DNA from: a bacterium
GTDB lineage: Bacteria > Patescibacteriota > Minisyncoccia > Phycocordibacterales > UBA6065
Length of the DNA: 64,000 bases
Direction of reading: 5' to 3'
Assembly (NCBI GenBank): GCA_030680695.1
Contig: JAUXUT010000149.1
Span: 469,768-533,767 of the forward strand
Part shown: positions 1 through 64,000 of the stretch, piece after piece
How the letters are laid out: the number at the start of each line of letters is the position of its first letter
Numbering within the stretch: the first letter of the stretch is position 1
The notes under the pieces: model-generated
What the model was told of the DNA's origin: nothing
Database searches by the model: none
What the model saw: only the letters and a program-made list of their open reading frames with translations
Made by a program: the position numbers and the translations under genes

Positions 1-362
1 GGGCGCATGAAGCTACGAAGAAATATGCAAAGACGTGAACGATCGCAACCAAACCTTCCATGCGTTCGAAGTTAGACCAGATGCTCTTGAGTGGATTCTG
101 TCCAAAGGCATCGGCAAGAGCAACGACCACCGTGAAAGCCACGAAAGACCACAGCAAAGAAGATATACGCGGACGGAACGCGGAGTCGCGCAGGGCAAGA
201 AGAAGCCATGCGGCGAGCGCGATTTCAGTCAGTGCCTTGAAGAAAAGACTCTTACCGACAATGAATGGAAAAAACAAAGAATCGGCAACAATGAGAGGGG
301 TGAAGAGCGCCGCACAAAGTGCTCCTATGGCGGTCCATTTCAGATATTTGTTGAGTTCCATG
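1..362 (-). CDS. integral membrane protein, N-terminal 120 aa only (gene runs off window start)
   Basis: Hand translation of reverse strand from ATG at 362-360: MELNKYLKWTAIGALCAALFTPLIVADSLFFPFIVGKSLFFKALTEIALAAWLLLALRDS...; several hydrophobic helices; no stop before position 1. Confidence 0.4.
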
Positions 363-371
363 ATGGTTTTG

Positions 372-2150
372 TTAATTCCCCAAGTCGAGCAGTTTTTTTA
401 ATACATCTTCCGGTACTTCTTTCTGTCCCCCGCTCTCCACCTTAGTCTCTGGCTTTGGTTTATTGACGGATTCTTGAGGTGGACGTTTCGGGGCTTCTGC
501 AGGTTTCGGTTGGTTGGTCGGTGGCTTGATAACCGAAAGATTTGCGAGTGCGGCACGTAAGTCCTGTTTACTTTCTTCGGTCACACCCTTTCTTTCTGGC
601 TTGTGTTGTGGTGGTCGCTGATACGCCTGCGGCTTTAAATCTTTGAGCGACTGAAATCCGTCCGTTGGGTCCAACGGTGGTACTGGTCGATCTGGTTTTT
701 CCGGTCTAGGAACCTGTTGTGGTCTTGGTGCTTGTTGTGGCTGTGGTCGTGGTGCTTGATATGTGACTGGCGCAACCTTTGGGCGAGCCTGTTTAGTGTT
801 GTAAGGGGCGGATGCTGGTGCCGAAGCTTGTGTTGGAGCTGATGGTCCGTCAACAGCTGCGTCACCGAGCACCTGTCGGCGTATATCTTCCTCTACCTTG
901 GAACGCAATTGACCGTAATTTGCGCGCGATGCTTGCAACGCCTGTTCCCTATACGATATTGCTGGCAACGGCACAGGTGGAAGTCCGACAGCTGAAAACG
1001 GCTGCGACCCCACCCCATCAATCATGAGCCTTAAATACATCTGATACTTACCCAAGTTCACAATATCGTCGGCTGTAAACTGTGGCGCAAATTCTTTCTC
1101 GAACTGCTCAGCATCGATCGAGCCCACGCGGAACACAATCATGGTGCCAACGTTTCCGAATACGGCGGCACGTACTTCTTCCGACATCTGCTCGACATAT
1201 TGGTGAGCGATAGTGAGATTGAGCTTGTATTTGCGGGCCTCCGACAAAATATCGGCAAACGATTCGTTGGCAAACGATTGGAACTCGTCCACAAAGAGAT
1301 AGAAATTTGGAAGCGACTTCATCTGCTTCTCGGAAACATCTGCACGGGACATTGCTCCGAGGTAAATCTTCGTAATGAACATTGCACCGAGCAAGTTCGC
1401 GTTCGACTCACCCACACGGCCTTTGGATAGGTTGACGATGATGATCTTCCTCTCGTCCATCATTTTCCTGATGTCGAAAGATGACTTCGGCTGACCGATA
1501 ATGTTTCGAATGAGCGGATTGTTGGTGAACTGACCAATCTTGTTTTGGATAGCCGGCGTTGCCTCGGCGGCAAATTTTTCGGTGTATTTTGCAAATTCAT
1601 CAACCCAGAAAGACTTCACCGCCGGGTCTGTGACGTTATCGACGACTTTCTTGCGGTATTCCTTGTCGGCGTACATCTTGTTCACGCCAAGGAGCGTTGC
1701 GCCTGGATATTCAAGAAGCGCAAGCAAGGTATTCGAAAGTATGTATTCCATGCGGGCAGACCAGGCGTCGACCCAGATTTTCTTGAACGTCGACATAAGG
1801 CCAGATACGACGAGGTGGCGTTTGTCGTATCCCACGTCTTCCATGACATTAAAGGCGATTGGATGTTCGACGTCGAACGGTGCAAAGTACACAACGTCCT
1901 TGAGGCGGCTCTCAGGGATATAGTTAAGCAATAGCTCGGCCGTCTTACCGTGCGGATCAATGAAACAAAGCCCTTCCCCACCTTGGATGTCCTGAATGGC
2001 CATGACTTCAAGTAGGTTGGACTTTCCCATGCCCGTCTTTCCGATGACGTACATGTGGCGAGTTCGGTCCTCGGCCTTGATGCCGAACTTCACGCGTTTG
2101 TTGCGCGCATCCGTCTCGGCGAAATATGTAATCTTGTCGTCGCTCGTCAT
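372..2150 (-). CDS. VirD4/TraG-family (type IV coupling protein-like) P-loop ATPase with Pro/Gln-rich disordered C-terminal tail
   Basis: 592 aa ORF; Walker A VIGKTGMGKS, Walker B YLFVDEF, conserved TIAHQY block; C-terminal ~150 aa of PxP/PQ repeats; ATG at 2150. Confidence 0.6.
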   Translation of the reverse strand: MTSDDKITYFAETDARNKRVKFGIKAEDRTRHMYVIGKTGMGKSNLLEVMAIQDIQGGEGLCFIDPHGKTAELLLNYIPESRLKDVVYFAPFDVEHPIAFNVMEDVGYDKRHLVVSGLMSTFKKIWVDAWSARMEYILSNTLLALLEYPGATLLGVNKMYADKEYRKKVVDNVTDPAVKSFWVDEFAKYTEKFAAEATPAIQNKIGQFTNNPLIRNIIGQPKSSFDIRKMMDERKIIIVNLSKGRVGESNANLLGAMFITKIYLGAMSRADVSEKQMKSLPNFYLFVDEFQSFANESFADILSEARKYKLNLTIAHQYVEQMSEEVRAAVFGNVGTMIVFRVGSIDAEQFEKEFAPQFTADDIVNLGKYQMYLRLMIDGVGSQPFSAVGLPPVPLPAISYREQALQASRANYGQLRSKVEEDIRRQVLGDAAVDGPSAPTQASAPASAPYNTKQARPKVAPVTYQAPRPQPQQAPRPQQVPRPEKPDRPVPPLDPTDGFQSLKDLKPQAYQRPPQHKPERKGVTEESKQDLRAALANLSVIKPPTNQPKPAEAPKRPPQESVNKPKPETKVESGGQKEVPEDVLKKLLDLGN

Positions 2151-2210
2151 GCTTCTGGTATTATCCCATTTCCTTGCAGATATGAAAAGAAAGTAGGCTA
2201 GCTACATAAG

Positions 2211-2245
2211 AAAAGGCGCGCCTCAGGGGAGGCGCGCCGTTTTTC
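2211..2245. terminator. intrinsic terminator hairpin (bidirectional A-run/hairpin/T-run)
   Basis: aaaaggcgcgcc-tcagggga-ggcgcgcc-gttttt. Confidence 0.6.
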
Positions 2246-2250
2246 AAACG

Positions 2251-2571
2251 TCAGACTGCGCGGCGGCAGCAGCCAGGACGAGCGCTCAACCGGCGATCGA
2301 ACGTGACCTTCCTGCCCTGGAGGGCGGGATGGAGTTCGGTTCCTTCGCCGATTGACTGGAACGCAATTTCCCCGAGGGGAGTCGGTTCCGTTTCTTCTTG
2401 CTCATCCTTGTCCTTATCCTCAACTTCCTCTGCCGCCTGCTCGCGCGGGCTCTCAGAGAAACCAAGGATTTCGGCAACCGTCGCGGCCTTGTGGAAAACT
2501 GGCCGGCTAACGGGTTTGAAAGCGGCGTCGATTGACGCCGCGTCTGACGTTGCAACGTGTGCTGTTGTCAT
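2251..2571 (-). CDS. acidic hypothetical protein (start taken at MTTAHV; track ORF extends to 2643)
   Basis: ORF with acidic EEVEDKDKDEQEETE stretch, terminator immediately downstream; ATG at 2571. Confidence 0.35.
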   Translation of the reverse strand: MTTAHVATSDAASIDAAFKPVSRPVFHKAATVAEILGFSESPREQAAEEVEDKDKDEQEETEPTPLGEIAFQSIGEGTELHPALQGRKVTFDRRLSARPGCCRRAV

Positions 2572-2703
2572 TTTCTGTCTTCTTGGAGGTTCTAGCGGTC
2601 TCCAGGGCCCTGGAGACGGGCGTGAGACAATCCCACGCTCCAAGGGAAAAGTCTACTCCTTTCTATACAAAAGTCTAGTTTTTCGCACACTGGATCTGTA
2701 TAA

Positions 2704-2731
2704 GAAAAAACCGCCCTCTGTAGGGCGGCTT
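2704..2731 (-). terminator. intrinsic terminator
   Basis: aaaaaaccgccctc-tgta-gggcggctt; T-run on minus strand directly after the 2749 gene. Confidence 0.6.
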
Positions 2732-2748
2732 GAAAACTGATAGGCGGG

Positions 2749-3207
2749 TCACGAAACCCGTCGGCAAACCGGAGGAGCGAATGCATGAGCTCCCTGTGCC
2801 GGCACGTTTCCCAGATAACTTTCTCTGGGCGGCCCGATGTAACGGGCAGCACGAACCTTTGACTCCTCGAGGAGTCGGAGATTCTCACGCAGCCTGCTTG
2901 CGCAAGCGTCGCAGCATTCCATGTGAGGATCACCCGCCGGAACTGGCAAGGAGTCAATTGGTGCGAGGTGCTTGTTTTCCTTGAGCTTGCGGCACAGGAA
3001 ACACAGGAAGCTGCCGTTCTTCACAAACACCATCCACTGGCGCCAGTTGAAGAACATTGCAACGGTGACCCAAAAAATCATGAGCGACCACCGGTATTCC
3101 GAAGTCCAGGCCGTGCCGATGACGAGCACTGTGGCAATCACACTGAACAAGGTGCGTTGGACGAGCTTGCGGCGCCCTTCCAGACGCTGCTTTTCGAGTC
3201 TATTCAT
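2749..3207 (-). CDS. hypothetical membrane protein with two TM helices and Cys cluster (CFLC...HMECCDAC)
   Basis: 152 aa ORF, ATG at 3207, own terminator. Confidence 0.4.
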   Translation of the reverse strand: MNRLEKQRLEGRRKLVQRTLFSVIATVLVIGTAWTSEYRWSLMIFWVTVAMFFNWRQWMVFVKNGSFLCFLCRKLKENKHLAPIDSLPVPAGDPHMECCDACASRLRENLRLLEESKVRAARYIGPPRESYLGNVPAQGAHAFAPPVCRRVS

Positions 3208-3269
3208 TTTGAATGAGCCCTTTCTTTGCTTGGTTGAAGGTTGTTTAATTCACTATACATTATAGCACC

Positions 3270-4547
3270 TTACTGCCCGTCTGTCAAAAGAGCGGCGCGG
3301 GTATACCTGTTCCCTGCATTCCACAACAGCCATGAGTCGAGACCCGTATCATATGTGGCCTGAATCTGGGCTCGCACCATTTCGGCGGTGTATGGAACAG
3401 GATAGTTGTTATCCTGAAGCCATGGTCGCAATTTCTTGGGATCGAAAGATGGCTTGGCATACAGTGCAGGCGTCGAAGTGCCGATTCGGGCATCTGGAAA
3501 CACGACAGTGGTCGTCGTGGCGATTGTACGAGCCACAGCTTTGTCCATGGAAACCTTAATCACCTGATAAACATTCTTGTTGGGGTCGCCGAGATTATAA
3601 AAATTGTTCGGATAATGCGACGGGTATACCATTGGCGATATGTAGTCGAAATAAGGCAATGCATATTCGAGAACCTGACCGATGTTGAGGTCATCCGTAT
3701 TCGTAGTTGTCATGCCGAAAAGGTCGGCTGATATGACTATGCCTTCAGGCGAAAGTTTTTCGTGCAAGTACGAGAAAAATTCGCGCATGATTTCAGCCTT
3801 TGGGTTTGTGCCGCTCCATGGATACCAAATATCTTTCATGTTCCCGTCAGATGGGAATCGGATGTAGTCGAATTGAATCTCGTCGACACCTATTGCGTGT
3901 GTTTCGCGAGCAAGCATCACCATATAATCCCAATAAGGCTTAGCTGATGCATCGATCCAGGGAATACCCTTGTGGTCACGCCAGACAGTCGTGGTCGAGG
4001 TTTGGGTTTTTACCGCCCATTCCGGTTTTTCCTTGACCATGAATGTGTCCTGAAACACGGCGAGACGCGCAATGACATATATTCCCTTCGCGTGCAGTTC
4101 ATCGATAAAATCTTGCATGTCTTTTACGAAACATCCTCCACCCTCTGCAGGTTGGAGTATATCCGCGCCAGTATCAAACGTTATGCGGCCGTCATACGAC
4201 TTAACGTCAATGACGATTGTGTTTAGTTCTGTCTCGTCGACGAGCTTAACCAGATTGTCGCGCAAAGACTTCGAACCGGCGACGCAAGATGTCATGTATA
4301 TGCCACGGACGGCATCTGGCGTCGCCACATATGTAGCTTTACGGCCCTCTGGTTCCGACGCCTCGACAACATCAATCTGCGCGGCGCTTGATGTGCCCAT
4401 TCCATTCGCCTCATATCGCATATCAGAATGCGATGGTATTCCGATATAAAGCCCGACGAAAGCGAATACAAAGACAGTGACAAGGCCAGCGCCAGTGCGA
4501 TAAGCCTTGACGCTCTGTCTGTTCATCTTCGTCCCATCATCTGCCAT
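3270..4547 (-). CDS. putative glycoside hydrolase-like TIM-barrel protein (DUF4015 family), membrane anchored
   Basis: Motifs NTIVIDVKSYDG, GIYVIARLAVFQD, GVDEIQFDYIRFPSDG typical of DUF4015; N-terminal TM; start taken at MADDG ATG overlapping upstream stop (TAATG). Confidence 0.65.
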   Translation of the reverse strand: MADDGTKMNRQSVKAYRTGAGLVTVFVFAFVGLYIGIPSHSDMRYEANGMGTSSAAQIDVVEASEPEGRKATYVATPDAVRGIYMTSCVAGSKSLRDNLVKLVDETELNTIVIDVKSYDGRITFDTGADILQPAEGGGCFVKDMQDFIDELHAKGIYVIARLAVFQDTFMVKEKPEWAVKTQTSTTTVWRDHKGIPWIDASAKPYWDYMVMLARETHAIGVDEIQFDYIRFPSDGNMKDIWYPWSGTNPKAEIMREFFSYLHEKLSPEGIVISADLFGMTTTNTDDLNIGQVLEYALPYFDYISPMVYPSHYPNNFYNLGDPNKNVYQVIKVSMDKAVARTIATTTTVVFPDARIGTSTPALYAKPSFDPKKLRPWLQDNNYPVPYTAEMVRAQIQATYDTGLDSWLLWNAGNRYTRAALLTDGQ

Positions 4548-4705
4548 TAGGAGCGCGCCTTTCCGGCGAGATATGCGAGGGTCGCCACTGCGACTGCCGA
4601 CGCGATGATAAGTACCTGCTTCCAAGACTGCGGTATGCCGAGAAGTGGAGTCGACGCGATGATCACAATAAAGCTCAAAGCGATGATGGTGTTTCTGTAT
4701 CTCAT
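4547..4705 (-). CDS. small 2-TM membrane protein (52 aa), translationally coupled to downstream hydrolase-like gene
   Basis: Hand translation: MRYRNTIIALSFIVIIASTPLLGIPQSWKQVLIIASAVAVATLAYLAGKARS*; stop TAA overlaps next ATG (TAATG); below 60-aa track cutoff. Confidence 0.3.
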   Translation of the reverse strand: MRYRNTIIALSFIVIIASTPLLGIPQSWKQVLIIASAVAVATLAYLAGKARS

Positions 4706-4727
4706 GCCCGTAGTATAAACGATGGAC

Positions 4728-5396
4728 CTATGCGTTTACAATGACCACAAACTCACCACGTATGGTTTCCGGCTTGGCCTTGAATGCGGCGAGCACTTCT
4801 TCAGCTGTCCCAGACACGTACGATTCATGTATTTTGGTCATCTCGCGGAGCACGGTGACGGTCTTGCCACACCCAACGAGCGATTCGAGGGTTTTCTCGA
4901 TGCGGTGCGGGGATTCATAGAAAACATAAGGTCTTTCGCCGGTCTTTATTTCCTCGAATATGGTTTGTCGGCCTTTCTTGTGCGGCAAGAAGCCAAGGAA
5001 TACAAACTCGTGCAAGGGCTTACCTGCAATTGATACCGCAGCGGCGAGGGCTGATGGACCAGGTACAGCAACAACGGATGCCTCTGGTATCCTGCGGCGC
5101 ACTTCAGACACGAGAAGCATGCCTGGATCAGAAATACCAGGCGTGCCAGCGTCGGACACAAGTGCGATATCCTTCCCTTCTTCAAGCAGGGCCACAATGC
5201 GGTCCATTTTAGACAATGGACTTTGGGCATGGAAGCTTTCCGTTGGTACGCGTATGTCGTATCGATCGAAAAGCACGCGTGTGGTGCGTGTGTCTTCGCA
5301 GAACACAACAGCACATTCCTTGAGCACGCGAACGGCGCGGAAGGTCATGTCCTCGAGATTGCCTATGGGTGTAGCGACGATATATAGAGTAGCCAT
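4728..5396 (-). CDS. rsmI: 16S rRNA (cytidine1402-2'-O)-methyltransferase RsmI
   Basis: 222 aa; MATLYIVATPIGNLEDMTFRAVRVLKE...VSDAGTPGISDPG tetrapyrrole-methylase fold, classic RsmI N-terminus. Confidence 0.9.
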   Translation of the reverse strand: MATLYIVATPIGNLEDMTFRAVRVLKECAVVFCEDTRTTRVLFDRYDIRVPTESFHAQSPLSKMDRIVALLEEGKDIALVSDAGTPGISDPGMLLVSEVRRRIPEASVVAVPGPSALAAAVSIAGKPLHEFVFLGFLPHKKGRQTIFEEIKTGERPYVFYESPHRIEKTLESLVGCGKTVTVLREMTKIHESYVSGTAEEVLAAFKAKPETIRGEFVVIVNA

Positions 5397-5426
5397 GGTT
5401 GGGTTGCGGCGTATATACTATGCATC

Positions 5427-6614
5427 ATGACTATACGGCTCAGAAAACCCCTTGTCTATGTGACGCGGGACATCGAACGAGCACTCGGCCGCGAGCCGAA
5501 GGATGGTTATTTCGTTATATCAAACGACACACCTTACGGTCGCATGGTGCGCGAACGATATCCAGACAACGTTTGGCTCGTCGGACCAGATCCTTCGGGC
5601 GAGCAATTCGACACGTATGGCCTCCTTTCCCTTCCGTCGGTCGCGCAGGCCATACTCGAACGCGGTGCAGATGTGCTCGTGTTCCAGAACACAGCGCGCA
5701 TCGAACGCCTTGCGTCGGAACGAGGATGGAATCTTCTTAATCCGAGTGCGGCGCTCGCGAAAGAAATCGAAGAAAAGGTTTCGCAAATCGCCTGGCTCGA
5801 AAAAGATGCGGAACTCCTGCCACCACACCGCATCGCGAAAATGAAAGATGTGGTATTTGAAGGTAAACGATTCGTGCTTCAATTCAACCACTCGCATACT
5901 GGCGAAGGCACACATGTGATTGAGTCGGCTGATGCGCTGTCGGCGCTCGCTGTAAAGTTCCCGGAACGTGAATGTCGTGTCGTTGAATTCGTTGATGGCC
6001 CTGTGCTCACCGTGAATGTTGTTTCTGGATCCTGGCCGATTATCGGATCAATCAGCTATCAGATCACCGGCATAGCACCGTTCACTGACCTTCCCTTCTC
6101 GACTATCGGTAACGACTGGTCGCTCGCCGCATCGGCGGAATTTACAAATAAAGACCGTGCAACAATAAGGTCAATGGCGAGAAAAATTGGCCGACGCATG
6201 CATCGATCAGGATGGAAAGGTCTTTTCGGCATCGACGTTGTAAAAGATTCAACAACAGGCAAGATACACCTTCTTGAAATAAATGCTCGTCAACCCGCCT
6301 CTACCGCTTTCGAGTCACAGCTCCAGACGAAGACCACGATATTCGATGCCCATATCGCGGCACTGCTCGGTCGCTCGTGGAAAATCTGGCGCCTTTCCCC
6401 ATTGAAAGGCGGCTCGCAAATAGTTAAGCGCAAAACAGAAAAGACTCATACCGTTGATACCAAAGCGCTCGAATCCAAAGGTCTCGCCGTAATAAAATAT
6501 GAGGCCGGCCCACATAACAAAGAACTGTTCCGTATACAGTCAAATGAGGGTGTTATAGCAGGCCATGGTAGGCTTAATGCCCTAGGTAACTTCATAGCAT
6601 CATGCATCCGATAG
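5427..6614 (+). CDS. ATP-grasp superfamily ligase
   Basis: 395 aa; K-x-Gly-rich loop (KRFVLQFNHSHTGEGTHV), E-x-hydrophobic-x-G (RVVEFVDGPVL), GLFGIDVV...HLLEINARQ Mg/ATP motif. Confidence 0.6.
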   Translation: MTIRLRKPLVYVTRDIERALGREPKDGYFVISNDTPYGRMVRERYPDNVWLVGPDPSGEQFDTYGLLSLPSVAQAILERGADVLVFQNTARIERLASERGWNLLNPSAALAKEIEEKVSQIAWLEKDAELLPPHRIAKMKDVVFEGKRFVLQFNHSHTGEGTHVIESADALSALAVKFPERECRVVEFVDGPVLTVNVVSGSWPIIGSISYQITGIAPFTDLPFSTIGNDWSLAASAEFTNKDRATIRSMARKIGRRMHRSGWKGLFGIDVVKDSTTGKIHLLEINARQPASTAFESQLQTKTTIFDAHIAALLGRSWKIWRLSPLKGGSQIVKRKTEKTHTVDTKALESKGLAVIKYEAGPHNKELFRIQSNEGVIAGHGRLNALGNFIASCIR

Positions 6615-7396
6615 GAACAGAAGCATTGGGACCAGGAGCACGAACGGTTATAGACCGGTATCTTTCTCTGCCTATTGGTGCGAAACCATCGTGCCCATAT
6701 TTCAATAATCGACGCAGAAACTCGCGTGGCGGACTTCGTGCGCTCAAGGGAAAAGGCTCGCCAGAAGAAATAGCGGAAGAAGCAGAGATACGAGCACTCC
6801 AGACCCGCGTCGCCATCAAAGACTTGTCCACCGACAAACTTAAAGAGTTCCTTGTCGACCAGGATCTCGGCGTCGACTGCTCTGGTTTCGCATATCACGT
6901 ACTCGGAGCGGCACTTTTCGAAAAGAACGGCAAGTACCTCGGCCGCACCTTGCGATTCAAGCGTTCAGGATTCGCGGCGAGCCTCATCACTCGCCTCCGC
7001 CCAGCCGAAAATGCTGGCGTATCTGCATTCCGTCTCGACGAGAACAGCGTCGAAATTCCCGTCGCTGATGTACGGCCTGGTGATTTCATTACGTTCATAG
7101 GTACTGGCAAAGACAAATCGTATAACCATATCGTCGTCATCACTGGTGTAGATCGGGCAACTGGTGACAAAGAAGATGCGAGCGACATGCGTCTTTCATA
7201 CGCGCATTCATACGCGTGGCCGACAGACGGTGTTTATGGCCATGGTGTACGCGAGGGCGACATACTTGTTAAGGGCGGCGACCTTCTTGGTGGAACATGG
7301 AAGGAACGTGGTGCTGTTGGCAACGAAAACTTCACCTACACGAGTGCCTGTGACGCGCAAGAACTCACCCTCCGTCGCCTGCGGTCAATGATTTAG
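6602..7396 (+). CDS. papain-fold (NlpC/P60- or CHAP-type) cysteine peptidase-like protein, overlaps ATP-grasp gene by 13 nt
   Basis: VDCSGFAYHVLG nucleophile-Cys motif followed by NHIVVITG His motif; 264 aa. Confidence 0.45.
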   Translation: MHPIGTEALGPGARTVIDRYLSLPIGAKPSCPYFNNRRRNSRGGLRALKGKGSPEEIAEEAEIRALQTRVAIKDLSTDKLKEFLVDQDLGVDCSGFAYHVLGAALFEKNGKYLGRTLRFKRSGFAASLITRLRPAENAGVSAFRLDENSVEIPVADVRPGDFITFIGTGKDKSYNHIVVITGVDRATGDKEDASDMRLSYAHSYAWPTDGVYGHGVREGDILVKGGDLLGGTWKERGAVGNENFTYTSACDAQELTLRRLRSMI

Positions 7397-7460
7397 GACT
7401 AACCCGGACTGCGTGCATGTCGCTTTCCAAGAAACCTGTTTCGGCTATACTTGGTCGTAT

Positions 7461-8573
7461 ATGACCGATCTGAGCACGACCGTCGTAGGATACGCCATAC
7501 TTTCCTGCCTTGTGAGCCTCGCCTGGGCACCATTGCTCATAGGTACTTTGCGCCGCTTCAAGGTAACGCGTAACAACAAATACGACTTGGCGCTCGCCAT
7601 GGAATCGAACCATCACAAGGCGAACACCCCGATCATGGGCGGACTTCTCGTCATCGTAACTGTTGCCCTGCTCACGTACTTTTTCAACTGGGACCGCCGA
7701 TACACATGGGTGCCAATGGGTGTGATGTTGCTCTCTGCTCTGCTCGGTGGCACAGACGACCTTCTCAATGTATTCGGAAAGGAACGACGGCAACGAACCT
7801 TGTCACAGACAATGACGCTCATCCGTGTGCACAAGAGCATTTTTGTGCGAGCATGGCACCTCATAACTTTGCCGTGGACATGGCTTAAACGAGCGACGAC
7901 AATCTTTGGATCAAAGCAGAGGCGTGGCGTACTCGTACACGAGAAACTCATTCTGCAGTTCCTCGCAGGAGCCATCGCCGCATGGTGGATATATTGGAAG
8001 CTTGGCGCGTCATGGCAAGAACTCTATGTGCCGTTCATTGGTCTCGTCGACATTGGGATTCTCATCGTGCCACTCATCATATTAGTCGTGATGTTTACAG
8101 CGAACGCGGTGAACGTTTCTGACGGCATGGATGGATTGGCCGGCGGAATGCTTATTCCAACTTTCGGGGCATTGTCGTTCCTCGCGGCGCACGGCGGATA
8201 TTCCGAGCTTGCGATACTGAACGCTGTCACAGCAGGGTCACTCGTCGCATATACGTATTTCAATGTAAAACCTGCACGTTTCCAAATGGGCGATGTTGGG
8301 TCGCTCGGCCTTGGCGGATTACTCGCCATAAATGCCTTGGTGACGAATAGCATGGCGATTCTGCCTTTCATCGCCTTCGTGTTCTATGCAGAAGCGGCGA
8401 GCGTCATAATCCAAGCTGTCGGCCGCCACGTCTTTGGGCGCCGCGTATTTCGCATGGCGCCGCTTCATCATCATTTGGAATTGTCGGGTTGGAGCGAGGA
8501 AAAAACCATAATGCGCCTGTGGGTTATACATCTTGCGGCGGTGCTCGTTGGATTGTGGATAGGATTGCACTAA
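7461..8573 (+). CDS. mraY: phospho-N-acetylmuramoyl-pentapeptide transferase MraY
   Basis: MGGLLVIV, DDLLNVFGK, FTANAVNVSDGMDGLAGG, HHHLE motifs; start taken at MTDLS (track ORF from 7413). Confidence 0.85.
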   Translation: MTDLSTTVVGYAILSCLVSLAWAPLLIGTLRRFKVTRNNKYDLALAMESNHHKANTPIMGGLLVIVTVALLTYFFNWDRRYTWVPMGVMLLSALLGGTDDLLNVFGKERRQRTLSQTMTLIRVHKSIFVRAWHLITLPWTWLKRATTIFGSKQRRGVLVHEKLILQFLAGAIAAWWIYWKLGASWQELYVPFIGLVDIGILIVPLIILVVMFTANAVNVSDGMDGLAGGMLIPTFGALSFLAAHGGYSELAILNAVTAGSLVAYTYFNVKPARFQMGDVGSLGLGGLLAINALVTNSMAILPFIAFVFYAEAASVIIQAVGRHVFGRRVFRMAPLHHHLELSGWSEEKTIMRLWVIHLAAVLVGLWIGLH

Positions 8574-8574
8574 A

Positions 8575-9225
8575 ATGGCATACCTCAACTGGGACACAAA
8601 AGTTATAACGGACTTCTCGCCCGAAAACGTCGCCGCGATGTATGACGCCGGGTATGTCCTTACTCGCGTCGACAAAGGCGTCATGAACAAGACGCGATCA
8701 TATCGTGTAGACCTTTCGGCCTACGAGGCGTCGAGCGAAAACCGCCGCATCATGCGCAAATCAGAGCATATCGCCCTCCGCAGGGAATCTATTCCCTATA
8801 CCGCCTATGATTGGTCCATTGGAAAGCTCGCCAAAGATTTCTATGACAAGTTGGGCGCGGATTTTTCCGCAAACAAAGTAAAAGAAATTATGACCGAGAG
8901 CGAGAAAAGCAGTTTCAATACCCTGCTCGTCTTCACTGGGCCGCGGGGCGACGTCGGCTTTGTCGTTTGTTATGAGTCGCGCGACATACTTCATTATTCA
9001 TATCCGTTTTACGTCGAGGATCCAGCCGAACCATCGCGCGGACTCGGCATGATGACCAAAGCCGTCGAATGGGCCAAGGAAAACGGCAAGCGATACTTAT
9101 ATCTCGGCTCGCTCCAACGTCCATCGGATACATACAAATTACAGTTCCGTGGTGGTGAGTGGTTTGATGGTGAGAAGTGGCAGATTGATACCGAGCCCTT
9201 GAAAAACATTTTGAAAGGTATATAA
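8575..9225 (+). CDS. aminoacyl-tRNA-protein transferase-like protein (ATE_C/Bpt-like GNAT-fold domain)
   Basis: SYRVDLSAYEASSENRRIMRK and YLYLGSLQRPSDTYKLQFRGGEWFDGE resemble Bpt/ATE1 C-domain motifs (RVDv..F..SrsqRRvlrr; YvYLGYwi...YKarFrP.E); starts 1 nt after mraY stop. Confidence 0.5.
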   Translation: MAYLNWDTKVITDFSPENVAAMYDAGYVLTRVDKGVMNKTRSYRVDLSAYEASSENRRIMRKSEHIALRRESIPYTAYDWSIGKLAKDFYDKLGADFSANKVKEIMTESEKSSFNTLLVFTGPRGDVGFVVCYESRDILHYSYPFYVEDPAEPSRGLGMMTKAVEWAKENGKRYLYLGSLQRPSDTYKLQFRGGEWFDGEKWQIDTEPLKNILKGI

Positions 9226-9271
9226 TATCGCCACAAGTGCCTTTGGCTCGCCCTCGAAAGAGGGAGAACAG

Positions 9272-9307
9272 AAAAAGCCGTCAGAATAAATCTCTGACGG
9301 CTTTTTG
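9272..9307. terminator. bidirectional intrinsic terminator
   Basis: aaaaagccgtcaga-ataaatc-tctgacggctttttg; overlaps last codons of the MazF-like ORF. Confidence 0.6.
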
Positions 9308-9667
9308 TATTGGCTCAAACCTCTCACGACCAATGAAACAGACGCGCTCGATAAGCCGCCTGGTGTCGATAACACGAATCTGAGAGAGTAAAGCAGAGGC
9401 CTCTTTGCCCTTTACAAGTCCAAGGGGAATCCGCATTGGATGTATCTTTACTGATGAGGTGAGCGGCAGAACGATGCACGTGGAACGACTTAAACCTTTT
9501 ACGATCAAAACTGGCCTGTTAAATCCCTCACCTGTACCGTCCTGCTCGAAACCTATGTTCACACCAAGGTGGCACCACCACACCTCTTGCGCGCGATAGA
9601 CAAGATGTCTGGCTTTGACATCAAGCTCTTTCTTGCATACATTCCATGTATCGAAATCCTTTCTCAC
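9281..9667 (-). CDS. PemK/MazF-family endoribonuclease toxin-like protein (GTG start)
   Basis: EVWWCHLGVNIGFEQDGTGEGFNRPVLIV and TCIVLPLTSS..P.RIPLG match MazF/PemK core motifs; no adjacent antitoxin ORF. Confidence 0.55.
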   Translation of the reverse strand: MRKDFDTWNVCKKELDVKARHLVYRAQEVWWCHLGVNIGFEQDGTGEGFNRPVLIVKGLSRSTCIVLPLTSSVKIHPMRIPLGLVKGKEASALLSQIRVIDTRRLIERVCFIGRERFEPIQKAVRDLF

Positions 9668-9722
9668 ATCGAGAGGATATCAGTGTGATATCGGTATAAC
9701 CACAAAAAGTTATAAAATATTT

Positions 9723-10145
9723 ATGAAAATCTCCCTCGTCACAGTTGGAAAAACAGACGGCGCAGAACTACGCGACGCGATCAACGAATATGAAAAGCGC
9801 CTTTCTCGATATATCCCGTTTGAAATCATCGAAACGACGGACGAAAAACTCGCCAAAGTCCTCGACCGATATGACCGCGTCTTCCTCCTCGACGACAAAG
9901 GCAAGGAATACTCGTCTATGGAATTCTCGTCATTCATAGACAAACAAATGACGACTGGGCTGCAATCTGTAGCTTTTGTTGTTGGTGGTCCATTCGGATT
10001 CACGGACGATGTGCGAGCGATGGCAGACGGCCTCATTTCCCTCTCGCGCATGACCTTCACCCATCAATTCGTACGCGCTGTATTTTTGGAGCAGTTGTAT
10101 CGGGCGTTCACAATTTTGCGAAACGAGAGGTATCATCACGAGTAA
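9723..10145 (+). CDS. rlmH: 23S rRNA (pseudouridine1915-N3)-methyltransferase RlmH
   Basis: MKISLVTVGK...FLLDDKGKEYSS...VAFVVGGPFGFTDDVR SPOUT motifs. Confidence 0.85.
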   Translation: MKISLVTVGKTDGAELRDAINEYEKRLSRYIPFEIIETTDEKLAKVLDRYDRVFLLDDKGKEYSSMEFSSFIDKQMTTGLQSVAFVVGGPFGFTDDVRAMADGLISLSRMTFTHQFVRAVFLEQLYRAFTILRNERYHHE

Positions 10146-10146
10146 A

Positions 10147-10180
10147 AACAAATAAAAAGCCGCGCCTTGTGCGGTGCGGA
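10147..10180 (-). terminator. minus-strand-oriented hairpin terminator directly downstream of orphan promoter
   Basis: plus aaaaacaaataaaaag-ccgcgcc-ttgt-gcggtgcgg; U-run only on minus strand. Confidence 0.45.
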
Positions 10181-10202
10181 AACCCAAAGCATTATCTATA
10201 TA

Positions 10203-10231
10203 TTATACACCCAATAAACTCAAAAGTCAAT
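10203..10231 (-). promoter_or_regulatory. near-consensus sigma70-type promoter (TTGACT-N17-TATAAT) firing leftward, member of repeated promoter family
   Basis: revcomp reads GGTATTGACTtttgagtttattgggTGTATAATATA; same extended motif at 45025-45053, 14905-14932, 20078-20105. Confidence 0.45.
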
Positions 10232-10275
10232 ACCTATCAAAGGCCGTGAAAATGGCTTAAAATAGGGCTCACATC

Positions 10276-11736
10276 ATGACAGCCTCCCTAAACCCATCTC
10301 AGAAGTCCCAAAAAGTCCACTTCATCGGCATTTGCGGCGTCGCAATGTCGGCCGTCGCTACAGCCCTGTGGCAGAAGGGATACAAGGTCACAGGGAGCGA
10401 CAGCGGCTTCTTCCCTCCTGTATCAACACACTTGTCGAATCTCGGCATCTCGTATTACCCTGGCTTCCATCCAGAAAAAATGATCGCGGCCCACGGTGAC
10501 GGACAAGAAAGTGGCGCGCCTGATTTCGTTGTGGTCGGCAACGCCATGGCAAGCAAAAATCCCGAAGTTGAATATGCACGCGAACACGGTATCGTCATCA
10601 AGTCATATCCCGAGGCCGTTGGTGAATTTTTGGTAAAGCCACACTCGATCGTCTGCACCGGCACATACGGAAAGACCACGACATCTGCCCTGCTCGCACA
10701 TATTTTGAAACATGCGAATCTGAAACCTTCGTATCTTATCGGCGGAGTGACGCAAGACGGATCGCCATCGGCCGCGATTGATTCGGGCGAATGGTCGGTG
10801 TGCGAGGGCGACGAGTACACCACAGCAAAATGGGACAAGCGCGCCAAGTTTATGCACTACAGGCCGACGCACCTTTTGATGACTGCAGTGAAATGGGATC
10901 ACGCCGATGTGTATCCGACCGAACAATCGTACTTTGACGCCTTTAAAGACCTCATCGCCCTTGTCCCAAAGTCTGACAATCCACACGACGGGCTTGTCCT
11001 CGCCTGCATAGATACCGAAACACTTCCTTCAATGCTTGCCGATGCGGGGCGCAATTATATTTCATACGGAAAAGACGAAAAAGCAGATTACCGATACGAG
11101 AACGTGCGCGAGAGCAAGGACGGCATATTGTTTGACATCGTCTATCATGGCAAAACGTACGGCATCGAATCCCCTCTCCTGGGTGCCTACAACGCAGAAA
11201 ATGTCACCGGATGTTTTGCTATGGCCAAGGAGATCGGCATCGCCCCGTCCGACATCACTGACGCCATCAAATCGTTCCGCGGTATGAAACGCCGTCTGGA
11301 AAAACGATACGAGAATCATGTGACGGTAATTGATGACATCGCCCACTCGCCAGAAAAAGCCAAGTCCGTGCTTAAAACATTGCGCGGAATATATCGCGGA
11401 ACGATCACCGCCGTATACGAGCCGAATTCCGGCAACCGCACACCACAATCTAAACCAGCCTACGCCGAGGCGTTTAAAGGTGCCGACCGCGTGGTCATCC
11501 CTCGCCTGTCGAAATTGAAGGTGGACGCCGCAAATCCCGAGAAAACATTTGAAGGAGACGAGCTCGCCGCAACCATCGCCCTCACCCATCCAAACGTCCA
11601 ATACATCGAAGACGATGCGGCCCTCGTTGAATCTGTCACCGCAAACTGCAAAGACGGCGATGTTATTGTTTTCCTCGGCTCGCATGGTTTTCGTGGGATG
11701 ATTGAAGAAACGGTCGAGAAGGTCGCAAGGTTATAA
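10276..11736 (+). CDS. Mur ligase family protein (UDP-N-acetylmuramate--L-alanine ligase MurC / murein peptide ligase Mpl-like)
   Basis: 486 aa; HFIGICGVAMSAVA...GSDSG N-terminus, TGTYGKTTTSALLAH P-loop, VIDDIAHSP. Confidence 0.8.
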   Translation: MTASLNPSQKSQKVHFIGICGVAMSAVATALWQKGYKVTGSDSGFFPPVSTHLSNLGISYYPGFHPEKMIAAHGDGQESGAPDFVVVGNAMASKNPEVEYAREHGIVIKSYPEAVGEFLVKPHSIVCTGTYGKTTTSALLAHILKHANLKPSYLIGGVTQDGSPSAAIDSGEWSVCEGDEYTTAKWDKRAKFMHYRPTHLLMTAVKWDHADVYPTEQSYFDAFKDLIALVPKSDNPHDGLVLACIDTETLPSMLADAGRNYISYGKDEKADYRYENVRESKDGILFDIVYHGKTYGIESPLLGAYNAENVTGCFAMAKEIGIAPSDITDAIKSFRGMKRRLEKRYENHVTVIDDIAHSPEKAKSVLKTLRGIYRGTITAVYEPNSGNRTPQSKPAYAEAFKGADRVVIPRLSKLKVDAANPEKTFEGDELAATIALTHPNVQYIEDDAALVESVTANCKDGDVIVFLGSHGFRGMIEETVEKVARL

Positions 11737-11747
11737 AGAAATTATAA

Positions 11748-11778
11748 AGAAAAGCCCCTCCGCGAGGAGGGGCTTTGA
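11748..11778. terminator. bidirectional intrinsic terminator
   Basis: aaagcccctcc-gcga-ggaggggcttt. Confidence 0.55.
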
Positions 11779-11820
11779 ACGAGCGCGCGAAGCGCTCGGT
11801 TAACTATTCGTCCTTTACCT

Positions 11821-12666
11821 TCATCCTTTCCAGTGGACGAAGACCAGATTCCTGGACTTGTCCCCGCGTCGGTGTGAATGCCAGGCGGGTGTGCCGTCGG
11901 GCAAACGGTCGGCGAAGGTGTCGTGCCGATCGCTCGAAACATGGGCCTTTGAGACTCCGAGATTTGAGAGCTGGGCCTCGACAACCCTGAAGACGTCCAT
12001 GCGCCCGAGCTCGAGCGGTCCAGGGAAACAGTGGAATCCCAGGACGTTCGAAACACGATGCACCATCTGCAGATTGCGACCCCCATGGGTCGGGTGGTCA
12101 AACCGATGCTCAAAGCTTTCGGGCCCGATACCCAAGGCGAGGAACGCCTGGATATGGGACCGATACTCCGACGTGGGGTGAAGATACCTGACCATGTTGC
12201 CAACCAATCCGCGCAGGAGCGAATCCCGCGAGGCGTGGCCGACAACTGCCTTGCGCACCCATGATGACCACAAAACGAGCGTCGGGCAATCGGCGCTCGC
12301 GATAGCGACCGCGGAACGAGGCCCGATGGCCACAGCATCCGCAGATACACCGTCACGCACGATGACTGACCCAAACTCACGAGCACCAAACCGATACGGG
12401 CTGGCGACAAGTCCGTTGCACTTGGAAACGCTCGGCAGGAAAAGTTCCCGCACACCGCGATCCGCCGCATAACTGACTGCAGCCAGCATGTTCTCGGCGG
12501 TAATTCCCTTCCAATCCCGTCCAGTGCCTTCGAGGCAAATCTGGAGCGAATCGTTCAGAGGAAACGGCGTAATGATAATGCTGTTTGTATTCACTGTGTC
12601 TCCCCGGCGACGGGGCGTTTGTCTTTCGACTTGTTTTGGTATGTTCATAAAAAACTCCTTGGTCAT
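11821..12666 (-). CDS. PgeF/YfiH-family (DUF152, laccase-domain) peptidoglycan editing factor-like protein
   Basis: AVAIASADCPTLVL (ADCvPvl), AVVGHASRDSLLRGL (aaHAGWRG-like), LGIGPESFE, WHSHRRGDKSRN (SyRRd..tGR) motifs; first ATG at 12666 (track ORF begins at TTG 12693); lies in ~65-70% GC block. Confidence 0.6.
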   Translation of the reverse strand: MTKEFFMNIPKQVERQTPRRRGDTVNTNSIIITPFPLNDSLQICLEGTGRDWKGITAENMLAAVSYAADRGVRELFLPSVSKCNGLVASPYRFGAREFGSVIVRDGVSADAVAIGPRSAVAIASADCPTLVLWSSWVRKAVVGHASRDSLLRGLVGNMVRYLHPTSEYRSHIQAFLALGIGPESFEHRFDHPTHGGRNLQMVHRVSNVLGFHCFPGPLELGRMDVFRVVEAQLSNLGVSKAHVSSDRHDTFADRLPDGTPAWHSHRRGDKSRNLVFVHWKG

Positions 12667-12731
12667 ATAACCACAGGAGCTTTCATAGGGCAAGGAAAAG
12701 GCTGGATTGAGAGATGGACTGGATCCGTGGT

Positions 12732-12896
12732 CTATTTACCCTCGTCCACGATTTCCGTCGTAACAACGCCATTATCAAGCGATCGAACCTCGAGCATGAT
12801 GCCGCAAGCCTGGCATTCAAGTACGTACCCAACCGCTATTTGCGGATGGACCGACACGTCGATGTCGTTTTTGCATTCAGGGCAGATGCATTTCAT
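12732..12896 (-). CDS. small zinc-ribbon protein (LysW-like CPEC...C..CG fold), 54 aa
   Basis: MKCICPECKNDIDVSVHPQIAVGYVLECQACGIMLEVRSLDNGVVTTEIVDEGK; pattern matches LysW carrier proteins; ATG at 12896. Confidence 0.4.
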   Translation of the reverse strand: MKCICPECKNDIDVSVHPQIAVGYVLECQACGIMLEVRSLDNGVVTTEIVDEGK

Positions 12897-12938
12897 AGGC
12901 TTTATATGATACCCGAAACGAGCTAAGATACAAATGCC

Positions 12939-13838
12939 ATGATCACGCCTCAAACTGAACACCCAGATATCGCTGCTGCCCTCGGCGTACCTCGTCTTTA
13001 CCTCAAACGAGAAGACTTGCACCCGTACGGCTCGCATAAAGGCCGATCCATACCGACCATGATTGATATCAAGGCGGCTGATGGCCGTAAGGAGTTTGCT
13101 ATATCATCGTCCGGCAACGCTGCACTCGCGGCAATCCGTCACATTGTCCACAAAAACAGCGGTCTCAAAGAAGAAGAAGATCGCCTCTCGCTCTCGATTA
13201 TTGTTGGTGAGCGTATAGACACCGACAAGGAGCAAATTCTGATTGTTGAGGCGAAAAACGCAGGCGAGACATCGGCCGGCCGCATATCTATATCGCAATC
13301 CCCTCGCCCCCTCAAAGCCCTCTTCGATCTCATTAAGGGCAATCGCCACGACAGCCTGCGCCAATCCGTTGATGACAACGCCCTCATCGGATACGAATCA
13401 CTTGCGGCCGAACTTGCTCGGACACCTGAACTTGCAGCTGTTTTCATACCGACGTCCTCGGGTACTGCGGCTCAGGCCATCGCAGAATTCTTTGTAGCGA
13501 ACAAAAAACCTTCGGCGGTGCACATCGTCCAAACAACATCCTGCCATCCAATTGTGAATGGTTTCGATCGTGCCGATTCATCAGAAACTTCGATGGCTGA
13601 TGCTATAGTCGACAAAGTTGCCTATCGTCGTGCCAAACTTGTTGAAGTTATAAAAAAGACCGCCGGATCGGGCTGGATTGCTACCAACACAGAAATCGCC
13701 CGTGCCCAAGACCTTTTACGAGCCTCAGGTGTCGAAACTACCGCGAACGGCGCATTGGGCCTCGCAGGACTTATCCGAGCCTGTGCCAAAGGTGCGACCT
13801 TCACCGGATCAGTAGTGTGCGTTATCACCGGCAAATAA
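12939..13838 (+). CDS. fold-type II PLP-dependent enzyme (tryptophan synthase beta superfamily; ACC-deaminase/D-cysteine desulfhydrase-like)
   Basis: LYLKREDLHPYGSHKGRS lysine motif near N-terminus, Gly-rich SSGNAALAAI, 299 aa. Confidence 0.6.
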   Translation: MITPQTEHPDIAAALGVPRLYLKREDLHPYGSHKGRSIPTMIDIKAADGRKEFAISSSGNAALAAIRHIVHKNSGLKEEEDRLSLSIIVGERIDTDKEQILIVEAKNAGETSAGRISISQSPRPLKALFDLIKGNRHDSLRQSVDDNALIGYESLAAELARTPELAAVFIPTSSGTAAQAIAEFFVANKKPSAVHIVQTTSCHPIVNGFDRADSSETSMADAIVDKVAYRRAKLVEVIKKTAGSGWIATNTEIARAQDLLRASGVETTANGALGLAGLIRACAKGATFTGSVVCVITGK

Positions 13839-13878
13839 GGGCTAGACAAAGACTAGACAAAGGTCGAAATGGACAAGC

Positions 13879-13907
13879 AAAAAGCCCCTCCGAAAAGGGG
13901 CTTTTGA
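13879..13907. terminator. bidirectional intrinsic terminator
   Basis: aaaagcccctccgaaaaggggcttttg. Confidence 0.55.
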
Positions 13908-14248
13908 AATTTTTGCGAATGCCTACTAGGCGGCGCGGCGCGTGATAAGAGCAATTGATGGCATACGGCGCGGCGCGGGCGCCGGGCCTCCGTGATGGGA
14001 CTTGGGCGGTGTGCCTGGGATTTTTTCCGCCAATTGAACCTCGGGCGGGATATGCCGATGCGCCTCGCGGCGATCTGCGGGGTTTCCAAGATCGGGACCA
14101 CTCATCTGACCGTTCCATTTACGGTGCATAGCTGTAGGGTACTCTGATGGCGACGATCATTCGTCATAAGCGGTGGGAGTGCTGCCCCATGCCTACTTGT
14201 GCCATTTGAATATATATTGCTCCGCGTTATGAAAAAAGTCAAAGTAAA

Positions 14249-14283
14249 AACAAATAAAAAGGAGGCCCTCCATAGGGCCTCCT
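14249..14283 (-). terminator. intrinsic terminator for minus-strand gene 14297-14812
   Basis: plus aaataaaaa-ggaggccct-ccat-agggcctcc. Confidence 0.5.
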
Positions 14284-14296
14284 GATAACTTGTTGT

Positions 14297-14812
14297 TCAG
14301 CTCGCGCGCGACTTGGAGGCCTGGGCCTCGTCCATCGCTTGGCCGAGCTGCGCCATCGGGTCCGACGCCTTCGAACGCTGGGCCGGGAACGGCACCATCG
14401 ATCCGATCTTCGGCGTGCGGCGCGGTTTCGGGGTCTGGCCGTGCGTCGCCTTCACCGGGATTTTCGGTTGGATATTCACGGACTTGGCCTCGTCGTATTC
14501 GGCGAGGGCCTTGTCCCACGAGGCCAACGAGCACCAGCGGAATGCCTGGGCCATCTTCTCGCCCGGGCGCTGACCCGCGACGAACGCCACCAGCAACTCG
14601 CTGGTCGGGAGTCTGGGATTTTCCAGGCTCTCGAACACCGGTCGGCCAGTGTTGGCGTTGGGGTCGAACACTGCACGGCAGGCATCTTGGACACGGAAGT
14701 AAACCCGGTCCCCATGCTCGCTGGCGATCGTTCCGGTGCCATGTCGTTGGTCGACCATGACAACCAGTCCAAACTCCACCCGTGCCGATACTTGGGATTT
14801 CTTTGATTTCAT
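14297..14812 (-). CDS. cold-shock-domain-like protein with basic disordered C-terminal tail
   Basis: GLVVMVDQRHGTGTIASEHGDRVYFRVQDA resembles CSD core (GxVKWFN..KGFGFI...DVFVH); chosen over overlapping frames in high-GC region; own promoter and terminator. Confidence 0.4.
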   Translation of the reverse strand: MKSKKSQVSARVEFGLVVMVDQRHGTGTIASEHGDRVYFRVQDACRAVFDPNANTGRPVFESLENPRLPTSELLVAFVAGQRPGEKMAQAFRWCSLASWDKALAEYDEAKSVNIQPKIPVKATHGQTPKPRRTPKIGSMVPFPAQRSKASDPMAQLGQAMDEAQASKSRAS

Positions 14813-14904
14813 GAGGTAAGGAGCAACAATACAATGATGAGCGACTGAGTAACCCAGTCTTAAGGAATCGGCCCCTAGGCCTCTCCCATAGCTCTTTACC
14901 CTCT

Positions 14905-14932
14905 ATTATAGCATATTAGACAGAAAAGTCAA
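14905..14932 (-). promoter_or_regulatory. near-consensus promoter TTGACT-N16-TATAAT for the CSD-like gene
   Basis: revcomp GGTATTGAGGCTATTGACTtttctgtctaatatgcTATAATAGAGGG. Confidence 0.45.
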
Positions 14933-14961
14933 TAGCCTCAATACCAAGCCTCGATACCCAC

Positions 14962-14991
14962 AAAAAAGCGCCATTTTAGGCGCTTTTTTTG
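14962..14991. terminator. bidirectional terminator downstream of pyk
   Basis: caaaaaagcgcc-atttta-ggcgcttttttt. Confidence 0.6.
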
Positions 14992-15003
14992 TGAATCTGT
15001 AAA

Positions 15004-16416
15004 CTAGAGCGTTTCTACAAGCAACATGTTCGTTTCTGTCGACTTGCCGAAAGGCAGGGCCGAAGCCATGACCACCCTGTCCCCTTTCTTGGCGAGTTTG
15101 CCTTTGAGGAAGTGCTCACGGACCATCTGGGCCACCTGATTGAAGTCCGTCGTCTTGTGGACAAGAACCGGCGTCGTGCCCCAGGAGAGGATAGACTGCC
15201 TGAAAGTCACTTCGTTAGGGGTAAAGACGAAGATTGGCTGTGTCGGCCTGTGGCGGGACATGAGGCGAGCCGAGCGGCCAGACTGGGTGAACGATACAAG
15301 ATATTTGGCACCTGTCCTGTCTGCATTTTTAACCGCGGAAAGTGTCACCGATTCACCAGTTGCAAGTGATGCGCCTGGGGCGATATCAAGGAGTTGTTTT
15401 TTGACGTGGGTCAATTCGATCTGGGCCGCGACGCTCGACATGACTTTGACTGCCTCGACTGGGAAATCACCAAGAGTAGTTTCTTCCGAAAGCATAACTG
15501 CATCGGTGCCGTCGATGATGGCATTTGCAACGTCAGATACTTCGGCGCGAGTAGGAACCGGCGCCTTGATCATAGATTCAAGCATCTGAGTCGCCGTGAT
15601 GACCGGTAGACCTCGCTCGTTACATTTCCTGATGAGCATCTTCTGGGCCGCAGGGACTTTCTCGGCAGGAATTTCAATGGCAAGGTCACCTCGGGCAACC
15701 ATCACGCCGTCAACAAGGTCGAGAATGTCATCGATATGAGTAAGAGCCTGTGGAGTTTCAATCTTGGCGATTATTCGGGCCTTAGACTTTTTTGCATTCA
15801 AAATATCGCGGAGCTCCTTGATGTCTTCCGGGCGTCGCACGAATGACAGCGCATAGAAGTCCACCTTGTTCTTGATACCGAACTCGAGATCTACGCGGTC
15901 CTTTTCTGTAAGAGCCGAAATAGAAAGATCAGAATCTGGAAGGTTCACGCCGCGCTTGCCTTTTATCTCGCCGCCGATGATGACCTTACAAATGACGTCT
16001 TTGCCTTTCACGTCGAGCACTTCAAGTTTCTTGCGTCCGTCGTGGAGGAACACGATGTGGCCCTTCTTCACTTCTTTTGCGAAGTTTGGGTAATTAACCG
16101 AAACACAGGTCTCGTCGCCCTCGATTTTCTCGGTCGTAATCGTGAACTTGGCGCCTTCTTTAAGCATTACAGAGTCAGTTTTGAAGGTACCGATGCGGAT
16201 TTTCGGTCCAGCAAGGTCCTGCAAAGTCGCCGCGGGAATACCGGTTTTCGCGGTCGCCTTCTTGAGATTGTCCACCCTGCCCTGATGTTCTTTGAAATCT
16301 CCGTGCGAGAAGTTAAGGCGCATGACATTCATGCCAGCCTTCAGGAGTTCGGTGAGTTTTGCTTCGGATTCGGTAGCGGGGCCTATGGTGCAGACGATCT
16401 TGGTTTTCTTGGTCAT
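15004..16416 (-). CDS. pyk: pyruvate kinase
   Basis: 470 aa; MTKKTKIVCTIGPATESE...MNVMRLNFSHGD...MVARGDLAIEIP canonical PK motifs. Confidence 0.9.
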   Translation of the reverse strand: MTKKTKIVCTIGPATESEAKLTELLKAGMNVMRLNFSHGDFKEHQGRVDNLKKATAKTGIPAATLQDLAGPKIRIGTFKTDSVMLKEGAKFTITTEKIEGDETCVSVNYPNFAKEVKKGHIVFLHDGRKKLEVLDVKGKDVICKVIIGGEIKGKRGVNLPDSDLSISALTEKDRVDLEFGIKNKVDFYALSFVRRPEDIKELRDILNAKKSKARIIAKIETPQALTHIDDILDLVDGVMVARGDLAIEIPAEKVPAAQKMLIRKCNERGLPVITATQMLESMIKAPVPTRAEVSDVANAIIDGTDAVMLSEETTLGDFPVEAVKVMSSVAAQIELTHVKKQLLDIAPGASLATGESVTLSAVKNADRTGAKYLVSFTQSGRSARLMSRHRPTQPIFVFTPNEVTFRQSILSWGTTPVLVHKTTDFNQVAQMVREHFLKGKLAKKGDRVVMASALPFGKSTETNMLLVETL

Positions 16417-16514
16417 TAAGTTAGCTAGTTTTGATAAATTTAAAATAAAGTGAGGTCATATCATACAGAAACCGCCCCTCTATTACAAGGAGGTGGTCAG
16501 AAATTTGCGCATGA

Positions 16515-17186
16515 CTAAACAGTTGCGGCAGGACCAGCTGGTGGAATTATGACGGCCGGCGGTGCGATTGGCTCGGCGACGAGCGGCAACGGCGCGCCCT
16601 TAATTTTCTGATATACGTACACAGTGACGAGGAGAGAAAGCGGCACTGTAATGAGAAGACCAAGGCCCATGGCAAGCGCGCCGAAAAAATTCAAAACCAA
16701 TAAACAAACGCTGAGGCCGAAAAGTTTCCAGAAATGGCCCTTTGTTATGGCCCAGCTTTTCTTGAGGGAATGAATAGGCCGAAGTCCTTCATCGACCATA
16801 ATGAATCCGAAAAATCCAAAACGAATAATGGATATGATGCCCGGAACGATAATAAGAGCGAGACCAATCAAATTCATTGCCGAATACGCGAGCGAGGCAA
16901 GAATATAGAATCCAAAAATCTCTGGCTTGAATTCAAAAAGGTTGTTCCAGAATGGCTTCTCGCCCTTCCCTATTTTCAATCCAAAACGAACGAACGTGAA
17001 CATCGCAAAAAACGAAACAAATATATTTACAAACTTGCCAATAGTGAATTCATCACGAGGGCCGGACTCAAGGGCGGCGCCAAGGACAAAAAACGCCAAG
17101 GCGAGGAGAACGAGGAACCAGAAATTCTCTGATAGCTTGTTCCAGCCGTACGAGAACGCGTCTTTAATTGTGAATGCAGGTGTCAT
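16515..17186 (-). CDS. polytopic membrane protein (DUF975/YciC-like)
   Basis: 223 aa, 5-6 TM helices, N-terminal ...IKDAFSYGWNKL... pattern. Confidence 0.45.
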   Translation of the reverse strand: MTPAFTIKDAFSYGWNKLSENFWFLVLLALAFFVLGAALESGPRDEFTIGKFVNIFVSFFAMFTFVRFGLKIGKGEKPFWNNLFEFKPEIFGFYILASLAYSAMNLIGLALIIVPGIISIIRFGFFGFIMVDEGLRPIHSLKKSWAITKGHFWKLFGLSVCLLVLNFFGALAMGLGLLITVPLSLLVTVYVYQKIKGAPLPLVAEPIAPPAVIIPPAGPAATV

Positions 17187-17211
17187 ATAAATAATATTAA
17201 CCCGTAATTTG

Positions 17212-17284
17212 TGCGCGTACTAGGATTTGAACCTAGGACCCCATCAGTATCAGTGATGTGCTCTACCAACTGAGCTATACGCGC
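17212..17284 (-). tRNA. tRNA-Ile (anticodon GAU)
   Basis: GCGCGTATAGCTCAGTTGGTAGAGCACATCACTGATACTGATGGGGTCCTAGGTTCAAATCCTAGTACGCGCA folds as cloverleaf: 7-bp acceptor, GCTC/GAGC D-stem, CATCA/TGATG anticodon stem, loop CUGAUAC, TPsiC loop UUCAAAU; CCA not encoded. Confidence 0.9.
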
Positions 17285-17352
17285 ATATGTTTTGGACCTG
17301 TCTATATGTCCCTGAGCCTCGAAAATATAGCAAAAACTAGTGCTTTCGGCAA

Positions 17353-17379
17353 TGAAAAGCCCCTGCATGTGCAGGGGCT
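17353..17379 (-). terminator. intrinsic terminator after small ORFs, upstream of tRNA-Ile
   Basis: plus gaaaa-gcccctgca-tg-tgcaggggc; U-run on minus strand. Confidence 0.5.
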
Positions 17380-17431
17380 CGTGCGACAGTGCTGGCTGTG
17401 CGGGTGGCGGTCGAGTAACGTCACCTGACGG

Positions 17432-17587
17432 TTACTTGACCGTAAAGACACCGAATTGATAAAGGAGCACGGTCGCGATGGCGAGAATCACGATGAGACT
17501 CGCCACGAGTGGCATAACAGGCTGTCCCGCGTCGGGGCGGCCCTTGTGCCACGGGTGGGGCGGTTGGACTGGGCTACGGTTGTGCAT
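17432..17587 (-). CDS. small single-TM protein (51 aa)
   Basis: Hand translation MHNRSPVQPPHPWHKGRPDAGQPVMPLVASLIVILAIATVLLYQFGVFTVK*; between 83-aa ORF and terminator; below track cutoff. Confidence 0.3.
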   Translation of the reverse strand: MHNRSPVQPPHPWHKGRPDAGQPVMPLVASLIVILAIATVLLYQFGVFTVK

Positions 17588-17686
17588 GGCAAGGTGTTTT
17601 CTCTACTCTACCCTCGTATCAGAAAAAGTAAAGGCGCCGGGCTGTGAAGCGGCGGCGCCATTTGGTTTGGAGAAATTTACCAGTGT

Positions 17687-17938
17687 TTACCGGTACGTGA
17701 CGGTGGGGGCATTCTCCAGCTGCTCTGCTTGCAGCTTGCTCTCCACCTCGATCTTCTGCTCCCTGCGGTCCTCTCGTTGGAACGCATATTCTAGGAGTAG
17801 AAAACCGACGACTGAAACCGCGATCCACAACGCTCCGATGGCAATGTGGCGCAGGATAGGGCGGACCGAGAACAGGGGTTTGTTTATCACCCGTTCGTAG
17901 TCCGATTTGAACGGTCCGACTGGGGTCGAGGTTCTCAT
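17687..17938 (-). CDS. small single-TM membrane protein (83 aa) with own consensus promoter, leaderless-type start
   Basis: ORF MRTSTPVGPFKSDYERVINKPLFSVRPILRHIAIGALWIAVSVVGFLLLEY...; ATG 9 nt after TATAAT. Confidence 0.45.
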   Translation of the reverse strand: MRTSTPVGPFKSDYERVINKPLFSVRPILRHIAIGALWIAVSVVGFLLLEYAFQREDRREQKIEVESKLQAEQLENAPTVTYR

Positions 17939-17947
17939 TTGTATCTA

Positions 17948-17975
17948 ATTATATCAAATTGACAGGATTTGTCAA
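17948..17975 (-). promoter_or_regulatory. consensus sigma70 promoter TTGACA-N16-TATAAT
   Basis: revcomp CATACTTGACAaatcctgtcaatttgaTATAATtagatacaaATG. Confidence 0.5.
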
Positions 17976-18004
17976 GTATGTCGAAACAACCCTACCCCAG
18001 ACAG

Positions 18005-18034
18005 CAAAAAACCGCTCTGTTGAGCGGTTTTTTG
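18005..18034. terminator. bidirectional intrinsic terminator immediately downstream of 16S rRNA
   Basis: caaaaaaccgctc-tgttg-agcggtttttt. Confidence 0.55.
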
Positions 18035-18175
18035 GAGGCCATATCGCATTCTATTTTGCCTCGTTCTTTTCGCCAGTTCTTCCCTGGCTTCCATGCAATT
18101 TAAGGTGTTTGCAAAACCCATATTAAATATGATCGACTCCGTAAGTTCCCTACCGAAGTAGGAGAACGGTTTTCA

Positions 18176-19680
<1,505 letters not shown>

Positions 19681-20077
19681 AACCGAGAAGATAGTCACTG
19701 CGCCGAAGCGCCGAGACTTTCCCCTCGATCGAACGAGACAAAACAGACCGCGATATGTTGCCACATCGTTTTCTATCTTGTTGGACTTCCCGTGCTTTCG
19801 GGTCGTCGCAATCCTATTTATTTTTAGTTGGGGTCGAAACTGAATCTGAATCAACCTTGCAACATTCAACAAAAACTCAAAGTAAAATAGATTAAGATTT
19901 TGCACGAGTTAAGAGAAACATCAGAAATAAATCTGACCAGTTTTTGCTAACACGTTCTTAAGTATTACTTCTATTTCAACGATCGGCCCCTAAAGCCCTC
20001 TGTCCTGAGAAAGAAAAATGGTCATCTTGCGAAGCCCATTTCCCTGCCCAAAACCGAGTTTTAAAGGGGTAAGGACT

Positions 20078-20105
20078 ATTATACACATCGGTTGAGGCTG
20101 GTCAA
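20078..20105 (-). promoter_or_regulatory. candidate 16S rRNA promoter TTGACC-N16-TATAAT
   Basis: revcomp GGGCTTGACCagcctcaaccgatgtgTATAATAG, ~390 nt upstream of 16S 5' end, same family as other promoters. Confidence 0.4.
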
Positions 20106-20639
20106 GCCCTTTAGTGCTCTGTTATATGGGGGCCCGGTCACAGGTCAGACGCTCGCCTTGGCAGTGTTTTTATGTGCTGTGGGCAGAAGCATACCACGCT
20201 TGAACTATTCGATGCCATCCTGGATAACCTTGAAAATATGAGGAAATGGAACAATGAGATGGCTATATTCATGGCTCAGGCCCGAAAGGAACCCATAATG
20301 CGCGTATTGCTGTAGGGTGTTAGTATTGCAGCATGGCAAAGAAAGACAACTTTACGGATGTGGTCCAGAATCTCCCAAAGACGCCACCTGCTCCGGCTCC
20401 AAAGCAGCCAGCACCACAGCAGGTTTCAGGGTCTAACGGTGAGGTGATCACGCTCGGACACAATCAGAAAAAATAGGCGAAATTGCGTCTTTTGCAGACT
20501 CCGAATGACTCCGAAAAAATGGGGGTATCGGAGTTTTGCTTTATATAGGGGAGATGGCTTGAACTATATGTGATATGGGATATGGACCTCTTTAATCAAA
20601 AATAGATTCGGAGTGTTTTTAAATTGACTCAAATTGGTT

Positions 20640-20705
20640 GAAATAGAGCGAAATAGAGCGAATTAGAGTGAAAATTTGGGTGATTTAGGGCGAAATAGGG
20701 TGACC
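20640..20705 (+). repeat. short tandem direct repeats GAAATAGAGCG x2 plus degenerate copies (GAATTAGAGTG, GCGAAATAGGGTG)
   Basis: gaaatagagcgaaatagagcgaattagagtgaaaatttgggtgatttagggcgaaatagggtga at left edge of low-GC island. Confidence 0.4.
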
Positions 20706-20744
20706 TAAACGAGCTATTTAGCAGTTTCTATCGGAAATGATAGA

Positions 20745-21188
20745 ATGGTGTTTATGTCTTGGATAAGAGAAGTAAAGACGCATTTTCTGTTCCAGCTTCC
20801 AATTACACTCATAATCGGGATGCTTGCTTTTGGATTTATCTGTACGGGCATGTTCCACTCAGATATGCAAATGGAAAGTGTAAATCCATCTGTAGTTTTG
20901 GCGACCATGGAAAATGGCCAGTCCTGTTGTGGTATAGACATGTCACAACATATTGAATCTTGGAAGCTATTTTCAACTTCGATACCGCAAAGCTCTTCGA
21001 GTATTCTAATTCTTGTGGTCCTAAGTCTTGCTCTCGTCACTTTGTTAAGAAACAAAGTCAATCATCTTCTGCCTGATCGCACAGCTCTATCCTATAGAAC
21101 AATTTTTAGACTTAGCCAGAACCTTTTTTCCATAAATCATCTCGAACTCGCTTTTGCTAGAGGTGTTCTCAATACGAAAGTATATTAA
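20745..21188 (+). CDS. hypothetical membrane protein
   Basis: 147 aa ORF with two hydrophobic helices, first gene of island. Confidence 0.3.
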   Translation: MVFMSWIREVKTHFLFQLPITLIIGMLAFGFICTGMFHSDMQMESVNPSVVLATMENGQSCCGIDMSQHIESWKLFSTSIPQSSSSILILVVLSLALVTLLRNKVNHLLPDRTALSYRTIFRLSQNLFSINHLELAFARGVLNTKVY

Positions 21189-21242
21189 TTGGTTTAGATA
21201 GGACGGTTTGCGTTCTTTTACTTATCTATTTTCCAATTAAAA

Positions 21243-21974
21243 ATGTCTGAACATAAAACAAATCCTCTTTCGATTCCCGCGGCGATTATAATCGCAGGTG
21301 GGCTGATCGGCCTGGGAATATTCTTCGGTTCAAAAAATATAAGTTTGCCCAATGCCGCAGTAACCGCGCCAGCTCCTCAGATTGCAGATGCTCGGTCAAC
21401 AGAAAGTCTCGACAAAATGAGGCCCGTAACAAAAGACGATCATATTCGCGGTATTTTAAATGCACCCGTGAAGATAGTCGAGTACTCGGATACTGAATGT
21501 CCCTTCTGTAAGAGATTCCATTTAACAATGAAGCAAGTAATGGATGAATATGGAGCGAACGGAAAAGTCGCATGGGTCTATCGTCATTTTCCTCTCGATC
21601 AGCTCCATTCAAAAGCGAGAAAGGAGTCTGTGGCTCTTGAATGTGCTGCCGAACAAGGTGGAAACGACAAATTCTGGGCATATGCAGATCGTCTTTATGA
21701 GATCACTCCAGCAAATGATGGCCTCGATTTAGCCGAACTTCCAAAGATAGCGAAGTTCGTGGGATTGGACACGACCAAATTTAATGAGTGTCTTTCGAGC
21801 GGAAAATATGACAAGCATATTGAAGATGATGTCCAAAATGCAGTTGCAACAGGCGGTCGAGGCACCCCTTGGAGCATAGTCGTGGGGGCGCAGGGTAAAG
21901 TATATCCGCTTTCTGGAGCGCAGCCGTATGCCGCTATAAAGCAACTCATAGAGCAGGCATTGCAAAGCAAATAG
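21243..21974 (+). CDS. DsbA-family thiol:disulfide oxidoreductase (thioredoxin fold, CPFC active site), membrane anchored
   Basis: N-terminal TM, VEYSDTECPFCKRFH active-site motif, 243 aa. Confidence 0.8.
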   Translation: MSEHKTNPLSIPAAIIIAGGLIGLGIFFGSKNISLPNAAVTAPAPQIADARSTESLDKMRPVTKDDHIRGILNAPVKIVEYSDTECPFCKRFHLTMKQVMDEYGANGKVAWVYRHFPLDQLHSKARKESVALECAAEQGGNDKFWAYADRLYEITPANDGLDLAELPKIAKFVGLDTTKFNECLSSGKYDKHIEDDVQNAVATGGRGTPWSIVVGAQGKVYPLSGAQPYAAIKQLIEQALQSK

Positions 21975-21978
21975 TACA

Positions 21979-22503
21979 ATGTCGGCACTAAAGATATTCA
22001 GGAACTGGCGATATGCAATTACTTCCATCGTCATAGCGATCACGGTCTTTGCTCTTGCGACCTGGCTGCCAAATTTCCGCCTGCTATCTTTGGTCCTGTC
22101 TGATCCGCTTCTCAGTTTAGGGGAGAAGATATCTTTGCCCGTTAAACTCTTAGCCTCTATAGGTACGAATTTCACAGTCCTGTCAGCAACCTACACAATC
22201 CTCATAGCGATCATACTAGGCATTAATGCTTCTCTGGCTCTTTATCTCGTTCGCAAACGAGTCAGGGCACTCGGAGGATTAAGTATCGGGCTTGTGGGTA
22301 TTACCACTGGCGTCCTAGGAATCGGCTGTGCCGCCTGTGGATCAATTCTTGCCACAACCATTCTGGGAACGATCGGCGGAGCTTCGATCCTTTCGATTCT
22401 GCCTCTGCAAGGAAGCGAATTCGGTATCTTTGGCGTCCTGCTCTCTCTATCTTCGACATATCTTCTAATGAAGCACATTAATAAACCATTAGTCTGTAAA
22501 TAA
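21979..22503 (+). CDS. polytopic membrane protein with intramembrane CAAC (CxxC) motif; possible redox partner (DsbB/VKOR-like role) of adjacent DsbA
   Basis: 174 aa, 4-5 TM, GIGCAACGSILATT. Confidence 0.4.
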   Translation: MSALKIFRNWRYAITSIVIAITVFALATWLPNFRLLSLVLSDPLLSLGEKISLPVKLLASIGTNFTVLSATYTILIAIILGINASLALYLVRKRVRALGGLSIGLVGITTGVLGIGCAACGSILATTILGTIGGASILSILPLQGSEFGIFGVLLSLSSTYLLMKHINKPLVCK

Positions 22504-22518
22504 AATGAAAAAAATAAA

Positions 22519-22935
22519 ATGAAAAACGGAATTATTATCACAGTAATCTCGGCATTGATCCTTGTTGGAGGTGCCTGGTGGGTGACAGCACCCTCAAAAG
22601 ATCCGAACGTAATTACAAAAAAAGGTATTCATTGGCACCCGGAATTGGAAATTTATGTTAAAGGAGAAAAGATAGAGATACCTCAAGGTATTGGTCTTTC
22701 GGGCACGGTTCATAATCCATTGCATACACATGAGGATCTACCCATCATTCATCTTGAGTATGGTGGGAAAGTGACAAAAGATGATACTAAAGTAACGAAC
22801 TTTTTCAGGGTCTGGGGTAAGAGCTTTGGGGAATTCGGGAATAACGTCACAATGAGCGTAAATGGAGTTGAAAATATGGAACTTGAGAACTACCAGATGA
22901 AAGACAAAGACAAGGTCGTGCTGAGATATGAGTAA
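22519..22935 (+). CDS. secreted/anchored His-rich hypothetical protein (possible metal-binding)
   Basis: N-terminal signal anchor; HWHPELE, HNPLHTHEDLP His clusters. Confidence 0.4.
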   Translation: MKNGIIITVISALILVGGAWWVTAPSKDPNVITKKGIHWHPELEIYVKGEKIEIPQGIGLSGTVHNPLHTHEDLPIIHLEYGGKVTKDDTKVTNFFRVWGKSFGEFGNNVTMSVNGVENMELENYQMKDKDKVVLRYE

Positions 22936-22962
22936 TTATTGTATATCTGCGCGCCTGGACAC

Positions 22963-22981
22963 TATACCCCTATAGGGTATA
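22963..22981. promoter_or_regulatory. CsoR-type operator palindrome
   Basis: TATACCCC-TAT-AGGGTATA 11 nt upstream of csoR start, resembles known CsoR operators (ATACCC..GGGTAT). Confidence 0.5.
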
Positions 22982-22991
22982 TGATTACCCC

Positions 22992-23261
22992 ATGACTAAA
23001 AATCCCCATAAAGGAAAATTGATTCGTCGTCTCAAAATCATTGAGGGCCAAATAAGAGGGCTTCAGGATATGATCGAGAAAGACAGATATTGCATAGACA
23101 TCATTACGCAGACGTCCGCAGTGAAAAGAGCGCTCTCGGGTATTGAAGACACTCTCATGGAACATCACCTCTCTACCTGTGCGGTAGATCAAACGCATCA
23201 AGGTAAAGAAAGTAAGACTAAAGCGGAGATATTAAAGGTCTATAGGCTTAAACGAAAATAA
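22992..23261 (+). CDS. csoR: CsoR/RcnR-family copper-sensing transcriptional repressor
   Basis: LKIIEGQIRGLQDMIEKDRYCIDIITQTSAV...HHLSTC: conserved Cys/His/Cys metal ligands of CsoR. Confidence 0.85.
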   Translation: MTKNPHKGKLIRRLKIIEGQIRGLQDMIEKDRYCIDIITQTSAVKRALSGIEDTLMEHHLSTCAVDQTHQGKESKTKAEILKVYRLKRK

Positions 23262-23264
23262 TCT

Positions 23265-25559
23265 ATGCATACCCAAACCTATAAAATAAAAGGAATGCAC
23301 TGCGCGTCTTGCGCGGGCATCATCGAAAAAACCTTCAAAAAGACTGAAGGTGTCGAATCGTCTCAGGTGAATTACGGAACAGAAACCGCCAAAGTGAGTT
23401 TTGATCCTGCAAAAACGAATCCCCAACACCTCTCACAAAAAATCGAAAAACTGGGCTACTCGCTCGTTATTCCGGAAACCGCGAACGAGATGGGTATGTC
23501 AGCGAATGAACACGCGGCTCATTTAGGGTTTAACCAATCAAAAAAAGAGAAGCTCGCAGAAATAAAGGATATGAAAAGCAAGGTTTTTTCAGTTATCCCT
23601 CTCGCCATCTTCAGCATCTTTGTCATGGGATGGGATATCCTTGGCCAGTTCGGCTTTGTGCCCGAGATGTCTCGAACGCTTTACGAATTTTTCCACCACC
23701 TCCTTCCGATATTCGCGACATACACCCTTTTCGTCGTTGGAAAACCATACCTTCTCGGCATGGTTCGATTCTTTCGATTTGGCAAAGCGAATATGGATAC
23801 CTTAATAGGTATAGGCACATTCGTCGCCTTTCTCTTTAGCTTTATCGTCACCGCCTTTGAAGAATCACTCGCCCCGTATATCAACGTCGAACAGAATTAT
23901 TACGATGTAACGATAATCGTTATTACCTTTATCGCCCTCGGTAAATATCTAGAGGCTCGCGCCAAAGTGAAAACGGGAGACGCAATAGAAAAGCTCGTCG
24001 GCCTTCAGGCAAAAACCGCCTTGGTCATACGAGACGGAAAGGAGCAAGAAATCGCCTCTTCGGATGTAAGGCGTGGTGATCTCGTCATAGTAAAGCCAGG
24101 ATCGAAAATTCCTGTCGATGGCATGATAACTGAAGGATCTTCATATGTAGATGAATCAATGGTCACCGGAGAACCTATGCCTGCGGAAAAAAATATCGGA
24201 GACACTGTTGTCGCAGGCACAATAAATACAAATAGCGCGTTCACGTTCCAAGCCACCAAGGTCGGCTCTGAGACACTTCTTGCCCACATCATAAAAATGG
24301 TTGAGGAAGCTCAAGGAAGTCGCGCTCCTATACAAGCGTTAGCCGACAAAATCTCAGCTGTATTTGTTCCTGTGGTGCTTGTGTTGGCTTTCATAACCCT
24401 CGGCGCATGGCTGCTTTTGGGTTCTGGTCCGCTCGGCTTTTCTCAAGCTCTCTCATACGGTCTTACCTCATTTGTGGGCATTCTTATTATTGCTTGCCCG
24501 TGCGCCCTCGGCCTCGCCACTCCTACAGCCATCATCGTCGGAGTTGGTAAAGGAGCTAAAGAAGGCATCCTCATTAAGGACGCCGCCACTCTTGAAAAAC
24601 TTCACAAGGTTGATACTGTCGTCGTCGATAAAACAGGCACGATCACGCGAGGTAAACCAGAACTCACGAGCATACAGAATCATTCAAAACTTTCCGACGA
24701 AAAAGTTTTGGCGATTCTTGCCACCCTCGAAAGTAAATCAGAACATCCTATTGCCCACGCTGTTATCGAGCATGCGAAGGCGAAATCAATTAGCCTTCTG
24801 TCTATTGAGAAATCAGAAATCATTAAAGGCAAAGGTATAAAAGGTCACATCGAAGGTGTTGAATATTTTGCCGGCAACACAAAGCTCATATCTGACCTCA
24901 AACTTTCTTTAGATACTCAGAAGCTTGAAGCAGAAACTAAAGAAGGTAAAACTCCTGTCGTCCTCGCCTCAAAAAGCGAGGTGATCGCTATTGTCATGGT
25001 TTCTGACGCGATAAAACCAGAGGCGGTGGAAGCGGTAAAGAACCTTCACAAGCTTGGTATAAAAGTTGTTATGCTCACGGGAGATAACAAATATACGGCT
25101 CAGGCGATCGCAAAAGAAGTCGGCATCGATGATGTGGTCGCGGAAGTACTCCCTGAAGACAAGCTCAATAAAATAAAGGAATTGCAGGCTGCGGGACATA
25201 TCGTGGCTATGGCGGGCGACGGCGTAAACGACGCCCCAGCTCTCGCTCAAGCAGATGTAGGTATTGCTATGGGCACGGGAACTGATGTGGCGATCGAGAC
25301 GGCTGGCATCACACTCCTTAACGGTGATATATCCAAACTTGTGAAAGCGATAAAGCTTTCGAGGCTTACGATGCGCGGCATCAAGCAGAATCTTTTCTGG
25401 GCGTTTATCTATAACGTCGTAGGCATCCCTCTTGCGGCAGGACTATTCTTCCCTTTCTTCGGCTGGCTCCTCAATCCAGTGTTCGCGGGTCTCGCCATGG
25501 CATTCTCAAGCGTATCTGTTGTCGGAAATTCGCTTCGACTTAAGGCAAAGAAATTATGA
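23265..25559 (+). CDS. copA: copper-translocating P1B-type ATPase CopA
   Basis: N-terminal HMA (GMHCASCAG), CPC motif ([13 protein letters not shown]), DKTGTIT phosphorylation site, [10 protein letters not shown] hinge; 764 aa. Confidence 0.9.
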
Positions 25560-25957
25560 TTACCAAGAAACTCAAACTCATATTCGGGATTTCCATACCC
25601 GTTTTCATCCTGCATGGAATAGAAGAATTCGTGACACACTTTTCTGACAAGGATGCGCATGCCCAAGCGATCTTCGGAATGTTCTCCTCGCTATCGAATC
25701 ACGGAGCTACTTTCGTCGTGTTTCAAATAATGTTCTGGCTCCTTCTTATAATTAGCCTCCTCCTCATAATGGGCGGTAAGTGGCAGTTGTACACTCTCGG
25801 GATCGCGGGTATTGTCTACATCTATGAGCTCCATCACGTATACAAGGCCATCGCTATTGGAGGCTACTACCCGGGCCTTTATACATCTATAGCTTTCCCC
25901 ATAATCGGATTTTTCTTTTGGAAAGAGTGGCTCGCAATTAAAAAACAAAACATATGA
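25556..25957 (+). CDS. HXXEE-domain membrane protein
   Basis: LHGIEEF motif in first TM, 4 TM helices, overlaps copA stop by 4 nt. Confidence 0.55.
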
Positions 25958-26973
25958 AAACCTACACCTTCCACATTCAGGGAATGCACTGCAAGGCATG
26001 CATTGCTCTCACCGAAAGCGAGATCGGTGATCTTAAGGATGTCTCCTCTGTAAAGGCGTCATTAGCTGACCATACGGTTGTTGTTGCAGGAGAATTCGGA
26101 GACAAAGTTCCTGAAGATATTGCGGATAGCCTTACCGCTGTCCTAAAATCCCATGGATACACGCTATCGGTCGGAAAGCAGAAGCATGTAGTAGATTGGT
26201 CCCAATTTAAAATAGCTCTTCCAATAGCGGCTGCATTCGTCGCTCTCTTCATCGTTCTTCAAAAAATCGGTTTGGTGAATCTTGTGACCACATCAGACGT
26301 TGGATACGGAACGGCGTTTATCATCGGTCTCATCGCCTCAGTTTCCACCTGTATGGCTGTTGTGGGCGGGCTCGTCCTCTCTATGTCGGCAAACTATGCC
26401 AAAGAGAATGATAAGGTTCGTCCACAAGTGCTTTTCCATATTGGAAGGCTTGTATCATTCTTTGTGCTCGGCGGCGTGATTGGAGTTCTCGGTTCAGCGT
26501 TTCAACTGAATGGAACGGGTACGTTTATTTTGAGTGTTGTTGTGGCGCTTGTTCTTCTTATTCTCGGCCTGAACCTTCTCGATGTGTTTCCATGGATGAA
26601 GAAGCTTCAACCATCATTACCGAGCTTCATAGCGAACCGCGTTCAAAGTCTTAAAAAGATAAATCACACGCTTACGCCGCTTTTAATCGGTGTTGCGACT
26701 TTTTTTCTTCCCTGCGGATTCACTCAGTCGATGCAGATCTATTCGCTTTCAACCGGCAGTTTTTGGACCGGAGCGATGACGATGTCTGCTTTCGCACTTG
26801 GAACACTCCCGGTTCTAGCTCTTCTCTCATTCAGCTCACTTGGAATACACACTAAAACTCGTTCGGGGGTATTCTTTAAGTCCGCAGGGTTAGTTGTAAT
26901 CTTCTTTGGTATATTTAATCTCATCAACGGTCTTGCGGCTGCCGGAGTCATAGAGCCATTATTCAGTTTTTAA
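25954..26973 (+). CDS. heavy-metal-associated (HMA) domain fused to polytopic permease-like membrane domain (DsbD_2/CcdA-like or TauE/SafE-like) with TM cysteines
   Basis: N-terminal GMHCKACIALTE HMA motif; SVSTCMAVVGG and FFLPCGFTQS TM Cys motifs. Confidence 0.5.
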   Translation: MKTYTFHIQGMHCKACIALTESEIGDLKDVSSVKASLADHTVVVAGEFGDKVPEDIADSLTAVLKSHGYTLSVGKQKHVVDWSQFKIALPIAAAFVALFIVLQKIGLVNLVTTSDVGYGTAFIIGLIASVSTCMAVVGGLVLSMSANYAKENDKVRPQVLFHIGRLVSFFVLGGVIGVLGSAFQLNGTGTFILSVVVALVLLILGLNLLDVFPWMKKLQPSLPSFIANRVQSLKKINHTLTPLLIGVATFFLPCGFTQSMQIYSLSTGSFWTGAMTMSAFALGTLPVLALLSFSSLGIHTKTRSGVFFKSAGLVVIFFGIFNLINGLAAAGVIEPLFSF

Positions 26974-26987
26974 CATCAACATAAAGT

Positions 26988-27401
26988 ATGAAAAAATTTA
27001 GTGTCCCAGTATCAATTATCGTTTCTGCAATTATTGTGGCAGGATCCATATATTTTTCAGCAAATTCATTTGGCGGCGGATCTGACACAGTCGCTAAACC
27101 CACCACAGCAGTAAATAACATATCCACAGAGGGTGGTAAGCAGATAATCGATATTATGGCTAAAGGAGGCTATTCTCCTCGCCAAACCGTAGCTAAAGCA
27201 GGTGTTCCTACAGTCCTTCGTATTAAGACTAACGGTACTTTTGATTGCACCTCTTCTCTGAGTATCGCCGCTCTCAACTATAAGGAAAATCTACCGCCGA
27301 CGGGCGTTACGGAGATCGAAGTCCCTCCGCAAAAAGCTGGCGCGAAGCTCACTGGTCTCTGCTCTATGGGCATGTACAACTTCTCCGTCAATTTTAATTA
27401 A
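26988..27401 (+). CDS. secreted cupredoxin-like small protein (possible Cu-binding; C..C.MGM)
   Basis: signal anchor, IDIMAKGGYSPRQTVAKAGVPTVLRIKTNGTFDC, C-terminal LCSMGMYNF. Confidence 0.4.
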   Translation: MKKFSVPVSIIVSAIIVAGSIYFSANSFGGGSDTVAKPTTAVNNISTEGGKQIIDIMAKGGYSPRQTVAKAGVPTVLRIKTNGTFDCTSSLSIAALNYKENLPPTGVTEIEVPPQKAGAKLTGLCSMGMYNFSVNFN

Positions 27402-27419
27402 TTTTAACTTTTACACGTT

Positions 27420-28355
27420 ATGAAACGGATACTTCTCATACTTGGAATCCTAATTCTTCTTATCGGTGGTTTTATCATTGCATCGAAAGATAGTGATGAT
27501 ACCAAAGCCACTCTAGGAATATATTGTTCTTCTGACGGCACCCTTTCGGACATGATGCCAATCCAGAGTCATCGCTCGTACTGCATAAAATCGGATTCGA
27601 ATGGTAAGACGTATGCACTCAACGCTCCGAATTCATATTCGTTCTTGATCGTGGATGACCAAGGTAATACTCTCAAGGATTATGCGATTACTCACACAAA
27701 GCCTATGCATGTTATTGCTGTTCGAAAGGATCTCGCATATTTTCAGCATATTCATCCTGAATTCGATAAAGCGACGGGGACATTCACTCTCGCGGATCTT
27801 GCATTCCCTGAAGACGGTGAATACCGTATCTTTGCCGATTTCGCTCCCGAAAAGGGACAAATGGGTCCTATGGGAGAACCTCTCGTCGTCACTATTTCAG
27901 ACGACGTGAATGTTGGTTCCGACAGAGGCTACGCTTCTAGGCCGCTCGGGTCCGAGGAGCGTACAAAAGTTGTTGATGGGTATCAGATAAATCTTGCTAA
28001 AGAGGAAACTCTTCAAAGCGGCGAGGAGTCTCGCCTTGCATTCAATATCTCTCAAAATGGAAAGCCTGTGACTGATATGGAGGAATATCTAGGTGCTCTC
28101 GGGCACACGGTTGTTCTCAAAGAAGGAACCCTTGATTTCATACATGCTCACCCTGTCGAAGATGTGGATGTAAAGCAGACGGGAGCTGTTAACTTTTTGG
28201 TCAGTTTTCCTGAAGCTGGCAAGTATAAGGTATTCAGTCAATTTCAGAGAGGCGGAAAAGTATTTACAAGTGACTTCGTTGTGTCGGTTGTTCAGGGTGT
28301 ACAACCTTCAACTCCAGAGGAAGCTGATGAGAATGTTCGAAGCATGAAACACTAA
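27420..28355 (+). CDS. secreted hypothetical protein with HIHPEF / HAHP His motifs (possible metal-binding)
   Basis: 311 aa, N-terminal signal anchor. Confidence 0.4.
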   Translation: MKRILLILGILILLIGGFIIASKDSDDTKATLGIYCSSDGTLSDMMPIQSHRSYCIKSDSNGKTYALNAPNSYSFLIVDDQGNTLKDYAITHTKPMHVIAVRKDLAYFQHIHPEFDKATGTFTLADLAFPEDGEYRIFADFAPEKGQMGPMGEPLVVTISDDVNVGSDRGYASRPLGSEERTKVVDGYQINLAKEETLQSGEESRLAFNISQNGKPVTDMEEYLGALGHTVVLKEGTLDFIHAHPVEDVDVKQTGAVNFLVSFPEAGKYKVFSQFQRGGKVFTSDFVVSVVQGVQPSTPEEADENVRSMKH

Positions 28356-28357
28356 AC

Positions 28358-29098
28358 ATGGCACAAATCTGGCTTTATTCTTTGGTAAGCGTAGCTATTG
28401 TCAGCCTTATATCGCTCGTGGGGTTAATCACCCTTGGAGTAAGGCAAGAGCGACTACAAAAGGTTCTTTCTTATGTAGTGAGTTTTTCCGCCGGTGCTCT
28501 CCTTGGCGACGTGTTCATTCATATCCTTCCTGAAATCATGGTCGAAGGAAACGCACTTTCGACGAGTGTCTATATCTTAGCGGGCATAGTGCTCTTCTTC
28601 GTCCTCGAAAGGTTCCTTTTGTGGCACCACTCCCATACGGGCCACAATGAAAGCATCCATTCGATGACATACCTGACCGTCTTTGGAGATGCGCTACATA
28701 ATTTTCTTGACGGCATGGCGATTGCAGCGAGCTTCCTCATAAGTGTTCCTGTAGGAATTGCAACGACGGTGGCAGTGATGCTTCATGAGATACCTCAAGA
28801 GATCGGGCAGTTTGCCGTATTGGTTCATGGGGGCTGGAGCAGGAAAAAGGCTCTCATATATAACTTTCTCTCCGCCCTTACAGCGGTTCTGGGAGCAGTG
28901 GTTGTGCTTCTCTTTACTCAGGGAACAGAACAGCCTCTCGCCTTACTTGCGATAGGGGCCGCAAGCTTTATATATGTTGCTATGTCAGACCTGATCCCAG
29001 AGCTTCATAAGGAAACGAGCCCTAAAAAGTCTCTTATACAGCTCTTCTGGATGATCATTGGTATTGGAGTGATGGCGCTCATGCTCCTTCTTGAATAA
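28358..29098 (+). CDS. ZIP-family metal cation transporter (ZupT-like)
   Basis: HILPE, HHSHTGH, HNFLDGMAIA, HEIPQEIG motifs; 246 aa. Confidence 0.85.
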   Translation: MAQIWLYSLVSVAIVSLISLVGLITLGVRQERLQKVLSYVVSFSAGALLGDVFIHILPEIMVEGNALSTSVYILAGIVLFFVLERFLLWHHSHTGHNESIHSMTYLTVFGDALHNFLDGMAIAASFLISVPVGIATTVAVMLHEIPQEIGQFAVLVHGGWSRKKALIYNFLSALTAVLGAVVVLLFTQGTEQPLALLAIGAASFIYVAMSDLIPELHKETSPKKSLIQLFWMIIGIGVMALMLLLE

Positions 29099-29100
29099 CT

Positions 29101-29886
29101 ATGAAGCACAAACATATTCTTGTTGGCATTATATTGTTTCATTTGGTCGCCTTAGGAGCGTTCATGTTTTACCGCAGAAATGACAACGGCAGTGAGAATA
29201 TAGTACGAAATCAAGAACCAGCTACGAGCTCACTTAGCCTTATCCTTTCGCCACAGTCTCCAAAGGATACGGTGATGGTGGATAGCGTTGTGATGCCGGT
29301 GAATGGGTGGGTTGTAGCACGCGCAATAGAGGGAGATCGTCTCAGCCAGGTTATTGAAATAAGCAACTTCTTACAAAAAGGCGCTTATAAGAATATTCAA
29401 ATATCTCTCGGTGATTTTTATGACGGAGAGGACTTGATAGTCATGATTTATGAGGACCAGGGTGACGGAACATTTAACGACATGGATTTGCCTGCTCTCG
29501 ACGATGAAGGATTAATGACGGCTGTGTACGTAAGAACTGGCGAGTCTTTGCCATCGAGTATCATTGAAACCGACCCGTCGAGTATGCCTGCTCATAACAT
29601 GTCGGGTATGGCAGGTATGACGAGGATCCGCTACACAGACAACGGCTTCCTTCCCAAGGAAATTAAGGGTCCTGTCGGAACAATGGTTGAGTTTGTGAAT
29701 GAAAGCAGTATGGATATGTGGGTCGCCTCTAATTTGCACCCTGAGCACGAAGAGCTTCCGACATTCGATCAATTTAGACCTTATAAAATAGGAGGTGTTT
29801 ACCGCTACGTCTTCGATAAGGCTGGCACATGGGAATATCATGATCATTTGAATCCTGCATTAGAGGGGGTTGTTAACATTCAGTAG
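29101..29886 (+). CDS. membrane-anchored protein with C-terminal cupredoxin-like/metal-binding domain
   Basis: signal anchor; C-terminal GPVGTMVEFVNES...GTWEYHDHLNP. Confidence 0.35.
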   Translation: MKHKHILVGIILFHLVALGAFMFYRRNDNGSENIVRNQEPATSSLSLILSPQSPKDTVMVDSVVMPVNGWVVARAIEGDRLSQVIEISNFLQKGAYKNIQISLGDFYDGEDLIVMIYEDQGDGTFNDMDLPALDDEGLMTAVYVRTGESLPSSIIETDPSSMPAHNMSGMAGMTRIRYTDNGFLPKEIKGPVGTMVEFVNESSMDMWVASNLHPEHEELPTFDQFRPYKIGGVYRYVFDKAGTWEYHDHLNPALEGVVNIQ

Positions 29887-31047
29887 ATGAAAAAATCGAT
29901 CCTTTTTACAATCTTGCTGCTACTTCTTACGGGCAATTCTGTTTATGGCCAAGAGGGTGAAATTATGCAGGATAAAAAGGAAACTGTTCTCTCTAAAGTA
30001 ATCGATATTGTTAAGCAGGAGCAGAAACAAATTCCCGGAACAGATATACAAGGAATCCACCAGTCGATACAGATCGAGATTCTTGAAGGTAGTGCAAAAG
30101 GTCGCATTGTTGTTGTAAACGACGATTTCCTAGAACTGAAAAAGGGCCAAAAATTCTATCTACTGCATACGGTCAGGTGGGAGGGCGGGGCTGATCTCTA
30201 TTCAGTGCAAGAACCGTACAGGCTACCTAAAGTTTTTATCTTCGTCGGCATTTTTCTTCTGAGCGTCTTTGTTTTTGGCGGCATTCAAGGTATTCGGGGA
30301 CTCGTGAGCCTTGTCGGTAGTTTCATCTTGATACTCTATGTTTTGCTTCCCGGCATTCTTCAGGGCTATTCGCCGATATTGATCACCATTTCGGTTTCCT
30401 CGCTGATTATTATATTAGGCTCTTATGTAACTCATGGATTTAATAAGACGACTTCTTCTGCGGTCGTAGGGATGATCGCGACTGTTATTTTTACAGGCAT
30501 TCTCGGCTACGTGGCCGTCATATCAACAGGACTAAGCGGTTATGGATCGGAAGAGATCGTATATCTAAATCTTAATGCTCGCGGTTCCATTGATGTGGTA
30601 GGTCTTTTGTTTGGCGGCATTATGATCGGTCTTCTTGGTGTTCTCTATGATGTGGCGATAGGCCAAGCTATCACTGTAGAGGAACTGTTAAGGATCGCGC
30701 CTCATGTGCCTCGGAAGACCATATATCAGAGAGCGATAAGGATAGGACGCGAGCATATTGGAGCACTGGTGAACACTTTAGCGATTGCATATGTAGGTGC
30801 CGCTTTGCCCATGTTACTACTCGTTCTGCAGGCTTCGACCGATAGTATCTGGGTTGTGCTCAATAGAGAGAGCTTTTCTACCGAGATCATCCGAACGACG
30901 ATCGGTAGTCTCGGATTAATATTGGCGGTTCCAATCACAACAATTATTACAATGTGGATGCTCAATAGGGGTAAAAAAGTAATCGTGGATAAGAAATTAA
31001 TTGAGAAAGAGGAACACGCCTTAGAACACGTCGGACATAAGCATTAA
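29887..31047 (+). CDS. YibE/F-family polytopic membrane protein
   Basis: signal peptide + soluble N-domain then ~7 TM; GIMIGLLGVLYDVAIGQA and LVNTLAIAYVGAALPMLLLV typical of YibE/F. Confidence 0.6.
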   Translation: MKKSILFTILLLLLTGNSVYGQEGEIMQDKKETVLSKVIDIVKQEQKQIPGTDIQGIHQSIQIEILEGSAKGRIVVVNDDFLELKKGQKFYLLHTVRWEGGADLYSVQEPYRLPKVFIFVGIFLLSVFVFGGIQGIRGLVSLVGSFILILYVLLPGILQGYSPILITISVSSLIIILGSYVTHGFNKTTSSAVVGMIATVIFTGILGYVAVISTGLSGYGSEEIVYLNLNARGSIDVVGLLFGGIMIGLLGVLYDVAIGQAITVEELLRIAPHVPRKTIYQRAIRIGREHIGALVNTLAIAYVGAALPMLLLVLQASTDSIWVVLNRESFSTEIIRTTIGSLGLILAVPITTIITMWMLNRGKKVIVDKKLIEKEEHALEHVGHKH

Positions 31048-31059
31048 TTAATATAAAAA

Positions 31060-32328
31060 ATGTTACTTGGAATAAAAAGCAAAAAAATACTGTTCGTACG
31101 CCACCTCTTCGTAGCAGGCTTAGGTTCTCTGCTGACGTATTTGTTCTATAAGTCATATCCTCAATGGGGTGTGGACCATGCTATGTGGAGGTCATTTGCA
31201 CACACTGCTTTTGTTCTCCTTGTCGTCTCTCTTATCGTTGGACCTATGTCGAAACTGTGGCGTCCGTTCACGCGGCTGGTTTCTTGGAGGCGAGAGTTTG
31301 GGGTATGGTTTTCTGTATTCGCCGTTGGTCACGGCTACGTTATATGGGAACGCTGGGCACAAGGAGACGTGATGAGGCTCTTTGGTTTTGAGTATTTGGA
31401 GCAAGTGGGAGGTTATATTCTCTCTCGACCCGAGGTAGGCATCATGAACTTAATGGGACTTATGCTGCTTCCGATGATTATTCTGCTGACTATCACGTCT
31501 TTTGACAGGGCTGTTAGTTTCCTTGGTATTTCCTCATGGAAATGGCTTCATAATTCATTAGCTCACGTTATTTTTTATGTGATTGTGCTACGCGGCATTC
31601 TGTACCTGTTCTTTTTCTTCGAGCTTTCATATCCTCGAATGGCGGTGTATCCGCCCGTCTGGTTTTTGTATCCCTTTATCGGAATGGCGCTTCTGGTGGT
31701 GCTTTTGCAGAGTGTGGCATTTATTAAAATCGTTCTCCGTCAGAGAGCGGCTACAAGCCGCCGCGGGTTTAACATTCAAAGCATAACTGTATGTTTTCTC
31801 GGAGTATTATTCATACTTCCTATCGCGCTTCCCGGAGGAATGATTCTCTATTTGGAAAGTCGGTCAGTAGATGTTCCTCCCGTTTCGGCACAGGTATCAA
31901 AAAAATATTCCCAGAGTTTCTATATGGTTATTAATAGCGGCAATCAGGATATTCACCTTTGGGCGAGGGATCTTGATAGCAAGCCGTACTTCCGAGAAAC
32001 GATAGAGGTGGGAGGTTTGCCGATATCTCATAAAATATACAAATTTAGTGAGCGAGCGATATACGTTGCTCAATTAGACGAATCAAAACGCCTTGCCTGG
32101 TCTAAATCCGAAAATATAGAGCCTGAAAGCATAGGTATCTCGGGACTTGCGGGAGGTCCTGGTGTGTGGGCATTGCAATACGATAAGGGAAAGCATCAGA
32201 TTACCGTGGACGGCAAAGCGCTGGCAGTTACTATTCATGGCGTAGATGAAGTTATTGAAGACGAAGTGTTCAAGCTCCCGAACTTTCAAAATTCCGTATC
32301 GCCATCACAGCAGTTAATGAACCAGTAG
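31060..32328 (+). CDS. ferric-reductase-like transmembrane (heme-binding FRD) domain protein with C-terminal extracytoplasmic domain
   Basis: paired His in TM helices (HTAFVLL, HGYVIW, HNSLAHVIFYVIV). Confidence 0.55.
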   Translation: MLLGIKSKKILFVRHLFVAGLGSLLTYLFYKSYPQWGVDHAMWRSFAHTAFVLLVVSLIVGPMSKLWRPFTRLVSWRREFGVWFSVFAVGHGYVIWERWAQGDVMRLFGFEYLEQVGGYILSRPEVGIMNLMGLMLLPMIILLTITSFDRAVSFLGISSWKWLHNSLAHVIFYVIVLRGILYLFFFFELSYPRMAVYPPVWFLYPFIGMALLVVLLQSVAFIKIVLRQRAATSRRGFNIQSITVCFLGVLFILPIALPGGMILYLESRSVDVPPVSAQVSKKYSQSFYMVINSGNQDIHLWARDLDSKPYFRETIEVGGLPISHKIYKFSERAIYVAQLDESKRLAWSKSENIEPESIGISGLAGGPGVWALQYDKGKHQITVDGKALAVTIHGVDEVIEDEVFKLPNFQNSVSPSQQLMNQ

Positions 32329-32329
32329 A

Positions 32330-33019
32330 ATGAATCGAGTGTACAACACGACCCTTATCGGTAGGAGGAAGGTGGCGGCAAACACACTGGAAATCTCGAT
32401 CAAGAGACCGACTGATTTTTTGTTTGAACCAGGTCAATACATTCAGCTGAAAATTCCCAAGCTTTCATACTCGGATTATGACGGTGCATCGCGCGTGCTT
32501 TCTATTGCCTCATCTCCGCTTGATGAGGAAAGCATATCGCTGGCATTTAGAGACACTAATAGTGGGTTTAAGCGCACGATCAGGGAATTACCCATGAACT
32601 CGCAAATAATCATTGAAGGGCCACATGGATTTCTTGTGCTTCCCGAGGATCCAGGCTGTTCGGTATTTTTTATCGCGGGAGGAATCGGAATAACACCGTA
32701 TTTGAGTATGATTCAATATGCTCTTGAGAGGGGTTTTACCTCCTCTATGACGCTTATATACGCTAACAGGGACAAAGAAAGCGCCGCTTACCTAGATCAA
32801 CTACAGACATTGGCAAAGCGTTACTCATCATTTTCCCTTAAAACTGTATTTGGAAAAATCGATGAACTCTATATTCAGCAAAATATAAATAGCACAGAGG
32901 GCGCTAAGTGGTTTGTGGCTGGGCCACCAGCAATGGTAAGTCATGTGCATGGCACTCTTGTGTCCTTAGGGATAGACGACGCAAATATATGTCTTGAAGA
33001 ATTTACGGGGTATGAATAG
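32330..33019 (+). CDS. FAD/NAD(P)-binding oxidoreductase (ferredoxin-NADP reductase-like) partner of FRD membrane protein
   Basis: SRVLSIASSP (RxYS FAD motif), GGIGITPYLSM NAD(P) motif; begins 2 nt after upstream stop. Confidence 0.75.
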   Translation: MNRVYNTTLIGRRKVAANTLEISIKRPTDFLFEPGQYIQLKIPKLSYSDYDGASRVLSIASSPLDEESISLAFRDTNSGFKRTIRELPMNSQIIIEGPHGFLVLPEDPGCSVFFIAGGIGITPYLSMIQYALERGFTSSMTLIYANRDKESAAYLDQLQTLAKRYSSFSLKTVFGKIDELYIQQNINSTEGAKWFVAGPPAMVSHVHGTLVSLGIDDANICLEEFTGYE

Positions 33020-33123
33020 TCCACGAGAACTCTCGTGGACTGATAGCGGTTTTGGAGCTATCATGTTCAATGACAATAGAATATAAAAGTAGCCTAAACT
33101 AGACATTGTCTGGCATGGCGAAA

Positions 33124-33232
33124 AGCCCTATCAAGCATAAAGAACCCGTCATGGGGTTTGCTTGATAGGCCGTATCGGGAAACCGGTACGAGAGGTTCGG
33201 CCTCTACCCGTGGCGGGCTTTTTGTTTATTGC
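33124..33232. repeat. structured intergenic element: 13-nt direct repeat CTATCAAGCATAA (x2) with inverted copy TGCTTGATAGG, plus palindrome TCCACGAGAACTCTCGTGGA at 33021-33040
   Basis: read directly between FNR-like gene and next gene. Confidence 0.3.
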
Positions 33233-33259
33233 AGATTATAAGACCTATCAAGCATAATT

Positions 33260-33916
33260 ATGAACACACCAGTTCAGTCTCCGGAGGTTAAGACTAACAA
33301 TATAACCCTAAGCTCTGTATTTGCCTGGCTATTTGGAATCATTTTTATAATCCTCGGACTTACAAACATAGGAAAGTGGCCCGTGTCTGGAATCCTTTTC
33401 TTTATCGTTGCAGCGCTCTGTCTTCCTCCAGTGACCAAGCTTCTTAAGGAGAGAGCGAATCTCACGTTTTCAAAAGGTGTAAAGATTCTCGTGGTCCTTA
33501 TTGTTATGGTTATTGGTTTCTCTCTGGTGGGATCTAAGGCTGCCAAGCAGGTAGAGACAAAGGCTGTGGTCGAGGCAGTTGCTCCTGTTCCAGAGCCAGT
33601 TCCTACAATTAAGGTGACGGCGGATCAATTGATGAACGAATATAACGCCAATGAAATATCTGCAGAGGCGAAGTATAAGGGTAAAGTGATTCAAGTTTCA
33701 GGCACCGTAGAATCAATCGGTAAGGACATTGTCGGGAGCGCCTATATCGCTCTTAGAACTGGCGGTGAATATTCAATAAGCTCCGTTCAGTGCATGTTCC
33801 CTAAGTCTGCCGAATCGGCACTGGCTCAGGTATCGAAAGAAGAAAGAATCGTGCTTGAAGGGCAAGTTTCCGGCAAGCTCGGCAATGTGATTGTGAGGAG
33901 TTGCAAGATAATCTAA
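33260..33916 (+). CDS. membrane-anchored protein with C-terminal OB-fold (tRNA_anti-like) domain
   Basis: 218 aa; two TM then KGKVIQVSGTVESIG...EGQVSGKLGNVIV. Confidence 0.4.
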   Translation: MNTPVQSPEVKTNNITLSSVFAWLFGIIFIILGLTNIGKWPVSGILFFIVAALCLPPVTKLLKERANLTFSKGVKILVVLIVMVIGFSLVGSKAAKQVETKAVVEAVAPVPEPVPTIKVTADQLMNEYNANEISAEAKYKGKVIQVSGTVESIGKDIVGSAYIALRTGGEYSISSVQCMFPKSAESALAQVSKEERIVLEGQVSGKLGNVIVRSCKII

Positions 33917-33962
33917 TCACCCGCAAGTCGCTGCAGGCCCTTTGATCTGCTAAGCTTTAGTC

Positions 33963-35615
33963 GTGAGCCTAACTCCCAATGACCTATTAGAGGCTCTGAA
34001 GACCATAAATCAGAGCAAGACAGCATCCACTCCGAAAGAATACCGGTATGTGGTTTACGCTCGTAAATCGACCGATGATAGCGACAAGCAGGTGCGGTCT
34101 CTCGCGGATCAGATAATCGAATGCGAGGAATTTGCCAAGCAGCATGGGCTCAAGGTTGTAGATAAGATCCAGGAGTCCGAGTCAGCCAAGGAGCCGGACA
34201 TTCGCCCGAAATTCAGGGAGATGGTCGAGAGGCTCAAGGCTGGGAAATATGACGGCGTGATCGCTTGGCATCCCGATCGCCTGGCTCGCAATATGAAGGA
34301 TGCTGGGGAGCTTATAGACCTCGTGGACAAGCGGATCATCAAGGATCTCAAGTTCGTGAGCTTCACGTTCGAGAATACGACGAGCGGCAAGATGCTCCTC
34401 GGCATCACCTTCGTGCTCTCCAAGCAGTATTCAGACAACCTGAGCGACAACGTGAGCCGCGGCAACAAGCGCAGCATCGAGGAGGGCAAGTACATAAACA
34501 GGTCCAAGCACGGGTATTTTAAAGACTCAGAACAGTTCTTGAGACCCGACGGCGACAACTTCTTGTTGATCAAGAAGGCTTTCACTCTGCGCCTTGAGGG
34601 TAAGACGCTTGATGAGATAGCTGTCAATCTCAACGAGCGTGGGTACATGCGGGTGAGGAAGGATGGGTCGAGGAGGGTCTATGAAATGGACAAGCAAACT
34701 GTCGCAAAGATACTCAAGGACCCGATTTATACCGGGGTTCTCCTTTACGGAAAGAATCAAGTTAACCTCATGGAGCGGTACGACTTCCAGTCGATGGTTA
34801 CTGTCGATGAGTTCATGAGGATAAACGAGATCGCTAATAATAAGCAGTATCTGAATCTCTTTAAGAGCTATCGGAAGGCCGAGAGCGTAAAGGCGGACCT
34901 CATGCGCGGCATGGTGATTTGTGGCGATTGCGACGAGCCAATGTCGGCAGGCATAACGTCCAAGAAAAGCAAGGCGGGCGTAACCAATTATTTCTATTAC
35001 CGCTGCGAGAATGACGAGTGCGAAAGGTACGGCAAGTCCGTAAGGGCGAAAGTGGTGATGGATTACATCTACAAATACCTAGAGGGAAAGCCTTTCTCGT
35101 CCGAGATGTCGTATAAGCACTATGTCGAGGAAATGAAGAGGGTATCTGCTCTTAAACAGAGCGAGGCGCGGTCCTATCTGGCATCGGTCCAGACCTCTAA
35201 AACGGCCTCAGAGATGAGGTTGGGGAGAATCAAGGACCTTCTCCTTTCAGCCAACGAAGAGAGTATCAAACAGACCTTTATGGCCGATCTGAAGCTCGCT
35301 GAGGCAGATGTTAAGGCGGCCGAGAAGAACATTGAGAAGGCTAAGGCGCTTCTTGAGAGCGGCAAGGAGCCGATCTGCGCCTATTCGGAATTCCTCGAAC
35401 TCATGGAAAACATGGCTACAATACTGCGTTCTATGAAAAACATGAGCGACATCGACTTCATCGTGAAAAAGATCTTCTTGAACTTTACGATACAAGGAAA
35501 AAACGTAGTGGGTGCAACGTTAAATCATCCCTTCAACCTTCTCGATACCTCAAAAGTATCTAATAGTGGACACGGAGGGACTCGAACCCTCAACCCTTAC
35601 GGGACACGCTTCTGA
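33963..35615 (+). CDS. large serine recombinase (resolvase catalytic domain + recombinase domain + zinc ribbon + coiled coil); GTG start
   Basis: VVYARKSTDDSDKQVRSLADQ catalytic Ser, CGDCDEP...YYRCENDEC zinc ribbon, 550 aa; last 16 codons overlap tRNA-Leu antisense. Confidence 0.85.
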   Translation: MSLTPNDLLEALKTINQSKTASTPKEYRYVVYARKSTDDSDKQVRSLADQIIECEEFAKQHGLKVVDKIQESESAKEPDIRPKFREMVERLKAGKYDGVIAWHPDRLARNMKDAGELIDLVDKRIIKDLKFVSFTFENTTSGKMLLGITFVLSKQYSDNLSDNVSRGNKRSIEEGKYINRSKHGYFKDSEQFLRPDGDNFLLIKKAFTLRLEGKTLDEIAVNLNERGYMRVRKDGSRRVYEMDKQTVAKILKDPIYTGVLLYGKNQVNLMERYDFQSMVTVDEFMRINEIANNKQYLNLFKSYRKAESVKADLMRGMVICGDCDEPMSAGITSKKSKAGVTNYFYYRCENDECERYGKSVRAKVVMDYIYKYLEGKPFSSEMSYKHYVEEMKRVSALKQSEARSYLASVQTSKTASEMRLGRIKDLLLSANEESIKQTFMADLKLAEADVKAAEKNIEKAKALLESGKEPICAYSEFLELMENMATILRSMKNMSDIDFIVKKIFLNFTIQGKNVVGATLNHPFNLLDTSKVSNSGHGGTRTLNPYGTRF

Positions 35616-35648
35616 GACGTGCGCGTATACCAATTCCGCCACGTGTCC
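35567..35648 (-). tRNA. tRNA-Leu (anticodon CAG), type II with long variable arm
   Basis: GGACACGTGGCGGAATTGGTATACGCGCACGTCTCAGAAGCGTGTCCCGTAAGGGTTGAGGGTTCGAGTCCCTCCGTGTCCA: 7-bp acceptor, anticodon loop CUCAGAA, variable hairpin CCC-GUAA-GGG, T-loop TTCGAGT. Confidence 0.8.
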
Positions 35649-35710
35649 AATTCCCGCCATGCTAACACCTGATCCGACCAATCGCCACCTGTGTGGAACC
35701 TCCCACGCAC

Positions 35711-36388
35711 CTATGACTTCCGCCTCAATCCTTGAAACGCCTCGGCTATACCACCAATGATATAGAGTTGGAATGAAACTACGGAAACTTGCCATATCAT
35801 GCGCAGACGAGCAACCAGACCTTTCAATATCCCGTATTTCTTTTCCTTGATGATATGGCGCGTTCCTGTCGTAAGGCGGAATCCCATACCCTTCGGGGTT
35901 TTCTTCGCAGCATAGTTGAGAACGGTCTCTATCATGAAACCTCTCATATAATCGGCCGGTAAACTCAACCACAAATCCTTCGTAATCACGCGCTCACCGC
36001 TTATGATCGGAAAAAAATGGAGGATGCGATTGAGCCAGAGCGTCTTCCTGGACCGTATACCAACAAACATTTCATATTCACCTCTTTTGACCGGATCGAT
36101 AATATAGGAAAGTGCTTCGTGCGTATACCCCAGTACATCCGCATCAAGAAACAGGATTATTTCTGACCTCGCCGCTCGCACGCCTCGGTCCATGGCCATG
36201 GCTTTACCGAGATTCGTATTATTCACGATTACAATTGCGCCGGCCTTACGAGCAATATCAGCCGTTCCATCAGTCGAACCATCGTCGACGACTATCACCT
36301 CGGATATGTCTGGATGGCCTAAAACGACAGAGATTACCTCCCCTATCGTGCTCGCCTCGTTCAATGCTGGAATTATTGCTGATACCAT
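35711..36388 (-). CDS. family 2 glycosyltransferase (dolichyl-phosphate mannose synthase-like)
   Basis: SAIIPALNE...VIVVDDGSTDGT...FLDAD motifs. Confidence 0.8.
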   Translation of the reverse strand: MVSAIIPALNEASTIGEVISVVLGHPDISEVIVVDDGSTDGTADIARKAGAIVIVNNTNLGKAMAMDRGVRAARSEIILFLDADVLGYTHEALSYIIDPVKRGEYEMFVGIRSRKTLWLNRILHFFPIISGERVITKDLWLSLPADYMRGFMIETVLNYAAKKTPKGMGFRLTTGTRHIIKEKKYGILKGLVARLRMIWQVSVVSFQLYIIGGIAEAFQGLRRKS

Positions 36389-36963
36389 TTCTTCTTCACG
36401 TATTTACCGACTATGAAATGACCAGCAACAACCAGTGCGACAAAGATCAGGAACACTACCTCTATGCGATGCACTACCTCCGCAAGTCCAGCCAAACTGA
36501 GGTTAACTGAATATCCAAGGGCGATAAGAGCGAGGGTGAGTGAAAGCACTCCAAGAAAATTCACCATGATATACCGACGCCATTCCATACCACGAGCCCC
36601 GGCAAGTATTTGTACGGCCGTGCGAGTACCATACACGAACTTCGAGGCAAACAATACCTTGGCCTTGTGCGCGTCGAAAGGCTTCGCTATCTCATCTACC
36701 TTGGCCATGACTCGATCGATTATAAACCTACGAAAAATACCATGTTGCATATGTCTTCCTACATAGAACCACACCGTATCGGAAAGTGTCGTTGAAATAA
36801 CGGTTATAGCAACCACATATGGCATGCTCAATTTACCGGCGATAGCAAGAAATATTGCCGGTAATAATATAGATTCACCAGCAATAATAAGCCCCACAAA
36901 TATAATGATGTACGGATGGTTGGTGAAGGCGTATATAATCGTATCGAGATATGGTTCGAACAT
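36373..36963 (-). CDS. DedA-family (VTT/SNARE-associated domain) membrane protein
   Basis: FVGLIIAGESILLP...SKFVYGTRTAVQILAG motifs. Confidence 0.75.
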   Translation of the reverse strand: MFEPYLDTIIYAFTNHPYIIIFVGLIIAGESILLPAIFLAIAGKLSMPYVVAITVISTTLSDTVWFYVGRHMQHGIFRRFIIDRVMAKVDEIAKPFDAHKAKVLFASKFVYGTRTAVQILAGARGMEWRRYIMVNFLGVLSLTLALIALGYSVNLSLAGLAEVVHRIEVVFLIFVALVVAGHFIVGKYVKKKWYQQ

Positions 36964-36999
36964 CACAACGATTAATTATACACCAGCGGATACGACAAG

Positions 37000-37914
37000 T
37001 TATCGATCCGAACGGCTGTCCTTTTGACGATTAAGTGTGATAAGAAGCGGAGCACAGATGAATATAGATGAGTACGTTCCGAAGGCGATACCAATAAAGA
37101 GGGCGAGCGAGAAATGCTTGGTTGTCTCAGGTCCGAATACGTAAAGCGCCGCGATGGCAATAAGGGTGGTGAGCGACGTGTTAATCGATCGAACGAATGT
37201 CTGGTTAATAGAATCTCCAACGATGTGTTCGAAGTTCTTTTTGTCACTGCGGTTCGAGTTGATGTGGAGGTTCTCGCGCACGCGGTCAAAAACAACGATG
37301 GTGTCATGAACGGAGAAACCGAGGATGACGAGAAGGGCTGTCACGAACAACGTGTCTACCTCAAAACCGGCGAACTGACCCAACACGGCAAAGGCTCCAG
37401 CGGTAATGAGAATATTGTGGGCGAGACCAACGATTGCCATGAGGCCGTACTTCCATGACGATACAGGCCTAGACACCTTTCGGAAGGCAAAGGTGATGAA
37501 TAAGACGATGGCCGCCAACACAAGGAGTATTGATATCCATGATTTCTGAAGAGCCTCCTCACCAAGAACCGGACCGATCGAATTGAAACGCTTCTCCTCG
37601 AAATCTGAAGCAGACATAGTATCGATAGCTGCAAGGACAGCGCTGTGACCAGCCTGATCCAACTCTCCGGTGCGGATGATATAACCCGTCTCGCCCGTAG
37701 GCCTGATTGAATACGTGCCAAGGCCAAGGGAATCAAGGCCACCACGCAGATCCTCCATAGAAGGCCGTTCCGAAACATATTCAATTTCCATAATCGAACC
37801 TCCTTTGAGGTCTATGCCTGGACGAAGCCCCCAAACAACCAGGGCCACGATTGAAGCGATCGAAAGAGCAATCGAGAATGTGTAGAAGGCTATCCTGTTG
37901 CGTACTATAAACAT
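37000..37914 (-). CDS. secF: protein translocase subunit SecF
   Basis: 304 aa, GIDLKGG, 6 TM, conserved SecF C-terminal region. Confidence 0.9.
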   Translation of the reverse strand: MFIVRNRIAFYTFSIALSIASIVALVVWGLRPGIDLKGGSIMEIEYVSERPSMEDLRGGLDSLGLGTYSIRPTGETGYIIRTGELDQAGHSAVLAAIDTMSASDFEEKRFNSIGPVLGEEALQKSWISILLVLAAIVLFITFAFRKVSRPVSSWKYGLMAIVGLAHNILITAGAFAVLGQFAGFEVDTLFVTALLVILGFSVHDTIVVFDRVRENLHINSNRSDKKNFEHIVGDSINQTFVRSINTSLTTLIAIAALYVFGPETTKHFSLALFIGIAFGTYSSIFICAPLLITLNRQKDSRSDR

Positions 37915-37918
37915 GGTA

Positions 37919-39247
37919 TTAAAAGGTTATGCCTGAACCAAAGAAGAATCGTGCGACCTTGCTGTCTCCTTTTGCACCCACTGCCATCAAAAGGGTTCTG
38001 GATGCCGTGATTGCTGTAAACATCGACACAACAACTCCGATACCGAAGACTAGCGCGAAGCCTTTAACAACTGGCGTAGAAGCAAAGTAATAAAGGATCA
38101 CAGCTGTGATGATGGACGAAAGATTCGAGTCACGAATTGAAAGCCATGCTCGCTGAAAACCTTCGCGCACAGCGTCATTCAAAACCTTTCCTCGCCTGAG
38201 CTCTTCTTTCATTCGCTCAAATATAAGTATGTTGGCATCTACGGCCATACCCAAGGTAAGTACAAATCCAGCGATACCCGCCGCCGTAAGTGTGACAGGT
38301 ATGAGCTTGAAAAGGGCAAGGCTAAGGGCCACATAGATTGCGAGGGCAATGATTGCAATGACACCAGGAATTCTGTACCAAACGATAAGGAATATCGCAA
38401 CCACTACGAATGCGATGAGTCCAGCAAACACCGAGGCATCAAGAGCGCCGGCGCCAAGCGATGCACCGATAGTCTGGGTCGAGACAAGCTCAATAGGAAC
38501 GGGCAATGCTCCGTAATTAAGATCTCGCACGAGCTGACGAGCCTCCTGGATGTTGAAATTTCCGGTGATAATAGCCTCACCTGTAGATATCTCTTGCTGA
38601 ATGACAGGGGTCGTTATCGGCTGACCATCAAGGAACACACCGAGCACCTCGCCAATATTATCGCGGGTAATCGCCGCAAAAAGTGCCCTACCTTCGTCAT
38701 TCCAAACAAGTGATACAACCGGAACGTTCGTCGTTTGATCAAACTGAATCTGAGCACGTTGAAGATATCGTCCAGTAAGGCCAGAAGATACAAAAAGTTC
38801 TTCGACGGTAGCCGAGTCCATCTGTTCAGGTGTCATGTTGGCAACCTCAGGACGAATGAGTTTGAAATCAAGGAGTGGAGTCTTACCAATGAGGGCTATG
38901 GCTTCATCAACATCAGTGACACCTGGGAGTTCCACGATAAGTCGGTGCTCGTCACGGCCAACGACACCTCCCTTTTCTACCTGAACAACAGGTTCTGAAA
39001 CACCGAAGAGGTTCACGCGACGTTCCACAACGTCAGCGAGTGATCGCATGGCGTCATCAATCTGGTCTCCACTTATCTCTGAAGTATCAGCGCGAAAGAC
39101 GAGGTGTGAGCCGCCTGAAAGGTCGAGACCGAGACGATATGGGTGCTTGGAAACAGTCCCGTCTTCGCTTTTCGCATCATACGCGAAATATCCGACAAAG
39201 GCCGCGAGGACGATTAGGACGATGGCTGATACTCGTTTTTTCCACAT
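37919..39247 (-). CDS. secD: protein translocase subunit SecD
   Basis: 442 aa, LGLDLSGG, periplasmic domain then 6 TM. Confidence 0.9.
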   Translation of the reverse strand: MWKKRVSAIVLIVLAAFVGYFAYDAKSEDGTVSKHPYRLGLDLSGGSHLVFRADTSEISGDQIDDAMRSLADVVERRVNLFGVSEPVVQVEKGGVVGRDEHRLIVELPGVTDVDEAIALIGKTPLLDFKLIRPEVANMTPEQMDSATVEELFVSSGLTGRYLQRAQIQFDQTTNVPVVSLVWNDEGRALFAAITRDNIGEVLGVFLDGQPITTPVIQQEISTGEAIITGNFNIQEARQLVRDLNYGALPVPIELVSTQTIGASLGAGALDASVFAGLIAFVVVAIFLIVWYRIPGVIAIIALAIYVALSLALFKLIPVTLTAAGIAGFVLTLGMAVDANILIFERMKEELRRGKVLNDAVREGFQRAWLSIRDSNLSSIITAVILYYFASTPVVKGFALVFGIGVVVSMFTAITASRTLLMAVGAKGDSKVARFFFGSGITF

Positions 39248-39287
39248 ATATAAAGGTTTTTAACTAGTGTCCGCTATGCTATCACAC

Positions 39288-40349
39288 TTATTTTACGAAC
39301 TCCATATAACGGCCTCGGCGCTCGGTGAACGCCCCTTGCGGGCCGAAGGTGTATACAAAGCCAAACATATCCGATATCTTCGAACCATCAACGACAATTG
39401 GGTATGAATAAGTCTTCCAGCCCCCTTTTGAAGTTGGGACTTTGCCCATAAACACATGCCTGACAACGAAAAATACGAATCTTATGAATGCTGGGGGCAA
39501 AGTAACACTTATCTTCCCTACCGCCTTGGCCATATCCTTGCCCCGCATGACTGGACCGTCGGGACAAAGGTTAAAGGCCTCGTATGAAACCTGTGCCTTG
39601 TCTGAAACAAATAGTTTAACTGCGTCTGCGATATCATCCTCGTGCACGAATTGTCTGCACCACTTTGGAGTTACCGGAACAACAGCGACCATGGCTGACA
39701 CAACCCTCTGAGCAAAGCCCTTCTTGAGTTTCCCTGAAAGCGCCGACTGAAGCCCAAATGACTCGCGCATGTATCGTCCACGCGGTCCCGTGATTGATGC
39801 CGGGCGGATAATGAATACTTGTGGAACACGCCCGCCATGTCCGGCCTTGTTTTTAGCCGCAGCATACTTGGCTTCAAGGTGCTCTTCTGCTACAGCTTTC
39901 TCGTCAGCGTACAAATATCCCATCGGCCTGAATGGATCTTTCTCGGTGAAACGACGCTCGATAGTATTATTCGAGAACGCTCCATACGATGCGACTGTCG
40001 AGAAATGAATCAACTTTTTGACTGACGGTGTTGAGAATGCGAAGTCGAACACTGCGTCCGATCCGCCAATATTCCATTTCCACTGAACATCCTGCTGACC
40101 AAACATCTCGCGTATCTGCCAAGCGCAATGTATAACATGCGTCGGTGCGAATACGGCGACCTTGGCCGCCCAAGTTTCGGACTCACACGTGTTGGCCTTA
40201 AGGAAGGTCACCTTATAATCGCCATCATATAACGGATTCGCCTCATCCTTATCCATGGCCAGTATCGCCTTTACTGCAGGGTCTTTAGACAGCTCGCGTA
40301 CGAGCATGGCCCCGACATATCCTGATCCTCCGGTGATGAATATCCTCAT
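39288..40349 (-). CDS. NAD-dependent epimerase/dehydratase (extended SDR)
   Basis: MRIFITGGSGYVGAMLV Rossmann motif; YxxxK region; start taken at MRIF (track ORF extends to 40400). Confidence 0.8.
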   Translation of the reverse strand: MRIFITGGSGYVGAMLVRELSKDPAVKAILAMDKDEANPLYDGDYKVTFLKANTCESETWAAKVAVFAPTHVIHCAWQIREMFGQQDVQWKWNIGGSDAVFDFAFSTPSVKKLIHFSTVASYGAFSNNTIERRFTEKDPFRPMGYLYADEKAVAEEHLEAKYAAAKNKAGHGGRVPQVFIIRPASITGPRGRYMRESFGLQSALSGKLKKGFAQRVVSAMVAVVPVTPKWCRQFVHEDDIADAVKLFVSDKAQVSYEAFNLCPDGPVMRGKDMAKAVGKISVTLPPAFIRFVFFVVRHVFMGKVPTSKGGWKTYSYPIVVDGSKISDMFGFVYTFGPQGAFTERRGRYMEFVK

Positions 40350-40353
40350 AAAT

Positions 40354-41688
40354 CTATTTTCCCACCCTGGACGCAAGGGTCGCAAGCGTCTGAGCGGCAA
40401 TTTTCAGGTCGAGCCCGAGCGATCGGTTCTTTATATAGTAAAAGTCATAGGCAAGGCGCATCTTGGTCTCTTCCAGTGACTGTGGTGGAAGTTCCTGGCG
40501 TATCTGGGCCCATCCAGAGAGACCTGGTTTTATAACATTGCGTAATTGATAGTACGGAATCTCTGCAAGGAGCTTCATACCAAGGTCATATATATCTGGG
40601 CGTGGCCCAACAAGAGACATATCACCTTTCAAAACCGAGTAAAGCTGTGGTAGCTCGTCTATCCTCGTCTGTCGCAAGAACTTGCCAACGCGCGTGATGC
40701 GATCGTCGTGTTCCTTGACCCACACTCCTCGATCGCTCGTCCTCATGCTACGAAACTTGGGTATGCGAATGGTTTTGCTGTCCTTCCCTACACGTTCCTG
40801 CATAACGAATATTGGACCGTGATCATCTAGTTTGATGGCAATGTATACAAATGGATAGAAAACGAGCGAAATCGCACCAAAAACAAGAGCGGCAAGAAAA
40901 TCGGCGATGCGTTTGACCGAATCGTAAACAACCTTTGGCTGCATCGAAAAATTCGTCACAAACCAGTCGTCACCAAGGATTGAAAGTGCTACACGATCGA
41001 ACACGTCCTCGTACACTGCGTGCATATCAGCAAATCTAGCCCTGTTCGAAACCATGAGTGCGTATAGGTCCGGCATAATGGCCTTGGCTTTGCTGTTATA
41101 AAAATCAACAACAATCAGACTGATGCCTTCGGCGCGAACTTTGTCAGCGAGGCCGGCGGCATAATGTTCGCCATCAAGGTCAACCACGTGTTCGAAATGG
41201 AATTGGTATCTCGGGCTGCCATTCACCTGGGCGAGAAGTTCGCGCATTTCAGCACCTGAACCAACGAGAAGAGCCCTCTCTTTCTTTCGTCCTGAAAACA
41301 TGCCGTATATCTGAAGTCTCCAAAGCAAGATGAGTGCCGACGAAAGAACCAAGAAAATGACAAGGTTAGTCTTTGGACTGATGCTTGTGAAAGTTACGAA
41401 ATAGAAAAATACTGCCGCAAGACCAAGGTTCGCAATCTGTGAATAAAATAAGCTCTGTGAAAGGCGACGGCTCGATACCATTACCTGACGCTCATAGAGA
41501 CCGGCAATGAAATATACCGCCACCCATATGAGGAATAAGAATGAGAACGGATAGAAGTGATCGGCCAGTATCTGCCCGTCTGGCATGCCAGGATAGCGTA
41601 CAACGAGCGTAAGCCATAAAGCCGCACAAAGGGCTGCTATATCGCCTAAAAGCAGAATAAACGGGGTCTTGCGGCTGAGAACAGGCAT
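40354..41688 (-). CDS. polyprenyl-phosphate sugar phosphotransferase (WbaP/WcaJ bacterial sugar transferase family)
   Basis: N-terminal TM helices; C-terminal VLKGDMSLVGPRP and DELPQL motifs. Confidence 0.85.
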   Translation of the reverse strand: MPVLSRKTPFILLLGDIAALCAALWLTLVVRYPGMPDGQILADHFYPFSFLFLIWVAVYFIAGLYERQVMVSSRRLSQSLFYSQIANLGLAAVFFYFVTFTSISPKTNLVIFLVLSSALILLWRLQIYGMFSGRKKERALLVGSGAEMRELLAQVNGSPRYQFHFEHVVDLDGEHYAAGLADKVRAEGISLIVVDFYNSKAKAIMPDLYALMVSNRARFADMHAVYEDVFDRVALSILGDDWFVTNFSMQPKVVYDSVKRIADFLAALVFGAISLVFYPFVYIAIKLDDHGPIFVMQERVGKDSKTIRIPKFRSMRTSDRGVWVKEHDDRITRVGKFLRQTRIDELPQLYSVLKGDMSLVGPRPDIYDLGMKLLAEIPYYQLRNVIKPGLSGWAQIRQELPPQSLEETKMRLAYDFYYIKNRSLGLDLKIAAQTLATLASRVGK

Positions 41689-41729
41689 AGAGACCTTAAT
41701 GATACATATACGCTATACTATAGGCAACT

Positions 41730-42887
41730 ATGACTGAAACGGCCCGAAGGAAACTTCTGATTGTCATAACAAAATCAAACTTCGGGGGCGCCCAGCGCTA
41801 TGTGTTCGACCTTGCCCGCTCGCTCAAGGATAAGTACGACATTGTCGTAGCTTGTGGTTCGGACCATGCCGGAAACGGACTTCTTGTAGAGCGCCTAAAG
41901 TCTGTTGGTGTACGTGTCGCACCAATCACATCCCTTGGACGCGATATGAACCTCTGGAAAGATTTCCTTTCCTTGCTTTCGCTTATAAAAATCGTCCACG
42001 CCGAAAAACCTGACATCGTTCACCTGAACAGTGCTAAGGCTGCGGGTCTCGGAGCTGTGGCAAGGCTCATCGCCCACCGCAAGGCAAGGTCTGTGTTTAC
42101 AGCCCACGCATGGGCCTTCAACGAAGATCGTAATGAGGTATCAAGGGCATTTATAGCATTCTTCCACTGGCTCACCATTATGCTCGCCCATAAAACAATT
42201 GCTGTGTCAGAGGGTGTAAAACGCCAGGTCGAGCACATGCCGAAAGTCGCTGGTCGTATACAGGTTGTCCATCTCGGCATCGACAAGCCAATATTCTACG
42301 GCAAGAAAAATGCCAGAACGGTATTGGGCATACCAGAAAAAGTATTCTCGATAGGAACCATAGCCGAACTACACAAGGTTAAAGGTCTCGCATACGCGCT
42401 CGATGGCATGAAATCGCTGCCATTCCCATTCACGTACACAATCGTCGGGACCGGAGACCTCAAAGACGAGCTTGCGGCCCAGATTGCTGCAGATCCAAAA
42501 CTAAAAGAAAGTGTTCGTATGGCAGGATTCATTCCTGATGCCGCTACACTCATCCCCGCATTCGATGTTTTCCTCTTGCCATCACTTTCCGAGGCGTTCG
42601 GGTACGTGCTTCTTGAATCTGGGTACGCAAACGTGCCCGTCATAGCAACATCTGTAGGTGGCATACCTGAAATAATCGAAGATATGCGATCTGGCGCCCT
42701 TATCCATGCAAAACAACCGAAAGAAATTACCCAAGCTCTGCGCTTCGCGCACGACAACGTGTACACCATGAAACAATTGGGTGGCGAACTTAACCGCCAT
42801 GTAAACGCGCGTTTTTCTGTGGCTCGCATGGTTTCTGAAACCGAAACGGTATACGATTCCCTGCTTGCCCCAACAAGGCAAGCCTAG
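41730..42887 (+). CDS. family 4 glycosyltransferase (GT-B)
   Basis: PSLSEAFGYVLLESGYANVPVIATSVGGIPEII (EX7E region). Confidence 0.8.
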   Translation: MTETARRKLLIVITKSNFGGAQRYVFDLARSLKDKYDIVVACGSDHAGNGLLVERLKSVGVRVAPITSLGRDMNLWKDFLSLLSLIKIVHAEKPDIVHLNSAKAAGLGAVARLIAHRKARSVFTAHAWAFNEDRNEVSRAFIAFFHWLTIMLAHKTIAVSEGVKRQVEHMPKVAGRIQVVHLGIDKPIFYGKKNARTVLGIPEKVFSIGTIAELHKVKGLAYALDGMKSLPFPFTYTIVGTGDLKDELAAQIAADPKLKESVRMAGFIPDAATLIPAFDVFLLPSLSEAFGYVLLESGYANVPVIATSVGGIPEIIEDMRSGALIHAKQPKEITQALRFAHDNVYTMKQLGGELNRHVNARFSVARMVSETETVYDSLLAPTRQA

Positions 42888-44029
42888 ATACCAAGAAATT
42901 CTCTCTTCGTCTCTTCCTTATGAGCACTGCGCATGTATCTGCGCATTGATACCAACAATCCCAAAGCGAAAAATGATGTGATGAGGTGCGATCCGCCATA
43001 ACTTGCGAACGGCAGGGTGATTCCTGTCACCGGCAAAAGACCAATGTTCATGCCAACGTTGATGAAAAAATGGGCCATGAACAATATGGATAAACCTAGG
43101 CCAAAAAGTATCTCAAAATTTCCCGCGCCGCGCCGCGCATTGGCAATGATGCGCCAGATAAGGGTACCGAAAGCACCGAAAAATAGTACGACACCTACGA
43201 ATCCCCATTCCTCTGCAAATGCGGCAAACACAAAGTCTGTCTGGTATTCCGGCAAGAATTTAAGCTTAGACTGGGTTCCGTAGCCAATTCCCTTGCCCAC
43301 AGCGCCACCGGAACCTACGGCAATTGTTGACTGGAAAGCGTTATATCCCGTATTTTGGATGTCCGACATCGGATGTATGAAGCTCACAATACGTGCCTTC
43401 TGATATTCTTGGAAACCAAAGTTCCAAAGCAAACCAAAACATAGAGCACCGACCGCAAAAAGTATGGCCAGATGTTTCTTTGATATTCCGGATACGAGCA
43501 CCATACCGAGCCACACAGCCGCGATAATGACCGCGCTTCCGAAGTCTGGTTGCATCGCGACCAAGGCGAAAAGCACAAAAGCATAAATACCAGAGATTAT
43601 GATGTGGCGGATATTCGCAATCTCGATATGTCGACGCGAGAAATACTTGGCAAGAATGAGGATCAGAAGAACCTTGGCAATGTCGGTTGGCTGTATGGAA
43701 AATAGACCAAGGCTTATCCAGCTCTTGGCGCCCTTGATTGCGGTCGTAGTGGCGAGCAAAACACCAAGAACCAATATCATGCCGGAAAACAGTGTCACAA
43801 GCACATTAGTACGCTTGAGAAACGACCAGTCTATGTAACTTGTGACAAAAAACACGACCAGTGCCACAAAAAACCAAATGACCTGTTTCTCAAAGAAATA
43901 ATTACTTTCCACAAACGAGTTCATTGTGACAAGACCAAAAAGCACAAGTACAGACGCCGCTCCAAGTAGCGTCCAGTCCATATAACTGCGGGATATGCGC
44001 CTTCCGATGTCCTGTGCGATCTCTGTCAT
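42884..44029 (-). CDS. SEDS-family peptidoglycan glycosyltransferase (FtsW/RodA)
   Basis: 10 TM; QPDFGSA, AEEWGFVG, PVTGITLPFASYGGS motifs. Confidence 0.85.
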   Translation of the reverse strand: MTEIAQDIGRRISRSYMDWTLLGAASVLVLFGLVTMNSFVESNYFFEKQVIWFFVALVVFFVTSYIDWSFLKRTNVLVTLFSGMILVLGVLLATTTAIKGAKSWISLGLFSIQPTDIAKVLLILILAKYFSRRHIEIANIRHIIISGIYAFVLFALVAMQPDFGSAVIIAAVWLGMVLVSGISKKHLAILFAVGALCFGLLWNFGFQEYQKARIVSFIHPMSDIQNTGYNAFQSTIAVGSGGAVGKGIGYGTQSKLKFLPEYQTDFVFAAFAEEWGFVGVVLFFGAFGTLIWRIIANARRGAGNFEILFGLGLSILFMAHFFINVGMNIGLLPVTGITLPFASYGGSHLITSFFALGLLVSMRRYMRSAHKEETKREFLGI

Positions 44030-44035
44030 AGAAAG

Positions 44036-44791
44036 CTATCGGCTAGGTACGAAAAGAAGTTCTGATCTTACGACCTTTCTTGGAAAAGGCTCTGCCCATG
44101 TGAAATACAGAGTCTTAATCTCGCCCGGAGCAATGGAATCAATAACGGTTTTGGAAAATGCTATGCGGTTGTCCGTCTCGTCATAAAGTATAAGGAAAGC
44201 ATCCATACTTATCGCCGACAGATTCACGGAAACATTGCGGATTTTGGCTTCGGCTGAAGGTTTTGGGCCTTCAATCACATCGACTGTGAGACGCGAAAGT
44301 ATGTTTATCTGTTCCGCAGGTTGCCACTGTGGATTATCTGCGAACTCGAACGTGGTGCGAGTAGGTACACGAGACCCAGTCTGTATGCCGCCCTCGAATA
44401 CAGGGAACCGTGCCCCAGCGGGCACATATGCCGTACCGGTCCTTTGGGAAACGAGTATACCTTCTGCGTCATACAACTTCATCGTGTATGGGAGTTTTGA
44501 CGCCTCGGCGGATGGATTTGGATTTTGCACGTAGGCGATGGCGTTATATACACCCGGCACCACCCGCATGGAATATGTCCATAATACGCGCGGCGGGGCG
44601 AAATCTGCCGCGCAAAGCCTCTGACACTTGCCACCGCAGTCCACGCCTCGTTCCCCACCGTTCTGCCTGCCATCAAAACATGTAGGTGCCTCGTACAAAG
44701 CAAAAAAGGTCGGTATACCTACAAAAATAACAAGCAAGCCGATTGCCGCGGCGAAATATCCATATTTACGTTTGGTCGACCAGGAGGCCAT
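44036..44791 (-). CDS. membrane-anchored hypothetical protein co-transcribed with ftsW/rodA
   Basis: start at MASWSTKRKYGYFAAAIGLLV (ATG 44791); Cys-rich CFDGRQNGGERGVDCGGKCQRLC then beta-rich domain; 7 nt before ftsW start. Confidence 0.45.
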   Translation of the reverse strand: MASWSTKRKYGYFAAAIGLLVIFVGIPTFFALYEAPTCFDGRQNGGERGVDCGGKCQRLCAADFAPPRVLWTYSMRVVPGVYNAIAYVQNPNPSAEASKLPYTMKLYDAEGILVSQRTGTAYVPAGARFPVFEGGIQTGSRVPTRTTFEFADNPQWQPAEQINILSRLTVDVIEGPKPSAEAKIRNVSVNLSAISMDAFLILYDETDNRIAFSKTVIDSIAPGEIKTLYFTWAEPFPRKVVRSELLFVPSR

Positions 44792-45024
44792 ATATGACAA
44801 GTATAAATGGAAAGAGGGACGGTGTATACAGCCTTCTCGCAACCCGTCCTCGGCTCATGTCTGTCAAGGAAAGACCTTTGACAGACATTTCACCTGCGTA
44901 GGTTTCTCGACGGCTGTATACAACGTCCCTTTCTTTATACTTTTTAGATAAAAGAAAAGCCCGCGTGAACGCGAGCTGTAGAGAGTATCTAACCAACTCC
45001 TTAAAAACTCATCCTTATCTATAT

Positions 45025-45053
45025 ATTATACACCCACAGGAGCTATTTGTCAA
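45025..45053 (-). promoter_or_regulatory. perfect consensus promoter TTGACA-N17-TATAAT for hyp-ftsW/rodA operon
   Basis: revcomp GGGGTATTGACAaatagctcctgtgggtgTATAATATATAGATA. Confidence 0.5.
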
Positions 45054-45091
45054 TACCCCTCCCCACCCCTCTGTTAAGCCGTTATTTCCAA

Positions 45092-45132
45092 GAAAAAGCC
45101 GCCCGGCTAAATTAATAGCGGGCGGCTTTTTC
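45092..45132. terminator. strong bidirectional terminator ending the 23S-5S rRNA operon
   Basis: aaaaagccgcccg-gctaaattaata-gcgggcggcttttt. Confidence 0.65.
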
Positions 45133-45140
45133 TATTGAAT

Positions 45141-45261
<121 letters not shown>

Positions 45262-45383
45262 ATTCAATTTTTATTCGAATCCTGAATCAATCTTTATCGC
45301 AAAAGGTATTACAAACTATATTAGGACATCAGCTGCACGACTCGCGTCGTGCGTGCCCTGCCATAGGCAGGACATAGTGACTA

Positions 45384-48718
<3,335 letters not shown>

Positions 48719-48916
48719 AACCACTAAACTAATGTCTATACAATTTGTTACCTTTTGCTGCGTTTCCTTTCCGGGGAAACGCAGGATTTATCCGACACGA
48801 TCTAACGTATCGGATAGCCACCTCTTCGCTCTTGAAAAGACCTCCGGTCCAAAGTTTTATCAATGGCCGAAAAGACTAACGAGGGTGGGATTCAGTTTTC
48901 AAATAACACTCCAATA

Positions 48917-48947
48917 AATGAAAATCCGCTCTACCTTGAGAGCGGAC
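48917..48947 (-). terminator. intrinsic terminator upstream of 23S locus
   Basis: plus aatgaaaa-tccgctct-accttgag-agcgga. Confidence 0.5.
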
Positions 48948-49080
48948 GAAAAGGGCCAACTTAATGGCCTATCTCGTTCGCGCTTTCGGTGAATTGATAA
49001 CCATATTTGGAGGTAGAGCTAAGTATATTCATAGCGGAAAAATAGTCAAGCCCTTCTATATTAATTACAGTCTGGGATGA

Positions 49081-49110
49081 GAAAACCGCCTTGATGAGGG
49101 CGGTTTTCTT
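49081..49110. terminator. intrinsic terminator downstream of membrane-protein gene
   Basis: gaaaaccgcc-ttgatgag-ggcggttttctttat. Confidence 0.5.
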
Positions 49111-49142
49111 TATATAGCTGGCCCCAGTAAAGAAACTTGGGA

Positions 49143-49841
49143 CTAACCGTTGTGATGATGGTCTGCGATTTCCTGTCGGAGCTTCTCTACGTATCGAGCC
49201 GCAGCTTCCTGGCCACCGAGGCCAAAAGCGAGTCCGAATGCGAGCGAGAGAGCGACGATGACGCCGGTGAAGAGAGTCTGGATGAATCCAACCGCGATAC
49301 CGAGCTGCATAAGCGCAGCAAGGAGGGCAAAGATCCAGATAGACCACTTGGTGACCGCACCGAGGAATGGAGCGGACTTCACGCCTGCCGCCTTGGCTGA
49401 TCCAACAACGACCTTCTTGAGAGCCTCCGCAATGACGATAGCCACAAGGAGGATGAGCACTGCCACTATCACCTGAGGGAGATAGAGGAGAACAACACTC
49501 TGAAGGAAGACATTCACCTGGTTGAGGCCGAGAACCTCGAACGAAGCAATGAGGAACGCCACAATGACAAACCACTTGACTAGGCCGCCGATGAAAGCGC
49601 CCGAGTTAAGCTCGAAGCCAGCGCGTCGGACGACTGCGCCAAATCCGGCTTGTTCAAGAGCTGTATCCAGCTTCAACGACTTGATGAGCTGAGAGATAAG
49701 CTTAGCCACGAGCGATGCCACAATCCATCCGATGATGAATATGACAACCGCTATGAAAAGTTTCGGGATAAACACAGAGAGACCGCTCCAGATTCCCTGG
49801 AAAGCCTCATTTATCGTGTTTACCCAAATTTGCAATGCCAT
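49143..49841 (-). CDS. polytopic membrane protein (TM-helix-repeat, MscS N-terminal-like)
   Basis: 232 aa, repeated amphipathic TM helices, C-terminal HHHNG. Confidence 0.45.
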   Translation of the reverse strand: MALQIWVNTINEAFQGIWSGLSVFIPKLFIAVVIFIIGWIVASLVAKLISQLIKSLKLDTALEQAGFGAVVRRAGFELNSGAFIGGLVKWFVIVAFLIASFEVLGLNQVNVFLQSVVLLYLPQVIVAVLILLVAIVIAEALKKVVVGSAKAAGVKSAPFLGAVTKWSIWIFALLAALMQLGIAVGFIQTLFTGVIVALSLAFGLAFGLGGQEAAARYVEKLRQEIADHHHNG

Positions 49842-49889
49842 AAATAAATTAAACTATGGATAAAATCGGGACAGCTTAATTATAGCAAC

Positions 49890-50516
49890 CTAGCGACCGG
49901 AAATGCCGATCTTGTCCACAAGTACCTCGTGTGGGAAATCGAGCACATCACGGACCAACCTATCGTTCATGCCTACGCGATATGCAAAATCAGGGGCCGA
50001 GAGGGTCGCATAACGAATGTCCTTGCCTATATCAGATTCAATAGACTTCACCACACGGTCGAGGGACGAAGTATTCACATTATCCCCCACCACAAACAAG
50101 TCGAGGCGACTCTCGGGATTCTTGGTGAAAACACCTGCCATAAGAACAGCCTTGATGCGGCCAGTCTTCTCGATCCTCTTGACTATCTTCTTGCGCTCGA
50201 GGGAATGCGTCCGAACCAGAAAATCAGATAACGCGTCGGCATATACAAACTTGGTGTCGAGGACAAAAGCCTTCTCCCTCGTTTTCTTCGCTACCATTCT
50301 CTTACCCTTCTTTACCTGAACCGTCCTTATGACGGATGTTTTCTTCACAAGGCCAGCCTTTATGAGCTCGGATATTTCTGTATTGATATCGCGAGGCTTT
50401 GCACCAAGCTTTGTGGACAACATTCCAACATCAAAAGCGGTACCTGGGTTGAATAGGAAAAGCCTCATAGCCTTTACCTTATGTTCTGAACCAAATATCC
50501 GTGCAAGCGTATCCAT
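49890..50516 (-). CDS. winged-helix DNA-binding domain protein, hypothetical regulator
   Basis: N-terminal wHTH-like KAMRLFLFNPGTAFDVGMLSTKLGAKPRDINTEISELIKAGLVKK; 208 aa. Confidence 0.4.
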   Translation of the reverse strand: MDTLARIFGSEHKVKAMRLFLFNPGTAFDVGMLSTKLGAKPRDINTEISELIKAGLVKKTSVIRTVQVKKGKRMVAKKTREKAFVLDTKFVYADALSDFLVRTHSLERKKIVKRIEKTGRIKAVLMAGVFTKNPESRLDLFVVGDNVNTSSLDRVVKSIESDIGKDIRYATLSAPDFAYRVGMNDRLVRDVLDFPHEVLVDKIGISGR

Positions 50517-50568
50517 GTTGGTATTACTGTGTGATTAATTAAGTGCAGTATATCATAAGGGTAGCAAC

Positions 50569-50600
50569 GAAAAGCCCGCGCTTTGCGCGGGCTTTTCGTT
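50569..50600. terminator. bidirectional terminator after rplL
   Basis: aaaagcccgcgc-tttg-cgcgggctttt. Confidence 0.6.
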
Positions 50601-50630
50601 GCTTTGGCCGGTGGCCAAAAGCATTTAGTG

Positions 50631-51005
50631 TTACTTGAGGGTAACCTTTCCGCCTGCTGCCTCGATGTCCTTCTTGAGCTTCTCTGCATCCTCCTTCTTC
50701 ATGCCCTCCTTGAGCACCTTTGGAGCACTGTCTACAAGGTCCTTTGCCTCCTTGAGACCAAGTCCGAGAGCCTCCTTGACGACCTTGATAACACTGATCT
50801 TTGAAGCGCCGCCGTCGGTGAGCTCTACATTGAATGTAGACTTCTCCTCGCCTGCCGCCGCACCTGCCGCTGGAGCCGCGACTGCGACTGCCTGTGCCGA
50901 TACGCCGAACTTGGTCTCGAGGAACTTAACGAGCTCGTGGAGGTCGAGCACCGTCATGGTGTCGAGAGTATCAACGATTGCCTTGAACTTTGCTGGGGTT
51001 TCCAT
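50631..51005 (-). CDS. rplL: 50S ribosomal protein L7/L12
   Basis: [37 protein letters not shown]...Ala-rich hinge...[26 protein letters not shown]. Confidence 0.95.
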
Positions 51006-51036
51006 GGTTTTAAATTTCCGAAAATTATAATGCTAA

Positions 51037-51528
51037 TTAAGCCTGCTTCTTCTTTGCTATCTCGCTTGCCGCCATGACAAATCCCTGTATAGGAGAATTG
51101 ATGAGGTTTACGATCTGAGCGTAGAGTGTCTTCTTATCTGGGATCGAAGCGTATTCAATGACTTCCTCTTTGGTGATGTACTTTCCGTCGAAGATTCCTC
51201 CGAGAATTGAAAGCATGTCCTTGTTCTTCCTAAGGAACGCTCCTACTTCGCGAGAAGTAGCGAGGTTGTCCGCGCTATATGCAACGGCCACGCCTTCGGT
51301 CATTTCTGGTCGGGTTCCCTCGAGCTTCGCGGCATCTAGCGCGCGATTCATGAGGGTCTTCTTGGCGACGAGGTATCCGACACCCTGGGACTTGAAGCCC
51401 ATGCGCATCGCAACCGCGTCGTTCACCTTGAGGCCCTTGAAGCCTACGAAGACCACTCCTTTCGAATCCTTGAAAATTGTTTCGAGGTCCGAGAATAGTT
51501 CCTTCTTCCTGTCTTTGCTAAGTGCCAT
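51037..51528 (-). CDS. rplJ: 50S ribosomal protein L10
   Basis: MALSKDRKKELFSDLETIFKDSKGVVFVGFKGLKVND...; start at MALSK (track ORF extends to 51609). Confidence 0.9.
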   Translation of the reverse strand: MALSKDRKKELFSDLETIFKDSKGVVFVGFKGLKVNDAVAMRMGFKSQGVGYLVAKKTLMNRALDAAKLEGTRPEMTEGVAVAYSADNLATSREVGAFLRKNKDMLSILGGIFDGKYITKEEVIEYASIPDKKTLYAQIVNLINSPIQGFVMAASEIAKKKQA

Positions 51529-51720
51529 TATGTGGTGATCTTTAGCTGCTGATAAAAAGGCGCGGCCGTCCCTTGCGGGAGCGGCCGGTGGAATTGAGAG
51601 CAGACCCATTACGGAACTGCTTTCGACCTCGGCGGGCTTTCCTACCCTCTGCTCGTGCTTTGGGTTATGGATTATGGCTCTGTTACGAGCCGCCGCGCTT
51701 TCTCCGGCCTTGTGAGGTAC
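51529..51720 (-). promoter_or_regulatory. putative L10 (rplJ) autoregulatory leader region
   Basis: ~190-nt GC-rich structured untranslated region between upstream gene and rplJ; position-based inference. Confidence 0.3.
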
Positions 51721-51723
51721 AGA

Positions 51724-54495
51724 TTAACGGATTCCTAGGAATTTGGCAACCACGCCGATGATTAGGTGAATGAATGAACGCAGCCTGAAAAATGGTGATG
51801 CAATCTGATCAGGCTCTTCTGTATCAATGACATCAGGGACTGATACTGGAACTGGTTCAGACGCGGACGCAATAACATTACCGACGTGAGGCTCTTCAGG
51901 TGTATATATGCTGTCTATAATAATTAATGGATCTTCGGTGTTGCGCTGTCTTGCTCTGCCACTTGCACTTCCTCTTTCCTTTCTTGTTTGGTTGATAATC
52001 GGCTCGTCTATAACTGGCGATACCATTGGGACAAAGTCGTCGTCCTGAATAATCTCATCGATTATTCCATCGCCTTCCATATCGACGAGCAGAGCTGGAG
52101 GAGAATAGGTGTCACCAAAATCTATGTCTACTACTGTGGAAGATGCCATGGCTATATCCGTAAACATATATCCATCAATATCCACCGATATATGCTGATA
52201 TTCTTGGCCATCATTATCTGGGATTTCGTCGACATCAACAGATGAATCCTTAACTATTCTTATTAACCCGGTCCTTTTAATCGCCTCTGGCTCTGGTAAA
52301 GACACGTACCACACAGAACCGAACTGCCGAGCGTCCGCATCTACACCTTCTTCAACCTCTAATGCGTGGGTATCTGAATACAGGTAGATCTCTCGTTTAT
52401 CAACAAGTGTCTCCGGAAGATATGGTGCATCGTCGAACGGGTCCATTCCTGAGTAAGCGGGCGCGCTTAAAACATTTTTAATAAGGTTCCTGACTTCTGG
52501 AACTTCAAGAATGTCTGCGTGGTACCTGTTCTTTGCGAGCCCTCGCCCAGATGCCTCCAGGTCGAAAGTGTATTGGCTCACATTAGCAAACGCTGGCATT
52601 GCTAGTGCGCTATGCAACATAACCGTGCCGTCCCCATCAGTCGAGAACATTGGTTTATAACCGAAGATTCGCCTCCCGTATGACCAACCATCCTGGTATT
52701 TAATCCCTGTCACGGTCTCCCTTCCCCATCCTGCGATCTGTATAAGATTTATGACTGGCGGCACGACCCAATCGTCAAAATATGCGTGGGTTTCAGCTGC
52801 TTTCTGGATGAGGTTTGAATTCAAGATGCTTGGAGAATTAAGGTTCCGAGCATCCGGAGCTGAACGCTCATCACTCCCGGCAAAGAATCCATAAATCTCA
52901 CCGAGCGTCGATATACTGTTGCCGAAAATCTGCCTGAGATTTACGACTGAAGCATGTGAAGAAGACGTGCTAATTGATATTAGAGGCCTCTCGTCTAGTT
53001 CCATATATCGTTGCGATGGAAGCAGGTTGTATGCCGATGACATGTTCTGGCCGAGAGCCCTCGAAGCGGCGGTGGATGCCAATAAAGGTATACCTTCAGC
53101 GAAACCATGAAGAAGCGAGCCTATGGCTTGAGGCGTACCTATTTGTGGCACCGCAACAAATAAGATCCTGTCGATAAGACTCTCTTTGCTTTTGGTCTGA
53201 AGATAGTCTGTCAGTATCTTTGCGACTATGCCTCCATTAGAATGAGCGACAATTCCCACCCTTCCGGTGTACGAGCTGGATGCCATTGATCGTATAGTGT
53301 CGACAAGCGACCCAGGAGATTCATTTGAAACCAGAGACCTTGGATCAAGCCGCCAGTCATATGCAAAGGCTTCCCATCGCTCTATTTTTCCCGATTCTTG
53401 CATTGATTCCATATCAGACAAGAACGAACGATAAATATTAGGTCCCGAATTGTTGAGGAACACCTCCGCTATGACGTCTTGCGGCAACACATACACATCC
53501 TCGATACTATTGCCGAACTCATCAAGATAGAGCTTTTCTACATCCTTATTTCGATTGGGCTCCCAAAGACGGTTCTCGTTACCGTCATCGGAAACATATA
53601 ACCTAGAGGCCTTCAATCCGGGCAAAAACAGGATGCTTGAACAACAGGTTGGGGCGCCGTCTGTCAAAAACGGTAAAACCGTCGCAGAACCATATACATT
53701 TGCACCTCGTCCCCAAGGATGAAACGCGAGGTGATATGGGCCTGAATTATGTCCCCAGTAATTGTTTGGCGCATCCGCGTATTGGCCGTCTTCGACATAC
53801 AACCCATGGTGGCCACCAGCAGCTATACTGCTCCATTCCATGGTGAAACTCGAGTCACCGTTATCTCCACCATACACACTTATGGAATGCCCTGGTATGT
53901 CACTGAACGAGGAACTTGATATCCGCGCGTTCGCCCCGTACACTCCAACCCCCTGAATCATGCGGCGAAGGCTCGTTTCAGTGATATCGATAGATGCCCC
54001 ATCAAACCCCTGGATCGACCTTACACCGTCTATGGTTGCGTGTGTGATTGATATCGTTCCGCCAAAAGACATTAAACTACCCGTGCGCCATAGTTCATTA
54101 TCAGAAAACTGTGAACTTAAAGATGTGGTTGCGTTGGTCTGTCCATCTACAATCAAACTTCCAAGAACGATAATGGAACCCTCCCCGAATATGACCGATG
54201 CTCCAGCCTCAATGACGACTGACGCCCCCTCTTCGATTATTGTCGGGGTTGAGATGATATAAGGACTACCAGCAACGTCCCATCGCATGTCACCAGCTAT
54301 GGTTTCTGGTGCTGTAGTCTGGGCTTCGGCGTTTAAAACCCAAAAGAAACTAGCGATCGACAGTAGCAGAACGAGCACCCTCGCCCTCAGTCTTGGAATA
54401 TCCTGACAAGATAATACCCACCAAGCCGATAAGGATAATCGCGGCAAACGCGAGAGTGAACTTGAAGAACGTCTTGTTGAACATGCATTTATCAT
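51724..54495 (-). CDS. large secreted protein: N-terminal right-handed beta-helix region fused to LCAT/PDAT-like (PF02450-type) alpha/beta-hydrolase lipase/acyltransferase domain, acidic C-terminal region and C-terminal hydrophobic anchor
   Basis: AYDWRLDP (LCAT PYDWRLEP), GRVGIVAHSNGG (GHSxG nucleophile), DGDGTV (LCAT catalytic Asp block), YHADIL (His); signal peptide RLRAR-VLVLLLSIASFFWVL-NAEA; N-terminal 40 aa of track ORF look non-protein-like (see findings). Confidence 0.7.
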   Translation of the reverse strand: MINACSTRRSSSSLSRLPRLSLSAWWVLSCQDIPRLRARVLVLLLSIASFFWVLNAEAQTTAPETIAGDMRWDVAGSPYIISTPTIIEEGASVVIEAGASVIFGEGSIIVLGSLIVDGQTNATTSLSSQFSDNELWRTGSLMSFGGTISITHATIDGVRSIQGFDGASIDITETSLRRMIQGVGVYGANARISSSSFSDIPGHSISVYGGDNGDSSFTMEWSSIAAGGHHGLYVEDGQYADAPNNYWGHNSGPYHLAFHPWGRGANVYGSATVLPFLTDGAPTCCSSILFLPGLKASRLYVSDDGNENRLWEPNRNKDVEKLYLDEFGNSIEDVYVLPQDVIAEVFLNNSGPNIYRSFLSDMESMQESGKIERWEAFAYDWRLDPRSLVSNESPGSLVDTIRSMASSSYTGRVGIVAHSNGGIVAKILTDYLQTKSKESLIDRILFVAVPQIGTPQAIGSLLHGFAEGIPLLASTAASRALGQNMSSAYNLLPSQRYMELDERPLISISTSSSHASVVNLRQIFGNSISTLGEIYGFFAGSDERSAPDARNLNSPSILNSNLIQKAAETHAYFDDWVVPPVINLIQIAGWGRETVTGIKYQDGWSYGRRIFGYKPMFSTDGDGTVMLHSALAMPAFANVSQYTFDLEASGRGLAKNRYHADILEVPEVRNLIKNVLSAPAYSGMDPFDDAPYLPETLVDKREIYLYSDTHALEVEEGVDADARQFGSVWYVSLPEPEAIKRTGLIRIVKDSSVDVDEIPDNDGQEYQHISVDIDGYMFTDIAMASSTVVDIDFGDTYSPPALLVDMEGDGIIDEIIQDDDFVPMVSPVIDEPIINQTRKERGSASGRARQRNTEDPLIIIDSIYTPEEPHVGNVIASASEPVPVSVPDVIDTEEPDQIASPFFRLRSFIHLIIGVVAKFLGIR

Positions 54496-54501
54496 AACAT
54501 C

Positions 54502-55719
54502 TCATCGATTATCGAGTGCCTTAATAAATGCCGTCTTCACAGAGTCAAAATCCATTCCATGTGGAAGAAGTATGTACGGATCAATGAAATGTGGCATCGC
54601 CTGAGAAAGGATCTTGCCCCCAGCATCAATCAAAAACACTGGGTGGTCACTCGTACCAGGAACAACCCCTGCAAAAGCAACGGTGATCGAGGATAGCGGC
54701 GGCAGGATGGTGTCACTAGCGATAAAGAATTTCTTACTCCCATATGCGAGTGTCATGCCGCCGACATTTACTTCGTTTGCATTGGGATTAATAAGTTCGA
54801 CCCTGCCTTTTTCAACAGTACCGATGCTGATATTTGGATCAACAATCTTCACCAACACCTTTGATACTGCAGATGCGCCGAGTAATCGGCTGTTGAGTAT
54901 CACTATGTAATCCCCGGGAAATGTATAGGGATGAGAAGTCATTGTGCCCTGAGCATGAGAACCATCACCGAAAGACCAACGATGTTCGACGGGCGAGGTT
55001 GATCCTTTCGACTTCTTTATCTTGGCCTCGAACAGAAGTGGTGAATTTGTGAAGCCTAGTCTGTCGCGGCCGGAAGTGACTTCGAGTTCAACCACATCAG
55101 TTGACCTGTTTGCGACAGATTGATTGTCATGCGCTGAAACGCCGGACACTGAAGAGGATGCGACATTCCCGACCCCTGAATCAGGCAGATTTTCGACTTC
55201 TGGAAGCTGACTTTCGGACGCTATAGTTGGCCCTCCTAGTGTTGGGGTAGCTGCAATCCATCTTCCGTCATCAGTCTTTTGAAGCGACAATCCGTCGCCT
55301 TGTGCTCCCCATTCACTCGAATAAGAGACTGTGTCCACGTCATTTCCTTCCGGTGAACGCATGACGATGGTTTCGGCTGAAGAAAGAGAAAAAGCGCTGT
55401 CGAATAACAAGCCTGTGTAACCGGGATTATCGATCAAAAACTTCGATGTATTGTCTGCGATAATCGCATAGCCACCAGAAGGAACGGCTAATTCAGATGT
55501 TGCGGTTATTTTGTGCGCCACTGACGCCTCGAAAAACTTCCAGACAGTAAGGTCTTGCGCTGTGGTGCCTTTATTATGAACCTCAATCCATTCCCTTCCC
55601 GTATCCGTTCCTGGCACGTCATACATGATTTCGGTTATTTCGAATTCAGCATGAACAACTAAAGGAACAAAACATGATGCGAGGCAAAAGCACGCCGAGA
55701 TTGCGAAATTTTTCTGCAT
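54502..55719 (-). CDS. secreted lamin-tail-domain (LTD) protein with two LTD-like modules
   Basis: signal peptide; EIMYDVPGTDTGREWIEVHNKGTTAQDLTVWKF canonical LTD motif; C-terminal VELINPNANEVNVGGMTLAY. Confidence 0.7.
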   Translation of the reverse strand: MQKNFAISACFCLASCFVPLVVHAEFEITEIMYDVPGTDTGREWIEVHNKGTTAQDLTVWKFFEASVAHKITATSELAVPSGGYAIIADNTSKFLIDNPGYTGLLFDSAFSLSSAETIVMRSPEGNDVDTVSYSSEWGAQGDGLSLQKTDDGRWIAATPTLGGPTIASESQLPEVENLPDSGVGNVASSSVSGVSAHDNQSVANRSTDVVELEVTSGRDRLGFTNSPLLFEAKIKKSKGSTSPVEHRWSFGDGSHAQGTMTSHPYTFPGDYIVILNSRLLGASAVSKVLVKIVDPNISIGTVEKGRVELINPNANEVNVGGMTLAYGSKKFFIASDTILPPLSSITVAFAGVVPGTSDHPVFLIDAGGKILSQAMPHFIDPYILLPHGMDFDSVKTAFIKALDNR

Positions 55720-55744
55720 ATTCGTTCTTTATTTATCCTGATAA

Positions 55745-55780
55745 ACAAAAACCGCCCGACATATGTCGGGCGGTTTTTTG
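55745..55780. terminator. bidirectional intrinsic terminator
   Basis: caaaaaccgcccgac-atat-gtcgggcggtttttt. Confidence 0.6.
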
Positions 55781-55871
55781 AGATCGTTGATCGGTATCTC
55801 ATGCAAGCATCATACCCTATCGAGATAAAGGGAAACTGAAGGAATCCTCAAATCCCATACTGGACCACGAA

Positions 55872-56843
55872 TCAATAGTTTATCTGCGCAACAATCAATC
55901 CCTGAGCATCATACAACGTGATTGTCTCACGGCTCTGCGCCCACATCTCGCGTGGCTTGCCAAGGAACACGCGCCATTGATTTGTGGCGAATCCTGACAG
56001 ACTTTTGTTGTTTGCTACGCACTGCGCATATCCAACACGCTCGCGAATGAATGTCTTGCACTGGCTACCGATCTCGTCGAAACGCTTGGTGTCTGTCTTG
56101 GTTGGGTCCTGGCATCGGCTCACGGTACGCAGATAGCTGTAACACTGATCCGTCATTGTCCGTACAAGAGGGTCCGACATGATCAGTGGACACGAAAGCG
56201 ATGCGCGCGGGGTGAACGGATATGTATCGAGGTATCCAAGGCAGATGTTTTCACGAAAACTCGTGTTGATCGAAAGCGAGTATCCAGTGAATGGCCCGCC
56301 GGTCGTGACAATTGCCCTGTCACCTTTCTGAAGAACGATGTTTCCCGTAGTGAAACGTCCGTCAGGTGAAAGAAACTCGGTACCGACACCAATGATCGCA
56401 GATTCAGCTGACGGATAAACATATGTATTCTGGCTCGTCTCGATTGGGCGCGAACCCTTGCCGTTCTCGAGCTTCCACCCCGTTATCGATACTGGCCCCG
56501 TGCCACGATTCTGGATAATCACATGTTCTTCGAAAGGCTGTATGGCACTTGAAGCATTCCCGGTCGAGAGTGTCACCGATCCCGCATATGGCGAGCGGCC
56601 CTTACCATCAGTGTTTGGAACATTTGAACCAGAGCCAGTAGAAATATTCTTCGTGAAATCCAGGAGCGGATTGGTATGGCCCGAATACTGATCAAGCGAG
56701 CCCTGCCCCGAATCAGGAATCCTTATGCCTCCTCCCTCACCCCCGAGCGCCGGCACATATTGCGCCATCTTGGCGAGCACAATAAATGCCACGATTCCAG
56801 CCACAATAATAACGAGCGCCGCCTTTAAGAATCCTTTTTCCAT
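55872..56843 (-). CDS. secreted LTD-like protein with Cys-rich C-terminal domain
   Basis: start at MEKGFLKAALVIIVAGIV signal anchor; VIIQNRGTGPVSITGWKLENGKG LTD-like; 6 Cys in C-terminal 110 aa. Confidence 0.55.
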   Translation of the reverse strand: MEKGFLKAALVIIVAGIVAFIVLAKMAQYVPALGGEGGGIRIPDSGQGSLDQYSGHTNPLLDFTKNISTGSGSNVPNTDGKGRSPYAGSVTLSTGNASSAIQPFEEHVIIQNRGTGPVSITGWKLENGKGSRPIETSQNTYVYPSAESAIIGVGTEFLSPDGRFTTGNIVLQKGDRAIVTTGGPFTGYSLSINTSFRENICLGYLDTYPFTPRASLSCPLIMSDPLVRTMTDQCYSYLRTVSRCQDPTKTDTKRFDEIGSQCKTFIRERVGYAQCVANNKSLSGFATNQWRVFLGKPREMWAQSRETITLYDAQGLIVAQINY

Positions 56844-56858
56844 ACCAACATTATAAAG

Positions 56859-56886
56859 CAAAAACCACCCTTGCGGGTGGTTTTTG
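56859..56886. terminator. bidirectional intrinsic terminator
   Basis: aaaaaccaccc-ttgc-gggtggttttt. Confidence 0.6.
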
Positions 56887-56933
56887 CTTTCTAAGCTAGA
56901 CGAATCCTGAGATTGTCCGCCGTCCAAGTTCCG

Positions 56934-58790
56934 TTAAGGAAGCTGGATGGTCGAAGTCCTCCAGTCTACGTTGCCAGCCATGAAGTTGCTTACAGCGTCA
57001 GTAGAACCGGTCTTCCAAGTAACAGACTCAAGTCCTACAGCGTACGATCCGAGGTCAAGGCCGTTTCCAATGAATACGGTCTCGACTGGGAGAGTAATTT
57101 CACGCTCCTCCTGGAGGGTGAAACCGTTAGCTCCGTAAGCGAGGACTCCGGTAGAAGGGGCTGAGAAGCTGGTGCTCGACGCAACCGAAGTTCCGAGGAG
57201 TGTACCACCCTTATAGATCCTGAAGCCGAAGGTCGTCGAAGCTGACTGACCGTCGAAGCTAACCGCTCCGCCGAGGGCCTTGATCCTGAGATCGAAGGTT
57301 GCCTTAACAGTAGTGGTTGAGCTGTTAGCAATCTCTGCGCTCTGAGACTTGTTGATGGTCTTAGATACGAGAGTGAACTGAGGACCTACGTTTCGAACGT
57401 ACATGGTCTCACCAACAGCAGTTCCGCTAGCAACAACAGTGTCGCCAACAGAGTTCTCAATCGAAGGAGTTACGCTTGCGACCGTGAAGGTTGCAACCGT
57501 ACCGTTAGCCTGTCGAATGTCTGCACGAACCGAGAAAGTCTTGGTAGCATCCTTTGCAATCGACACGTCGATATCATCGAACGAAGCGGTACCATCGGCA
57601 TTGACAGAGTCAGTTGCGATGACATTAGATCCGTCCATGAGGTATACGGTCGAAGTGGTTGCATTACCGGTTCCACCCTTAGTGATAGCGATAGCGATAT
57701 CGGTTACAAGGAGGTTGTCCTTAGAAGCCTTGATATCGAATGCTACGAGAGGAAGTCGGTCAAGTTCATTGTCCTGTGAGCCTTCCGATGCGATTACCTC
57801 GGCCTTCTTGAAGTTAGACGAGTTGATCGTAAGGGTTGCGCTTGCAGAGTCAATGAGAGATGGGGAGATGCTGATCGTCTGAGAAACAGAAGATCCAGTT
57901 GATGGAGAGTACTGATCAATACCTGCGCCGTCAACGCCGCGAACGCCTTTGTCTGCGAGAGTAATTGTTCGGTTGCCCTGATCATCTGTCTTTACCGATC
58001 CGTAGATATCAGCCTTGACCGTAAGAACCTTTGAAGAGTTCCTTGGGACAATGTAGCTGAATCCACCGAGGGTGAGGTAGTACCTACCACCATCCCTTAC
58101 TACAGTGTTCGAGTTGAGGTCAGCCTGAGCAAGAACTCGACCTGCGTCATCGACGAGGTAGAGAGCCTGATAGACCTTGGTGTAGACCGCGGTTGAAGCA
58201 CCGAGATCAAGCTTAACGCGCTGGACTGCGATGTCAGAGACCTTAGCCTCAACCTTGAAGGCGAGGATAGATCGCATCGAGTCTCCTTCGTAAGCAGTGG
58301 TGTTCGATACAGCAGCCTTGTTGACAGTGAGGGTTCCCTCAATGCCAGTGTTGACTACGGTACCGACTCCAGGGGTGACTACGGTCGTCGAGCTACCCTT
58401 GTTGAGTTCCGCTCGGGTGAGTGGACCAACATAACCGGTAGCAGGAACGCCCTTAGACGCCTGGTATGACTGAACAGCTGCCTTCGTGATAGCACCGAAG
58501 TATCCCGTTGCTGGCGATACACCGAGCATATTCTGAAGCGAGGTAACATCTGCACCCGTAGAACCTACAGTGAGGTCGCGAGTGTAAGAAACCGACGCCG
58601 ACGAGGTAACTGCTGCCTTGGCTGCCGCTGCCTTGTCAGGAGCGATGATTCCGAGGCTGATGAAGAGGTCAACGAGCTGCGACAGGTTCATAGCCTGAGC
58701 ATTCGCAACTGGAGCCGCGACACCTGCGATGAGAGCGAGAGCGAGGCCGAGGCCTACGACTGCTGCTCCAATCTTATTGATTTTGAACAT
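56934..58790 (-). CDS. S-layer-like surface protein with N-terminal peptidoglycan-binding (PG_binding_1) domain and Thr/Ser/Val-rich beta-rich body
   Basis: signal peptide MFKINKIGAAVVGLGLALALIAGVAAPVANA; DLTVGSTGADVTSLQNMLGVSPATGYFGAITKAAVQSYQASKGVPATGYVGPLTRAEL PG-binding motif. Confidence 0.65.
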   Translation of the reverse strand: MFKINKIGAAVVGLGLALALIAGVAAPVANAQAMNLSQLVDLFISLGIIAPDKAAAAKAAVTSSASVSYTRDLTVGSTGADVTSLQNMLGVSPATGYFGAITKAAVQSYQASKGVPATGYVGPLTRAELNKGSSTTVVTPGVGTVVNTGIEGTLTVNKAAVSNTTAYEGDSMRSILAFKVEAKVSDIAVQRVKLDLGASTAVYTKVYQALYLVDDAGRVLAQADLNSNTVVRDGGRYYLTLGGFSYIVPRNSSKVLTVKADIYGSVKTDDQGNRTITLADKGVRGVDGAGIDQYSPSTGSSVSQTISISPSLIDSASATLTINSSNFKKAEVIASEGSQDNELDRLPLVAFDIKASKDNLLVTDIAIAITKGGTGNATTSTVYLMDGSNVIATDSVNADGTASFDDIDVSIAKDATKTFSVRADIRQANGTVATFTVASVTPSIENSVGDTVVASGTAVGETMYVRNVGPQFTLVSKTINKSQSAEIANSSTTTVKATFDLRIKALGGAVSFDGQSASTTFGFRIYKGGTLLGTSVASSTSFSAPSTGVLAYGANGFTLQEEREITLPVETVFIGNGLDLGSYAVGLESVTWKTGSTDAVSNFMAGNVDWRTSTIQLP

Positions 58791-58942
58791 TTGTGTTGTG
58801 TACTTCTTAGTAATGAGAAACGAGCGCGACGGAGTAACTTGTAAAGTGCCGTCATCGATCGTCCCCGTTAACTGCCGATTAATCGAACTCAATTCCGTCC
58901 GTGCTTCGACGGCGACGAACAGAATCGTTGCGCGCGCCCTAC

Positions 58943-58964
58943 GATGCACTAATTAAAGTGCATC
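58943..58964. promoter_or_regulatory. perfect 8-6-8 palindrome GATGCACT-AATTAA-AGTGCATC in long 5' leader/promoter region of S-layer-like gene (candidate operator)
   Basis: read directly; further hairpins GGCCCATTTG-TGTG-CAAATGGGCC at 59247-59272. Confidence 0.3.
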
Positions 58965-59352
58965 GCGTTGCGCCGCCACTATTCCCTCTTCTTTATTTCC
59001 TATCGACAATTTTCATCATCGACAGATCGACACAAAGAGAAGGGATAGTTGGTGAGGGTTATTGGTCATGCAGTAATGCGGTGTTCGGTCCGGGAACGAA
59101 TCTGGATTCGGTTGGTATGAAATCGCTTTTCGGTTTTCAAAGTTCCGGAATTGGTTCAGCAGTTCTTATCATAGAGTCTGAAAGAAACTGAACCTCTGGA
59201 GCGTAGCAACTGACTTGCGCCAGTTGCATACGTATAAGTATATAATCTGGCCCATTTGTGTGCAAATGGGCCCAAACAGGGATACTTGTGGATAATCCTA
59301 CCCACCCCCTTAGTATATACCAAAAAGGGCCAAAAATCAAGCCCTGACCTTT

Positions 59353-60186
59353 TTAGGCAATAGAATAGGTGCTCCAGCGGCGCTCCCCTTCTTTTTTGAT
59401 GGTTCCGGCGGCGACCATGGCCAAAAGCTCCCTTTGGATGGTTTTCTCGCTCACTCCTTTTATAGATCCTACAAAGTCCTTGATTCCGAGGCCTGATTGC
59501 TTGGAAAGGAGCTTCAGTATGGTTCCCTGTCGGTCGTCCTTTGAGTCTTTCGGGTCTTTTATGTGTGTGTCCTTTACTGGGCGCAGTGCGTGCGCGACTG
59601 GTTTTTGCTCGTGTCCTTTATAAAGGACATTGTGTGTCGGAACGATTGGCGCAGCAGCCTGGACGGGGGTATGAGTATGAGGAGTGTGAGAAGCGTGGGT
59701 TGCGTGAGTGGTGTGAGTGGTGCGCGGCGTATCGAAAAAGTCAGGGTTGAGAATGACTGTCTCCTCGTTCGCCTTCTTGTTCTCGTCTTTTTCCATAGTA
59801 GAAACAAGACCGTTGAATTCGCGCGACAGAACATTGAAGTTCATCTCCGAAATAAGCCCTGAATGCTGGGCAATGGATGCGAGGGAAACTATTTCAATCG
59901 AGTGGGCCTGGTAGTCCTTGAGAAGACTGCGTCGTTCTGCAAGCGATACTGTATTGAACGACATGTTGAGTTCAAGGAGTGAAAGGGCCTTCTCGCGTAT
60001 CTTCCATTTGAGAGGCTCGCCATCCTTGATGAAGTTCGTGATCATGTAAACCGCCGTCACCAGTTTCTCTGTCTTTTTGTAGATATACGCGAAATGGTGG
60101 TTATGGTTGAAAACCATAAGACCGCCGAGCTTACCCTGCTCTGCGATGGCGCCTTCTTTATGTCCTTCAGATTGGTTTCCCTCCAT
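59353..60186 (-). CDS. hypothetical regulator with C-terminal winged HTH and His/Thr-rich linker
   Basis: C-terminal DFVGSIKGVSEKTIQRELLAMVAAGTIKKEGERRWSTYSI; linker TTHTTHATHASHTPHTHTP. Confidence 0.45.
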   Translation of the reverse strand: MEGNQSEGHKEGAIAEQGKLGGLMVFNHNHHFAYIYKKTEKLVTAVYMITNFIKDGEPLKWKIREKALSLLELNMSFNTVSLAERRSLLKDYQAHSIEIVSLASIAQHSGLISEMNFNVLSREFNGLVSTMEKDENKKANEETVILNPDFFDTPRTTHTTHATHASHTPHTHTPVQAAAPIVPTHNVLYKGHEQKPVAHALRPVKDTHIKDPKDSKDDRQGTILKLLSKQSGLGIKDFVGSIKGVSEKTIQRELLAMVAAGTIKKEGERRWSTYSIA

Positions 60187-60360
60187 ATGGCTTTAAATAA
60201 TAGGTTTAAGGTCTGTCTTTTAACCCTGTCCTTGTTGCGGACGTCATAATTTGTCCTTTTAACAATATGTCTTTTATTGAAATCTGTCAAGTGACGATGT
60301 CCATTATATGTCCGAGATATAAAAGACGCAATGGGACAAAGAACCTGAGAATGGCTCGCG

Positions 60361-60369
60361 TGATATAAT
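60361..60369 (+). promoter_or_regulatory. extended -10 element TGaTATAAT for ftsK, 12 nt before ATG (near-leaderless)
   Basis: gcgTGaTATAATtgaagccatctATG. Confidence 0.35.
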
Positions 60370-60380
60370 TGAAGCCATCT

Positions 60381-62642
60381 ATGGCAAAAAAGAAGAAGGA
60401 CGATATCGATGAGATTGACGAGAAGAGGCAATCCCGCAAAAAAGAAGAACCTAGAGAACCGCGATTCGCTGACGAAACCAAACAAGGCATATTAGCCGTC
60501 CTTGTATTCGTCCTTGCGATATTCTTCGCCCTCGCAATATGGGGTAAGGCTGGTCCTGCAGGAAGGTTCATATTCAAATATGTGCCTTTCCTTATTGGTG
60601 TTGGTTATTACCTCCTTCCCCTCTTGTGCTTCGCCTTGGGTATATCGTTCCTCCGCAACCTGCACAGGGCTTTCGATAGTTCGAAAGTGATCGGTGCGGG
60701 TATATTCCTGCTATCGGTGCTCGGCATCATACATATCGTATCGCCAATGAACGGTGGACATCTCGGCAAGTGGATCGCGTGGCCGTTTGTTGCTCTTTTC
60801 GATACATCGGCGAGCTTGGTATTCCTGTCCGCACTCGTGGTGGTTTCTATAATCATCGCCTTCAACAAAGAACTAGATATCAAATCTCTCTTCTCTTTCA
60901 ACAAGGACACTGAATCAGACGAGGATGATGAGGATGCTGAGGAAACAAATCTCAAACTATCTATCCCAGAGGATTCAGAGGAAGCGTATGAAGATGCTCC
61001 TGCTCCGAAGAAAAAAGAGTCTGCTCCAGAAGATAAACCAAAGCCAACCAAAGACGCCAAGCTTAAGTTCACCGCAAGCGAAGATGAAGCAAAGGACTTT
61101 ATCAAGTCATCGAGCAAAGAAGACGACAAGGCGTACATTCCTCCTCCCCTCTCGCTCCTTGAACGAGACAAAGGCAAGCCGGTCGTGGGCGACGTCAAAG
61201 CAAATGCGAACATTATAAAAAGAACGCTCGCAAACTTCGGTATAGATGTGGAGATGGACGAAGTCACAATCGGTCCGTCCGTCACGCGATATGCAATGAA
61301 ACCTGCCGAGGGTGTAAAGCTTTCGCGCATCGTGGCCCTCCAGGATAACCTCGCTTACGCTCTTGCGGCTCCTTCTATCCGCATCGAAGCGCCTATTCCT
61401 GGTAAATCATTGGTTGGTATTGAGATACCGAACACGATCAAGACAATGATTGGCCTCGGCAGTCTTTTTGCGAACGAGGAATTCCAAACCTCTGACAAAC
61501 CCCTACTTGTTGGCCTTGGTAAGGGAATATCAGGCAAATCTCACTTCCAGAACGTGTCAAAGATGCCACACCTTCTTATCGCGGGAGCTACTGGATCCGG
61601 TAAATCGGTGACTATCCATGCGCTCATCACCTCCCTCCTCTACCGAAACTCGCCGCGCATGCTCAAATTAATAATGATTGACCCTAAACGTGTCGAGCTC
61701 ACCTTGTATAACAAGATTCCTCACCTCCTCACACCGGTCATTACCGACGCCAAGAAGGCTATTCTATCGCTCAAATGGGCCGCGAAAGAAATGGATAGAC
61801 GTTATGACGTCCTTCAGTCCCACGGTGTACGCGATATCGATTCGTATCACAAGAATATATATGAACCTTCGCTAAAAAAGCTCAAGATCAAAAAAGATGG
61901 CGAAGATGCTGTGGAAGAACGCGGACAAGAGCCTCTACCGTTCATAGTCATCATCATCGACGAGCTCGCCGACATCATGCAGACATATCCACGTGAACTG
62001 GAGTCTGGTATTGTCCGCCTCGCCCAAATGTCCCGAGCTGTGGGAATACATCTTATGCTCTCGACCCAGAGGCCGTCAGTAAACGTCATCACTGGCCTTA
62101 TCAAGGCAAACATCCCTGCTCGCCTTGCCCTCCAGGTTGCGTCACAAATCGACTCACGAACCATCCTCGACCAACCAGGTGCAGAAAAGCTCCTTGGTCA
62201 GGGAGACATGTTGTATCTTGGTGGAGAGATGTCGAAACCTACCCGTATCCAATGTGCTTTCATATCCGAAGCAGAGGTTAAAAAGGTGGTTAAATATCTG
62301 GCGGACAGCCATATTGACCAACTTAATGACGAAATTAACCTGTCTGGAAATGATGTTAAGAACGACAACGCCATCTTCTCGGCCACCCTTGATGATGAGG
62401 GAGACATGGACGACGATGACGATGATATGTACGAAGATGCAAAACAGGTCGTAATCGAGGCCGGAAAAGCATCCACGTCGTATATACAGAGAAAACTGCG
62501 TGTTGGTTATTCCCGCGCAGCGCGCCTCATGGACCTATTGGAACAAAGAGGTGTCATTGGTCCCCCAGACGGATCGAAGCCTCGCGCCGTCATCCTTGAC
62601 GGAGCAGCCCCAGTAGAGCCTGCTGAAGAAAAATCAGAATAA
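60381..62642 (+). CDS. ftsK: DNA translocase FtsK (FtsK/SpoIIIE)
   Basis: N-terminal TM helices, acidic linker, motor domain LLIAGATGSGKSV (Walker A), IIIDELADIM (Walker B), gamma domain YIQRKLRVGYSRAARLMDLLEQRGVIGP; first ATG at 60381 (track ORF starts at TTG 60369). Confidence 0.9.
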   Translation: MAKKKKDDIDEIDEKRQSRKKEEPREPRFADETKQGILAVLVFVLAIFFALAIWGKAGPAGRFIFKYVPFLIGVGYYLLPLLCFALGISFLRNLHRAFDSSKVIGAGIFLLSVLGIIHIVSPMNGGHLGKWIAWPFVALFDTSASLVFLSALVVVSIIIAFNKELDIKSLFSFNKDTESDEDDEDAEETNLKLSIPEDSEEAYEDAPAPKKKESAPEDKPKPTKDAKLKFTASEDEAKDFIKSSSKEDDKAYIPPPLSLLERDKGKPVVGDVKANANIIKRTLANFGIDVEMDEVTIGPSVTRYAMKPAEGVKLSRIVALQDNLAYALAAPSIRIEAPIPGKSLVGIEIPNTIKTMIGLGSLFANEEFQTSDKPLLVGLGKGISGKSHFQNVSKMPHLLIAGATGSGKSVTIHALITSLLYRNSPRMLKLIMIDPKRVELTLYNKIPHLLTPVITDAKKAILSLKWAAKEMDRRYDVLQSHGVRDIDSYHKNIYEPSLKKLKIKKDGEDAVEERGQEPLPFIVIIIDELADIMQTYPRELESGIVRLAQMSRAVGIHLMLSTQRPSVNVITGLIKANIPARLALQVASQIDSRTILDQPGAEKLLGQGDMLYLGGEMSKPTRIQCAFISEAEVKKVVKYLADSHIDQLNDEINLSGNDVKNDNAIFSATLDDEGDMDDDDDDMYEDAKQVVIEAGKASTSYIQRKLRVGYSRAARLMDLLEQRGVIGPPDGSKPRAVILDGAAPVEPAEEKSE

Positions 62643-62686
62643 CTTCAGCTTTCCTTTATCCCTTTAACGTATAATCTTCACCGACG

Positions 62687-63052
62687 ATGACCGACCGACG
62701 ATACGTAAAGCGGGCCATCAAAATATGGATCGCCCTCGGGGCGGTGGCCATCGTCCTTGGGTATGGCTCCTTTAGGGCCAAGGACTTCGTGCGCGGGCCC
62801 GCCATCGAAGTCATCTCGCCTTTAACGGCTTCTTCCTTCTCCGATTCCCTCGTCGAAATATCTGGCACGGCCAGGAACCTATCATTCCTCACCCTCGACG
62901 GGAACAAGATATATACTGATGAATCCGGCGCTTGGAAAGAGCGCATACTCCTATCCCCTGGGTATAATGTAGTGCAGATACGGGCAGAAGACCGCTTCGG
63001 CCGAACCGCAGTCGAGGAATTAGAATTAATCTATAGAAAGAATGGCATTTAA
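62687..63052 (+). CDS. membrane-anchored hypothetical protein
   Basis: 121 aa, one N-terminal TM, beta-rich; overlaps recA start by 11 nt. Confidence 0.35.
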
Positions 63053-64000
63053 AAAGAAAGCTAAGAATACAGATCGACAATTGGTAGAGGAAGGCGCCGA
63101 AGTCTCTGCTCCAAAGGAACGTATGAATATCGAGGACACCCTCGCCGCAATAAAAACCAAGTTTGGTGATGAGGCCATCATGAAACTCGGTGAAAAACCG
63201 AAGGTAAACATCAACGCAATACAAACTGGTTCGATCGGTCTCGACGCGGCCCTCGGTATCGGCGGTGTGCCCCGCGGCAGAATAGTCGAAATATTCGGCC
63301 CAGAGTCATCTGGAAAGACTACCCTCTCCCTCCACATCGTTGCCGAGGCTCAAAAATTGGGCGGCATCTGTGCTTTCATCGATGCAGAACACGCAATGGA
63401 CCCTGAATACTCCAAAAAAATTGGAGTGAAAGTCGATGAACTCCTTATCTCGCAACCTGACACGGGCGAGCAGGCACTTGAAATCGTCGAGACCCTTGTC
63501 CGATCAGGCAAACTAGACGTGATCGTTATTGACTCGGTCGCTGCACTCACACCAAAGGATGAAATCGAGGGAGACATGGGCGCCCAACATGTCGGCAAAC
63601 AGGCCCGACTTATGTCCCAGGCTCTACGAAAACTCACCGCCATTGTCGCAAAGTCTAAGACTGTCGTCATCTTCATCAACCAGATTCGAATGCAGATTGG
63701 CGTCATGTTTGGAAATCCTGAAACTACCCCAGGAGGCAAGGCGCTCAAATTCTATACATCAGTGCGCCTCGACATCCGACGCATCGCTCAGATCAAGAAG
63801 GGTGAGGAAGTTGTCGGCGGACGCGTACGTGTGAAGGTAGTGAAAAACAAGGTCGCTGCCCCATTCAAACAAACCGAGTTCGACCTCATGTACAACGAGG
63901 GCATCTCCCGAGAAGGTGAAATCATCGCCCTCGGTGAAGTCCACGGCTTCATCTCGAAGTCTGGTGCCTCGTACTCTTACAACCCAGAAACTGGTGAAAA
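63042..64000 (+). CDS. recA: recombinase RecA (3' end beyond window)
   Basis: Hand translation [14 protein letters not shown]...[20 protein letters not shown]...[35 protein letters not shown] (Walker A)...[36 protein letters not shown]...; no stop before window end. Confidence 0.9.

Follow-up and report, generated by a model that had tools for sequence, protein, structure and literature searches.

In ultra-small Patescibacteria, a gene encoding an uncharacterised relative of the arginyl-tRNA protein transferases consistently accompanies mraY and the gene for a MurC/Mpl-type ligase, and the same wall-precursor genes are also joined to a small carrier-protein module. This conserved linkage predicts an undescribed tRNA-dependent step in the synthesis of the peptidoglycan peptide of these bacteria. 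The transferase relative, a protein of 216 residues, is by its sequence and structural model a shortened ATE/Bpt homologue that keeps the catalytic Tyr-Lys. The gene arrangement is not due to chance; about 80 genomes at the species level share it.

Organization of the locus

The window, the whole stretch of 64,000 nucleotides that was analysed, contains the genes listed in Table 1, and every open reading frame of the original prediction lies exactly where it had been placed. As predicted, the ATP-grasp and peptidase genes overlap by 13 nt (the peptidase ATG at 6602 lies inside ...TGCATCCGATAG), and a single nucleotide separates the mraY stop codon from the start of the transferase gene (TAA-A-ATG, 8571-8577). 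MraY scores 178 bits against TIGR00445 (cut-off 192) and 88 bits against Glycos_transf_4, and contains the HHH-loop motif PLHHHLE. The predicted membership of the cluster needs revision: the LysW-like zinc-ribbon protein and the PLP enzyme, both conserved, had been missed, and the PgeF-like gene, detected downstream in only 2 of 59 related loci, is not a conserved member. The PgeF-like protein scores above the gathering score for the Cu-oxidase_4/PgeF family (35.8 bits) and reaches 28.5 bits against TIGR00726 (cut-off 141); the editing route offered as a possibility in the original prediction has no support. RlmH and the PemK toxin are incidental.

Table 1. Genes of the cluster and its neighbors, in window coordinates
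Feature	Position	Strand	Basis
ATP-grasp ligase, 395 aa, three-domain PurK/biotin-carboxylase-like type	5427..6614	+	Pfam, AF2, Foldseek
Cytoplasmic NlpC/P60-like cysteine peptidase or amidase, 264 aa	6602..7396	+	invariant Cys/His, weak Pfam
MraY, phospho-MurNAc-pentapeptide translocase	7413..8573	+	TIGR00445, Glycos_transf_4, PLHHHLE
ATE_C/Bpt-like predicted aminoacyl-tRNA-dependent transferase, 216 aa	8575..9225	+	HMM, AF2, Foldseek
MurC/Mpl-type UDP-MurNAc ligase, 486 aa, Mpl-type insertion	10276..11736	+	HMM, PDB match, insertion
PgeF/YfiH-family (DUF152) protein; neighbor, non-conserved member	11821..12693	-	Pfam Cu-oxidase_4
LysW-like zinc-ribbon protein, 54 aa	12732..12896	-	NCBIfam carrier_LysW_Arch, PDB profile matches
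Fold-type II PLP enzyme, 299 aa	12939..13838	+	Pfam PALP, profile vs PDB

The predicted ATE_C/Bpt-like transferase

Both ATE_C/Bpt motifs quoted in the original prediction are present in the translation of the 216-residue protein. Its match to Pfam ATE_C (E 8.5e-4, 20.4 bits) is under the cut-off of 25, and that to the NCBIfam bacterial arginyltransferase model (E 7e-11, residues 38-203) begins at model position 76; all NCBIfam matches fall below the curated cut-offs, the arginyltransferase/Bpt family score far below (42 vs 170 bits). The Zn-Cys N-terminus is absent, the Zn-binding Cys motifs and ~40 N-terminal residues of ATE/Bpt being missing, and the protein has no sequence similarity to FemAB. 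A profile of the family, compared with PDB sequences, finds ordinary GNAT acetyltransferases alone, weakly (E 0.006), and Pfam Acetyltransf_6 likewise gives a weak match; the protein does not preserve an intact acetyl-CoA P-loop motif Q/RxxGxG/A, its sequence reading RGLGMM. The protein is named "GNAT family N-acetyltransferase" at NCBI, and many homologues carry arginyltransferase/Bpt-type annotations at JGI.

The AlphaFold (AF2) model (pLDDT 92) has a single GNAT core, in contrast to the double domain of Fem enzymes. Its best Foldseek match is human ATE1 (E 3e-8, TMq 0.70), followed by aaPGS/MprF, FemX, and Sbb17; the catalytic domains of aaPGS match with E about 2e-7 and TM-scores of 0.41-0.51. 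Ranks 1-39 are filled by tRNA-dependent enzymes; other proteins, namely VipF, which binds CoA, and a Staphylococcus protein that is uncharacterised, first occur at ranks 40, 45, and 49. The nearest solved structures are without exception those of aminoacyl-tRNA transferases, in keeping with the ATE/Bpt-type fold that had been predicted, and not those of ordinary acetyltransferases. Across 34 diverse members of the family, Y187-K188 is invariant, as are E55 and R58 of the basic helix SSENRRIMRK, in which S54, N56, and R57 are nearly so; matching counterparts of these features, a Tyr303-Lys304 pair and a positively charged helix, have been described in ATE1, FemX, and aaPGS (PMC9351520).

Conservation of gene order

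Among related loci of the window's lineage, mraY is upstream of the transferase gene in 70 of 70, so the predicted adjacency is conserved, and the MurC/Mpl-type ligase gene is downstream in 64 of 64. The ATP-grasp gene (upstream, 56 of 61) and the PLP enzyme gene (downstream, 57 of 59) are almost as constant, and the LysW-like gene keeps its position and orientation in nearly all loci. In a second CPR lineage the order is MurE-ATE_C-like-ligase-MurB-MurA-(Ddl)-MurF-MraY within an mraZ...ftsW dcw cluster. The association with the Mur ligase goes as far as gene fusion: in P0266 the ATE_C-like gene is fused to that of the ligase inside a dcw cluster, and L086 has the unfused counterpart in the order MurE-ATE_C-like-ligase, an order in which stop and start codons overlap. 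The dcw-type lineage also has a LysW-like protein, with tails ..EEEK, and an ATP-grasp gene adjoining that of the PLP enzyme; the peptidase gene adjoins mraY in three different arrangements. Outside the CPR, alr (alanine racemase) is immediately upstream of the ATE_C-like gene in 26 of 37 loci, and no Mpl-type ligase lies beside the gene in these alr-linked members; in one lineage lysS adjoins the gene. Both the alr-linked and the lysS-linked lineages are without the LysW-like gene. Four independent arrangements, fusion included, all show the linkage to peptidoglycan genes without exception.

The canonical enzymes Ddl, Alr, MurE, and MurF occur together with the cluster genes, as does a MurD-like ligase, so the extra genes would add a step and not replace any of these. 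The MurD-like ligase, with its N-terminal domain, adjoins the cluster in 16 loci. The MurE beside the ATE_C-like gene is without the N-terminal UDP-binding domain of roughly 70 residues, L116 having a full-length MurE as well, and the MurF of these clusters is likewise shortened at its N-terminus. No dedicated tRNA or paralogous aminoacyl-tRNA synthetase was found in the cluster, and neither clpS nor clpA was seen beside the ATE_C-like gene in any locus examined.

The partner ligase

All three Mur-ligase domains are matched in the window ligase, which scores 284 bits against murC and 250 bits against mpl, both below cut-off. The murC model outscored mpl for this and two other ligases tested, whereas the N-terminal fragment in L086 scores slightly higher against mpl. 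The window ligase carries an Mpl-type insertion (EGDEYTTAKWDKRAKFMHY), whose length is found in 92 of 92 partner orthologues and otherwise only in Mpl. Its best PDB match is Psychrobacter Mpl (3hn7), with no gap across the Mpl-only motif, whereas alignment to HiMurC requires a gap of seven residues. At the position of that motif, (S/T)AFFDKRSK, the window ligase reads TAKWDKRAK (PMC3060825).

A second conserved module

The ATP-grasp protein scores above the gathering score for Pfam ATP-grasp_3 (E 3.6e-5), and its AF2 model (pLDDT 92.6) matches generic ATP-grasp enzymes in the PDB (Foldseek TM 0.6-0.68). Matches of the peptidase to NLPC_P60 and CHAP are sub-threshold (E 0.03-0.08), and Amidase_6 is a further weak match; despite this, Cys93 (GxDCSGF), His176, and His202 are invariant in an alignment of 20 orthologues, bearing out the predicted Cys/His identity. 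The peptidase N-terminus is a novel conserved region, CPYFNNRR...GKGxPxEIxEE. The LysW-like protein matches NCBIfam carrier_LysW_Arch (E 7.6e-5), a comparison of its family profile with the PDB is headed by two LysW proteins, 5k2m_E (E 0.0023) and 3wwl_A, and its C-terminal tail, E-I/V-I/V-D-E-G-K, is invariant. The PLP enzyme (Pfam PALP, 90 bits) resembles in sequence threonine synthases, Ser/Thr dehydratases, and Asp/Ser racemases; its profile finds threonine synthases (E 4e-16), dehydratases, and a PLP-dependent Asp racemase (1.9e-8) in the PDB. The ATP-grasp ligase, NlpC/P60-like hydrolase, LysW-like carrier, and PLP enzyme constitute a second conserved module, whose probable role is the synthesis or tailoring of a further amino-acid building block of the same peptide.

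Proposed function and alternatives

Our best reading, a tentative one, is that the 216-residue protein carries out a Fem-analogous, tRNA-dependent aminoacyl transfer onto the peptidoglycan precursor. The analysis shows the fold, a catalytic Tyr-Lys and a gene order that are both conserved, the fusion, and the placement within dcw clusters; the tRNA dependence, acceptor, amino acid, and order of steps are inferred. The protein would found a family derived from the ATE/Bpt aminoacyl-tRNA-protein transferases that lost the Zn-binding N-terminus and was recruited to peptidoglycan precursor synthesis. Its donor would be aminoacyl-tRNA of the normal pool used in translation, with L-Ala as our first guess because of the alr linkage and Gly and Lys as alternatives. 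In the manner of the Fem transferases, it would aminoacylate a free amino group on a muropeptide precursor, either UDP-MurNAc-peptide or lipid I/II. The product would be a branched or extended stem peptide, formed before or just after the MraY step, and the enzyme may be coupled physically or kinetically with the MurC/Mpl-type ligase and MraY. As a precedent, Fem (GNAT, aminoacyl-tRNA) and ATP-grasp enzymes build cross-bridges of L- and D-amino acids (PMC2922099). The original prediction of stem-peptide tailoring is upheld in part, as to the fold of the transferase and its linkage to mraY and the ligase; in the profile searches, ATP-grasp_3 and Cu-oxidase_4 passed their thresholds, while ATE_C, NLPC_P60, CHAP, and FemAB did not.

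Several observations count against a Fem-like step: the sub-cut-off HMM scores, the GNAT-only PDB profile matches, the lack of FemAB similarity, the single GNAT core, the lack of a dedicated tRNA or paralogous synthetase in the cluster, and the fusion to a MurC-type ligase, which is unexpected for a late step. The Mpl-type signature of the ligase (its insertion, TAKWDKRAK, and best PDB match) better fits a convergent or salvage route of peptide feeding, overall rather unlikely, in which the ATE_C-like enzyme would use Ala-tRNA to attach L-Ala at the alpha-amino group of either free D-Glu or a gamma-D-Glu-diamino-acid peptide, and the ligase would load preformed peptide on UDP-MurNAc. The peptide could be made by the neighboring truncated MurE, a role compatible with the additional full-length MurE of L116, or be scavenged from the host and trimmed by the NlpC/P60-like enzyme, as by LdcA in E. 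coli recycling. The fusion and the overlapping codons of MurE-ATE_C-like-ligase suggest consecutive steps, and N-terminal Glu/Asp are the acceptors of ATE1 and Bpt (PMC9351520), but ATE1 has its acceptor pocket in the ATE_N part, largely missing here. Moreover, the adjacent MurD-like ligase implies the ordinary addition of D-Glu to UDP-MurNAc-L-Ala, murC mostly outscores mpl, the short MurF suggests that truncation may be a habit of the lineage, and the alr-linked members do without an adjacent Mpl-type ligase.

Transfer to another acceptor seems improbable, be it a membrane lipid (Ala- or Lys-phosphatidylglycerol, as by aaPGS/MprF, or an undecaprenyl-linked lipid) or the C-terminal Lys of the LysW-like carrier. 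The aaPGS matches are strong, the adjacent lysS brings to mind the fusion of aaPGS and LysRS in mycobacterial LysX, alr linkage fits alanine, and the LysW-like tail has an invariant acidic-x-Lys end. The TM-scores are nevertheless below that of ATE1, the protein has no membrane or flippase domain, its neighbors are Mur enzymes and not lipid-synthesis genes, and the carrier gene is absent from the alr- and lysS-linked lineages. Somewhat more doubtful still is an acyl-CoA-dependent GNAT that would acetylate or acylate a peptidoglycan precursor or amino sugar without tRNA: the acetyltransferase profile matches, Acetyltransf_6, and the NCBI name favor it, and the tRNA-dependent enzymes filling the top 39 Foldseek ranks, the invariant ATE-type Tyr-Lys, the conserved SSENRR helix, and the broken P-loop speak against it. 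We regard as very improbable an ordinary N-degron enzyme, that is, a Bpt-like leucyl/arginyl-tRNA-protein transferase marking proteins with N-terminal Asp/Glu for Clp degradation and next to mraY by accident. The closest named families, the JGI annotations, and ATE1 as best structural match agree with it, but the scores far under the family cut-offs, the absent ATE_N part, the invariant peptidoglycan linkage, and the lack of a neighboring clpS or clpA in the loci examined do not.

Comparison with known systems

Like FemX/FemABX and MurM/MurN (Pfam FemAB), the 216-residue protein is predicted to acylate a peptidoglycan precursor amine from aminoacyl-tRNA, and it shares with them a GNAT-type core, a catalytic Lys after an aromatic residue, and peptidoglycan-linked genes. 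It differs in its architecture, a single GNAT core with a small N-terminal subdomain where those enzymes have two GNAT domains and in some cases a coiled coil, in its apparent descent from the ATE/Bpt branch, and in its linkage to mraY, murE, and the murC-type ligase gene. Bpt and ATE1 (ATE_N + ATE_C) provide its best sequence families and structural match; the basic SxxxRR helix is common to them, and its C-terminal YLYLGS...YKLQF...EW parallels YYMGFY...YKGQY of ATE1, whereas its reduced N-terminus, sub-cut-off scores, and gene context of cell-wall synthesis, not proteolysis, set it apart.

The partner ligase resembles Mpl and MurC in its three domains, with UDP-MurNAc binding predicted by homology, and Mpl in its specific insertion and a Tyr after DE, but it is under both equivalog cut-offs. 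Mpl functions in recycling in Gram-negative bacteria, whereas the partner ligase occurs in biosynthetic (dcw) clusters of monoderm-like CPR bacteria. The LysW/ArgW systems (LysW, the ATP-grasp LysX, and the hydrolase LysK) share a zinc-ribbon protein of ~54 aa with an acidic C-terminal tail, its gene conserved together with those for an ATP-grasp ligase and a hydrolase. However, the last residue of the tail is Lys (DEGK or EEEK) and not Glu as in LysW (EDWGE), the ATP-grasp enzyme is not of the RimK/LysX type, the hydrolase is NlpC/P60-like and not an M20 peptidase, the PLP enzyme is the only modifying enzyme of the cluster, and the context is a dcw cluster. The pairing of an ATP-grasp ligase with an amino-acid-converting enzyme is also found in the D-aspartate ligase Aslfm and aspartate racemase, which function in peptidoglycan side-chain synthesis in Enterococcus faecium (as cited in PMC2922099); in the cluster described here, the partner is instead a fold-type II PLP enzyme, accompanied by a carrier-like protein and a cysteine hydrolase.

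Gene Content and Conservation of the Neighborhood

Every ORF on which the original prediction was built is present in the region (see table), and its two gene junctions were reproduced: the ATP-grasp and peptidase genes overlap by 13 nt, with the ATG of the latter lying within ...TGCATCCGATAG, and the TAA stop of mraY is followed by a single base and then the ATG of the gene for the 216-aa protein. In HMM searches the ATP-grasp protein, MraY, a three-domain Mur ligase (MurC/Mpl branch) and, above its Pfam cut-off (35.8 bits; gathering threshold 22.9), a DUF152/PgeF-family protein were confirmed. The peptidase matched NlpC/P60 weakly, and the 216-aa protein gave weak matches to the models of ATE_C and of bacterial arginyltransferases (E = 7e-11). 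In the window, a PemK-type toxin gene and rlmH separate the 216-aa gene from the ligase gene; no obvious antitoxin ORF adjoins the toxin gene there, and only one related locus (L019) gave a PemK match.

Features of the window and of related loci (L handles) carrying homologs of the 216-aa protein
Feature	Locus	Coordinates	Strand	Remark
TraD/VirD4-like type IV coupling protein	window	372-2150	-	window edge
DUF4015 glycosyl-hydrolase-like	window	3270-4625
ATP-grasp	window	5427-6614		HMM match
NlpC/P60-like	window	6602-7396		weak NlpC/P60 HMM match
mraY	window	7413-8573		HMM match
216-aa ATE_C-like protein	window	8575-9225	+
PemK/MazF-type toxin	window	9281-9667	-	between ATE_C-like gene and rlmH
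MurC/Mpl-type ligase	window	10276-11736	+	486 aa
PgeF-like (DUF152)	window	11821-12693	-
LysW-like zinc-ribbon protein	window	12732-12896	-	54 aa
PLP enzyme	window	12939-13838
Terminator-like hairpin	window	13880-13905
Overlapping ORFs	window	14193-14834	both
Terminator-like hairpin	window	14260-14283
Low-GC block	window	~17200-35650
tRNA-Ile(GAU)	window	17211-17284
Heavy-metal P-type ATPase	window	23265-25559
Large serine recombinase	window	33963-35615
tRNA-Leu(CAG)	window	35566-35648
MurE beside ATE_C-like gene	L083	6673-8004		short form
MurE beside ATE_C-like gene	L039	15132-16364		short form
MurE beside ATE_C-like gene	L103	8787-10004		short form
MurE	L116	6436-7923		full-length, 495 aa
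MurE	L116	8739-10004		short form
P0240 (ATE_C-like fusion protein)	L171	8001-10430		809 aa

The ATE_C-like family to which the 216-aa protein belongs is broad, comprising at least 220 loci in a scan of GTDB with one genome per species, at least 581 confirmed metagenome loci and, in an exhaustive profile search, 361 clusters at 50% identity. We analyzed the neighborhoods of the best 80 of the 220 loci (50-71% identity; Paceibacteria, Taylor-, Nomura- and Magasanikbacteria), counting neighbors over those with enough sequence. The adjacency to mraY, to which the original prediction gave weight, is kept in 70 of 70 loci, directly upstream. Downstream, the MurC/Mpl-type ligase gene is found in 64 of 64 and the PLP enzyme gene in 57 of 59, and the ATP-grasp and NlpC/P60-like pair lies upstream in 56 of 61. 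rlmH occurs in 11 of 59 loci and the PgeF-like gene in 2 of 59. No dedicated tRNA gene accompanies the cluster, either in the window or in the 60 loci surveyed.

The window contains several other features. Many related loci retain the DUF4015 gene upstream of rsmI, and the coupling protein at the window edge matches NCBIfam SXT_TraD (E = 1e-15). A block of low GC content (0.43-0.45 vs 0.49-0.54), bounded by the two tRNA genes and closed by the serine recombinase, looks like an integrated island; its cargo includes the P-type ATPase along with further membrane proteins of metal or redox type. Between the PLP gene and this block, several long overlapping ORFs without family assignment are flanked by the hairpins.

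The 216-aa Protein

The identical protein in NCBI is a MAG protein, and its relatives carry the names Paceibacterota or Patescibacteria; within the family the public protein names are GNAT (N-)acetyltransferase, arginyltransferase or hypothetical protein. A sequence search returned 1465 matches, and the family is strongly conserved, 26 aligned members (alignment A1) having a mean identity of 67%. The AlphaFold2 model (pLDDT 92) was compared with the PDB using Foldseek, and the outcome bears out the kinship anticipated by the original prediction: human ATE1 ranks first (E = 3e-8, TMq 0.70), followed by Ala- and Lys-phosphatidylglycerol synthases, MprF, Weissella FemX, yeast ATE1 and Sbb17/Sba18, the last being aminoacyl-tRNA-dependent peptide synthases, and ranks 1-39 are aminoacyl-tRNA transferases without exception. 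FemX is a structural neighbor only (TMq 0.50-0.57); Pfam FemAB gave no match at E ≤ 0.1, and the predicted structure has a single GNAT core, not the tandem arrangement of FemAB.

Y187-K188, which we equate with the aromatic-Lys catalytic pair of ATE_C-type enzymes by motif and not by superposition, does not vary among the 26 close or the 34 diverse members compared. The helix SSENRRIMRK is also conserved and includes invariant residues, and the Pfam ATE_C alignment extends to position 119 of 122. According to the structural study of ATE1, enzymes of this class share a helix of positive charge and a Tyr/Phe-Lys pair as their tRNA-binding and catalytic features, the Lys being K304 in klAte1 and K305 in FemX (PMC9351520).

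Because the NCBIfam arginyltransferase alignment begins at model position 76 of 247, the 216-aa protein is without the N-terminal Zn-Cys part of ATE_N; its first 60 residues contain no Cys, against the four zinc-binding Cys of that domain. It scores 20.4 bits with ATE_C (cut-off 25) and 42 bits with the top arginyltransferase model (cut-off 170). With no Zn-Cys part and with every score under the curated cut-off, it counts as related to ATE/Bpt rather than as belonging to that family. The family profile retrieved only weak matches to generic GNAT acetyltransferases among PDB sequences; the assignment as a tRNA transferase therefore rests on fold, motifs and Bpt HMMs. To this extent the Bpt/ATE1 C-domain originally proposed is upheld in its fold, its Tyr-Lys pair and its HMM matches, and qualified by the scores and the absent Zn-Cys part.

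The Partner Ligase and the Canonical Mur Genes

The closest PDB match of the window ligase is Psychrobacter Mpl (3hn7), narrowly above Haemophilus MurC. Its segment EGDEYTTAKWDKRAKFMHY aligns to EADEYDSAFFDKRSKFVHY of Mpl free of gaps, where MurC requires a 7-residue gap. The motif (S/T)AFFDKRSK is present in Mpl and absent from every other Mur ligase (PMC3060825); the window counterpart, TAKWDKRAK, agrees at 6 of 9 positions, gap-free against PaMpl. An insertion of Mpl length and variable sequence follows the EADEY segment in 92 of 92 ligases adjoining ATE_C-like genes. Both family models score the window ligase below cut-off (mpl, TIGR01081, 250 bits vs the equivalog cut-off of 388.7; murC, 284 vs 335), and no second MurC-type gene was found in any ATE_C-like locus examined.

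Canonical Ddl and Alr genes occur inside the same dcw-type clusters, and we accordingly rejected the idea that the ATP-grasp protein replaces Ddl and the PLP enzyme Alr. Replacement of MurD by the extra genes was likewise rejected, as a MurD-like ligase gene directly follows the PLP gene in 16 loci of the window lineage (TIGR01087 the top model, 122-158 bits; the query was an E. coli sequence, and the matches were confirmed with NCBIfam). MurE and MurF are present, as is murB in Magasanikbacteria-type loci. Given this co-occurrence, the ATP-grasp protein, PLP enzyme and transferase are therefore not simple substitutes; they add chemistry rather than stand in for Ddl, Alr or MurD. The MurE adjoining an ATE_C-like gene is 405-443 aa long, without the N-terminal (UDP-binding) domain of about 70 residues, and one locus (L116) has both the short and the full-length form. 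MurF in dcw-type clusters is likewise N-terminally short (403 aa).

Other Gene Orders and Fusions

In one homolog (P0266, 645 aa) the ATE_C-like domain is fused to the MurC/Mpl-type ligase, within a dcw cluster of the order mraZ-rsmH-ftsL-pbp-murE-(fusion)-murA-mraY; on another contig murE, the ATE_C-like gene and the ligase gene are separate but overlapping. A second CPR lineage has glyS...mraZ-rsmH-ftsL-pbp-murE-ATE_C-like-ligase-murB-murA-(ddl)-murF-mraY, continuing into NlpC/P60-like-LysW-like(-)-PLP-ATP-grasp-ftsW; thus the gene set of the window recurs, rearranged, amid canonical genes for the cell wall. A third group comes from non-CPR bacteria with a GC content of 56-59%, and genes for aconitase and hybrid kinases lie near its loci; here an alanine racemase gene lies immediately upstream of the ATE_C-like gene in 26 of 37 loci.

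In dcw-type loci (L083, L092, L095, L097, L099, L103, L104 and L116), glyS, encoding dimeric GlyRS, is consistently found 1-2 kb upstream of mraZ, which may reflect only the common recO-glyS linkage or hint at Gly-tRNA as donor. One lineage has lysS directly downstream of the ATE_C-like gene; a 62-aa ORF there, considered as a LysW-like candidate, was rejected as a membrane peptide and not a zinc ribbon. P0240 joins the ATE_C-like domain to PPDK_N (ATP-grasp-type) and a PEP-utilizers swivel domain, giving this transferase family another kind of partner; the only informative neighbor of its gene is a Mur ligase 4.4 kb away.

A Candidate Carrier-Protein Module

Nearly every related locus has a LysW-like ORF between the ligase and PLP genes, on the opposite strand. 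The gene was recorded in loci L001-L082 and L094/L097/L099/L103/L149, always divergent from the PLP gene, and it is co-conserved with the ATP-grasp and NlpC/P60-like genes. The protein matches the NCBIfam LysW carrier model (E = 7.6e-5), the top two PDB matches of its profile are LysW proteins, and C5, C8, C28 and C31 are invariant, giving a CxxC...CxxC zinc ribbon of about 54 aa. In LysW/ArgW carriers the C-terminal Glu (EDWGE) is the attachment site and the partner is a RimK-type LysX. In contrast, the tail here ends in Lys, as an invariant E-I/V-I/V-D-E-G-K in the window lineage and as ..EEEK elsewhere, and the ATP-grasp protein has no RimK match, being of the PurK/biotin-carboxylase type. 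A fold search with its model retrieved generic ATP-grasp enzymes only, and neither its family profile nor that of the NlpC/P60-like protein gave a significant match among PDB sequences. The latter enzyme scores 14.6 in Pfam against a cut-off of 23; its C93, H176 and H202 are invariant, a Cys-His-His/polar triad in canonical order.

The ATP-grasp, NlpC/P60-like, LysW-like and PLP genes form an unbroken run in one lineage and stand as two pairs in the window. Taken as a set, they resemble a carrier-protein module of the LysW kind, with loading, modification and release, and the LysW-like gene with its co-conserved partners may constitute an amino-group-carrier-type module inside a cell-wall cluster. 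More conventionally, the ATP-grasp and PLP enzymes could form a D-amino-acid side-chain module resembling Aslfm and its racemase (PMC2922099).

Proposed Function

The explanation we favor, tentatively and at a little short of an even chance, is a transfer analogous to that of the Fem enzymes: the 216-aa enzyme would take an aminoacyl group from an ordinary aminoacyl-tRNA and pass it to a free amine of a peptidoglycan precursor, in a step coupled to MraY and the partner ligase. L-Ala would be the first guess for the amino acid because of the alr linkage. The main rival, conceivable if unlikely, is that the enzyme extends a free peptide beginning with Glu with L-Ala, after which the Mpl-type ligase loads it onto UDP-MurNAc. 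Such peptide feeding would account better than Fem-like transfer for the Mpl signature, the gene order and the fusion to the ligase, but it fits poorly with the MurD-like gene. ATE1/Bpt transferases attach Arg or Leu to the N-terminal Asp/Glu of proteins; a comparable N-degron role for the 216-aa protein is less likely, as are aminoacylation of a lipid or carrier and plain acyl-CoA chemistry.

A further reading, which we regard as improbable, is that many Patescibacteria part-assemble the stem peptide off the nucleotide. Here the MurE lacking domain 1 would join a diamino acid to D-Glu, the ATE_C-like protein, as an Ala-tRNA transferase, would add L-Ala, and the Mpl-type ligase would load the peptide en bloc onto UDP-MurNAc. 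The carrier would supply a non-standard building block, with the ATP-grasp enzyme loading the C-terminal Lys of the LysW-like protein, the PLP enzyme modifying the load and the NlpC/P60 hydrolase releasing it. If true, the Mur pathway would here have a convergent variant that depends on tRNA and a carrier protein.

Significance and Relation to Known Systems

The cytoplasmic Mur pathway, a major target of antibiotics, is held to vary hardly at all. Here, five uncharacterized genes, encoding the ATE/Bpt-derived transferase, the LysW-like protein, the ATP-grasp ligase, the cytoplasmic NlpC/P60 enzyme and the PLP enzyme, are retained within the dcw cluster or next to it in a large, uncultivated bacterial radiation. 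Our literature search returned no paper connecting the cell walls of Patescibacteria with ATE/Bpt-like proteins, LysW or murD, and no report of an ATE/Bpt-derived peptidoglycan-tailoring family tied to mraY, murE and an Mpl-type ligase across Patescibacteria; the module around the LysW-like protein in the dcw cluster may be the more novel element. The loci make testable the peptidoglycan chemistry of Patescibacteria, the roles of amino-group carrier proteins beyond Lys/Arg biosynthesis and a second origin of tRNA-dependent cell-wall tailoring, out of the N-degron transferase lineage, and they suggest a possible function for proteins that databases now label "GNAT family N-acetyltransferase", "arginyltransferase" or "hypothetical protein". 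The Fem and MurM enzymes are already known to tailor peptidoglycan precursors in a tRNA-dependent way, and the 216-aa family resembles FemABX in that it is likewise linked, by gene context, to peptidoglycan precursor genes.

Follow-up and report, generated by a model that had tools for sequence, protein, structure and literature searches.

The region between murC and the pyruvate kinase gene of this 64,000-nucleotide stretch of bacterial DNA (hereafter the window) is, we suggest with moderate confidence, a vertically inherited Paceibacterota (Patescibacteria/CPR) neighborhood joined to a cell-wall precursor cluster, in which one gene, encoding a cold-shock-domain (CSD)-like protein, is an allele from a clade member of higher GC content. 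The inherited gene order would run ATP-grasp, 264-aa ORF, mraY, ATE_C-like, (PemK), rlmH, murC, PgeF-like, LysW-like, PLP enzyme, CSD-like ORF, pyk, and from murC onward it comprises the following features:

10276–11736, + strand: murC (UDP-N-acetylmuramate--L-alanine ligase), which bounds the region on the left and anchors the conserved neighborhood; Pfam gives three Mur ligase domains, TIGR01082 scores 283.8 bits
11751–11776, bidirectional: hairpin terminator separating murC from the convergent PgeF-like gene, with an 11-bp stem and then a T-run
11821–12648, − strand: divergent PgeF/YfiH-like protein (DUF152, Cu-oxidase_4); 275 aa as called by NCBI, frame open to 12693
12732–12893, − strand: LysW-like four-Cys zinc-ribbon protein, 53 aa; PF21344 at 33 bits (gathering score 27)
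12939–13838, + strand: 299-aa PLP enzyme of fold-type II, its gene forming a divergent pair with the LysW-like one
13880–13905, usable on both strands: terminator hairpin after the PLP gene, from a terminator scan
13906–14259, no strand assigned: unexplained spacer of 354 bp whose core, about 13920–14130, is 62% GC
13926–14129, − strand: 67-aa hypothetical ORF Q8L64_06040 (NCBI), within the spacer
14260–14283, − strand: intrinsic terminator serving the 171-aa ORF; it lies 13 nt past the stop codon and consists of a 10-bp stem and then TTTTTATTTGT
14297–14812, − strand: 171-aa ORF Q8L64_06045 (NCBI), the only true compositional outlier
14905–14932, − strand: near-consensus sigma-70 promoter of the 171-aa ORF, TTGACT-16-TATAAT with extended TG, 11/12 consensus
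15004–16416, − strand: pyruvate kinase gene (pyk), right flank; PF00224 and PF02887

The initial annotation had read positions 11740–14830 as a single block of 65–70% GC, dense in GCGCG runs and acquired from a high-GC donor. The block does rank first for GC among 610 sliding windows of 3.09 kb taken across the whole window, and two of its genes exceed the window's GC range, but its measured GC is 55.5% (whole window, 48.8%), with 60–66% reached only at about 11750–12500 and 14150–14850. A hand count of 42/60 GC at 14401–14460 was reproduced, and the overlapping stop-poor frames that had been described are indeed there (six ORFs of at least 86 aa, on both strands, at 14193–14834); GCGC counts show no enrichment in the block. 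Just two sub-stretches attain 60% GC or more: one is the 171-aa ORF, the other the 3′ portion of the PgeF-like gene. Measured against a GC3 baseline of 48 window genes (mean 0.51, sd 0.07), the PLP gene (GC 52.4%, GC3 0.50) has a z-score of −0.7, the LysW-like gene (50.6%, 0.59) +0.9, the PgeF-like gene (58.6%, 0.65) +1.9 and the 171-aa ORF (63.4%, 0.79) +4.3, the last being about 4 in round terms; the flanks have GC3 values of 0.60 (murC, 52.6% GC) and 0.61 (pyk). A foreign-like composition holds for the 171-aa ORF and not for the other block genes, and 14297–14812 would carry all of the real GC anomaly of this region of the genome.

The neighborhood itself is conserved. murC, the LysW-like gene and the PLP gene occur together in each of the 20 related Paceibacterota loci that were compared (14 from a genome scan plus L021, L022, L024–26 and L027), and the LysW-like and fold-II PLP genes would form a fixed divergent pair next to murC throughout the clade. 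MurC is 48–75% identical across 15 Paceibacterota loci and pyruvate kinase 79–84% identical in relatives. L022, the closest relative sampled (76% identity for PLP, 87% for the LysW-like protein, 37% for the PgeF-like orthologue), matches in both order and orientation: PgeF-like, LysW-like, PLP, a 137-aa CSD-like ORF and pyk. The hairpin at 13880–13905 is conserved at 82% in L023, and it has a 13-nt arm, AAAAGCCCCTCCG, in common with the one at 11751–11776.

This conservation bears directly on the proposal that the whole 3-kb block was gained together from a high-GC donor, plausibly the actinobacterial host of an episymbiont. Such a transfer would account for the window's GC-richest 3-kb stretch, for the two genes above the GC range and for the non-host codon usage of the 171-aa ORF. 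However, the LysW-like and PLP genes are host-like in GC3 and keep their synteny with murC in 20/20 loci; the PLP enzyme has more than 1600 homologues, and every one of the top 120 that carries a name belongs to the Patescibacteria/Paceibacterota, which leaves the suggested actinobacterial donor without a match there; and the codon usage of the PgeF-like gene is best fitted by its own genome, with orthologues adjoining Mur ligase genes (L005, L022, L028) in Patescibacteria-type contigs. Among 5.8 and 15 billion proteins, no lineage had a homologue near enough to point to recent transfer; the best non-self identities of the two variable genes, PgeF-like and 171-aa ORF, are 36–43%. The block borders have no significant flanking repeats, integrase or tRNA, the nearest recombinase lies about 19 kb off (33963–35615), and there are neither PHROG matches nor relatives on viral contigs. 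The terminators and consensus promoter that had been taken to delimit the block are present, but they are ordinary per-gene signals rather than island borders; the window contains five promoters of this consensus type where 0.03 are expected. Of the two properties that the initial annotation had named as speaking against acquisition, the lineage of the flanking genes was found for all four block genes and similar GC3 for two of them, a third being borderline. A 3-kb foreign island is therefore largely refuted, and we regard it as extremely improbable.

The anomaly that is left, the 171-aa ORF, has a strong promoter and a terminator of its own, and its predicted 5′ UTR is about 85 nt. The predicted protein begins with a CSD-like OB fold, continues with a helix and ends in a disordered, basic tail; it presumably binds nucleic acid. 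One could alternatively suppose that 14297–14812 is noncoding, a structured RNA or decayed fragment in which the ORF is a by-product of few stops in GC-rich DNA: six overlapping ORFs lie on the two strands, the ATG is not preceded by a Shine-Dalgarno sequence, and the ORF has no Pfam, NCBIfam or PHROG match. The GC3 > GC1 > GC2 pattern, however, appears in the 171-aa frame only, there are protein-level homologues (E 6e-17 to 1e-5, from four distant relatives only), and the interval has no Rfam match; we give a noncoding origin next to no credence. Members of the family occupy the same slot in L021, L024–26 and L027, a slot homologue in L015 is backed by the family HMM (E 6e-8), and L022 and L004 hold weaker candidates (E 0.009 and 0.03, respectively). 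In six relatives the homologue lies near the PLP gene, adjoining pyk wherever pyk is present, and where the contigs of relatives were read (L018, L021, L024–27), the gene neighborhoods were of the same Patescibacteria-type. The PLP–pyk slot would be variable, its usual occupant probably a very fast-evolving small CSD-like OB-fold protein with a basic tail.

Allelic replacement from a higher-GC relative is the likeliest cause of the composition of the 171-aa ORF. It is the only window gene better fitted by the codon table of sister lineages of 55–58% GC (MurC identity 73–75%) than by that of its own genome: its log-likelihood ratio of +21.0 nats is attained by 0 of 5000 simulations of own-genome usage, which give −33 ± 9, the host reference being 64 kb of genome and the informative codons of the ORF numbering 163. 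There are also signs that alleles may be exchanged within the clade, whose GC spans 36.6–65.9%. The 171-aa protein is 27% identical to the slot protein of L022 though PLP identity there is 76%, and it shares 40–41% identity with those of L021 and L024 (PLP, 49–54%), while L021 and L027 share 83% identity in PLP and only 56% in MurC. We infer a recombination event and a donor: the present allele would have come from a clade member with higher GC and taken over a conserved slot from its predecessor, with amelioration still pending.

Several observations weigh against import. In all five mid- or low-GC genomes with a detectable homologue, the gene is GC3-enriched over its neighbors (0.79 versus 0.50–0.61 in the window, 0.70 versus 0.53 in L021, 0.70 versus 0.46 in L027, 0.47 versus 0.29 in L024 and 0.38 versus 0.21–0.35 in L018); no sampled high-GC donor has a close allele, the best match being 43% identical; and leucine is encoded equally by CTG and CTC, where the sister lineages strongly prefer CTC. 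The ORF might instead be native, its GC-richness an intrinsic and conserved family trait without recent import, maintained by selection, acting on the mRNA or on the codons of a small nucleic-acid-binding protein with very high expression, or by GC-biased gene conversion at a hot spot of recombination, and one family-intrinsic cause would explain the GC3 excess more simply than five separate imports. Adjoining variable genes are GC3-rich as well (0.74 for a 277-aa gene in L027, 0.67 for a 399-aa gene in L021), the ORF has a near-consensus promoter with its own terminator, and the host ribosomal protein genes L10 and L7/L12, with GC3 of 0.61–0.66, lie above average. Yet the codons of the ORF (CCG 11/13, GCC/GCG, CTG equal to CTC) differ from those favored by host ribosomal protein genes (CCA, GCA and CTC) and look like a blanket shift to G/C endings; the family tree is discordant with the PLP tree; and since the slot genes of the higher-GC relatives L015 (0.65 versus 0.79–0.82) and L004 (0.70 versus 0.73–0.78) are at or below their neighbors in GC3, the offset is not always upward. 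A native origin is a real but rather unlikely possibility.

A chimeric assembly, in which reads of a co-occurring high-GC relative (like L022, 66% GC) were joined at the conserved PLP and pyk flanks, is a further alternative, and high-GC relatives with the same gene order do exist. The GC-rich stretch is, however, exactly one CDS with an AT-rich, host-like promoter, UTR and terminator on its sides, and its GC3 of 0.79 is far under the 0.93 of L022. Two assemblers agree identically across the region (L001), although it could not be established that NCBI and Logan assembled independent samples. We consider a chimera very unlikely and retain replacement by a same-clade allele as our preferred reading.

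Between the PLP hairpin and the terminator of the 171-aa ORF, the spacer at 13906–14259 has no homology in any related locus, no Rfam match, fold z-scores of −0.57 and −0.47 and a coding GC pattern in no frame; the 67-aa ORF called within it is a singleton. Several relatives have a gene of about 400 aa at this position.

From fold and family we infer the functions of all four block proteins, and the four kinds of gene named in the initial annotation are all present. The LysW-like gene is unannotated in this genome by both NCBI and Logan; its exact sequence is missing from the protein collection, where an opposite-strand 70-aa ORF is called instead. The gene was found in 20/20 related loci. Its CPECKN...EC..CG motif and C-terminal E[IV]VDEGK are invariant, as are the four Cys (16 sequences). 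The LysW-like/PLP pair is fixed beside murC, with mraY and genes for an ATP-grasp ligase and an ATE_C/Fem-like transferase nearby. We raise as a doubtful but possible idea that the zinc ribbon and its obligate divergent partner, a racemase/dehydratase-like PLP enzyme, constitute a new carrier-protein- or adaptor-dependent amino-acid-modifying step in Paceibacterota peptidoglycan precursor synthesis, and, separately, that the PLP–pyk slot is a recombination hot spot. If so, the step might, for instance, provide or hold a D-amino acid or a non-canonical one destined for the stem peptide or the cross-bridge, and CSD-like alleles would be swapped at the slot between lineages of very different GC.

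Compared with known systems, the LysW-like protein resembles LysW/ArgW (PF21344, TIGR01206; 3WWL, 5K2M) in its length (53–54 aa), its four-Cys zinc-ribbon globular domain, its Pfam score above the gathering score and its acidic C-terminal segment, and it has weak PDB matches to 5K2M and 3WWL. It falls below both NCBIfam cut-offs (TIGR01206, 17.8 versus 53.2; NF041070, 23.5 versus 75). LysX loads its substrate onto an acceptor Glu at the C-terminus of LysW (PMC12998189), whereas all 16 sequences here end in E[IV]VDEGK with a final Lys. Among the window genes scanned, no lysX, lysZ, lysY, lysJ or lysK was recognized, nor any kinase, reductase or aminotransferase partner, and the sole ATP-grasp gene found (5427–6614) matches biotin-carboxylase-like and Ddl-like models weakly, not LysX/RimK; the constant partner is instead the fold-II PLP enzyme by murC. 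That enzyme could not be assigned to one characterized fold-II subfamily (threonine synthase, threonine dehydratase, ACC deaminase or TrpB), and it is nearer to threonine dehydratase (IlvA/TdcB), threonine synthase and Asp/Ser racemase than to the ACC deaminase/TrpB type originally proposed.

The PgeF-like protein shares with PgeF/YfiH (PF02578, TIGR00726; 1Z9T, 1RW0, 6DZD) a Pfam score above the gathering score (35.8 versus 22.9 bits), invariant D-C-P and H-A-x-R motifs, a C-terminal WHSHRR...GRNLVFV resembling the family C-terminus and a place beside murC, and its family profile matches the YfiH structures 1RW0, 1Z9T and 6DZD (E ~4e-4). PgeF in E. coli has a catalytic His-Cys-His triad (H71, C107, H124) plus D106, and clears MurC mis-ligation products (PMC12280929). 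The invariant D120-C121-P122 and H138 align with D106/C107 and H124; upstream of the Cys there is no invariant His, the H71 region is not alignable, and VRDG replaces the usual QVHG. The protein is also far under the TIGR00726 equivalog cut-off (28.5 versus 141 bits), has only two distant relatives (the L028 one on a contig with the same Patescibacteria-type neighborhood), its closest relatives being no more than 31–37% identical, and carries additional invariant His residues in F.H.FDHP.HG and an N-terminal extension of about 70 aa. Its position beside Mur ligases fits the known editing role of PgeF, and an amidase activity on UDP-MurNAc-Ser/Gly is putative from its place next to murC.

The CSD-like family differs from the CSDs of the CspA family, Lin28 and Unr (PF00313) at the sequence level: neither the 171-aa ORF, P0002–P0005 nor the positional homologues gave any Pfam match at E up to 1, of the CSD skeleton only G-x-G-x-I and V-x-F are retained, and the RNP aromatic residues are unconserved. 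Beyond the CSD, the family has one more helix and then some 60 aa of disordered, basic tail in which the motif HG.K.KPRR.PKV occurs, and it evolves extremely fast (27–44% identity between genomes where PLP or MurC shows 50–76%). Set beside compositionally atypical bacterial genes that stem from lateral transfer or homologous allelic replacement, the 171-aa ORF is alike in being a single gene with GC and codon usage unlike its own genome, in a variable slot with conserved flanks and with a phylogeny discordant with the flanking genes. It differs in that no mobility genes or repeats surround it, its family is confined to the recipient's own clade and the same locus, and in other genomes, too, the orthologous slot is atypical in composition.

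The block at 11740-14830, for which the initial annotation gave 65-70% GC, measures 55.5% in a window of 48.8% GC, and it has the highest GC among the 3.09-kb stretches of that window (rank 1 of 610). When the profile is read in 500-bp windows, at least 60% GC is reached at only two places in the 64 kb, ~11750-12500 and ~14150-14850, and a finer profile concurs; an earlier hand count of 42/60 GC at 14401-14460 was exact. The identifications proposed for the four genes of the block were good, and their compositions are as follows.

Composition of the four block genes; z(GC3) refers to 33 genes outside the low-GC island (mean GC3 0.54, sd 0.06)
11821-12648, minus strand: PgeF-like gene; GC 58.6%, GC3 0.65, z(GC3) +1.9
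12732-12893, minus strand: LysW-like gene; GC 50.6%, GC3 0.59, z(GC3) +0.9
12939-13838, plus strand: fold-II PLP enzyme gene; GC 52.4%, GC3 0.50, z(GC3) -0.7
14297-14812, minus strand: 171-aa ORF with a predicted cold-shock-domain-like (CSD-like) fold; GC 63.4%, GC3 0.79, z(GC3) +4.3

The flanking genes murC (10276-11736, plus strand) and pyk (15004-16416, minus strand) have GC3 values of 0.60 and 0.61. From these per-gene values it follows that the real anomaly is a single gene of ~0.5 kb, together with a 62% GC spacer core at 13920-14130. ORF calling around this gene is indeed ambiguous, as six ORFs of at least 86 aa overlap at 14193-14834, but the pattern GC3 > GC1 > GC2 (0.79/0.62/0.49), seen only in the minus-strand 171-aa frame, settles the matter together with its homologs and predicted fold. 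The terminators and consensus promoter that had been taken to delimit the block are present, but they are single-gene signals of an ordinary kind rather than block borders. The window has five perfect copies of TTGACW-N15-18-TATAAT where chance would give 0.03, and each of them is on the minus strand (3259-3287, 10202-10230, 14905-14932, 17948-17975 and 45025-45053). The window comes from a metagenome-assembled patescibacterial (CPR) genome: the 171-aa ORF and its neighbors match NCBI proteins with Q8L64_ locus tags and also a Logan assembly of SRR13727517, and the MurC relatives of the window at 70-75% identity carry the labels Candidatus Paceibacterota or Parcubacteria.

The genomic context of murC in related genomes shows how ordinary most of this block is. 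A MurC scan of one genome per species gave 15 Paceibacterota-type loci, 14 of which reach beyond murC, and directly 3' of murC all 14 carry the LysW-like gene (minus strand) and then the PLP gene (plus strand); six more loci, found via other proteins, share the arrangement. Among the related loci and contigs compared with the window, which carry L numbers, the LysW-like gene is always divergent to the PLP gene and beside murC (window; L002-L016, L021, L022, L024 and L027). Acquisition of the entire block by transfer is therefore unsupported, since its LysW-like/PLP pair is syntenic with murC in relatives and the anomaly is one gene. The suggested actinobacterial donor fares no better, as every named homolog among the best 120 of the more than 1600 found for the PLP enzyme is from Patescibacteria.

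Among 1.84 billion representative proteins, just four are related to the 171-aa ORF (37-43% identity), and three of the four occupy the corresponding neighborhood:

L021: DUF7847, orf176, 81-aa ORF, 399-aa ORF, PLP, LysW-like, murC
L024-26: orf185, 127-aa ORF, PLP, LysW-like, murC
L027: DUF7847, pyk, orf178, 277-aa ORF, truD, PLP, LysW-like, murC

A family HMM finds a further homolog in the same slot of L015 (E 6e-8), with weaker same-slot matches in L022 (E 0.009) and L004 (E 0.03). Of the relatives sampled, L022 is closest (PLP 76%, LysW-like 87% identity), and its gene order, PgeF-like, LysW-like, PLP, CSD-like and pyk, is identical to that of the window. No homolog near enough for recent transfer was found in these searches. 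A phage or mobile origin of the family was considered and rejected, there being no relatives on IMG/VR contigs, no PHROG match and no flanking repeat. The region is a native neighborhood with one compositional outlier gene, and the value of this result is chiefly negative: the "high-GC island" and the link to an actinobacterial host would have been a false lead on CPR lifestyle.

The GC content of the clade is itself uneven, from 36.6% in L010, 39% in L024 and ~43% in L006, L013 and L007, through ~49-50% in the window, to 55-58% in L002-L005 and L015 and 65.9% in L022, so that donors of higher GC are present among the close relatives. The range of 36.6%-58% across loci at 48-75% MurC identity is very wide for one clade, and L022, a Logan contig of 3215 bp (SRR17386206), has a GC3 of 0.89-0.94 in every gene. 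When the 171-aa ORF is fitted to the codon table of the 55-58% GC sisters, it scores -1.063 nats per codon versus -1.192 under the window's own table, a log-likelihood ratio of +21.0 nats; sequences simulated with host usage and the amino-acid composition of this ORF gave -33 +/- 9, and 0/5000 attained the observed ratio. The ratio is negative for every other window gene, making this the sole tested gene that fits the sister table better. Scored per codon by likelihood under the flat table of the window alone, the ORF does not stand out; the sister-lineage tables are needed as contrast.

An expression-linked codon bias was considered and downgraded, because the highly expressed rpL10 and rpL7/L12 favor CCA, GCA, CTC and AAG, whereas the 171-aa ORF uses CCG in 11/13 cases (Fisher p = 2e-5 vs core genes), GCC/GCG, and CTG as frequently as CTC. 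Its bias is unlike the translational-selection pattern of the host. A serious rival is that GC-richness is intrinsic to the family, through selection or through biased gene conversion at a hot spot, and the GC3 of the family does exceed that of its neighbors in 5/5 mid- or low-GC genomes (window 0.79 vs 0.50-0.61; L021 0.70 vs 0.53; L027 0.70 vs 0.46; L024 0.47 vs 0.29; L018 0.38 vs 0.21-0.35); in higher-GC genomes, however, the GC3 of the slot gene equals or falls below that of its neighbors.

The alleles of the 171-aa ORF in the window and L022 are 27% identical where the PLP enzymes are 76% identical, and with L021 and L024 the values are 40-41% and 49-54%. Together with the comparison of L021 and L027 that follows, this discord between the family and its flanks points to recombination within the stretch that spans the LysW-like, PLP and CSD-like genes. 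Between L021 and L027, the PLP enzymes (83% identity) and LysW-like proteins (80%) are far closer than MurC (only 56%), suggesting that the segment downstream of murC may have been exchanged between lineages. We suggest that the 171-aa ORF probably came from a higher-GC relative, whose allele would have replaced the resident one in a conserved variable slot. The slot is held by a tiny family with a predicted cold-shock-like fold that evolves very fast, here with non-host codon usage. In a clade whose core proteins are 50-75% identical at 37-66% GC, a compositional outlier can stem from a close relative, and inferring the host from GC is unsafe in this Paceibacterota clade.

The adjoining spacer (13906-14259, 354 bp) combines its 62% GC core with imperfect GGCGCGGCGCG repeats, and it showed no homology, folding no stronger than expected and no sign of a coding frame. 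A structured or known RNA in the spacer or ORF was rejected, as Rfam returned nothing meaningful at gathering or E-value thresholds and fold z-scores were -0.5. The NCBI annotation places here a hypothetical ORF of 67 aa that is a singleton (Q8L64_06040, 13926-14129, minus strand); on the minus strand it is preceded by a weak TTGACT promoter-like site and followed by a hairpin (13899..13885). Between PLP and pyk, many relatives carry a conserved gene of ~400 aa whose product bears an H..PHGDE motif at its N-terminal end and matched no Pfam or NCBIfam family:

L002: 12670-13812
L006: 12691-13905
L013: 10096-11253
L014: 1861-3018
L021: 6969-8168
L005: 5048-6160

The window lacks this gene, and the idea that 13839-14296 is a remnant of it was rejected, with no significant tblastn, tblastx or blastn match and no frame-specific GC signal. 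The spacer may be a decayed remnant or a piece imported along with the 171-aa ORF.

The low-GC (43-46%) run at ~19900-35650 makes a stronger island candidate than the block. Its metal-handling genes, which share the plus strand, are for a Cu/heavy-metal P-type ATPase and for HMA, DsbD-like, DsbA-like, ZIP, YibE/F and ferric-reductase-like proteins. They are followed by a LOOT RNA (33091-33205) and a large serine recombinase gene (33963-35615, 550 aa, GC3 0.67) that abuts tRNA-Leu (35566-35648); the alternative that this gene encodes a highly expressed chaperonin with the codon shift of the 171-aa ORF was rejected on its Pfam assignment. The 16S gene is unlinked to the other rRNA genes, lying ~25.7 kb from 23S and 5S with the metal island and further genes between them, and the 23S gene contains a group I intron (coordinates listed for these features: 18175-19680, 45147-45254, 45390-48709 and 45794-46098).

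Upstream of murC, the order ATP-grasp, 264-aa ORF, mraY, ATE_C-like, rlmH, murC is kept in relatives. In this conserved cluster (5427-9225), the ATP-grasp protein weakly matches biotin-carboxylase-like and archaeal Ddl-like models, and the 264-aa ORF has no family assignment. After mraY comes the ATE_C-like gene, whose product of 216 aa is similar to the arginyl-tRNA-protein transferase C-terminal domain and may be Fem-like; the cluster may serve cross-bridge or stem-peptide chemistry. Between the ATE_C-like gene and rlmH sits a PemK-family toxin gene (9281-9667, minus strand), of which a counterpart was seen only in L005 (28% identity); L018 has PemK genes near its homolog of the 171-aa ORF.

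The fixed pairing of the LysW-like gene with a racemase/dehydratase-like PLP enzyme in a cell-wall cluster suggests a common role, the nature of which is speculation. Encoding 53 aa here and 53-54 aa in relatives, the LysW-like gene is unannotated for this genome by NCBI and by Logan, which calls an opposite-strand 70-aa ORF over it (12714-12926, plus strand). Its exact sequence had no match in a 15-billion-protein collection, and literature searches for LysW-like proteins with threonine-synthase-like enzymes or in Patescibacteria gave nothing relevant. This conserved, routinely missed protein and the PLP enzyme beside murC are a cheap, testable lead in the poorly understood field of CPR cell-wall chemistry.

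As a four-Cys ribbon, the protein exceeds the gathering score of the LysW globular-domain model, and all 16 ribbon sequences read retain the CPECKN...EC..CG cysteines and end in E[IV]VDEGK. In genuine LysW, the C-terminal Glu takes the substrate via the ATP-grasp enzyme LysX (PMC12998189), whereas the C-terminal residue here is Lys; no LysX-like ATP-grasp was found in the window, where the sole ATP-grasp gene detected is not LysX-like. The protein therefore has the LysW fold in common with the carrier and lacks the features that define it.

The PgeF-like protein is a divergent DUF152 member, scoring above the Pfam gathering threshold and far under the NCBIfam equivalog cut-off. Single-sequence phmmer against the PDB gave no match, and YfiH structures were reached only by a five-sequence profile. 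Such a gene separates murC from the LysW-like gene in L005, has the corresponding place in L022 (37% identity, E 5e-39), and is flanked by two Mur ligase genes in L028. E. coli PgeF needs the triad H71-C107-H124 to edit the mis-ligation products of MurC (PMC12280929). For H71, no counterpart was identified in the PgeF-like protein; the D-C-P and H-A-x-R motifs, invariant in its family, correspond to D106/C107 and H124 of E. coli PgeF.

What the first reader, a model, noticed from the sequence alone, without database searches (positions are those of the whole stretch)
20700..35650. Low-GC copper/metal-homeostasis island bounded by a large serine recombinase and tRNA-Leu
Hand GC counts give ~40-42% inside (23281-23340: 25/60; 30001-30060: 24/60) against 47-60% in flanking core DNA. 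All 18 genes are co-directional and form one functional theme. They are a DsbA-like protein with a CxxC membrane partner, CsoR with its palindromic operator, CopA, HXXEE, an HMA-fused permease, cupredoxin-like proteins, ZIP, YibE/F, and a ferric-reductase TM domain with an FNR partner. The right edge is a 550-aa large serine recombinase whose last 16 codons read antisense through the 3' half of an intact tRNA-Leu(CAG). The left edge carries GAAATAGAGCG tandem repeats. Together this looks like a recombinase-borne, horizontally acquired metal-resistance element in a small, SD-less (CPR-like) genome.
Basis: partly seen in the sequence, partly recalled or inferred. Interest (0 to 1): 0.75.

Follow-up and report, generated by a model that had tools for sequence, protein, structure and literature searches.

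The report
Gene-splitting serine-recombinase copper island
A 15.4-kb mobile element carrying copper and other metal-handling genes is inserted at the end of a tRNA-Leu gene in a tiny-genome (CPR) bacterium, and its serine recombinase carries the recombination site inside its own gene, so inserting splits that gene, which a 2021 review says is known only for archaeal tyrosine integrases.

Summary
Window ~20.2-35.6 kb is a co-directional, lower-GC block (cargo genes GC 0.44 vs 0.50 in flanks, p=4e-7) holding the named metal genes, and it ends in a 550-aa large serine recombinase (LSR) that reads antisense into tRNA-Leu(CAG).

It is an integrated element, but the left edge is at 20179-20182, not 20700. 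The GAAATAGAGCG repeats are internal.

The small ORF at the far left (20183-20315) is the detached last 44 codons of the recombinase gene. Three results support this:
- A related 4.9-kb contig whose ends overlap, as a circular molecule would (L102), has no tRNA and carries the unsplit 577-aa gene.
- All 8 integrated relatives with both ends in hand share a 4-7-nt core (GTGG here), in the same codon phase, at the tRNA 3' end and at the far end.
- Family homology always stops at that core.

So attP lies inside the recombinase ORF, and the tRNA-encoded tail is a by-product of integration.

All 16 CPR LSR loci whose sequence runs past the stop codon (this one and 15 fetched, 21-82% identity) stop inside an antisense tRNA. 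Nine of 15 distinct elements carry the orphan LOOT RNA, against none in ~1 Mb of control CPR DNA.

The copper cassette is 81-94% identical in other CPR genomes, once inside an element with an unrelated LSR. The effect of the C-terminal swap on recombination is untested.

The parts
20078..20105 (-). Host flank: 16S rRNA promoter (TTGACC-16-TATAAT). This is the last host-type sequence before the element.
   Evidence: Best promoter match in the region, 11 of 12. The surrounding 20059-20116 aligns to the 16S leaders of L007 and L008.
20179..20182 (+). attL core GTGG (left junction), codons TGT GGG
   Evidence: Identical core in the same codon phase as at attR. The same pattern holds in 8 of 8 integrated relatives.
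20183..20315 (+). Detached 3' end of the recombinase gene ('sA': GQKHTTLELFDAILDNLENMRKWNNEMAIFMAQARKEPIMRVLL*). The ATG at 20172 lies in host DNA.
   Evidence: tblastn finds it at the distal end of the related elements L002, L003-6, L087, L089, L090, L094 and L095/96. It is fused in frame to the recombinase in the unsplit P0022 on L102.
20333..20476 (+). Conserved 47-aa ORF 'sB' (MAKKDNFTDVVQNLPK...GEVITLG), function unknown
   Evidence: 91% identical in L002. Present after sA in L003-6, L089, L090, L094 and L095/96, and directly after the unsplit recombinase in L102. No Pfam, PHROG or NCBIfam hit.
20631..20703 (+). GAWWTAGRGYG tandem repeats (5 copies), internal to the element; possibly regulatory
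   Evidence: The same motif lies directly upstream of the recombinase start in L002, at 9911-9977.
20745..22935 (+). Four cargo genes: 147-aa membrane protein, DsbA-like thiol-disulfide oxidoreductase (21243-21974), 174-aa membrane protein with CAAC (21979-22503), 138-aa exported protein
   Evidence: Pfam PF13462/PF01323 for the DsbA-like protein; the other three have no family hit.
22956..27401 (+). Copper cassette: promoter and CsoR operator (22956-22985), CsoR, CopA, HXXEE, HMA-DsbD_2, cupredoxin-like
   Evidence: Pfam; operator and promoter. CsoR, CopA and HMA-DsbD_2 are 81-94% identical in L097 and L099; the cupredoxin-like protein is 46-59%.
27420..33019 (+). Further metal or redox cargo: YtkA-like, ZIP, DUF7282, YibE/F, ferric-reductase-like TM protein, FNR-like flavoprotein
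   Evidence: Pfam. The Ferric_reduct hit is below the curated cut-off.
33091..33212 (+). LOOT RNA (Rfam RF03000), with a promoter-like site upstream and a stem plus U-run at its 3' end
   Evidence: 83.4 bits against a gathering score of 46.4. 24 of 32 predicted pairs show compensatory changes across 7 elements. Promoter-like site at 33036-33064.
33260..33916 (+). Membrane-anchored OB-fold protein (tRNA_anti-like); matches a family annotated as superinfection-exclusion (Sie-like)
   Evidence: PF12869, E=3e-25; phrog_8545 'Sie-like', E=1e-18. Every full LOOT copy examined is followed within 4-70 nt by a gene for a small protein, most with a hydrophobic N-terminal segment.
33963..35615 (+). Large serine recombinase, integrated form: 535 element-encoded residues plus a 15-residue tail (GHGGTRTLNPYGTRF) and stop codon read from the antisense strand of the tRNA
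   Evidence: Pfam; phrog_95 integrase, E=3e-67. The catalytic domain aligns to 3g13 and to TP901-1 integrase, with Ser36 in the YARKST motif. More than 1,700 CPR homologues.
35566..35569 (+). attR core GTGG (right junction), the reverse complement of the tRNA 3' end CCAC; codons AGT GGA
35566..35648 (-). tRNA-Leu(CAG), intact; the integration target (attB)
   Evidence: ARAGORN; Rfam 57.8 bits. It aligns through ...GTGTCCAC with the tRNA-Leu of L008.

Best explanation
Window 20179-35569 is a 15,387-bp integrative element of a family widespread in CPR (Patescibacteria) bacteria.

How it moves. The element is mobilised by a large serine recombinase whose attachment site (attP) lies inside its own reading frame, 44 codons before the stop.
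- In the free circular form the gene encodes a 579-aa protein.
- Recombination happens between the attP core (GTGG) and the matching 3' end of tRNA-Leu(CAG) (CCAC: last acceptor bases plus discriminator).
- This inserts the circle immediately after the tRNA, which stays intact.
- It also splits the recombinase gene. 535 codons stay at the right end and run on into the antisense strand of the tRNA, which supplies a 15-residue tail and the stop codon. The last 44 codons end up 15 kb away at the left end.

What it carries. Between the two gene halves are a CsoR-regulated copper-export cassette (CopA, HMA-DsbD_2, cupredoxin-like), further metal and redox genes (DsbA-like, ZIP, YibE/F, ferric-reductase-like plus FNR-like), and the family's usual LOOT RNA followed by a membrane protein (here Sie-like).

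Shown: the anatomy, the split, the family-wide pattern, a circular unsplit relative, and the cassette's presence in other CPR elements.
Inferred: that the cargo confers copper tolerance; that the element still excises; and that swapping the C-terminal 44 residues for a tRNA-derived tail changes recombinase activity or directionality after integration.
For: 1. Split gene.
- The unsplit homologue P0022 (577 aa) ends ...TSKVLNGG|RKHTTLELFETATFNLEMVQEFN.... That is the recombinase C-terminus fused in frame to an sA-like sequence.
- Its contig L102 has an exact 30-nt terminal overlap (circular, 4,899 bp) and no tRNA. sB follows directly after the recombinase.

2. Shared core. In 8 of 8 integrated elements with both ends in hand, attR and attL share a 4-7-nt identical core in the same codon phase. 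Five of the eight sA fragments have no start codon of their own.

3. Where homology stops. A phmmer search with P0022 against 1.84 billion representatives gave 14,842 hits. In all 150 best, homology stops at query residues ~509-550, mostly 524-538, which is the core. None reaches the last 27 residues.

4. tRNA geometry. All 16 CPR serine-recombinase loci whose sequence runs past the stop codon (this window and 15 fetched loci; 21-82% identity to this one) stop 10-69 nt inside an antisense tRNA. The tRNAs are Leu, Ala, Val, Asp, Pro, His and Ile.

5. Insertion. L007 and L008 keep tRNA-Leu(CAG), then 1.3-2.6 kb, then 16S. Host-type homology ends at window 20116.

6. Related element, other cargo. 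L002 (82% recombinase identity) shares only the two ends.

7. Composition. Cargo GC and GC3 are lower than the flanks, and the recombinase GC3 is higher than both.

8. Mobile cargo.
- CopA is 94, 86 and 82% identical to other CPR copies, against 81% for the best non-self SecD.
- The cassette also lies 5 kb from a 21%-identical serine recombinase that overlaps tRNA-His, next to a LOOT RNA, in L097.

9. LOOT enrichment. LOOT is present in 9 of 15 distinct elements and in none of the 80 SecD control loci, ~1 Mb of CPR DNA.
Against: - No empty site or circular junction of this particular element was seen. The closest relatives with the site (71-72% SecD identity) are too distant for base-level comparison. 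The nearer relative L100 (81%) lacks tRNA-Leu after the glycosyltransferase gene, so the region is variable anyway.
- The circularity of L102 rests on a k-1 terminal overlap, which a tandem array of identical copies could also produce.
- Only one unsplit copy was found.
- No transfer machinery is present, so the route between cells is unknown.
- The reconstructed attP shows only weak dyad symmetry.
- The crossover dinucleotide within the core is not determined.
- The recombinase and the cargo differ strongly in GC3, so the cargo may have joined the element recently or after integration.
- No expression or activity data exist.
Confidence: 0.85

Rival explanations
1. The recombinase and a few neighbouring genes form a small element. 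The metal genes are native chromosome, or a separate older island, that merely lies beside it in a variable region between tRNA-Leu and the 16S gene.
For: - Recombinase GC3 (0.67) differs sharply from cargo GC3 (0.45).
- Related elements are usually only 2.5-7.5 kb.
- The region after SecF/GT2 varies among relatives.
- L099 carries the copper cassette with no recombinase in view.
Against: - The detached C-terminal fragment of the recombinase gene and sB lie to the left of every metal gene, 75 nt from the host 16S promoter. The metal cluster is therefore physically inside the two halves of one split gene.
- Host-type homology stops at 20116.
Confidence: 0.07
2. The element is an immobile relic. 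After integration the truncated recombinase is inactive, as proposed for archaeal 'suicidal' integrases, so the island is now fixed chromosome.
For: - Nearly all database copies are in the split state.
- A review of SSV-type integrases argues that gene fragmentation precludes integrase-mediated excision without an intact copy (PMC8371274).
- No circular form of this element was observed.
Against: - The integrated form keeps every recognised domain.
- All 8 detached fragments remain open and conserved.
- Closely related ends with different cargo, and a circular relative, argue for continuing cycles.
Confidence: 0.3
3. It is a prophage or a conjugative element (ICE/IME) that carries metal-resistance morons.
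For: The recombinase matches PHROG integrases, and the neighbouring gene matches a family annotated as superinfection exclusion.
Against: - No capsid, tail, terminase, relaxase or type IV secretion gene is found among the 17 proteins.
- The IMG/VR scan found no relatives.
- Known phage and plasmid serine recombinases are at most 25% identical.
Confidence: 0.05

Closest known systems
Large serine recombinase (LSR) integrases of phages and integrative elements (phiC31, Bxb1, A118, TP901-1, SPbeta SprA, CcrA/B, XisF)
   Same: Same domain order: resolvase catalytic domain with a serine nucleophile, recombinase domain, zinc ribbon. The gene sits at the end of the element next to the att site. There are no long direct repeats, only a short common core.
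   Different: - At most 25% identical to any phage or plasmid LSR searched.
- It targets the extreme 3' end of tRNA genes.
- attP lies inside the recombinase ORF, so integration replaces the last 44 residues with a tRNA-antisense tail.
- I know of no characterised LSR with these last two features (my own knowledge; the paper searches found none).
SSV-type 'suicidal' integrases of archaeal viruses and plasmids (SSV1, pTN3, pT26-2)
   Same: The att site lies within the integrase's own ORF. Integration into a tRNA gene fragments the integrase gene into two parts at opposite ends of the element (PMC8371274).
   Different: [quoted passage not shown]
- This one is a serine recombinase in bacteria.
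- Only the C-terminal 44 residues are detached, so all recognised domains stay on one piece.
tRNA-integrated genomic islands (Islander class)
   Same: A site-specific island at the 3' side of a tRNA gene, with the integrase gene adjacent to the tRNA and adaptive cargo.
   Different: Islander-type islands use tyrosine integrases and leave a displaced tRNA fragment as a direct repeat (PMC4383910). Here the recombinase is a serine enzyme, and the repeat is only 4 nt (one search found no tRNA fragment).
Integration-dependent immunity of mycobacteriophages (attP inside the repressor gene); recalled from my own knowledge (Broussard et al. 2013), not checked here
   Same: Integration at a tRNA changes the C-terminus of an element-encoded regulatory protein, giving different protein forms in the free and integrated states.
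   Different: There the split gene is the repressor and the integrase is a tyrosine enzyme. Here the recombinase itself is altered.
CsoR-CopA copper-efflux operons
   Same: CsoR repressor with a TACCC-N5-GGGTA operator inside the promoter. P1B-type ATPase with an HMA domain and CPC and DKTGT motifs.
   Different: The cassette is extended with HXXEE, HMA-DsbD_2 and cupredoxin-like genes. It circulates among CPR genomes at 81-94% identity (cupredoxin-like gene 46-59%).

Membership tests
Large serine recombinase | N-terminal resolvase catalytic domain with a serine nucleophile | tested here: met
   PF00239, E=1e-25. Aligns to 3g13 and to the TP901-1 integrase catalytic domains; Ser36 in YARKST matches the YCRVST motif.
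Large serine recombinase | Recombinase domain plus zinc-ribbon domain C-terminal to the catalytic domain | tested here: met
   PF07508, E=2e-10; PF13408, E=4e-6. phrog_95 integrase, E=3e-67.
Large serine recombinase | Short att sites recombining at a central dinucleotide, with no long direct repeats | tested here: inconclusive
   Only a 4-7-nt common core is present at the junctions. The crossover dinucleotide and the site lengths cannot be determined from sequence, and the dyad symmetry of the reconstructed attP is weak.
SSV-type 'suicidal' integrase | att site inside the integrase ORF; the gene is fragmented on integration | tested here: met
   Unsplit 577-aa gene on the circular L102, against split copies with an in-phase core in 8 of 8 integrated elements.
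SSV-type 'suicidal' integrase | Tyrosine recombinase fold; archaeal host | tested here: not met
   Serine-recombinase domains only. The host is a Paceibacterota/Parcubacteria bacterium.
Islander-type tRNA genomic island | Tyrosine integrase, and a displaced tRNA 3' fragment forming a direct repeat at the far end | tested here: not met
   No second copy of the tRNA 3' 30-mer at up to 3 mismatches. No significant tRNA remnant at the left end. The recombinase is of the serine type.
Integrated mobile element (general) | Absent from the same site in related genomes | tested here: inconclusive
   L007 and L008 have tRNA-Leu(CAG) 1.3-2.6 kb from the 16S gene with no element, but they are only 71-72% identical in SecD. 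The nearer relative L100 has a different arrangement.
Integrated mobile element (general) | Composition distinct from the flanks | tested here: met
   GC p=3.6e-7 and GC3 p=1.9e-5. Tetranucleotide distance is 0.23-0.29 inside against mostly 0.14-0.24 outside; the rRNA genes and one other flank stretch (57001-60000) reach 0.28-0.29.
ICE / IME / prophage | Conjugation (relaxase, T4SS) or virion genes | tested here: not met
   None found among the 17 proteins with Pfam, PHROGs or NCBIfam. No IMG/VR relatives.
CsoR-CopA copper resistance operon | CsoR-family repressor with a GC-rich pseudo-palindromic operator, and a P1B ATPase with HMA, CPC and DKTGT motifs | tested here: met
   PF02583, E=6e-25. 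Operator ATACCCCTATAGGGTAT within the promoter. The ATPase motifs were read from the translation.
LOOT RNA (Rfam RF03000) | Match to the covariance model above the gathering score | tested here: met
   83.4 bits against 46.4. Compensatory changes in 24 of 32 pairs across 7 copies.

The most novel reading that the evidence does not exclude
A large family of CPR serine recombinases uses integration-coupled gene splitting as a built-in switch. The free circle makes the full 579-aa enzyme, which integrates at a tRNA 3' end. Integration then replaces the C-terminal 44-residue domain with a tRNA-derived tail and uncouples the small gene sB, changing the enzyme's activity or directionality without a separate directionality factor. 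The orphan LOOT RNA would be a regulatory component of these elements. This would be the first 'self-splitting' integrase system in bacteria and in the serine-recombinase superfamily. It would also give a rule for delimiting thousands of genomic islands in CPR genomes: recombinase stop inside an antisense tRNA, plus an in-phase distal fragment.
Probability: 0.4. Interest if true: 0.9.

Novelty: new variant of a known kind. Interest (0 to 1): 0.8.

Why it matters
- **Mobile DNA in CPR.** CPR/Patescibacteria have very small genomes, and to my knowledge their mobile DNA is poorly charted. This shows a widespread family of tRNA-targeting integrative elements in them (14,842 homologues at E<=1e-3). 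The elements move adaptive cargo such as a copper-export cassette between lineages.
- **Self-splitting integrases.** A 2021 review states that integrases which split their own gene on integration occur only in archaea and only among tyrosine recombinases. Here the same design appears in bacterial serine recombinases. That suggests a convergent solution and possibly a new way to control recombination direction.
- **Tools.** Large serine recombinases are widely used genome-engineering tools. A natural family with predictable tRNA-end targets and a possible built-in switch is of practical interest.
- **LOOT RNA.** The finding gives the orphan LOOT RNA its first genomic context.
- **A rule for mapping islands.** The recombinase stop inside an antisense tRNA, paired with an in-phase distal fragment, could be used to delimit islands in uncultured genomes.

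Tried and rejected
- **Displaced tRNA-Leu fragment as a direct repeat.** None found. Local alignments of the left flank to the tRNA were not significant for the window.
- **Inverted similarity between 20090-20127 and the tRNA 3' half.** It overlaps the 16S promoter and scored p~0.4 against shuffles, so I treat it as chance. The inverted tRNA-like pieces in L094 and L090 are neighbouring sequence or other tRNAs.
- **Earlier placements of the left junction.** I first put it at 20117-20164, then considered a crossover in the GATAC-N7-GTATC palindrome. Both were dropped once the in-frame core was found.
- **Exact-protein look-ups** of the recombinase, the flanking GT2 protein and sB. These returned only the same contig or nothing, so they gave no empty-site variant.
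- **Wider scans.** The metagenome scan gave only 8 loci. The viral scan found none.
- **Nearer relative L100.** It did not contain the site.
- **Far end of the L097 element** (recombinase at tRNA-His). Not located.
- **Literature.** Nothing on LOOT function, on CPR serine-recombinase islands, or on bacterial self-splitting integrases. No supplementary files of the 2017 candidate-RNA survey (Weinberg et al.) are held, and its main text does not discuss LOOT.
- **Function of sA, sB and three cargo proteins.** No family hits in Pfam (cargo proteins only), PHROGs or NCBIfam.

Full report
**1. Observation check**

The window comes from a Paceibacterota/Parcubacteria (CPR) genome.
- SecD and recombinase homologues that carry a source name are almost all from that group.
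- Only 3 of 40 genes have an SD-like motif, and the 16S 3' end lacks CCUCC.

Between 20.7 and 35.6 kb all 17 protein genes lie on the + strand.

tRNA-Leu(CAG) lies at 35566-35648 on the minus strand, and the recombinase ORF covers its 3' 50 nt.

The CsoR operator ATACCCCTATAGGGTAT sits inside a promoter-like site.

The GC contrast is smaller than the hand counts, about 0.44-0.47 against 0.45-0.56. It is still robust gene by gene: GC p=3.6e-7 and GC3 p=1.9e-5. The recombinase is an exception, with GC3 of 0.67, above both cargo and host.

**2. It is an insertion**

The closest species-representative genomes, L007 and L008 (SecD 71-72% identical), keep this order: 23S-5S-FtsW...SecD-SecF-x-tRNA-Leu(CAG)-[1.3 or 2.6 kb]-16S-tRNA-Ile.

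In the window the tRNA 3' end and the 16S 5' end are 15.9 kb apart.

Host-type similarity covers the 16S leader and its strong promoter (TTGACC-16-TATAAT at 20105-20078, the best promoter match in the region). It ends at 20116.

A nearer relative, L100 (81%), has a different gene after the glycosyltransferase and no tRNA-Leu on the contig. The region is therefore variable, and this synteny evidence supports the insertion but does not prove it.

**3. A related element fixes the ends**

The best recombinase homologue (82%, L002) sits at tRNA-Leu(TAG). L002 and the window share only three stretches:
- the recombinase itself;
- a short repeat motif (GAWWTAGRGYG), which lies directly upstream of the recombinase in L002 but at 20631-20703 in the window;
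- a 412-nt block at window 20175-20586 that encodes two 47-codon ORFs, which I call sA and sB.

The cargo is entirely different: hypothetical genes and two hammerhead ribozymes in L002, metal genes here.

tblastn finds sA at the distal end, in the recombinase's orientation, of the elements in L002, L003-6, L087, L089, L090, L094 and L095/96. It lies 2.3-7.3 kb upstream of the recombinase there and 13.8 kb upstream here. sB follows sA in all of these except L087, where no sB match was found. So the metal genes lie between two conserved element ends.

**4. The recombinase gene is split by integration**

Among the longer homologues, P0022 (577 aa) ends ...SPFSELVTSKVLNGGRKHTTLELFETATFNLEMVQEFNRSLAEFL.... 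This is the recombinase C-terminus running in frame into an sA-like sequence. The window's sA reads MCCGQKHTTLELFDAILDNLENMRKWNNEMAIF....

Its contig, L102 (4,929 nt), has these properties:
- an exact 30-nt terminal overlap, as a circular molecule assembled with k=31 would give;
- no tRNA;
- the unsplit gene, followed 18 nt later by an sB homologue;
- a LOOT RNA.

I read the junctions of all eight integrated elements that have both ends in hand. In each, the recombinase/tRNA junction and the sequence just before sA share an identical core in the same codon phase:

| Element | Shared core |
|---|---|
| window | GTGG (35566-35569 and 20179-20182; codons AGT GGA and TGT GGG) |
| L002 | GTGGGCG |
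| L094 | GTGG |
| L087 | GTGC |
| L095 | TTGTGC |
| L090 | GTGC |
| L089 | GTGC |
| L003 | GGTGG |

The core is the reverse complement of the tRNA 3' end (last acceptor bases plus discriminator). Five of the eight sA fragments have no start codon of their own. The window's ATG at 20172 lies on the host side of the core.

Joining the window's two halves gives a 579-aa ORF ending ...LDTSKVSNSGQKHTTLELFD...RVLL*, against 577 aa for P0022.

An independent test agrees. phmmer with P0022 against 1.84 billion cluster representatives found 14,842 homologues. In every one of the best 150, homology ends at query residue ~509-550, mostly 524-538, which is the core. None reaches the last 27 residues. The C-terminal tails of many homologues (GGTRTL, RTRT...) are what the antisense strand of a tRNA T-arm encodes.

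The '16 antisense codons' are therefore the scar of an attP that lies inside the recombinase ORF. The element spans 20179-35569, which is 15,387 bp counting one copy of the core. The tRNA is untouched: it aligns through ...GTGTCCAC with L008's tRNA.

**5. Generality**

All 16 CPR serine-recombinase loci whose sequence runs past the stop codon place that stop 10-69 nt inside a tRNA gene on the opposite strand. They are this window and 15 fetched loci, which include a few repeat copies of the same element. The tRNAs are:
- Leu-CAG, twice;
- Leu-TAG;
- Ala-TGC;
- Val-TAC, in five distinct elements;
- Asp-GTC, twice;
- Pro-TGG, His-GTG and Ile-GAT.

Three of these recombinases are only 21-30% identical to the window's (L097, L047, L071).

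Known phage and plasmid serine recombinases are at most 25% identical, and IMG/VR holds no relatives.

**6. Cargo**

The CopA homologue search returned more than 100 clusters at 76-94% identity. Those with names are Paceibacterota, Andersenbacteria or unclassified MAGs. The best non-self SecD hits are 81, 81 and 76%.

CsoR, CopA and HMA-DsbD_2 recur at 81-94% identity, with a less conserved cupredoxin-like gene (46-59%), in two loci:
- L099, where no recombinase is visible on the 8.7-kb contig;
- L097, where the cassette lies 5 kb from a 533-aa serine recombinase that overlaps tRNA-His antisense, with a LOOT RNA beside it.

The copper cassette thus circulates among CPR genomes, at least partly on elements of this kind. 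The donor pool appears to be CPR rather than non-CPR bacteria.

The mismatch in GC3 between recombinase and cargo shows the element is a mosaic.

Function is inferred from family membership only: CsoR-derepressed Cu(I) export by CopA, with periplasmic or membrane thiol-disulfide and copper-binding helpers, plus ZIP, YibE/F and ferric-reductase/FNR modules.

**7. LOOT RNA**

- Rfam's LOOT (RF03000) matches at 33091-33205 with 83.4 bits.
- It is present in 9 of 15 distinct elements.
- A covariance model built from seven copies found none in the 80 SecD control loci, ~1 Mb of CPR genomic DNA.
- Twenty-four of 32 predicted pairs show compensatory changes, and the RNA ends in a stem plus U-run.
- In each of the eight copies examined (seven distinct; L091 and L093 are the same element) it is followed, within 4-70 nt on the same strand, by a gene for a small protein. 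Most of these have a hydrophobic N-terminal segment.
- Here that gene is a tRNA_anti-like protein matching a PHROG family annotated as Sie-like superinfection exclusion.
- This layout fits a cis-acting leader. It does not prove one.
- I found no paper assigning LOOT a function.

**8. Comparison with known systems**

The enzyme is a member of the large serine recombinases: all domain features are met, and the att-site details cannot be tested from sequence.

The element works like a tRNA-integrated genomic island but fails the Islander definition, which requires a tyrosine integrase and a displaced tRNA fragment (PMC4383910).

The self-splitting design matches SSV-type 'suicidal' integrases. 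[quoted passage not shown] A search for the term found no bacterial or serine case.

Unlike SSV-type enzymes, only the last 44 residues are detached here, so the integrated form keeps every recognised domain.

**9. Mechanism and its limits**

Shown by sequence: the split, the core, the family pattern and the circular relative.

Inferred:
- that this copy can still excise;
- that the C-terminal swap, and the uncoupling of sB from the recombinase promoter, change activity or direction;
- that the cargo gives copper tolerance;
- how the circle passes between cells, since no transfer genes are present.

The main rival for the present state is a fixed relic with an inactive truncated enzyme (about 0.3). 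The idea that the metal genes lie outside the element is largely excluded by the position of the detached fragment.

**10. Verdict**

The feature it flagged as odd turns out to mark a widespread bacterial family of serine-recombinase elements that split their own recombinase gene on integration. I found no description of such a family in the literature I could search.

Noticed in passing
window 18175-19680 (16S, -), 17211-17284 (tRNA-Ile, -), 45147-45254 (5S, -), 45390-48709 (23S, -), 45794-46098 (intron): The rRNA genes are unlinked and in an unusual order: 23S-5S, then ~25 kb of protein genes, then 16S-tRNA-Ile. The 23S gene carries a group I intron. The same order is kept in relatives L007 and L039 (L039 has two introns).
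   Followed up: partly
window 33091-33212; L003 8413-8540; L087 5068-5190; L091 712-826; L094 9771-9893; L095 7821-7932; L097 5289-5408; L102 2433-2557: The orphan LOOT RNA (RF03000) is confined to these serine-recombinase elements: 9 of 15 distinct elements carry it, against none in the 80 SecD control loci (~1 Mb of CPR DNA). In every copy examined it is followed within 4-70 nt by a gene for a small protein, most with a hydrophobic N-terminal segment. Its function is unknown.
   Followed up: partly
L003/L004 5386-11683: Two elements lie in tandem at tRNA-Ala(TGC). The upstream recombinase (34% identical) reads in frame into the detached C-terminal fragment of the downstream element, which restores a full-length hybrid ORF. 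L004 also has a second, diverged tRNA-Ala in inverted orientation at 5431-5506. L003 and L004 diverge inside the upstream recombinase gene at ~5946.
   Followed up: partly
L002 4136-4190 and 6475-6529 (- strand): Two type III hammerhead ribozymes lie within the cargo of the element most closely related to the window's.
   Followed up: no
L102 118-1821: The 4.9-kb circular relative carries a 567-aa AAA_15/AAA_21 ATPase as its main cargo. From my own knowledge, such ATPases occur in some anti-phage defence systems. Together with the restriction-modification genes next to the L003 elements, this hints that the family also moves defence genes.
   Followed up: no
window 20631-20703; L002 9911-9977: The GAWWTAGRGYG repeats are shared only with the closest relative, where they abut the recombinase start. 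In the window the cargo lies between the repeats and the recombinase, so cargo has been inserted on different sides of this motif.
   Followed up: partly
L047 15810-17347; L071 10998-12689: Two of the 80 SecD-anchored CPR loci, fetched as controls without regard to recombinases, each hold a distant serine recombinase (28-30% identical) whose stop lies inside an antisense tRNA (Ile-GAT, Asp-GTC). This suggests such elements are common in CPR genomes.
   Followed up: partly
window 18165-18210 and gene starts throughout: The 16S 3' end reads GGATTATTTC in place of GGATCACCTCC, and only 3 of 40 genes have an SD-like motif upstream. This confirms translation initiation without Shine-Dalgarno pairing.
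   Followed up: yes
window 25556-25957: The HXXEE gene between CopA and HMA-DsbD_2 is absent from the otherwise collinear cassettes in L097 and L099. It is therefore a local insertion into the cassette.
   Followed up: no
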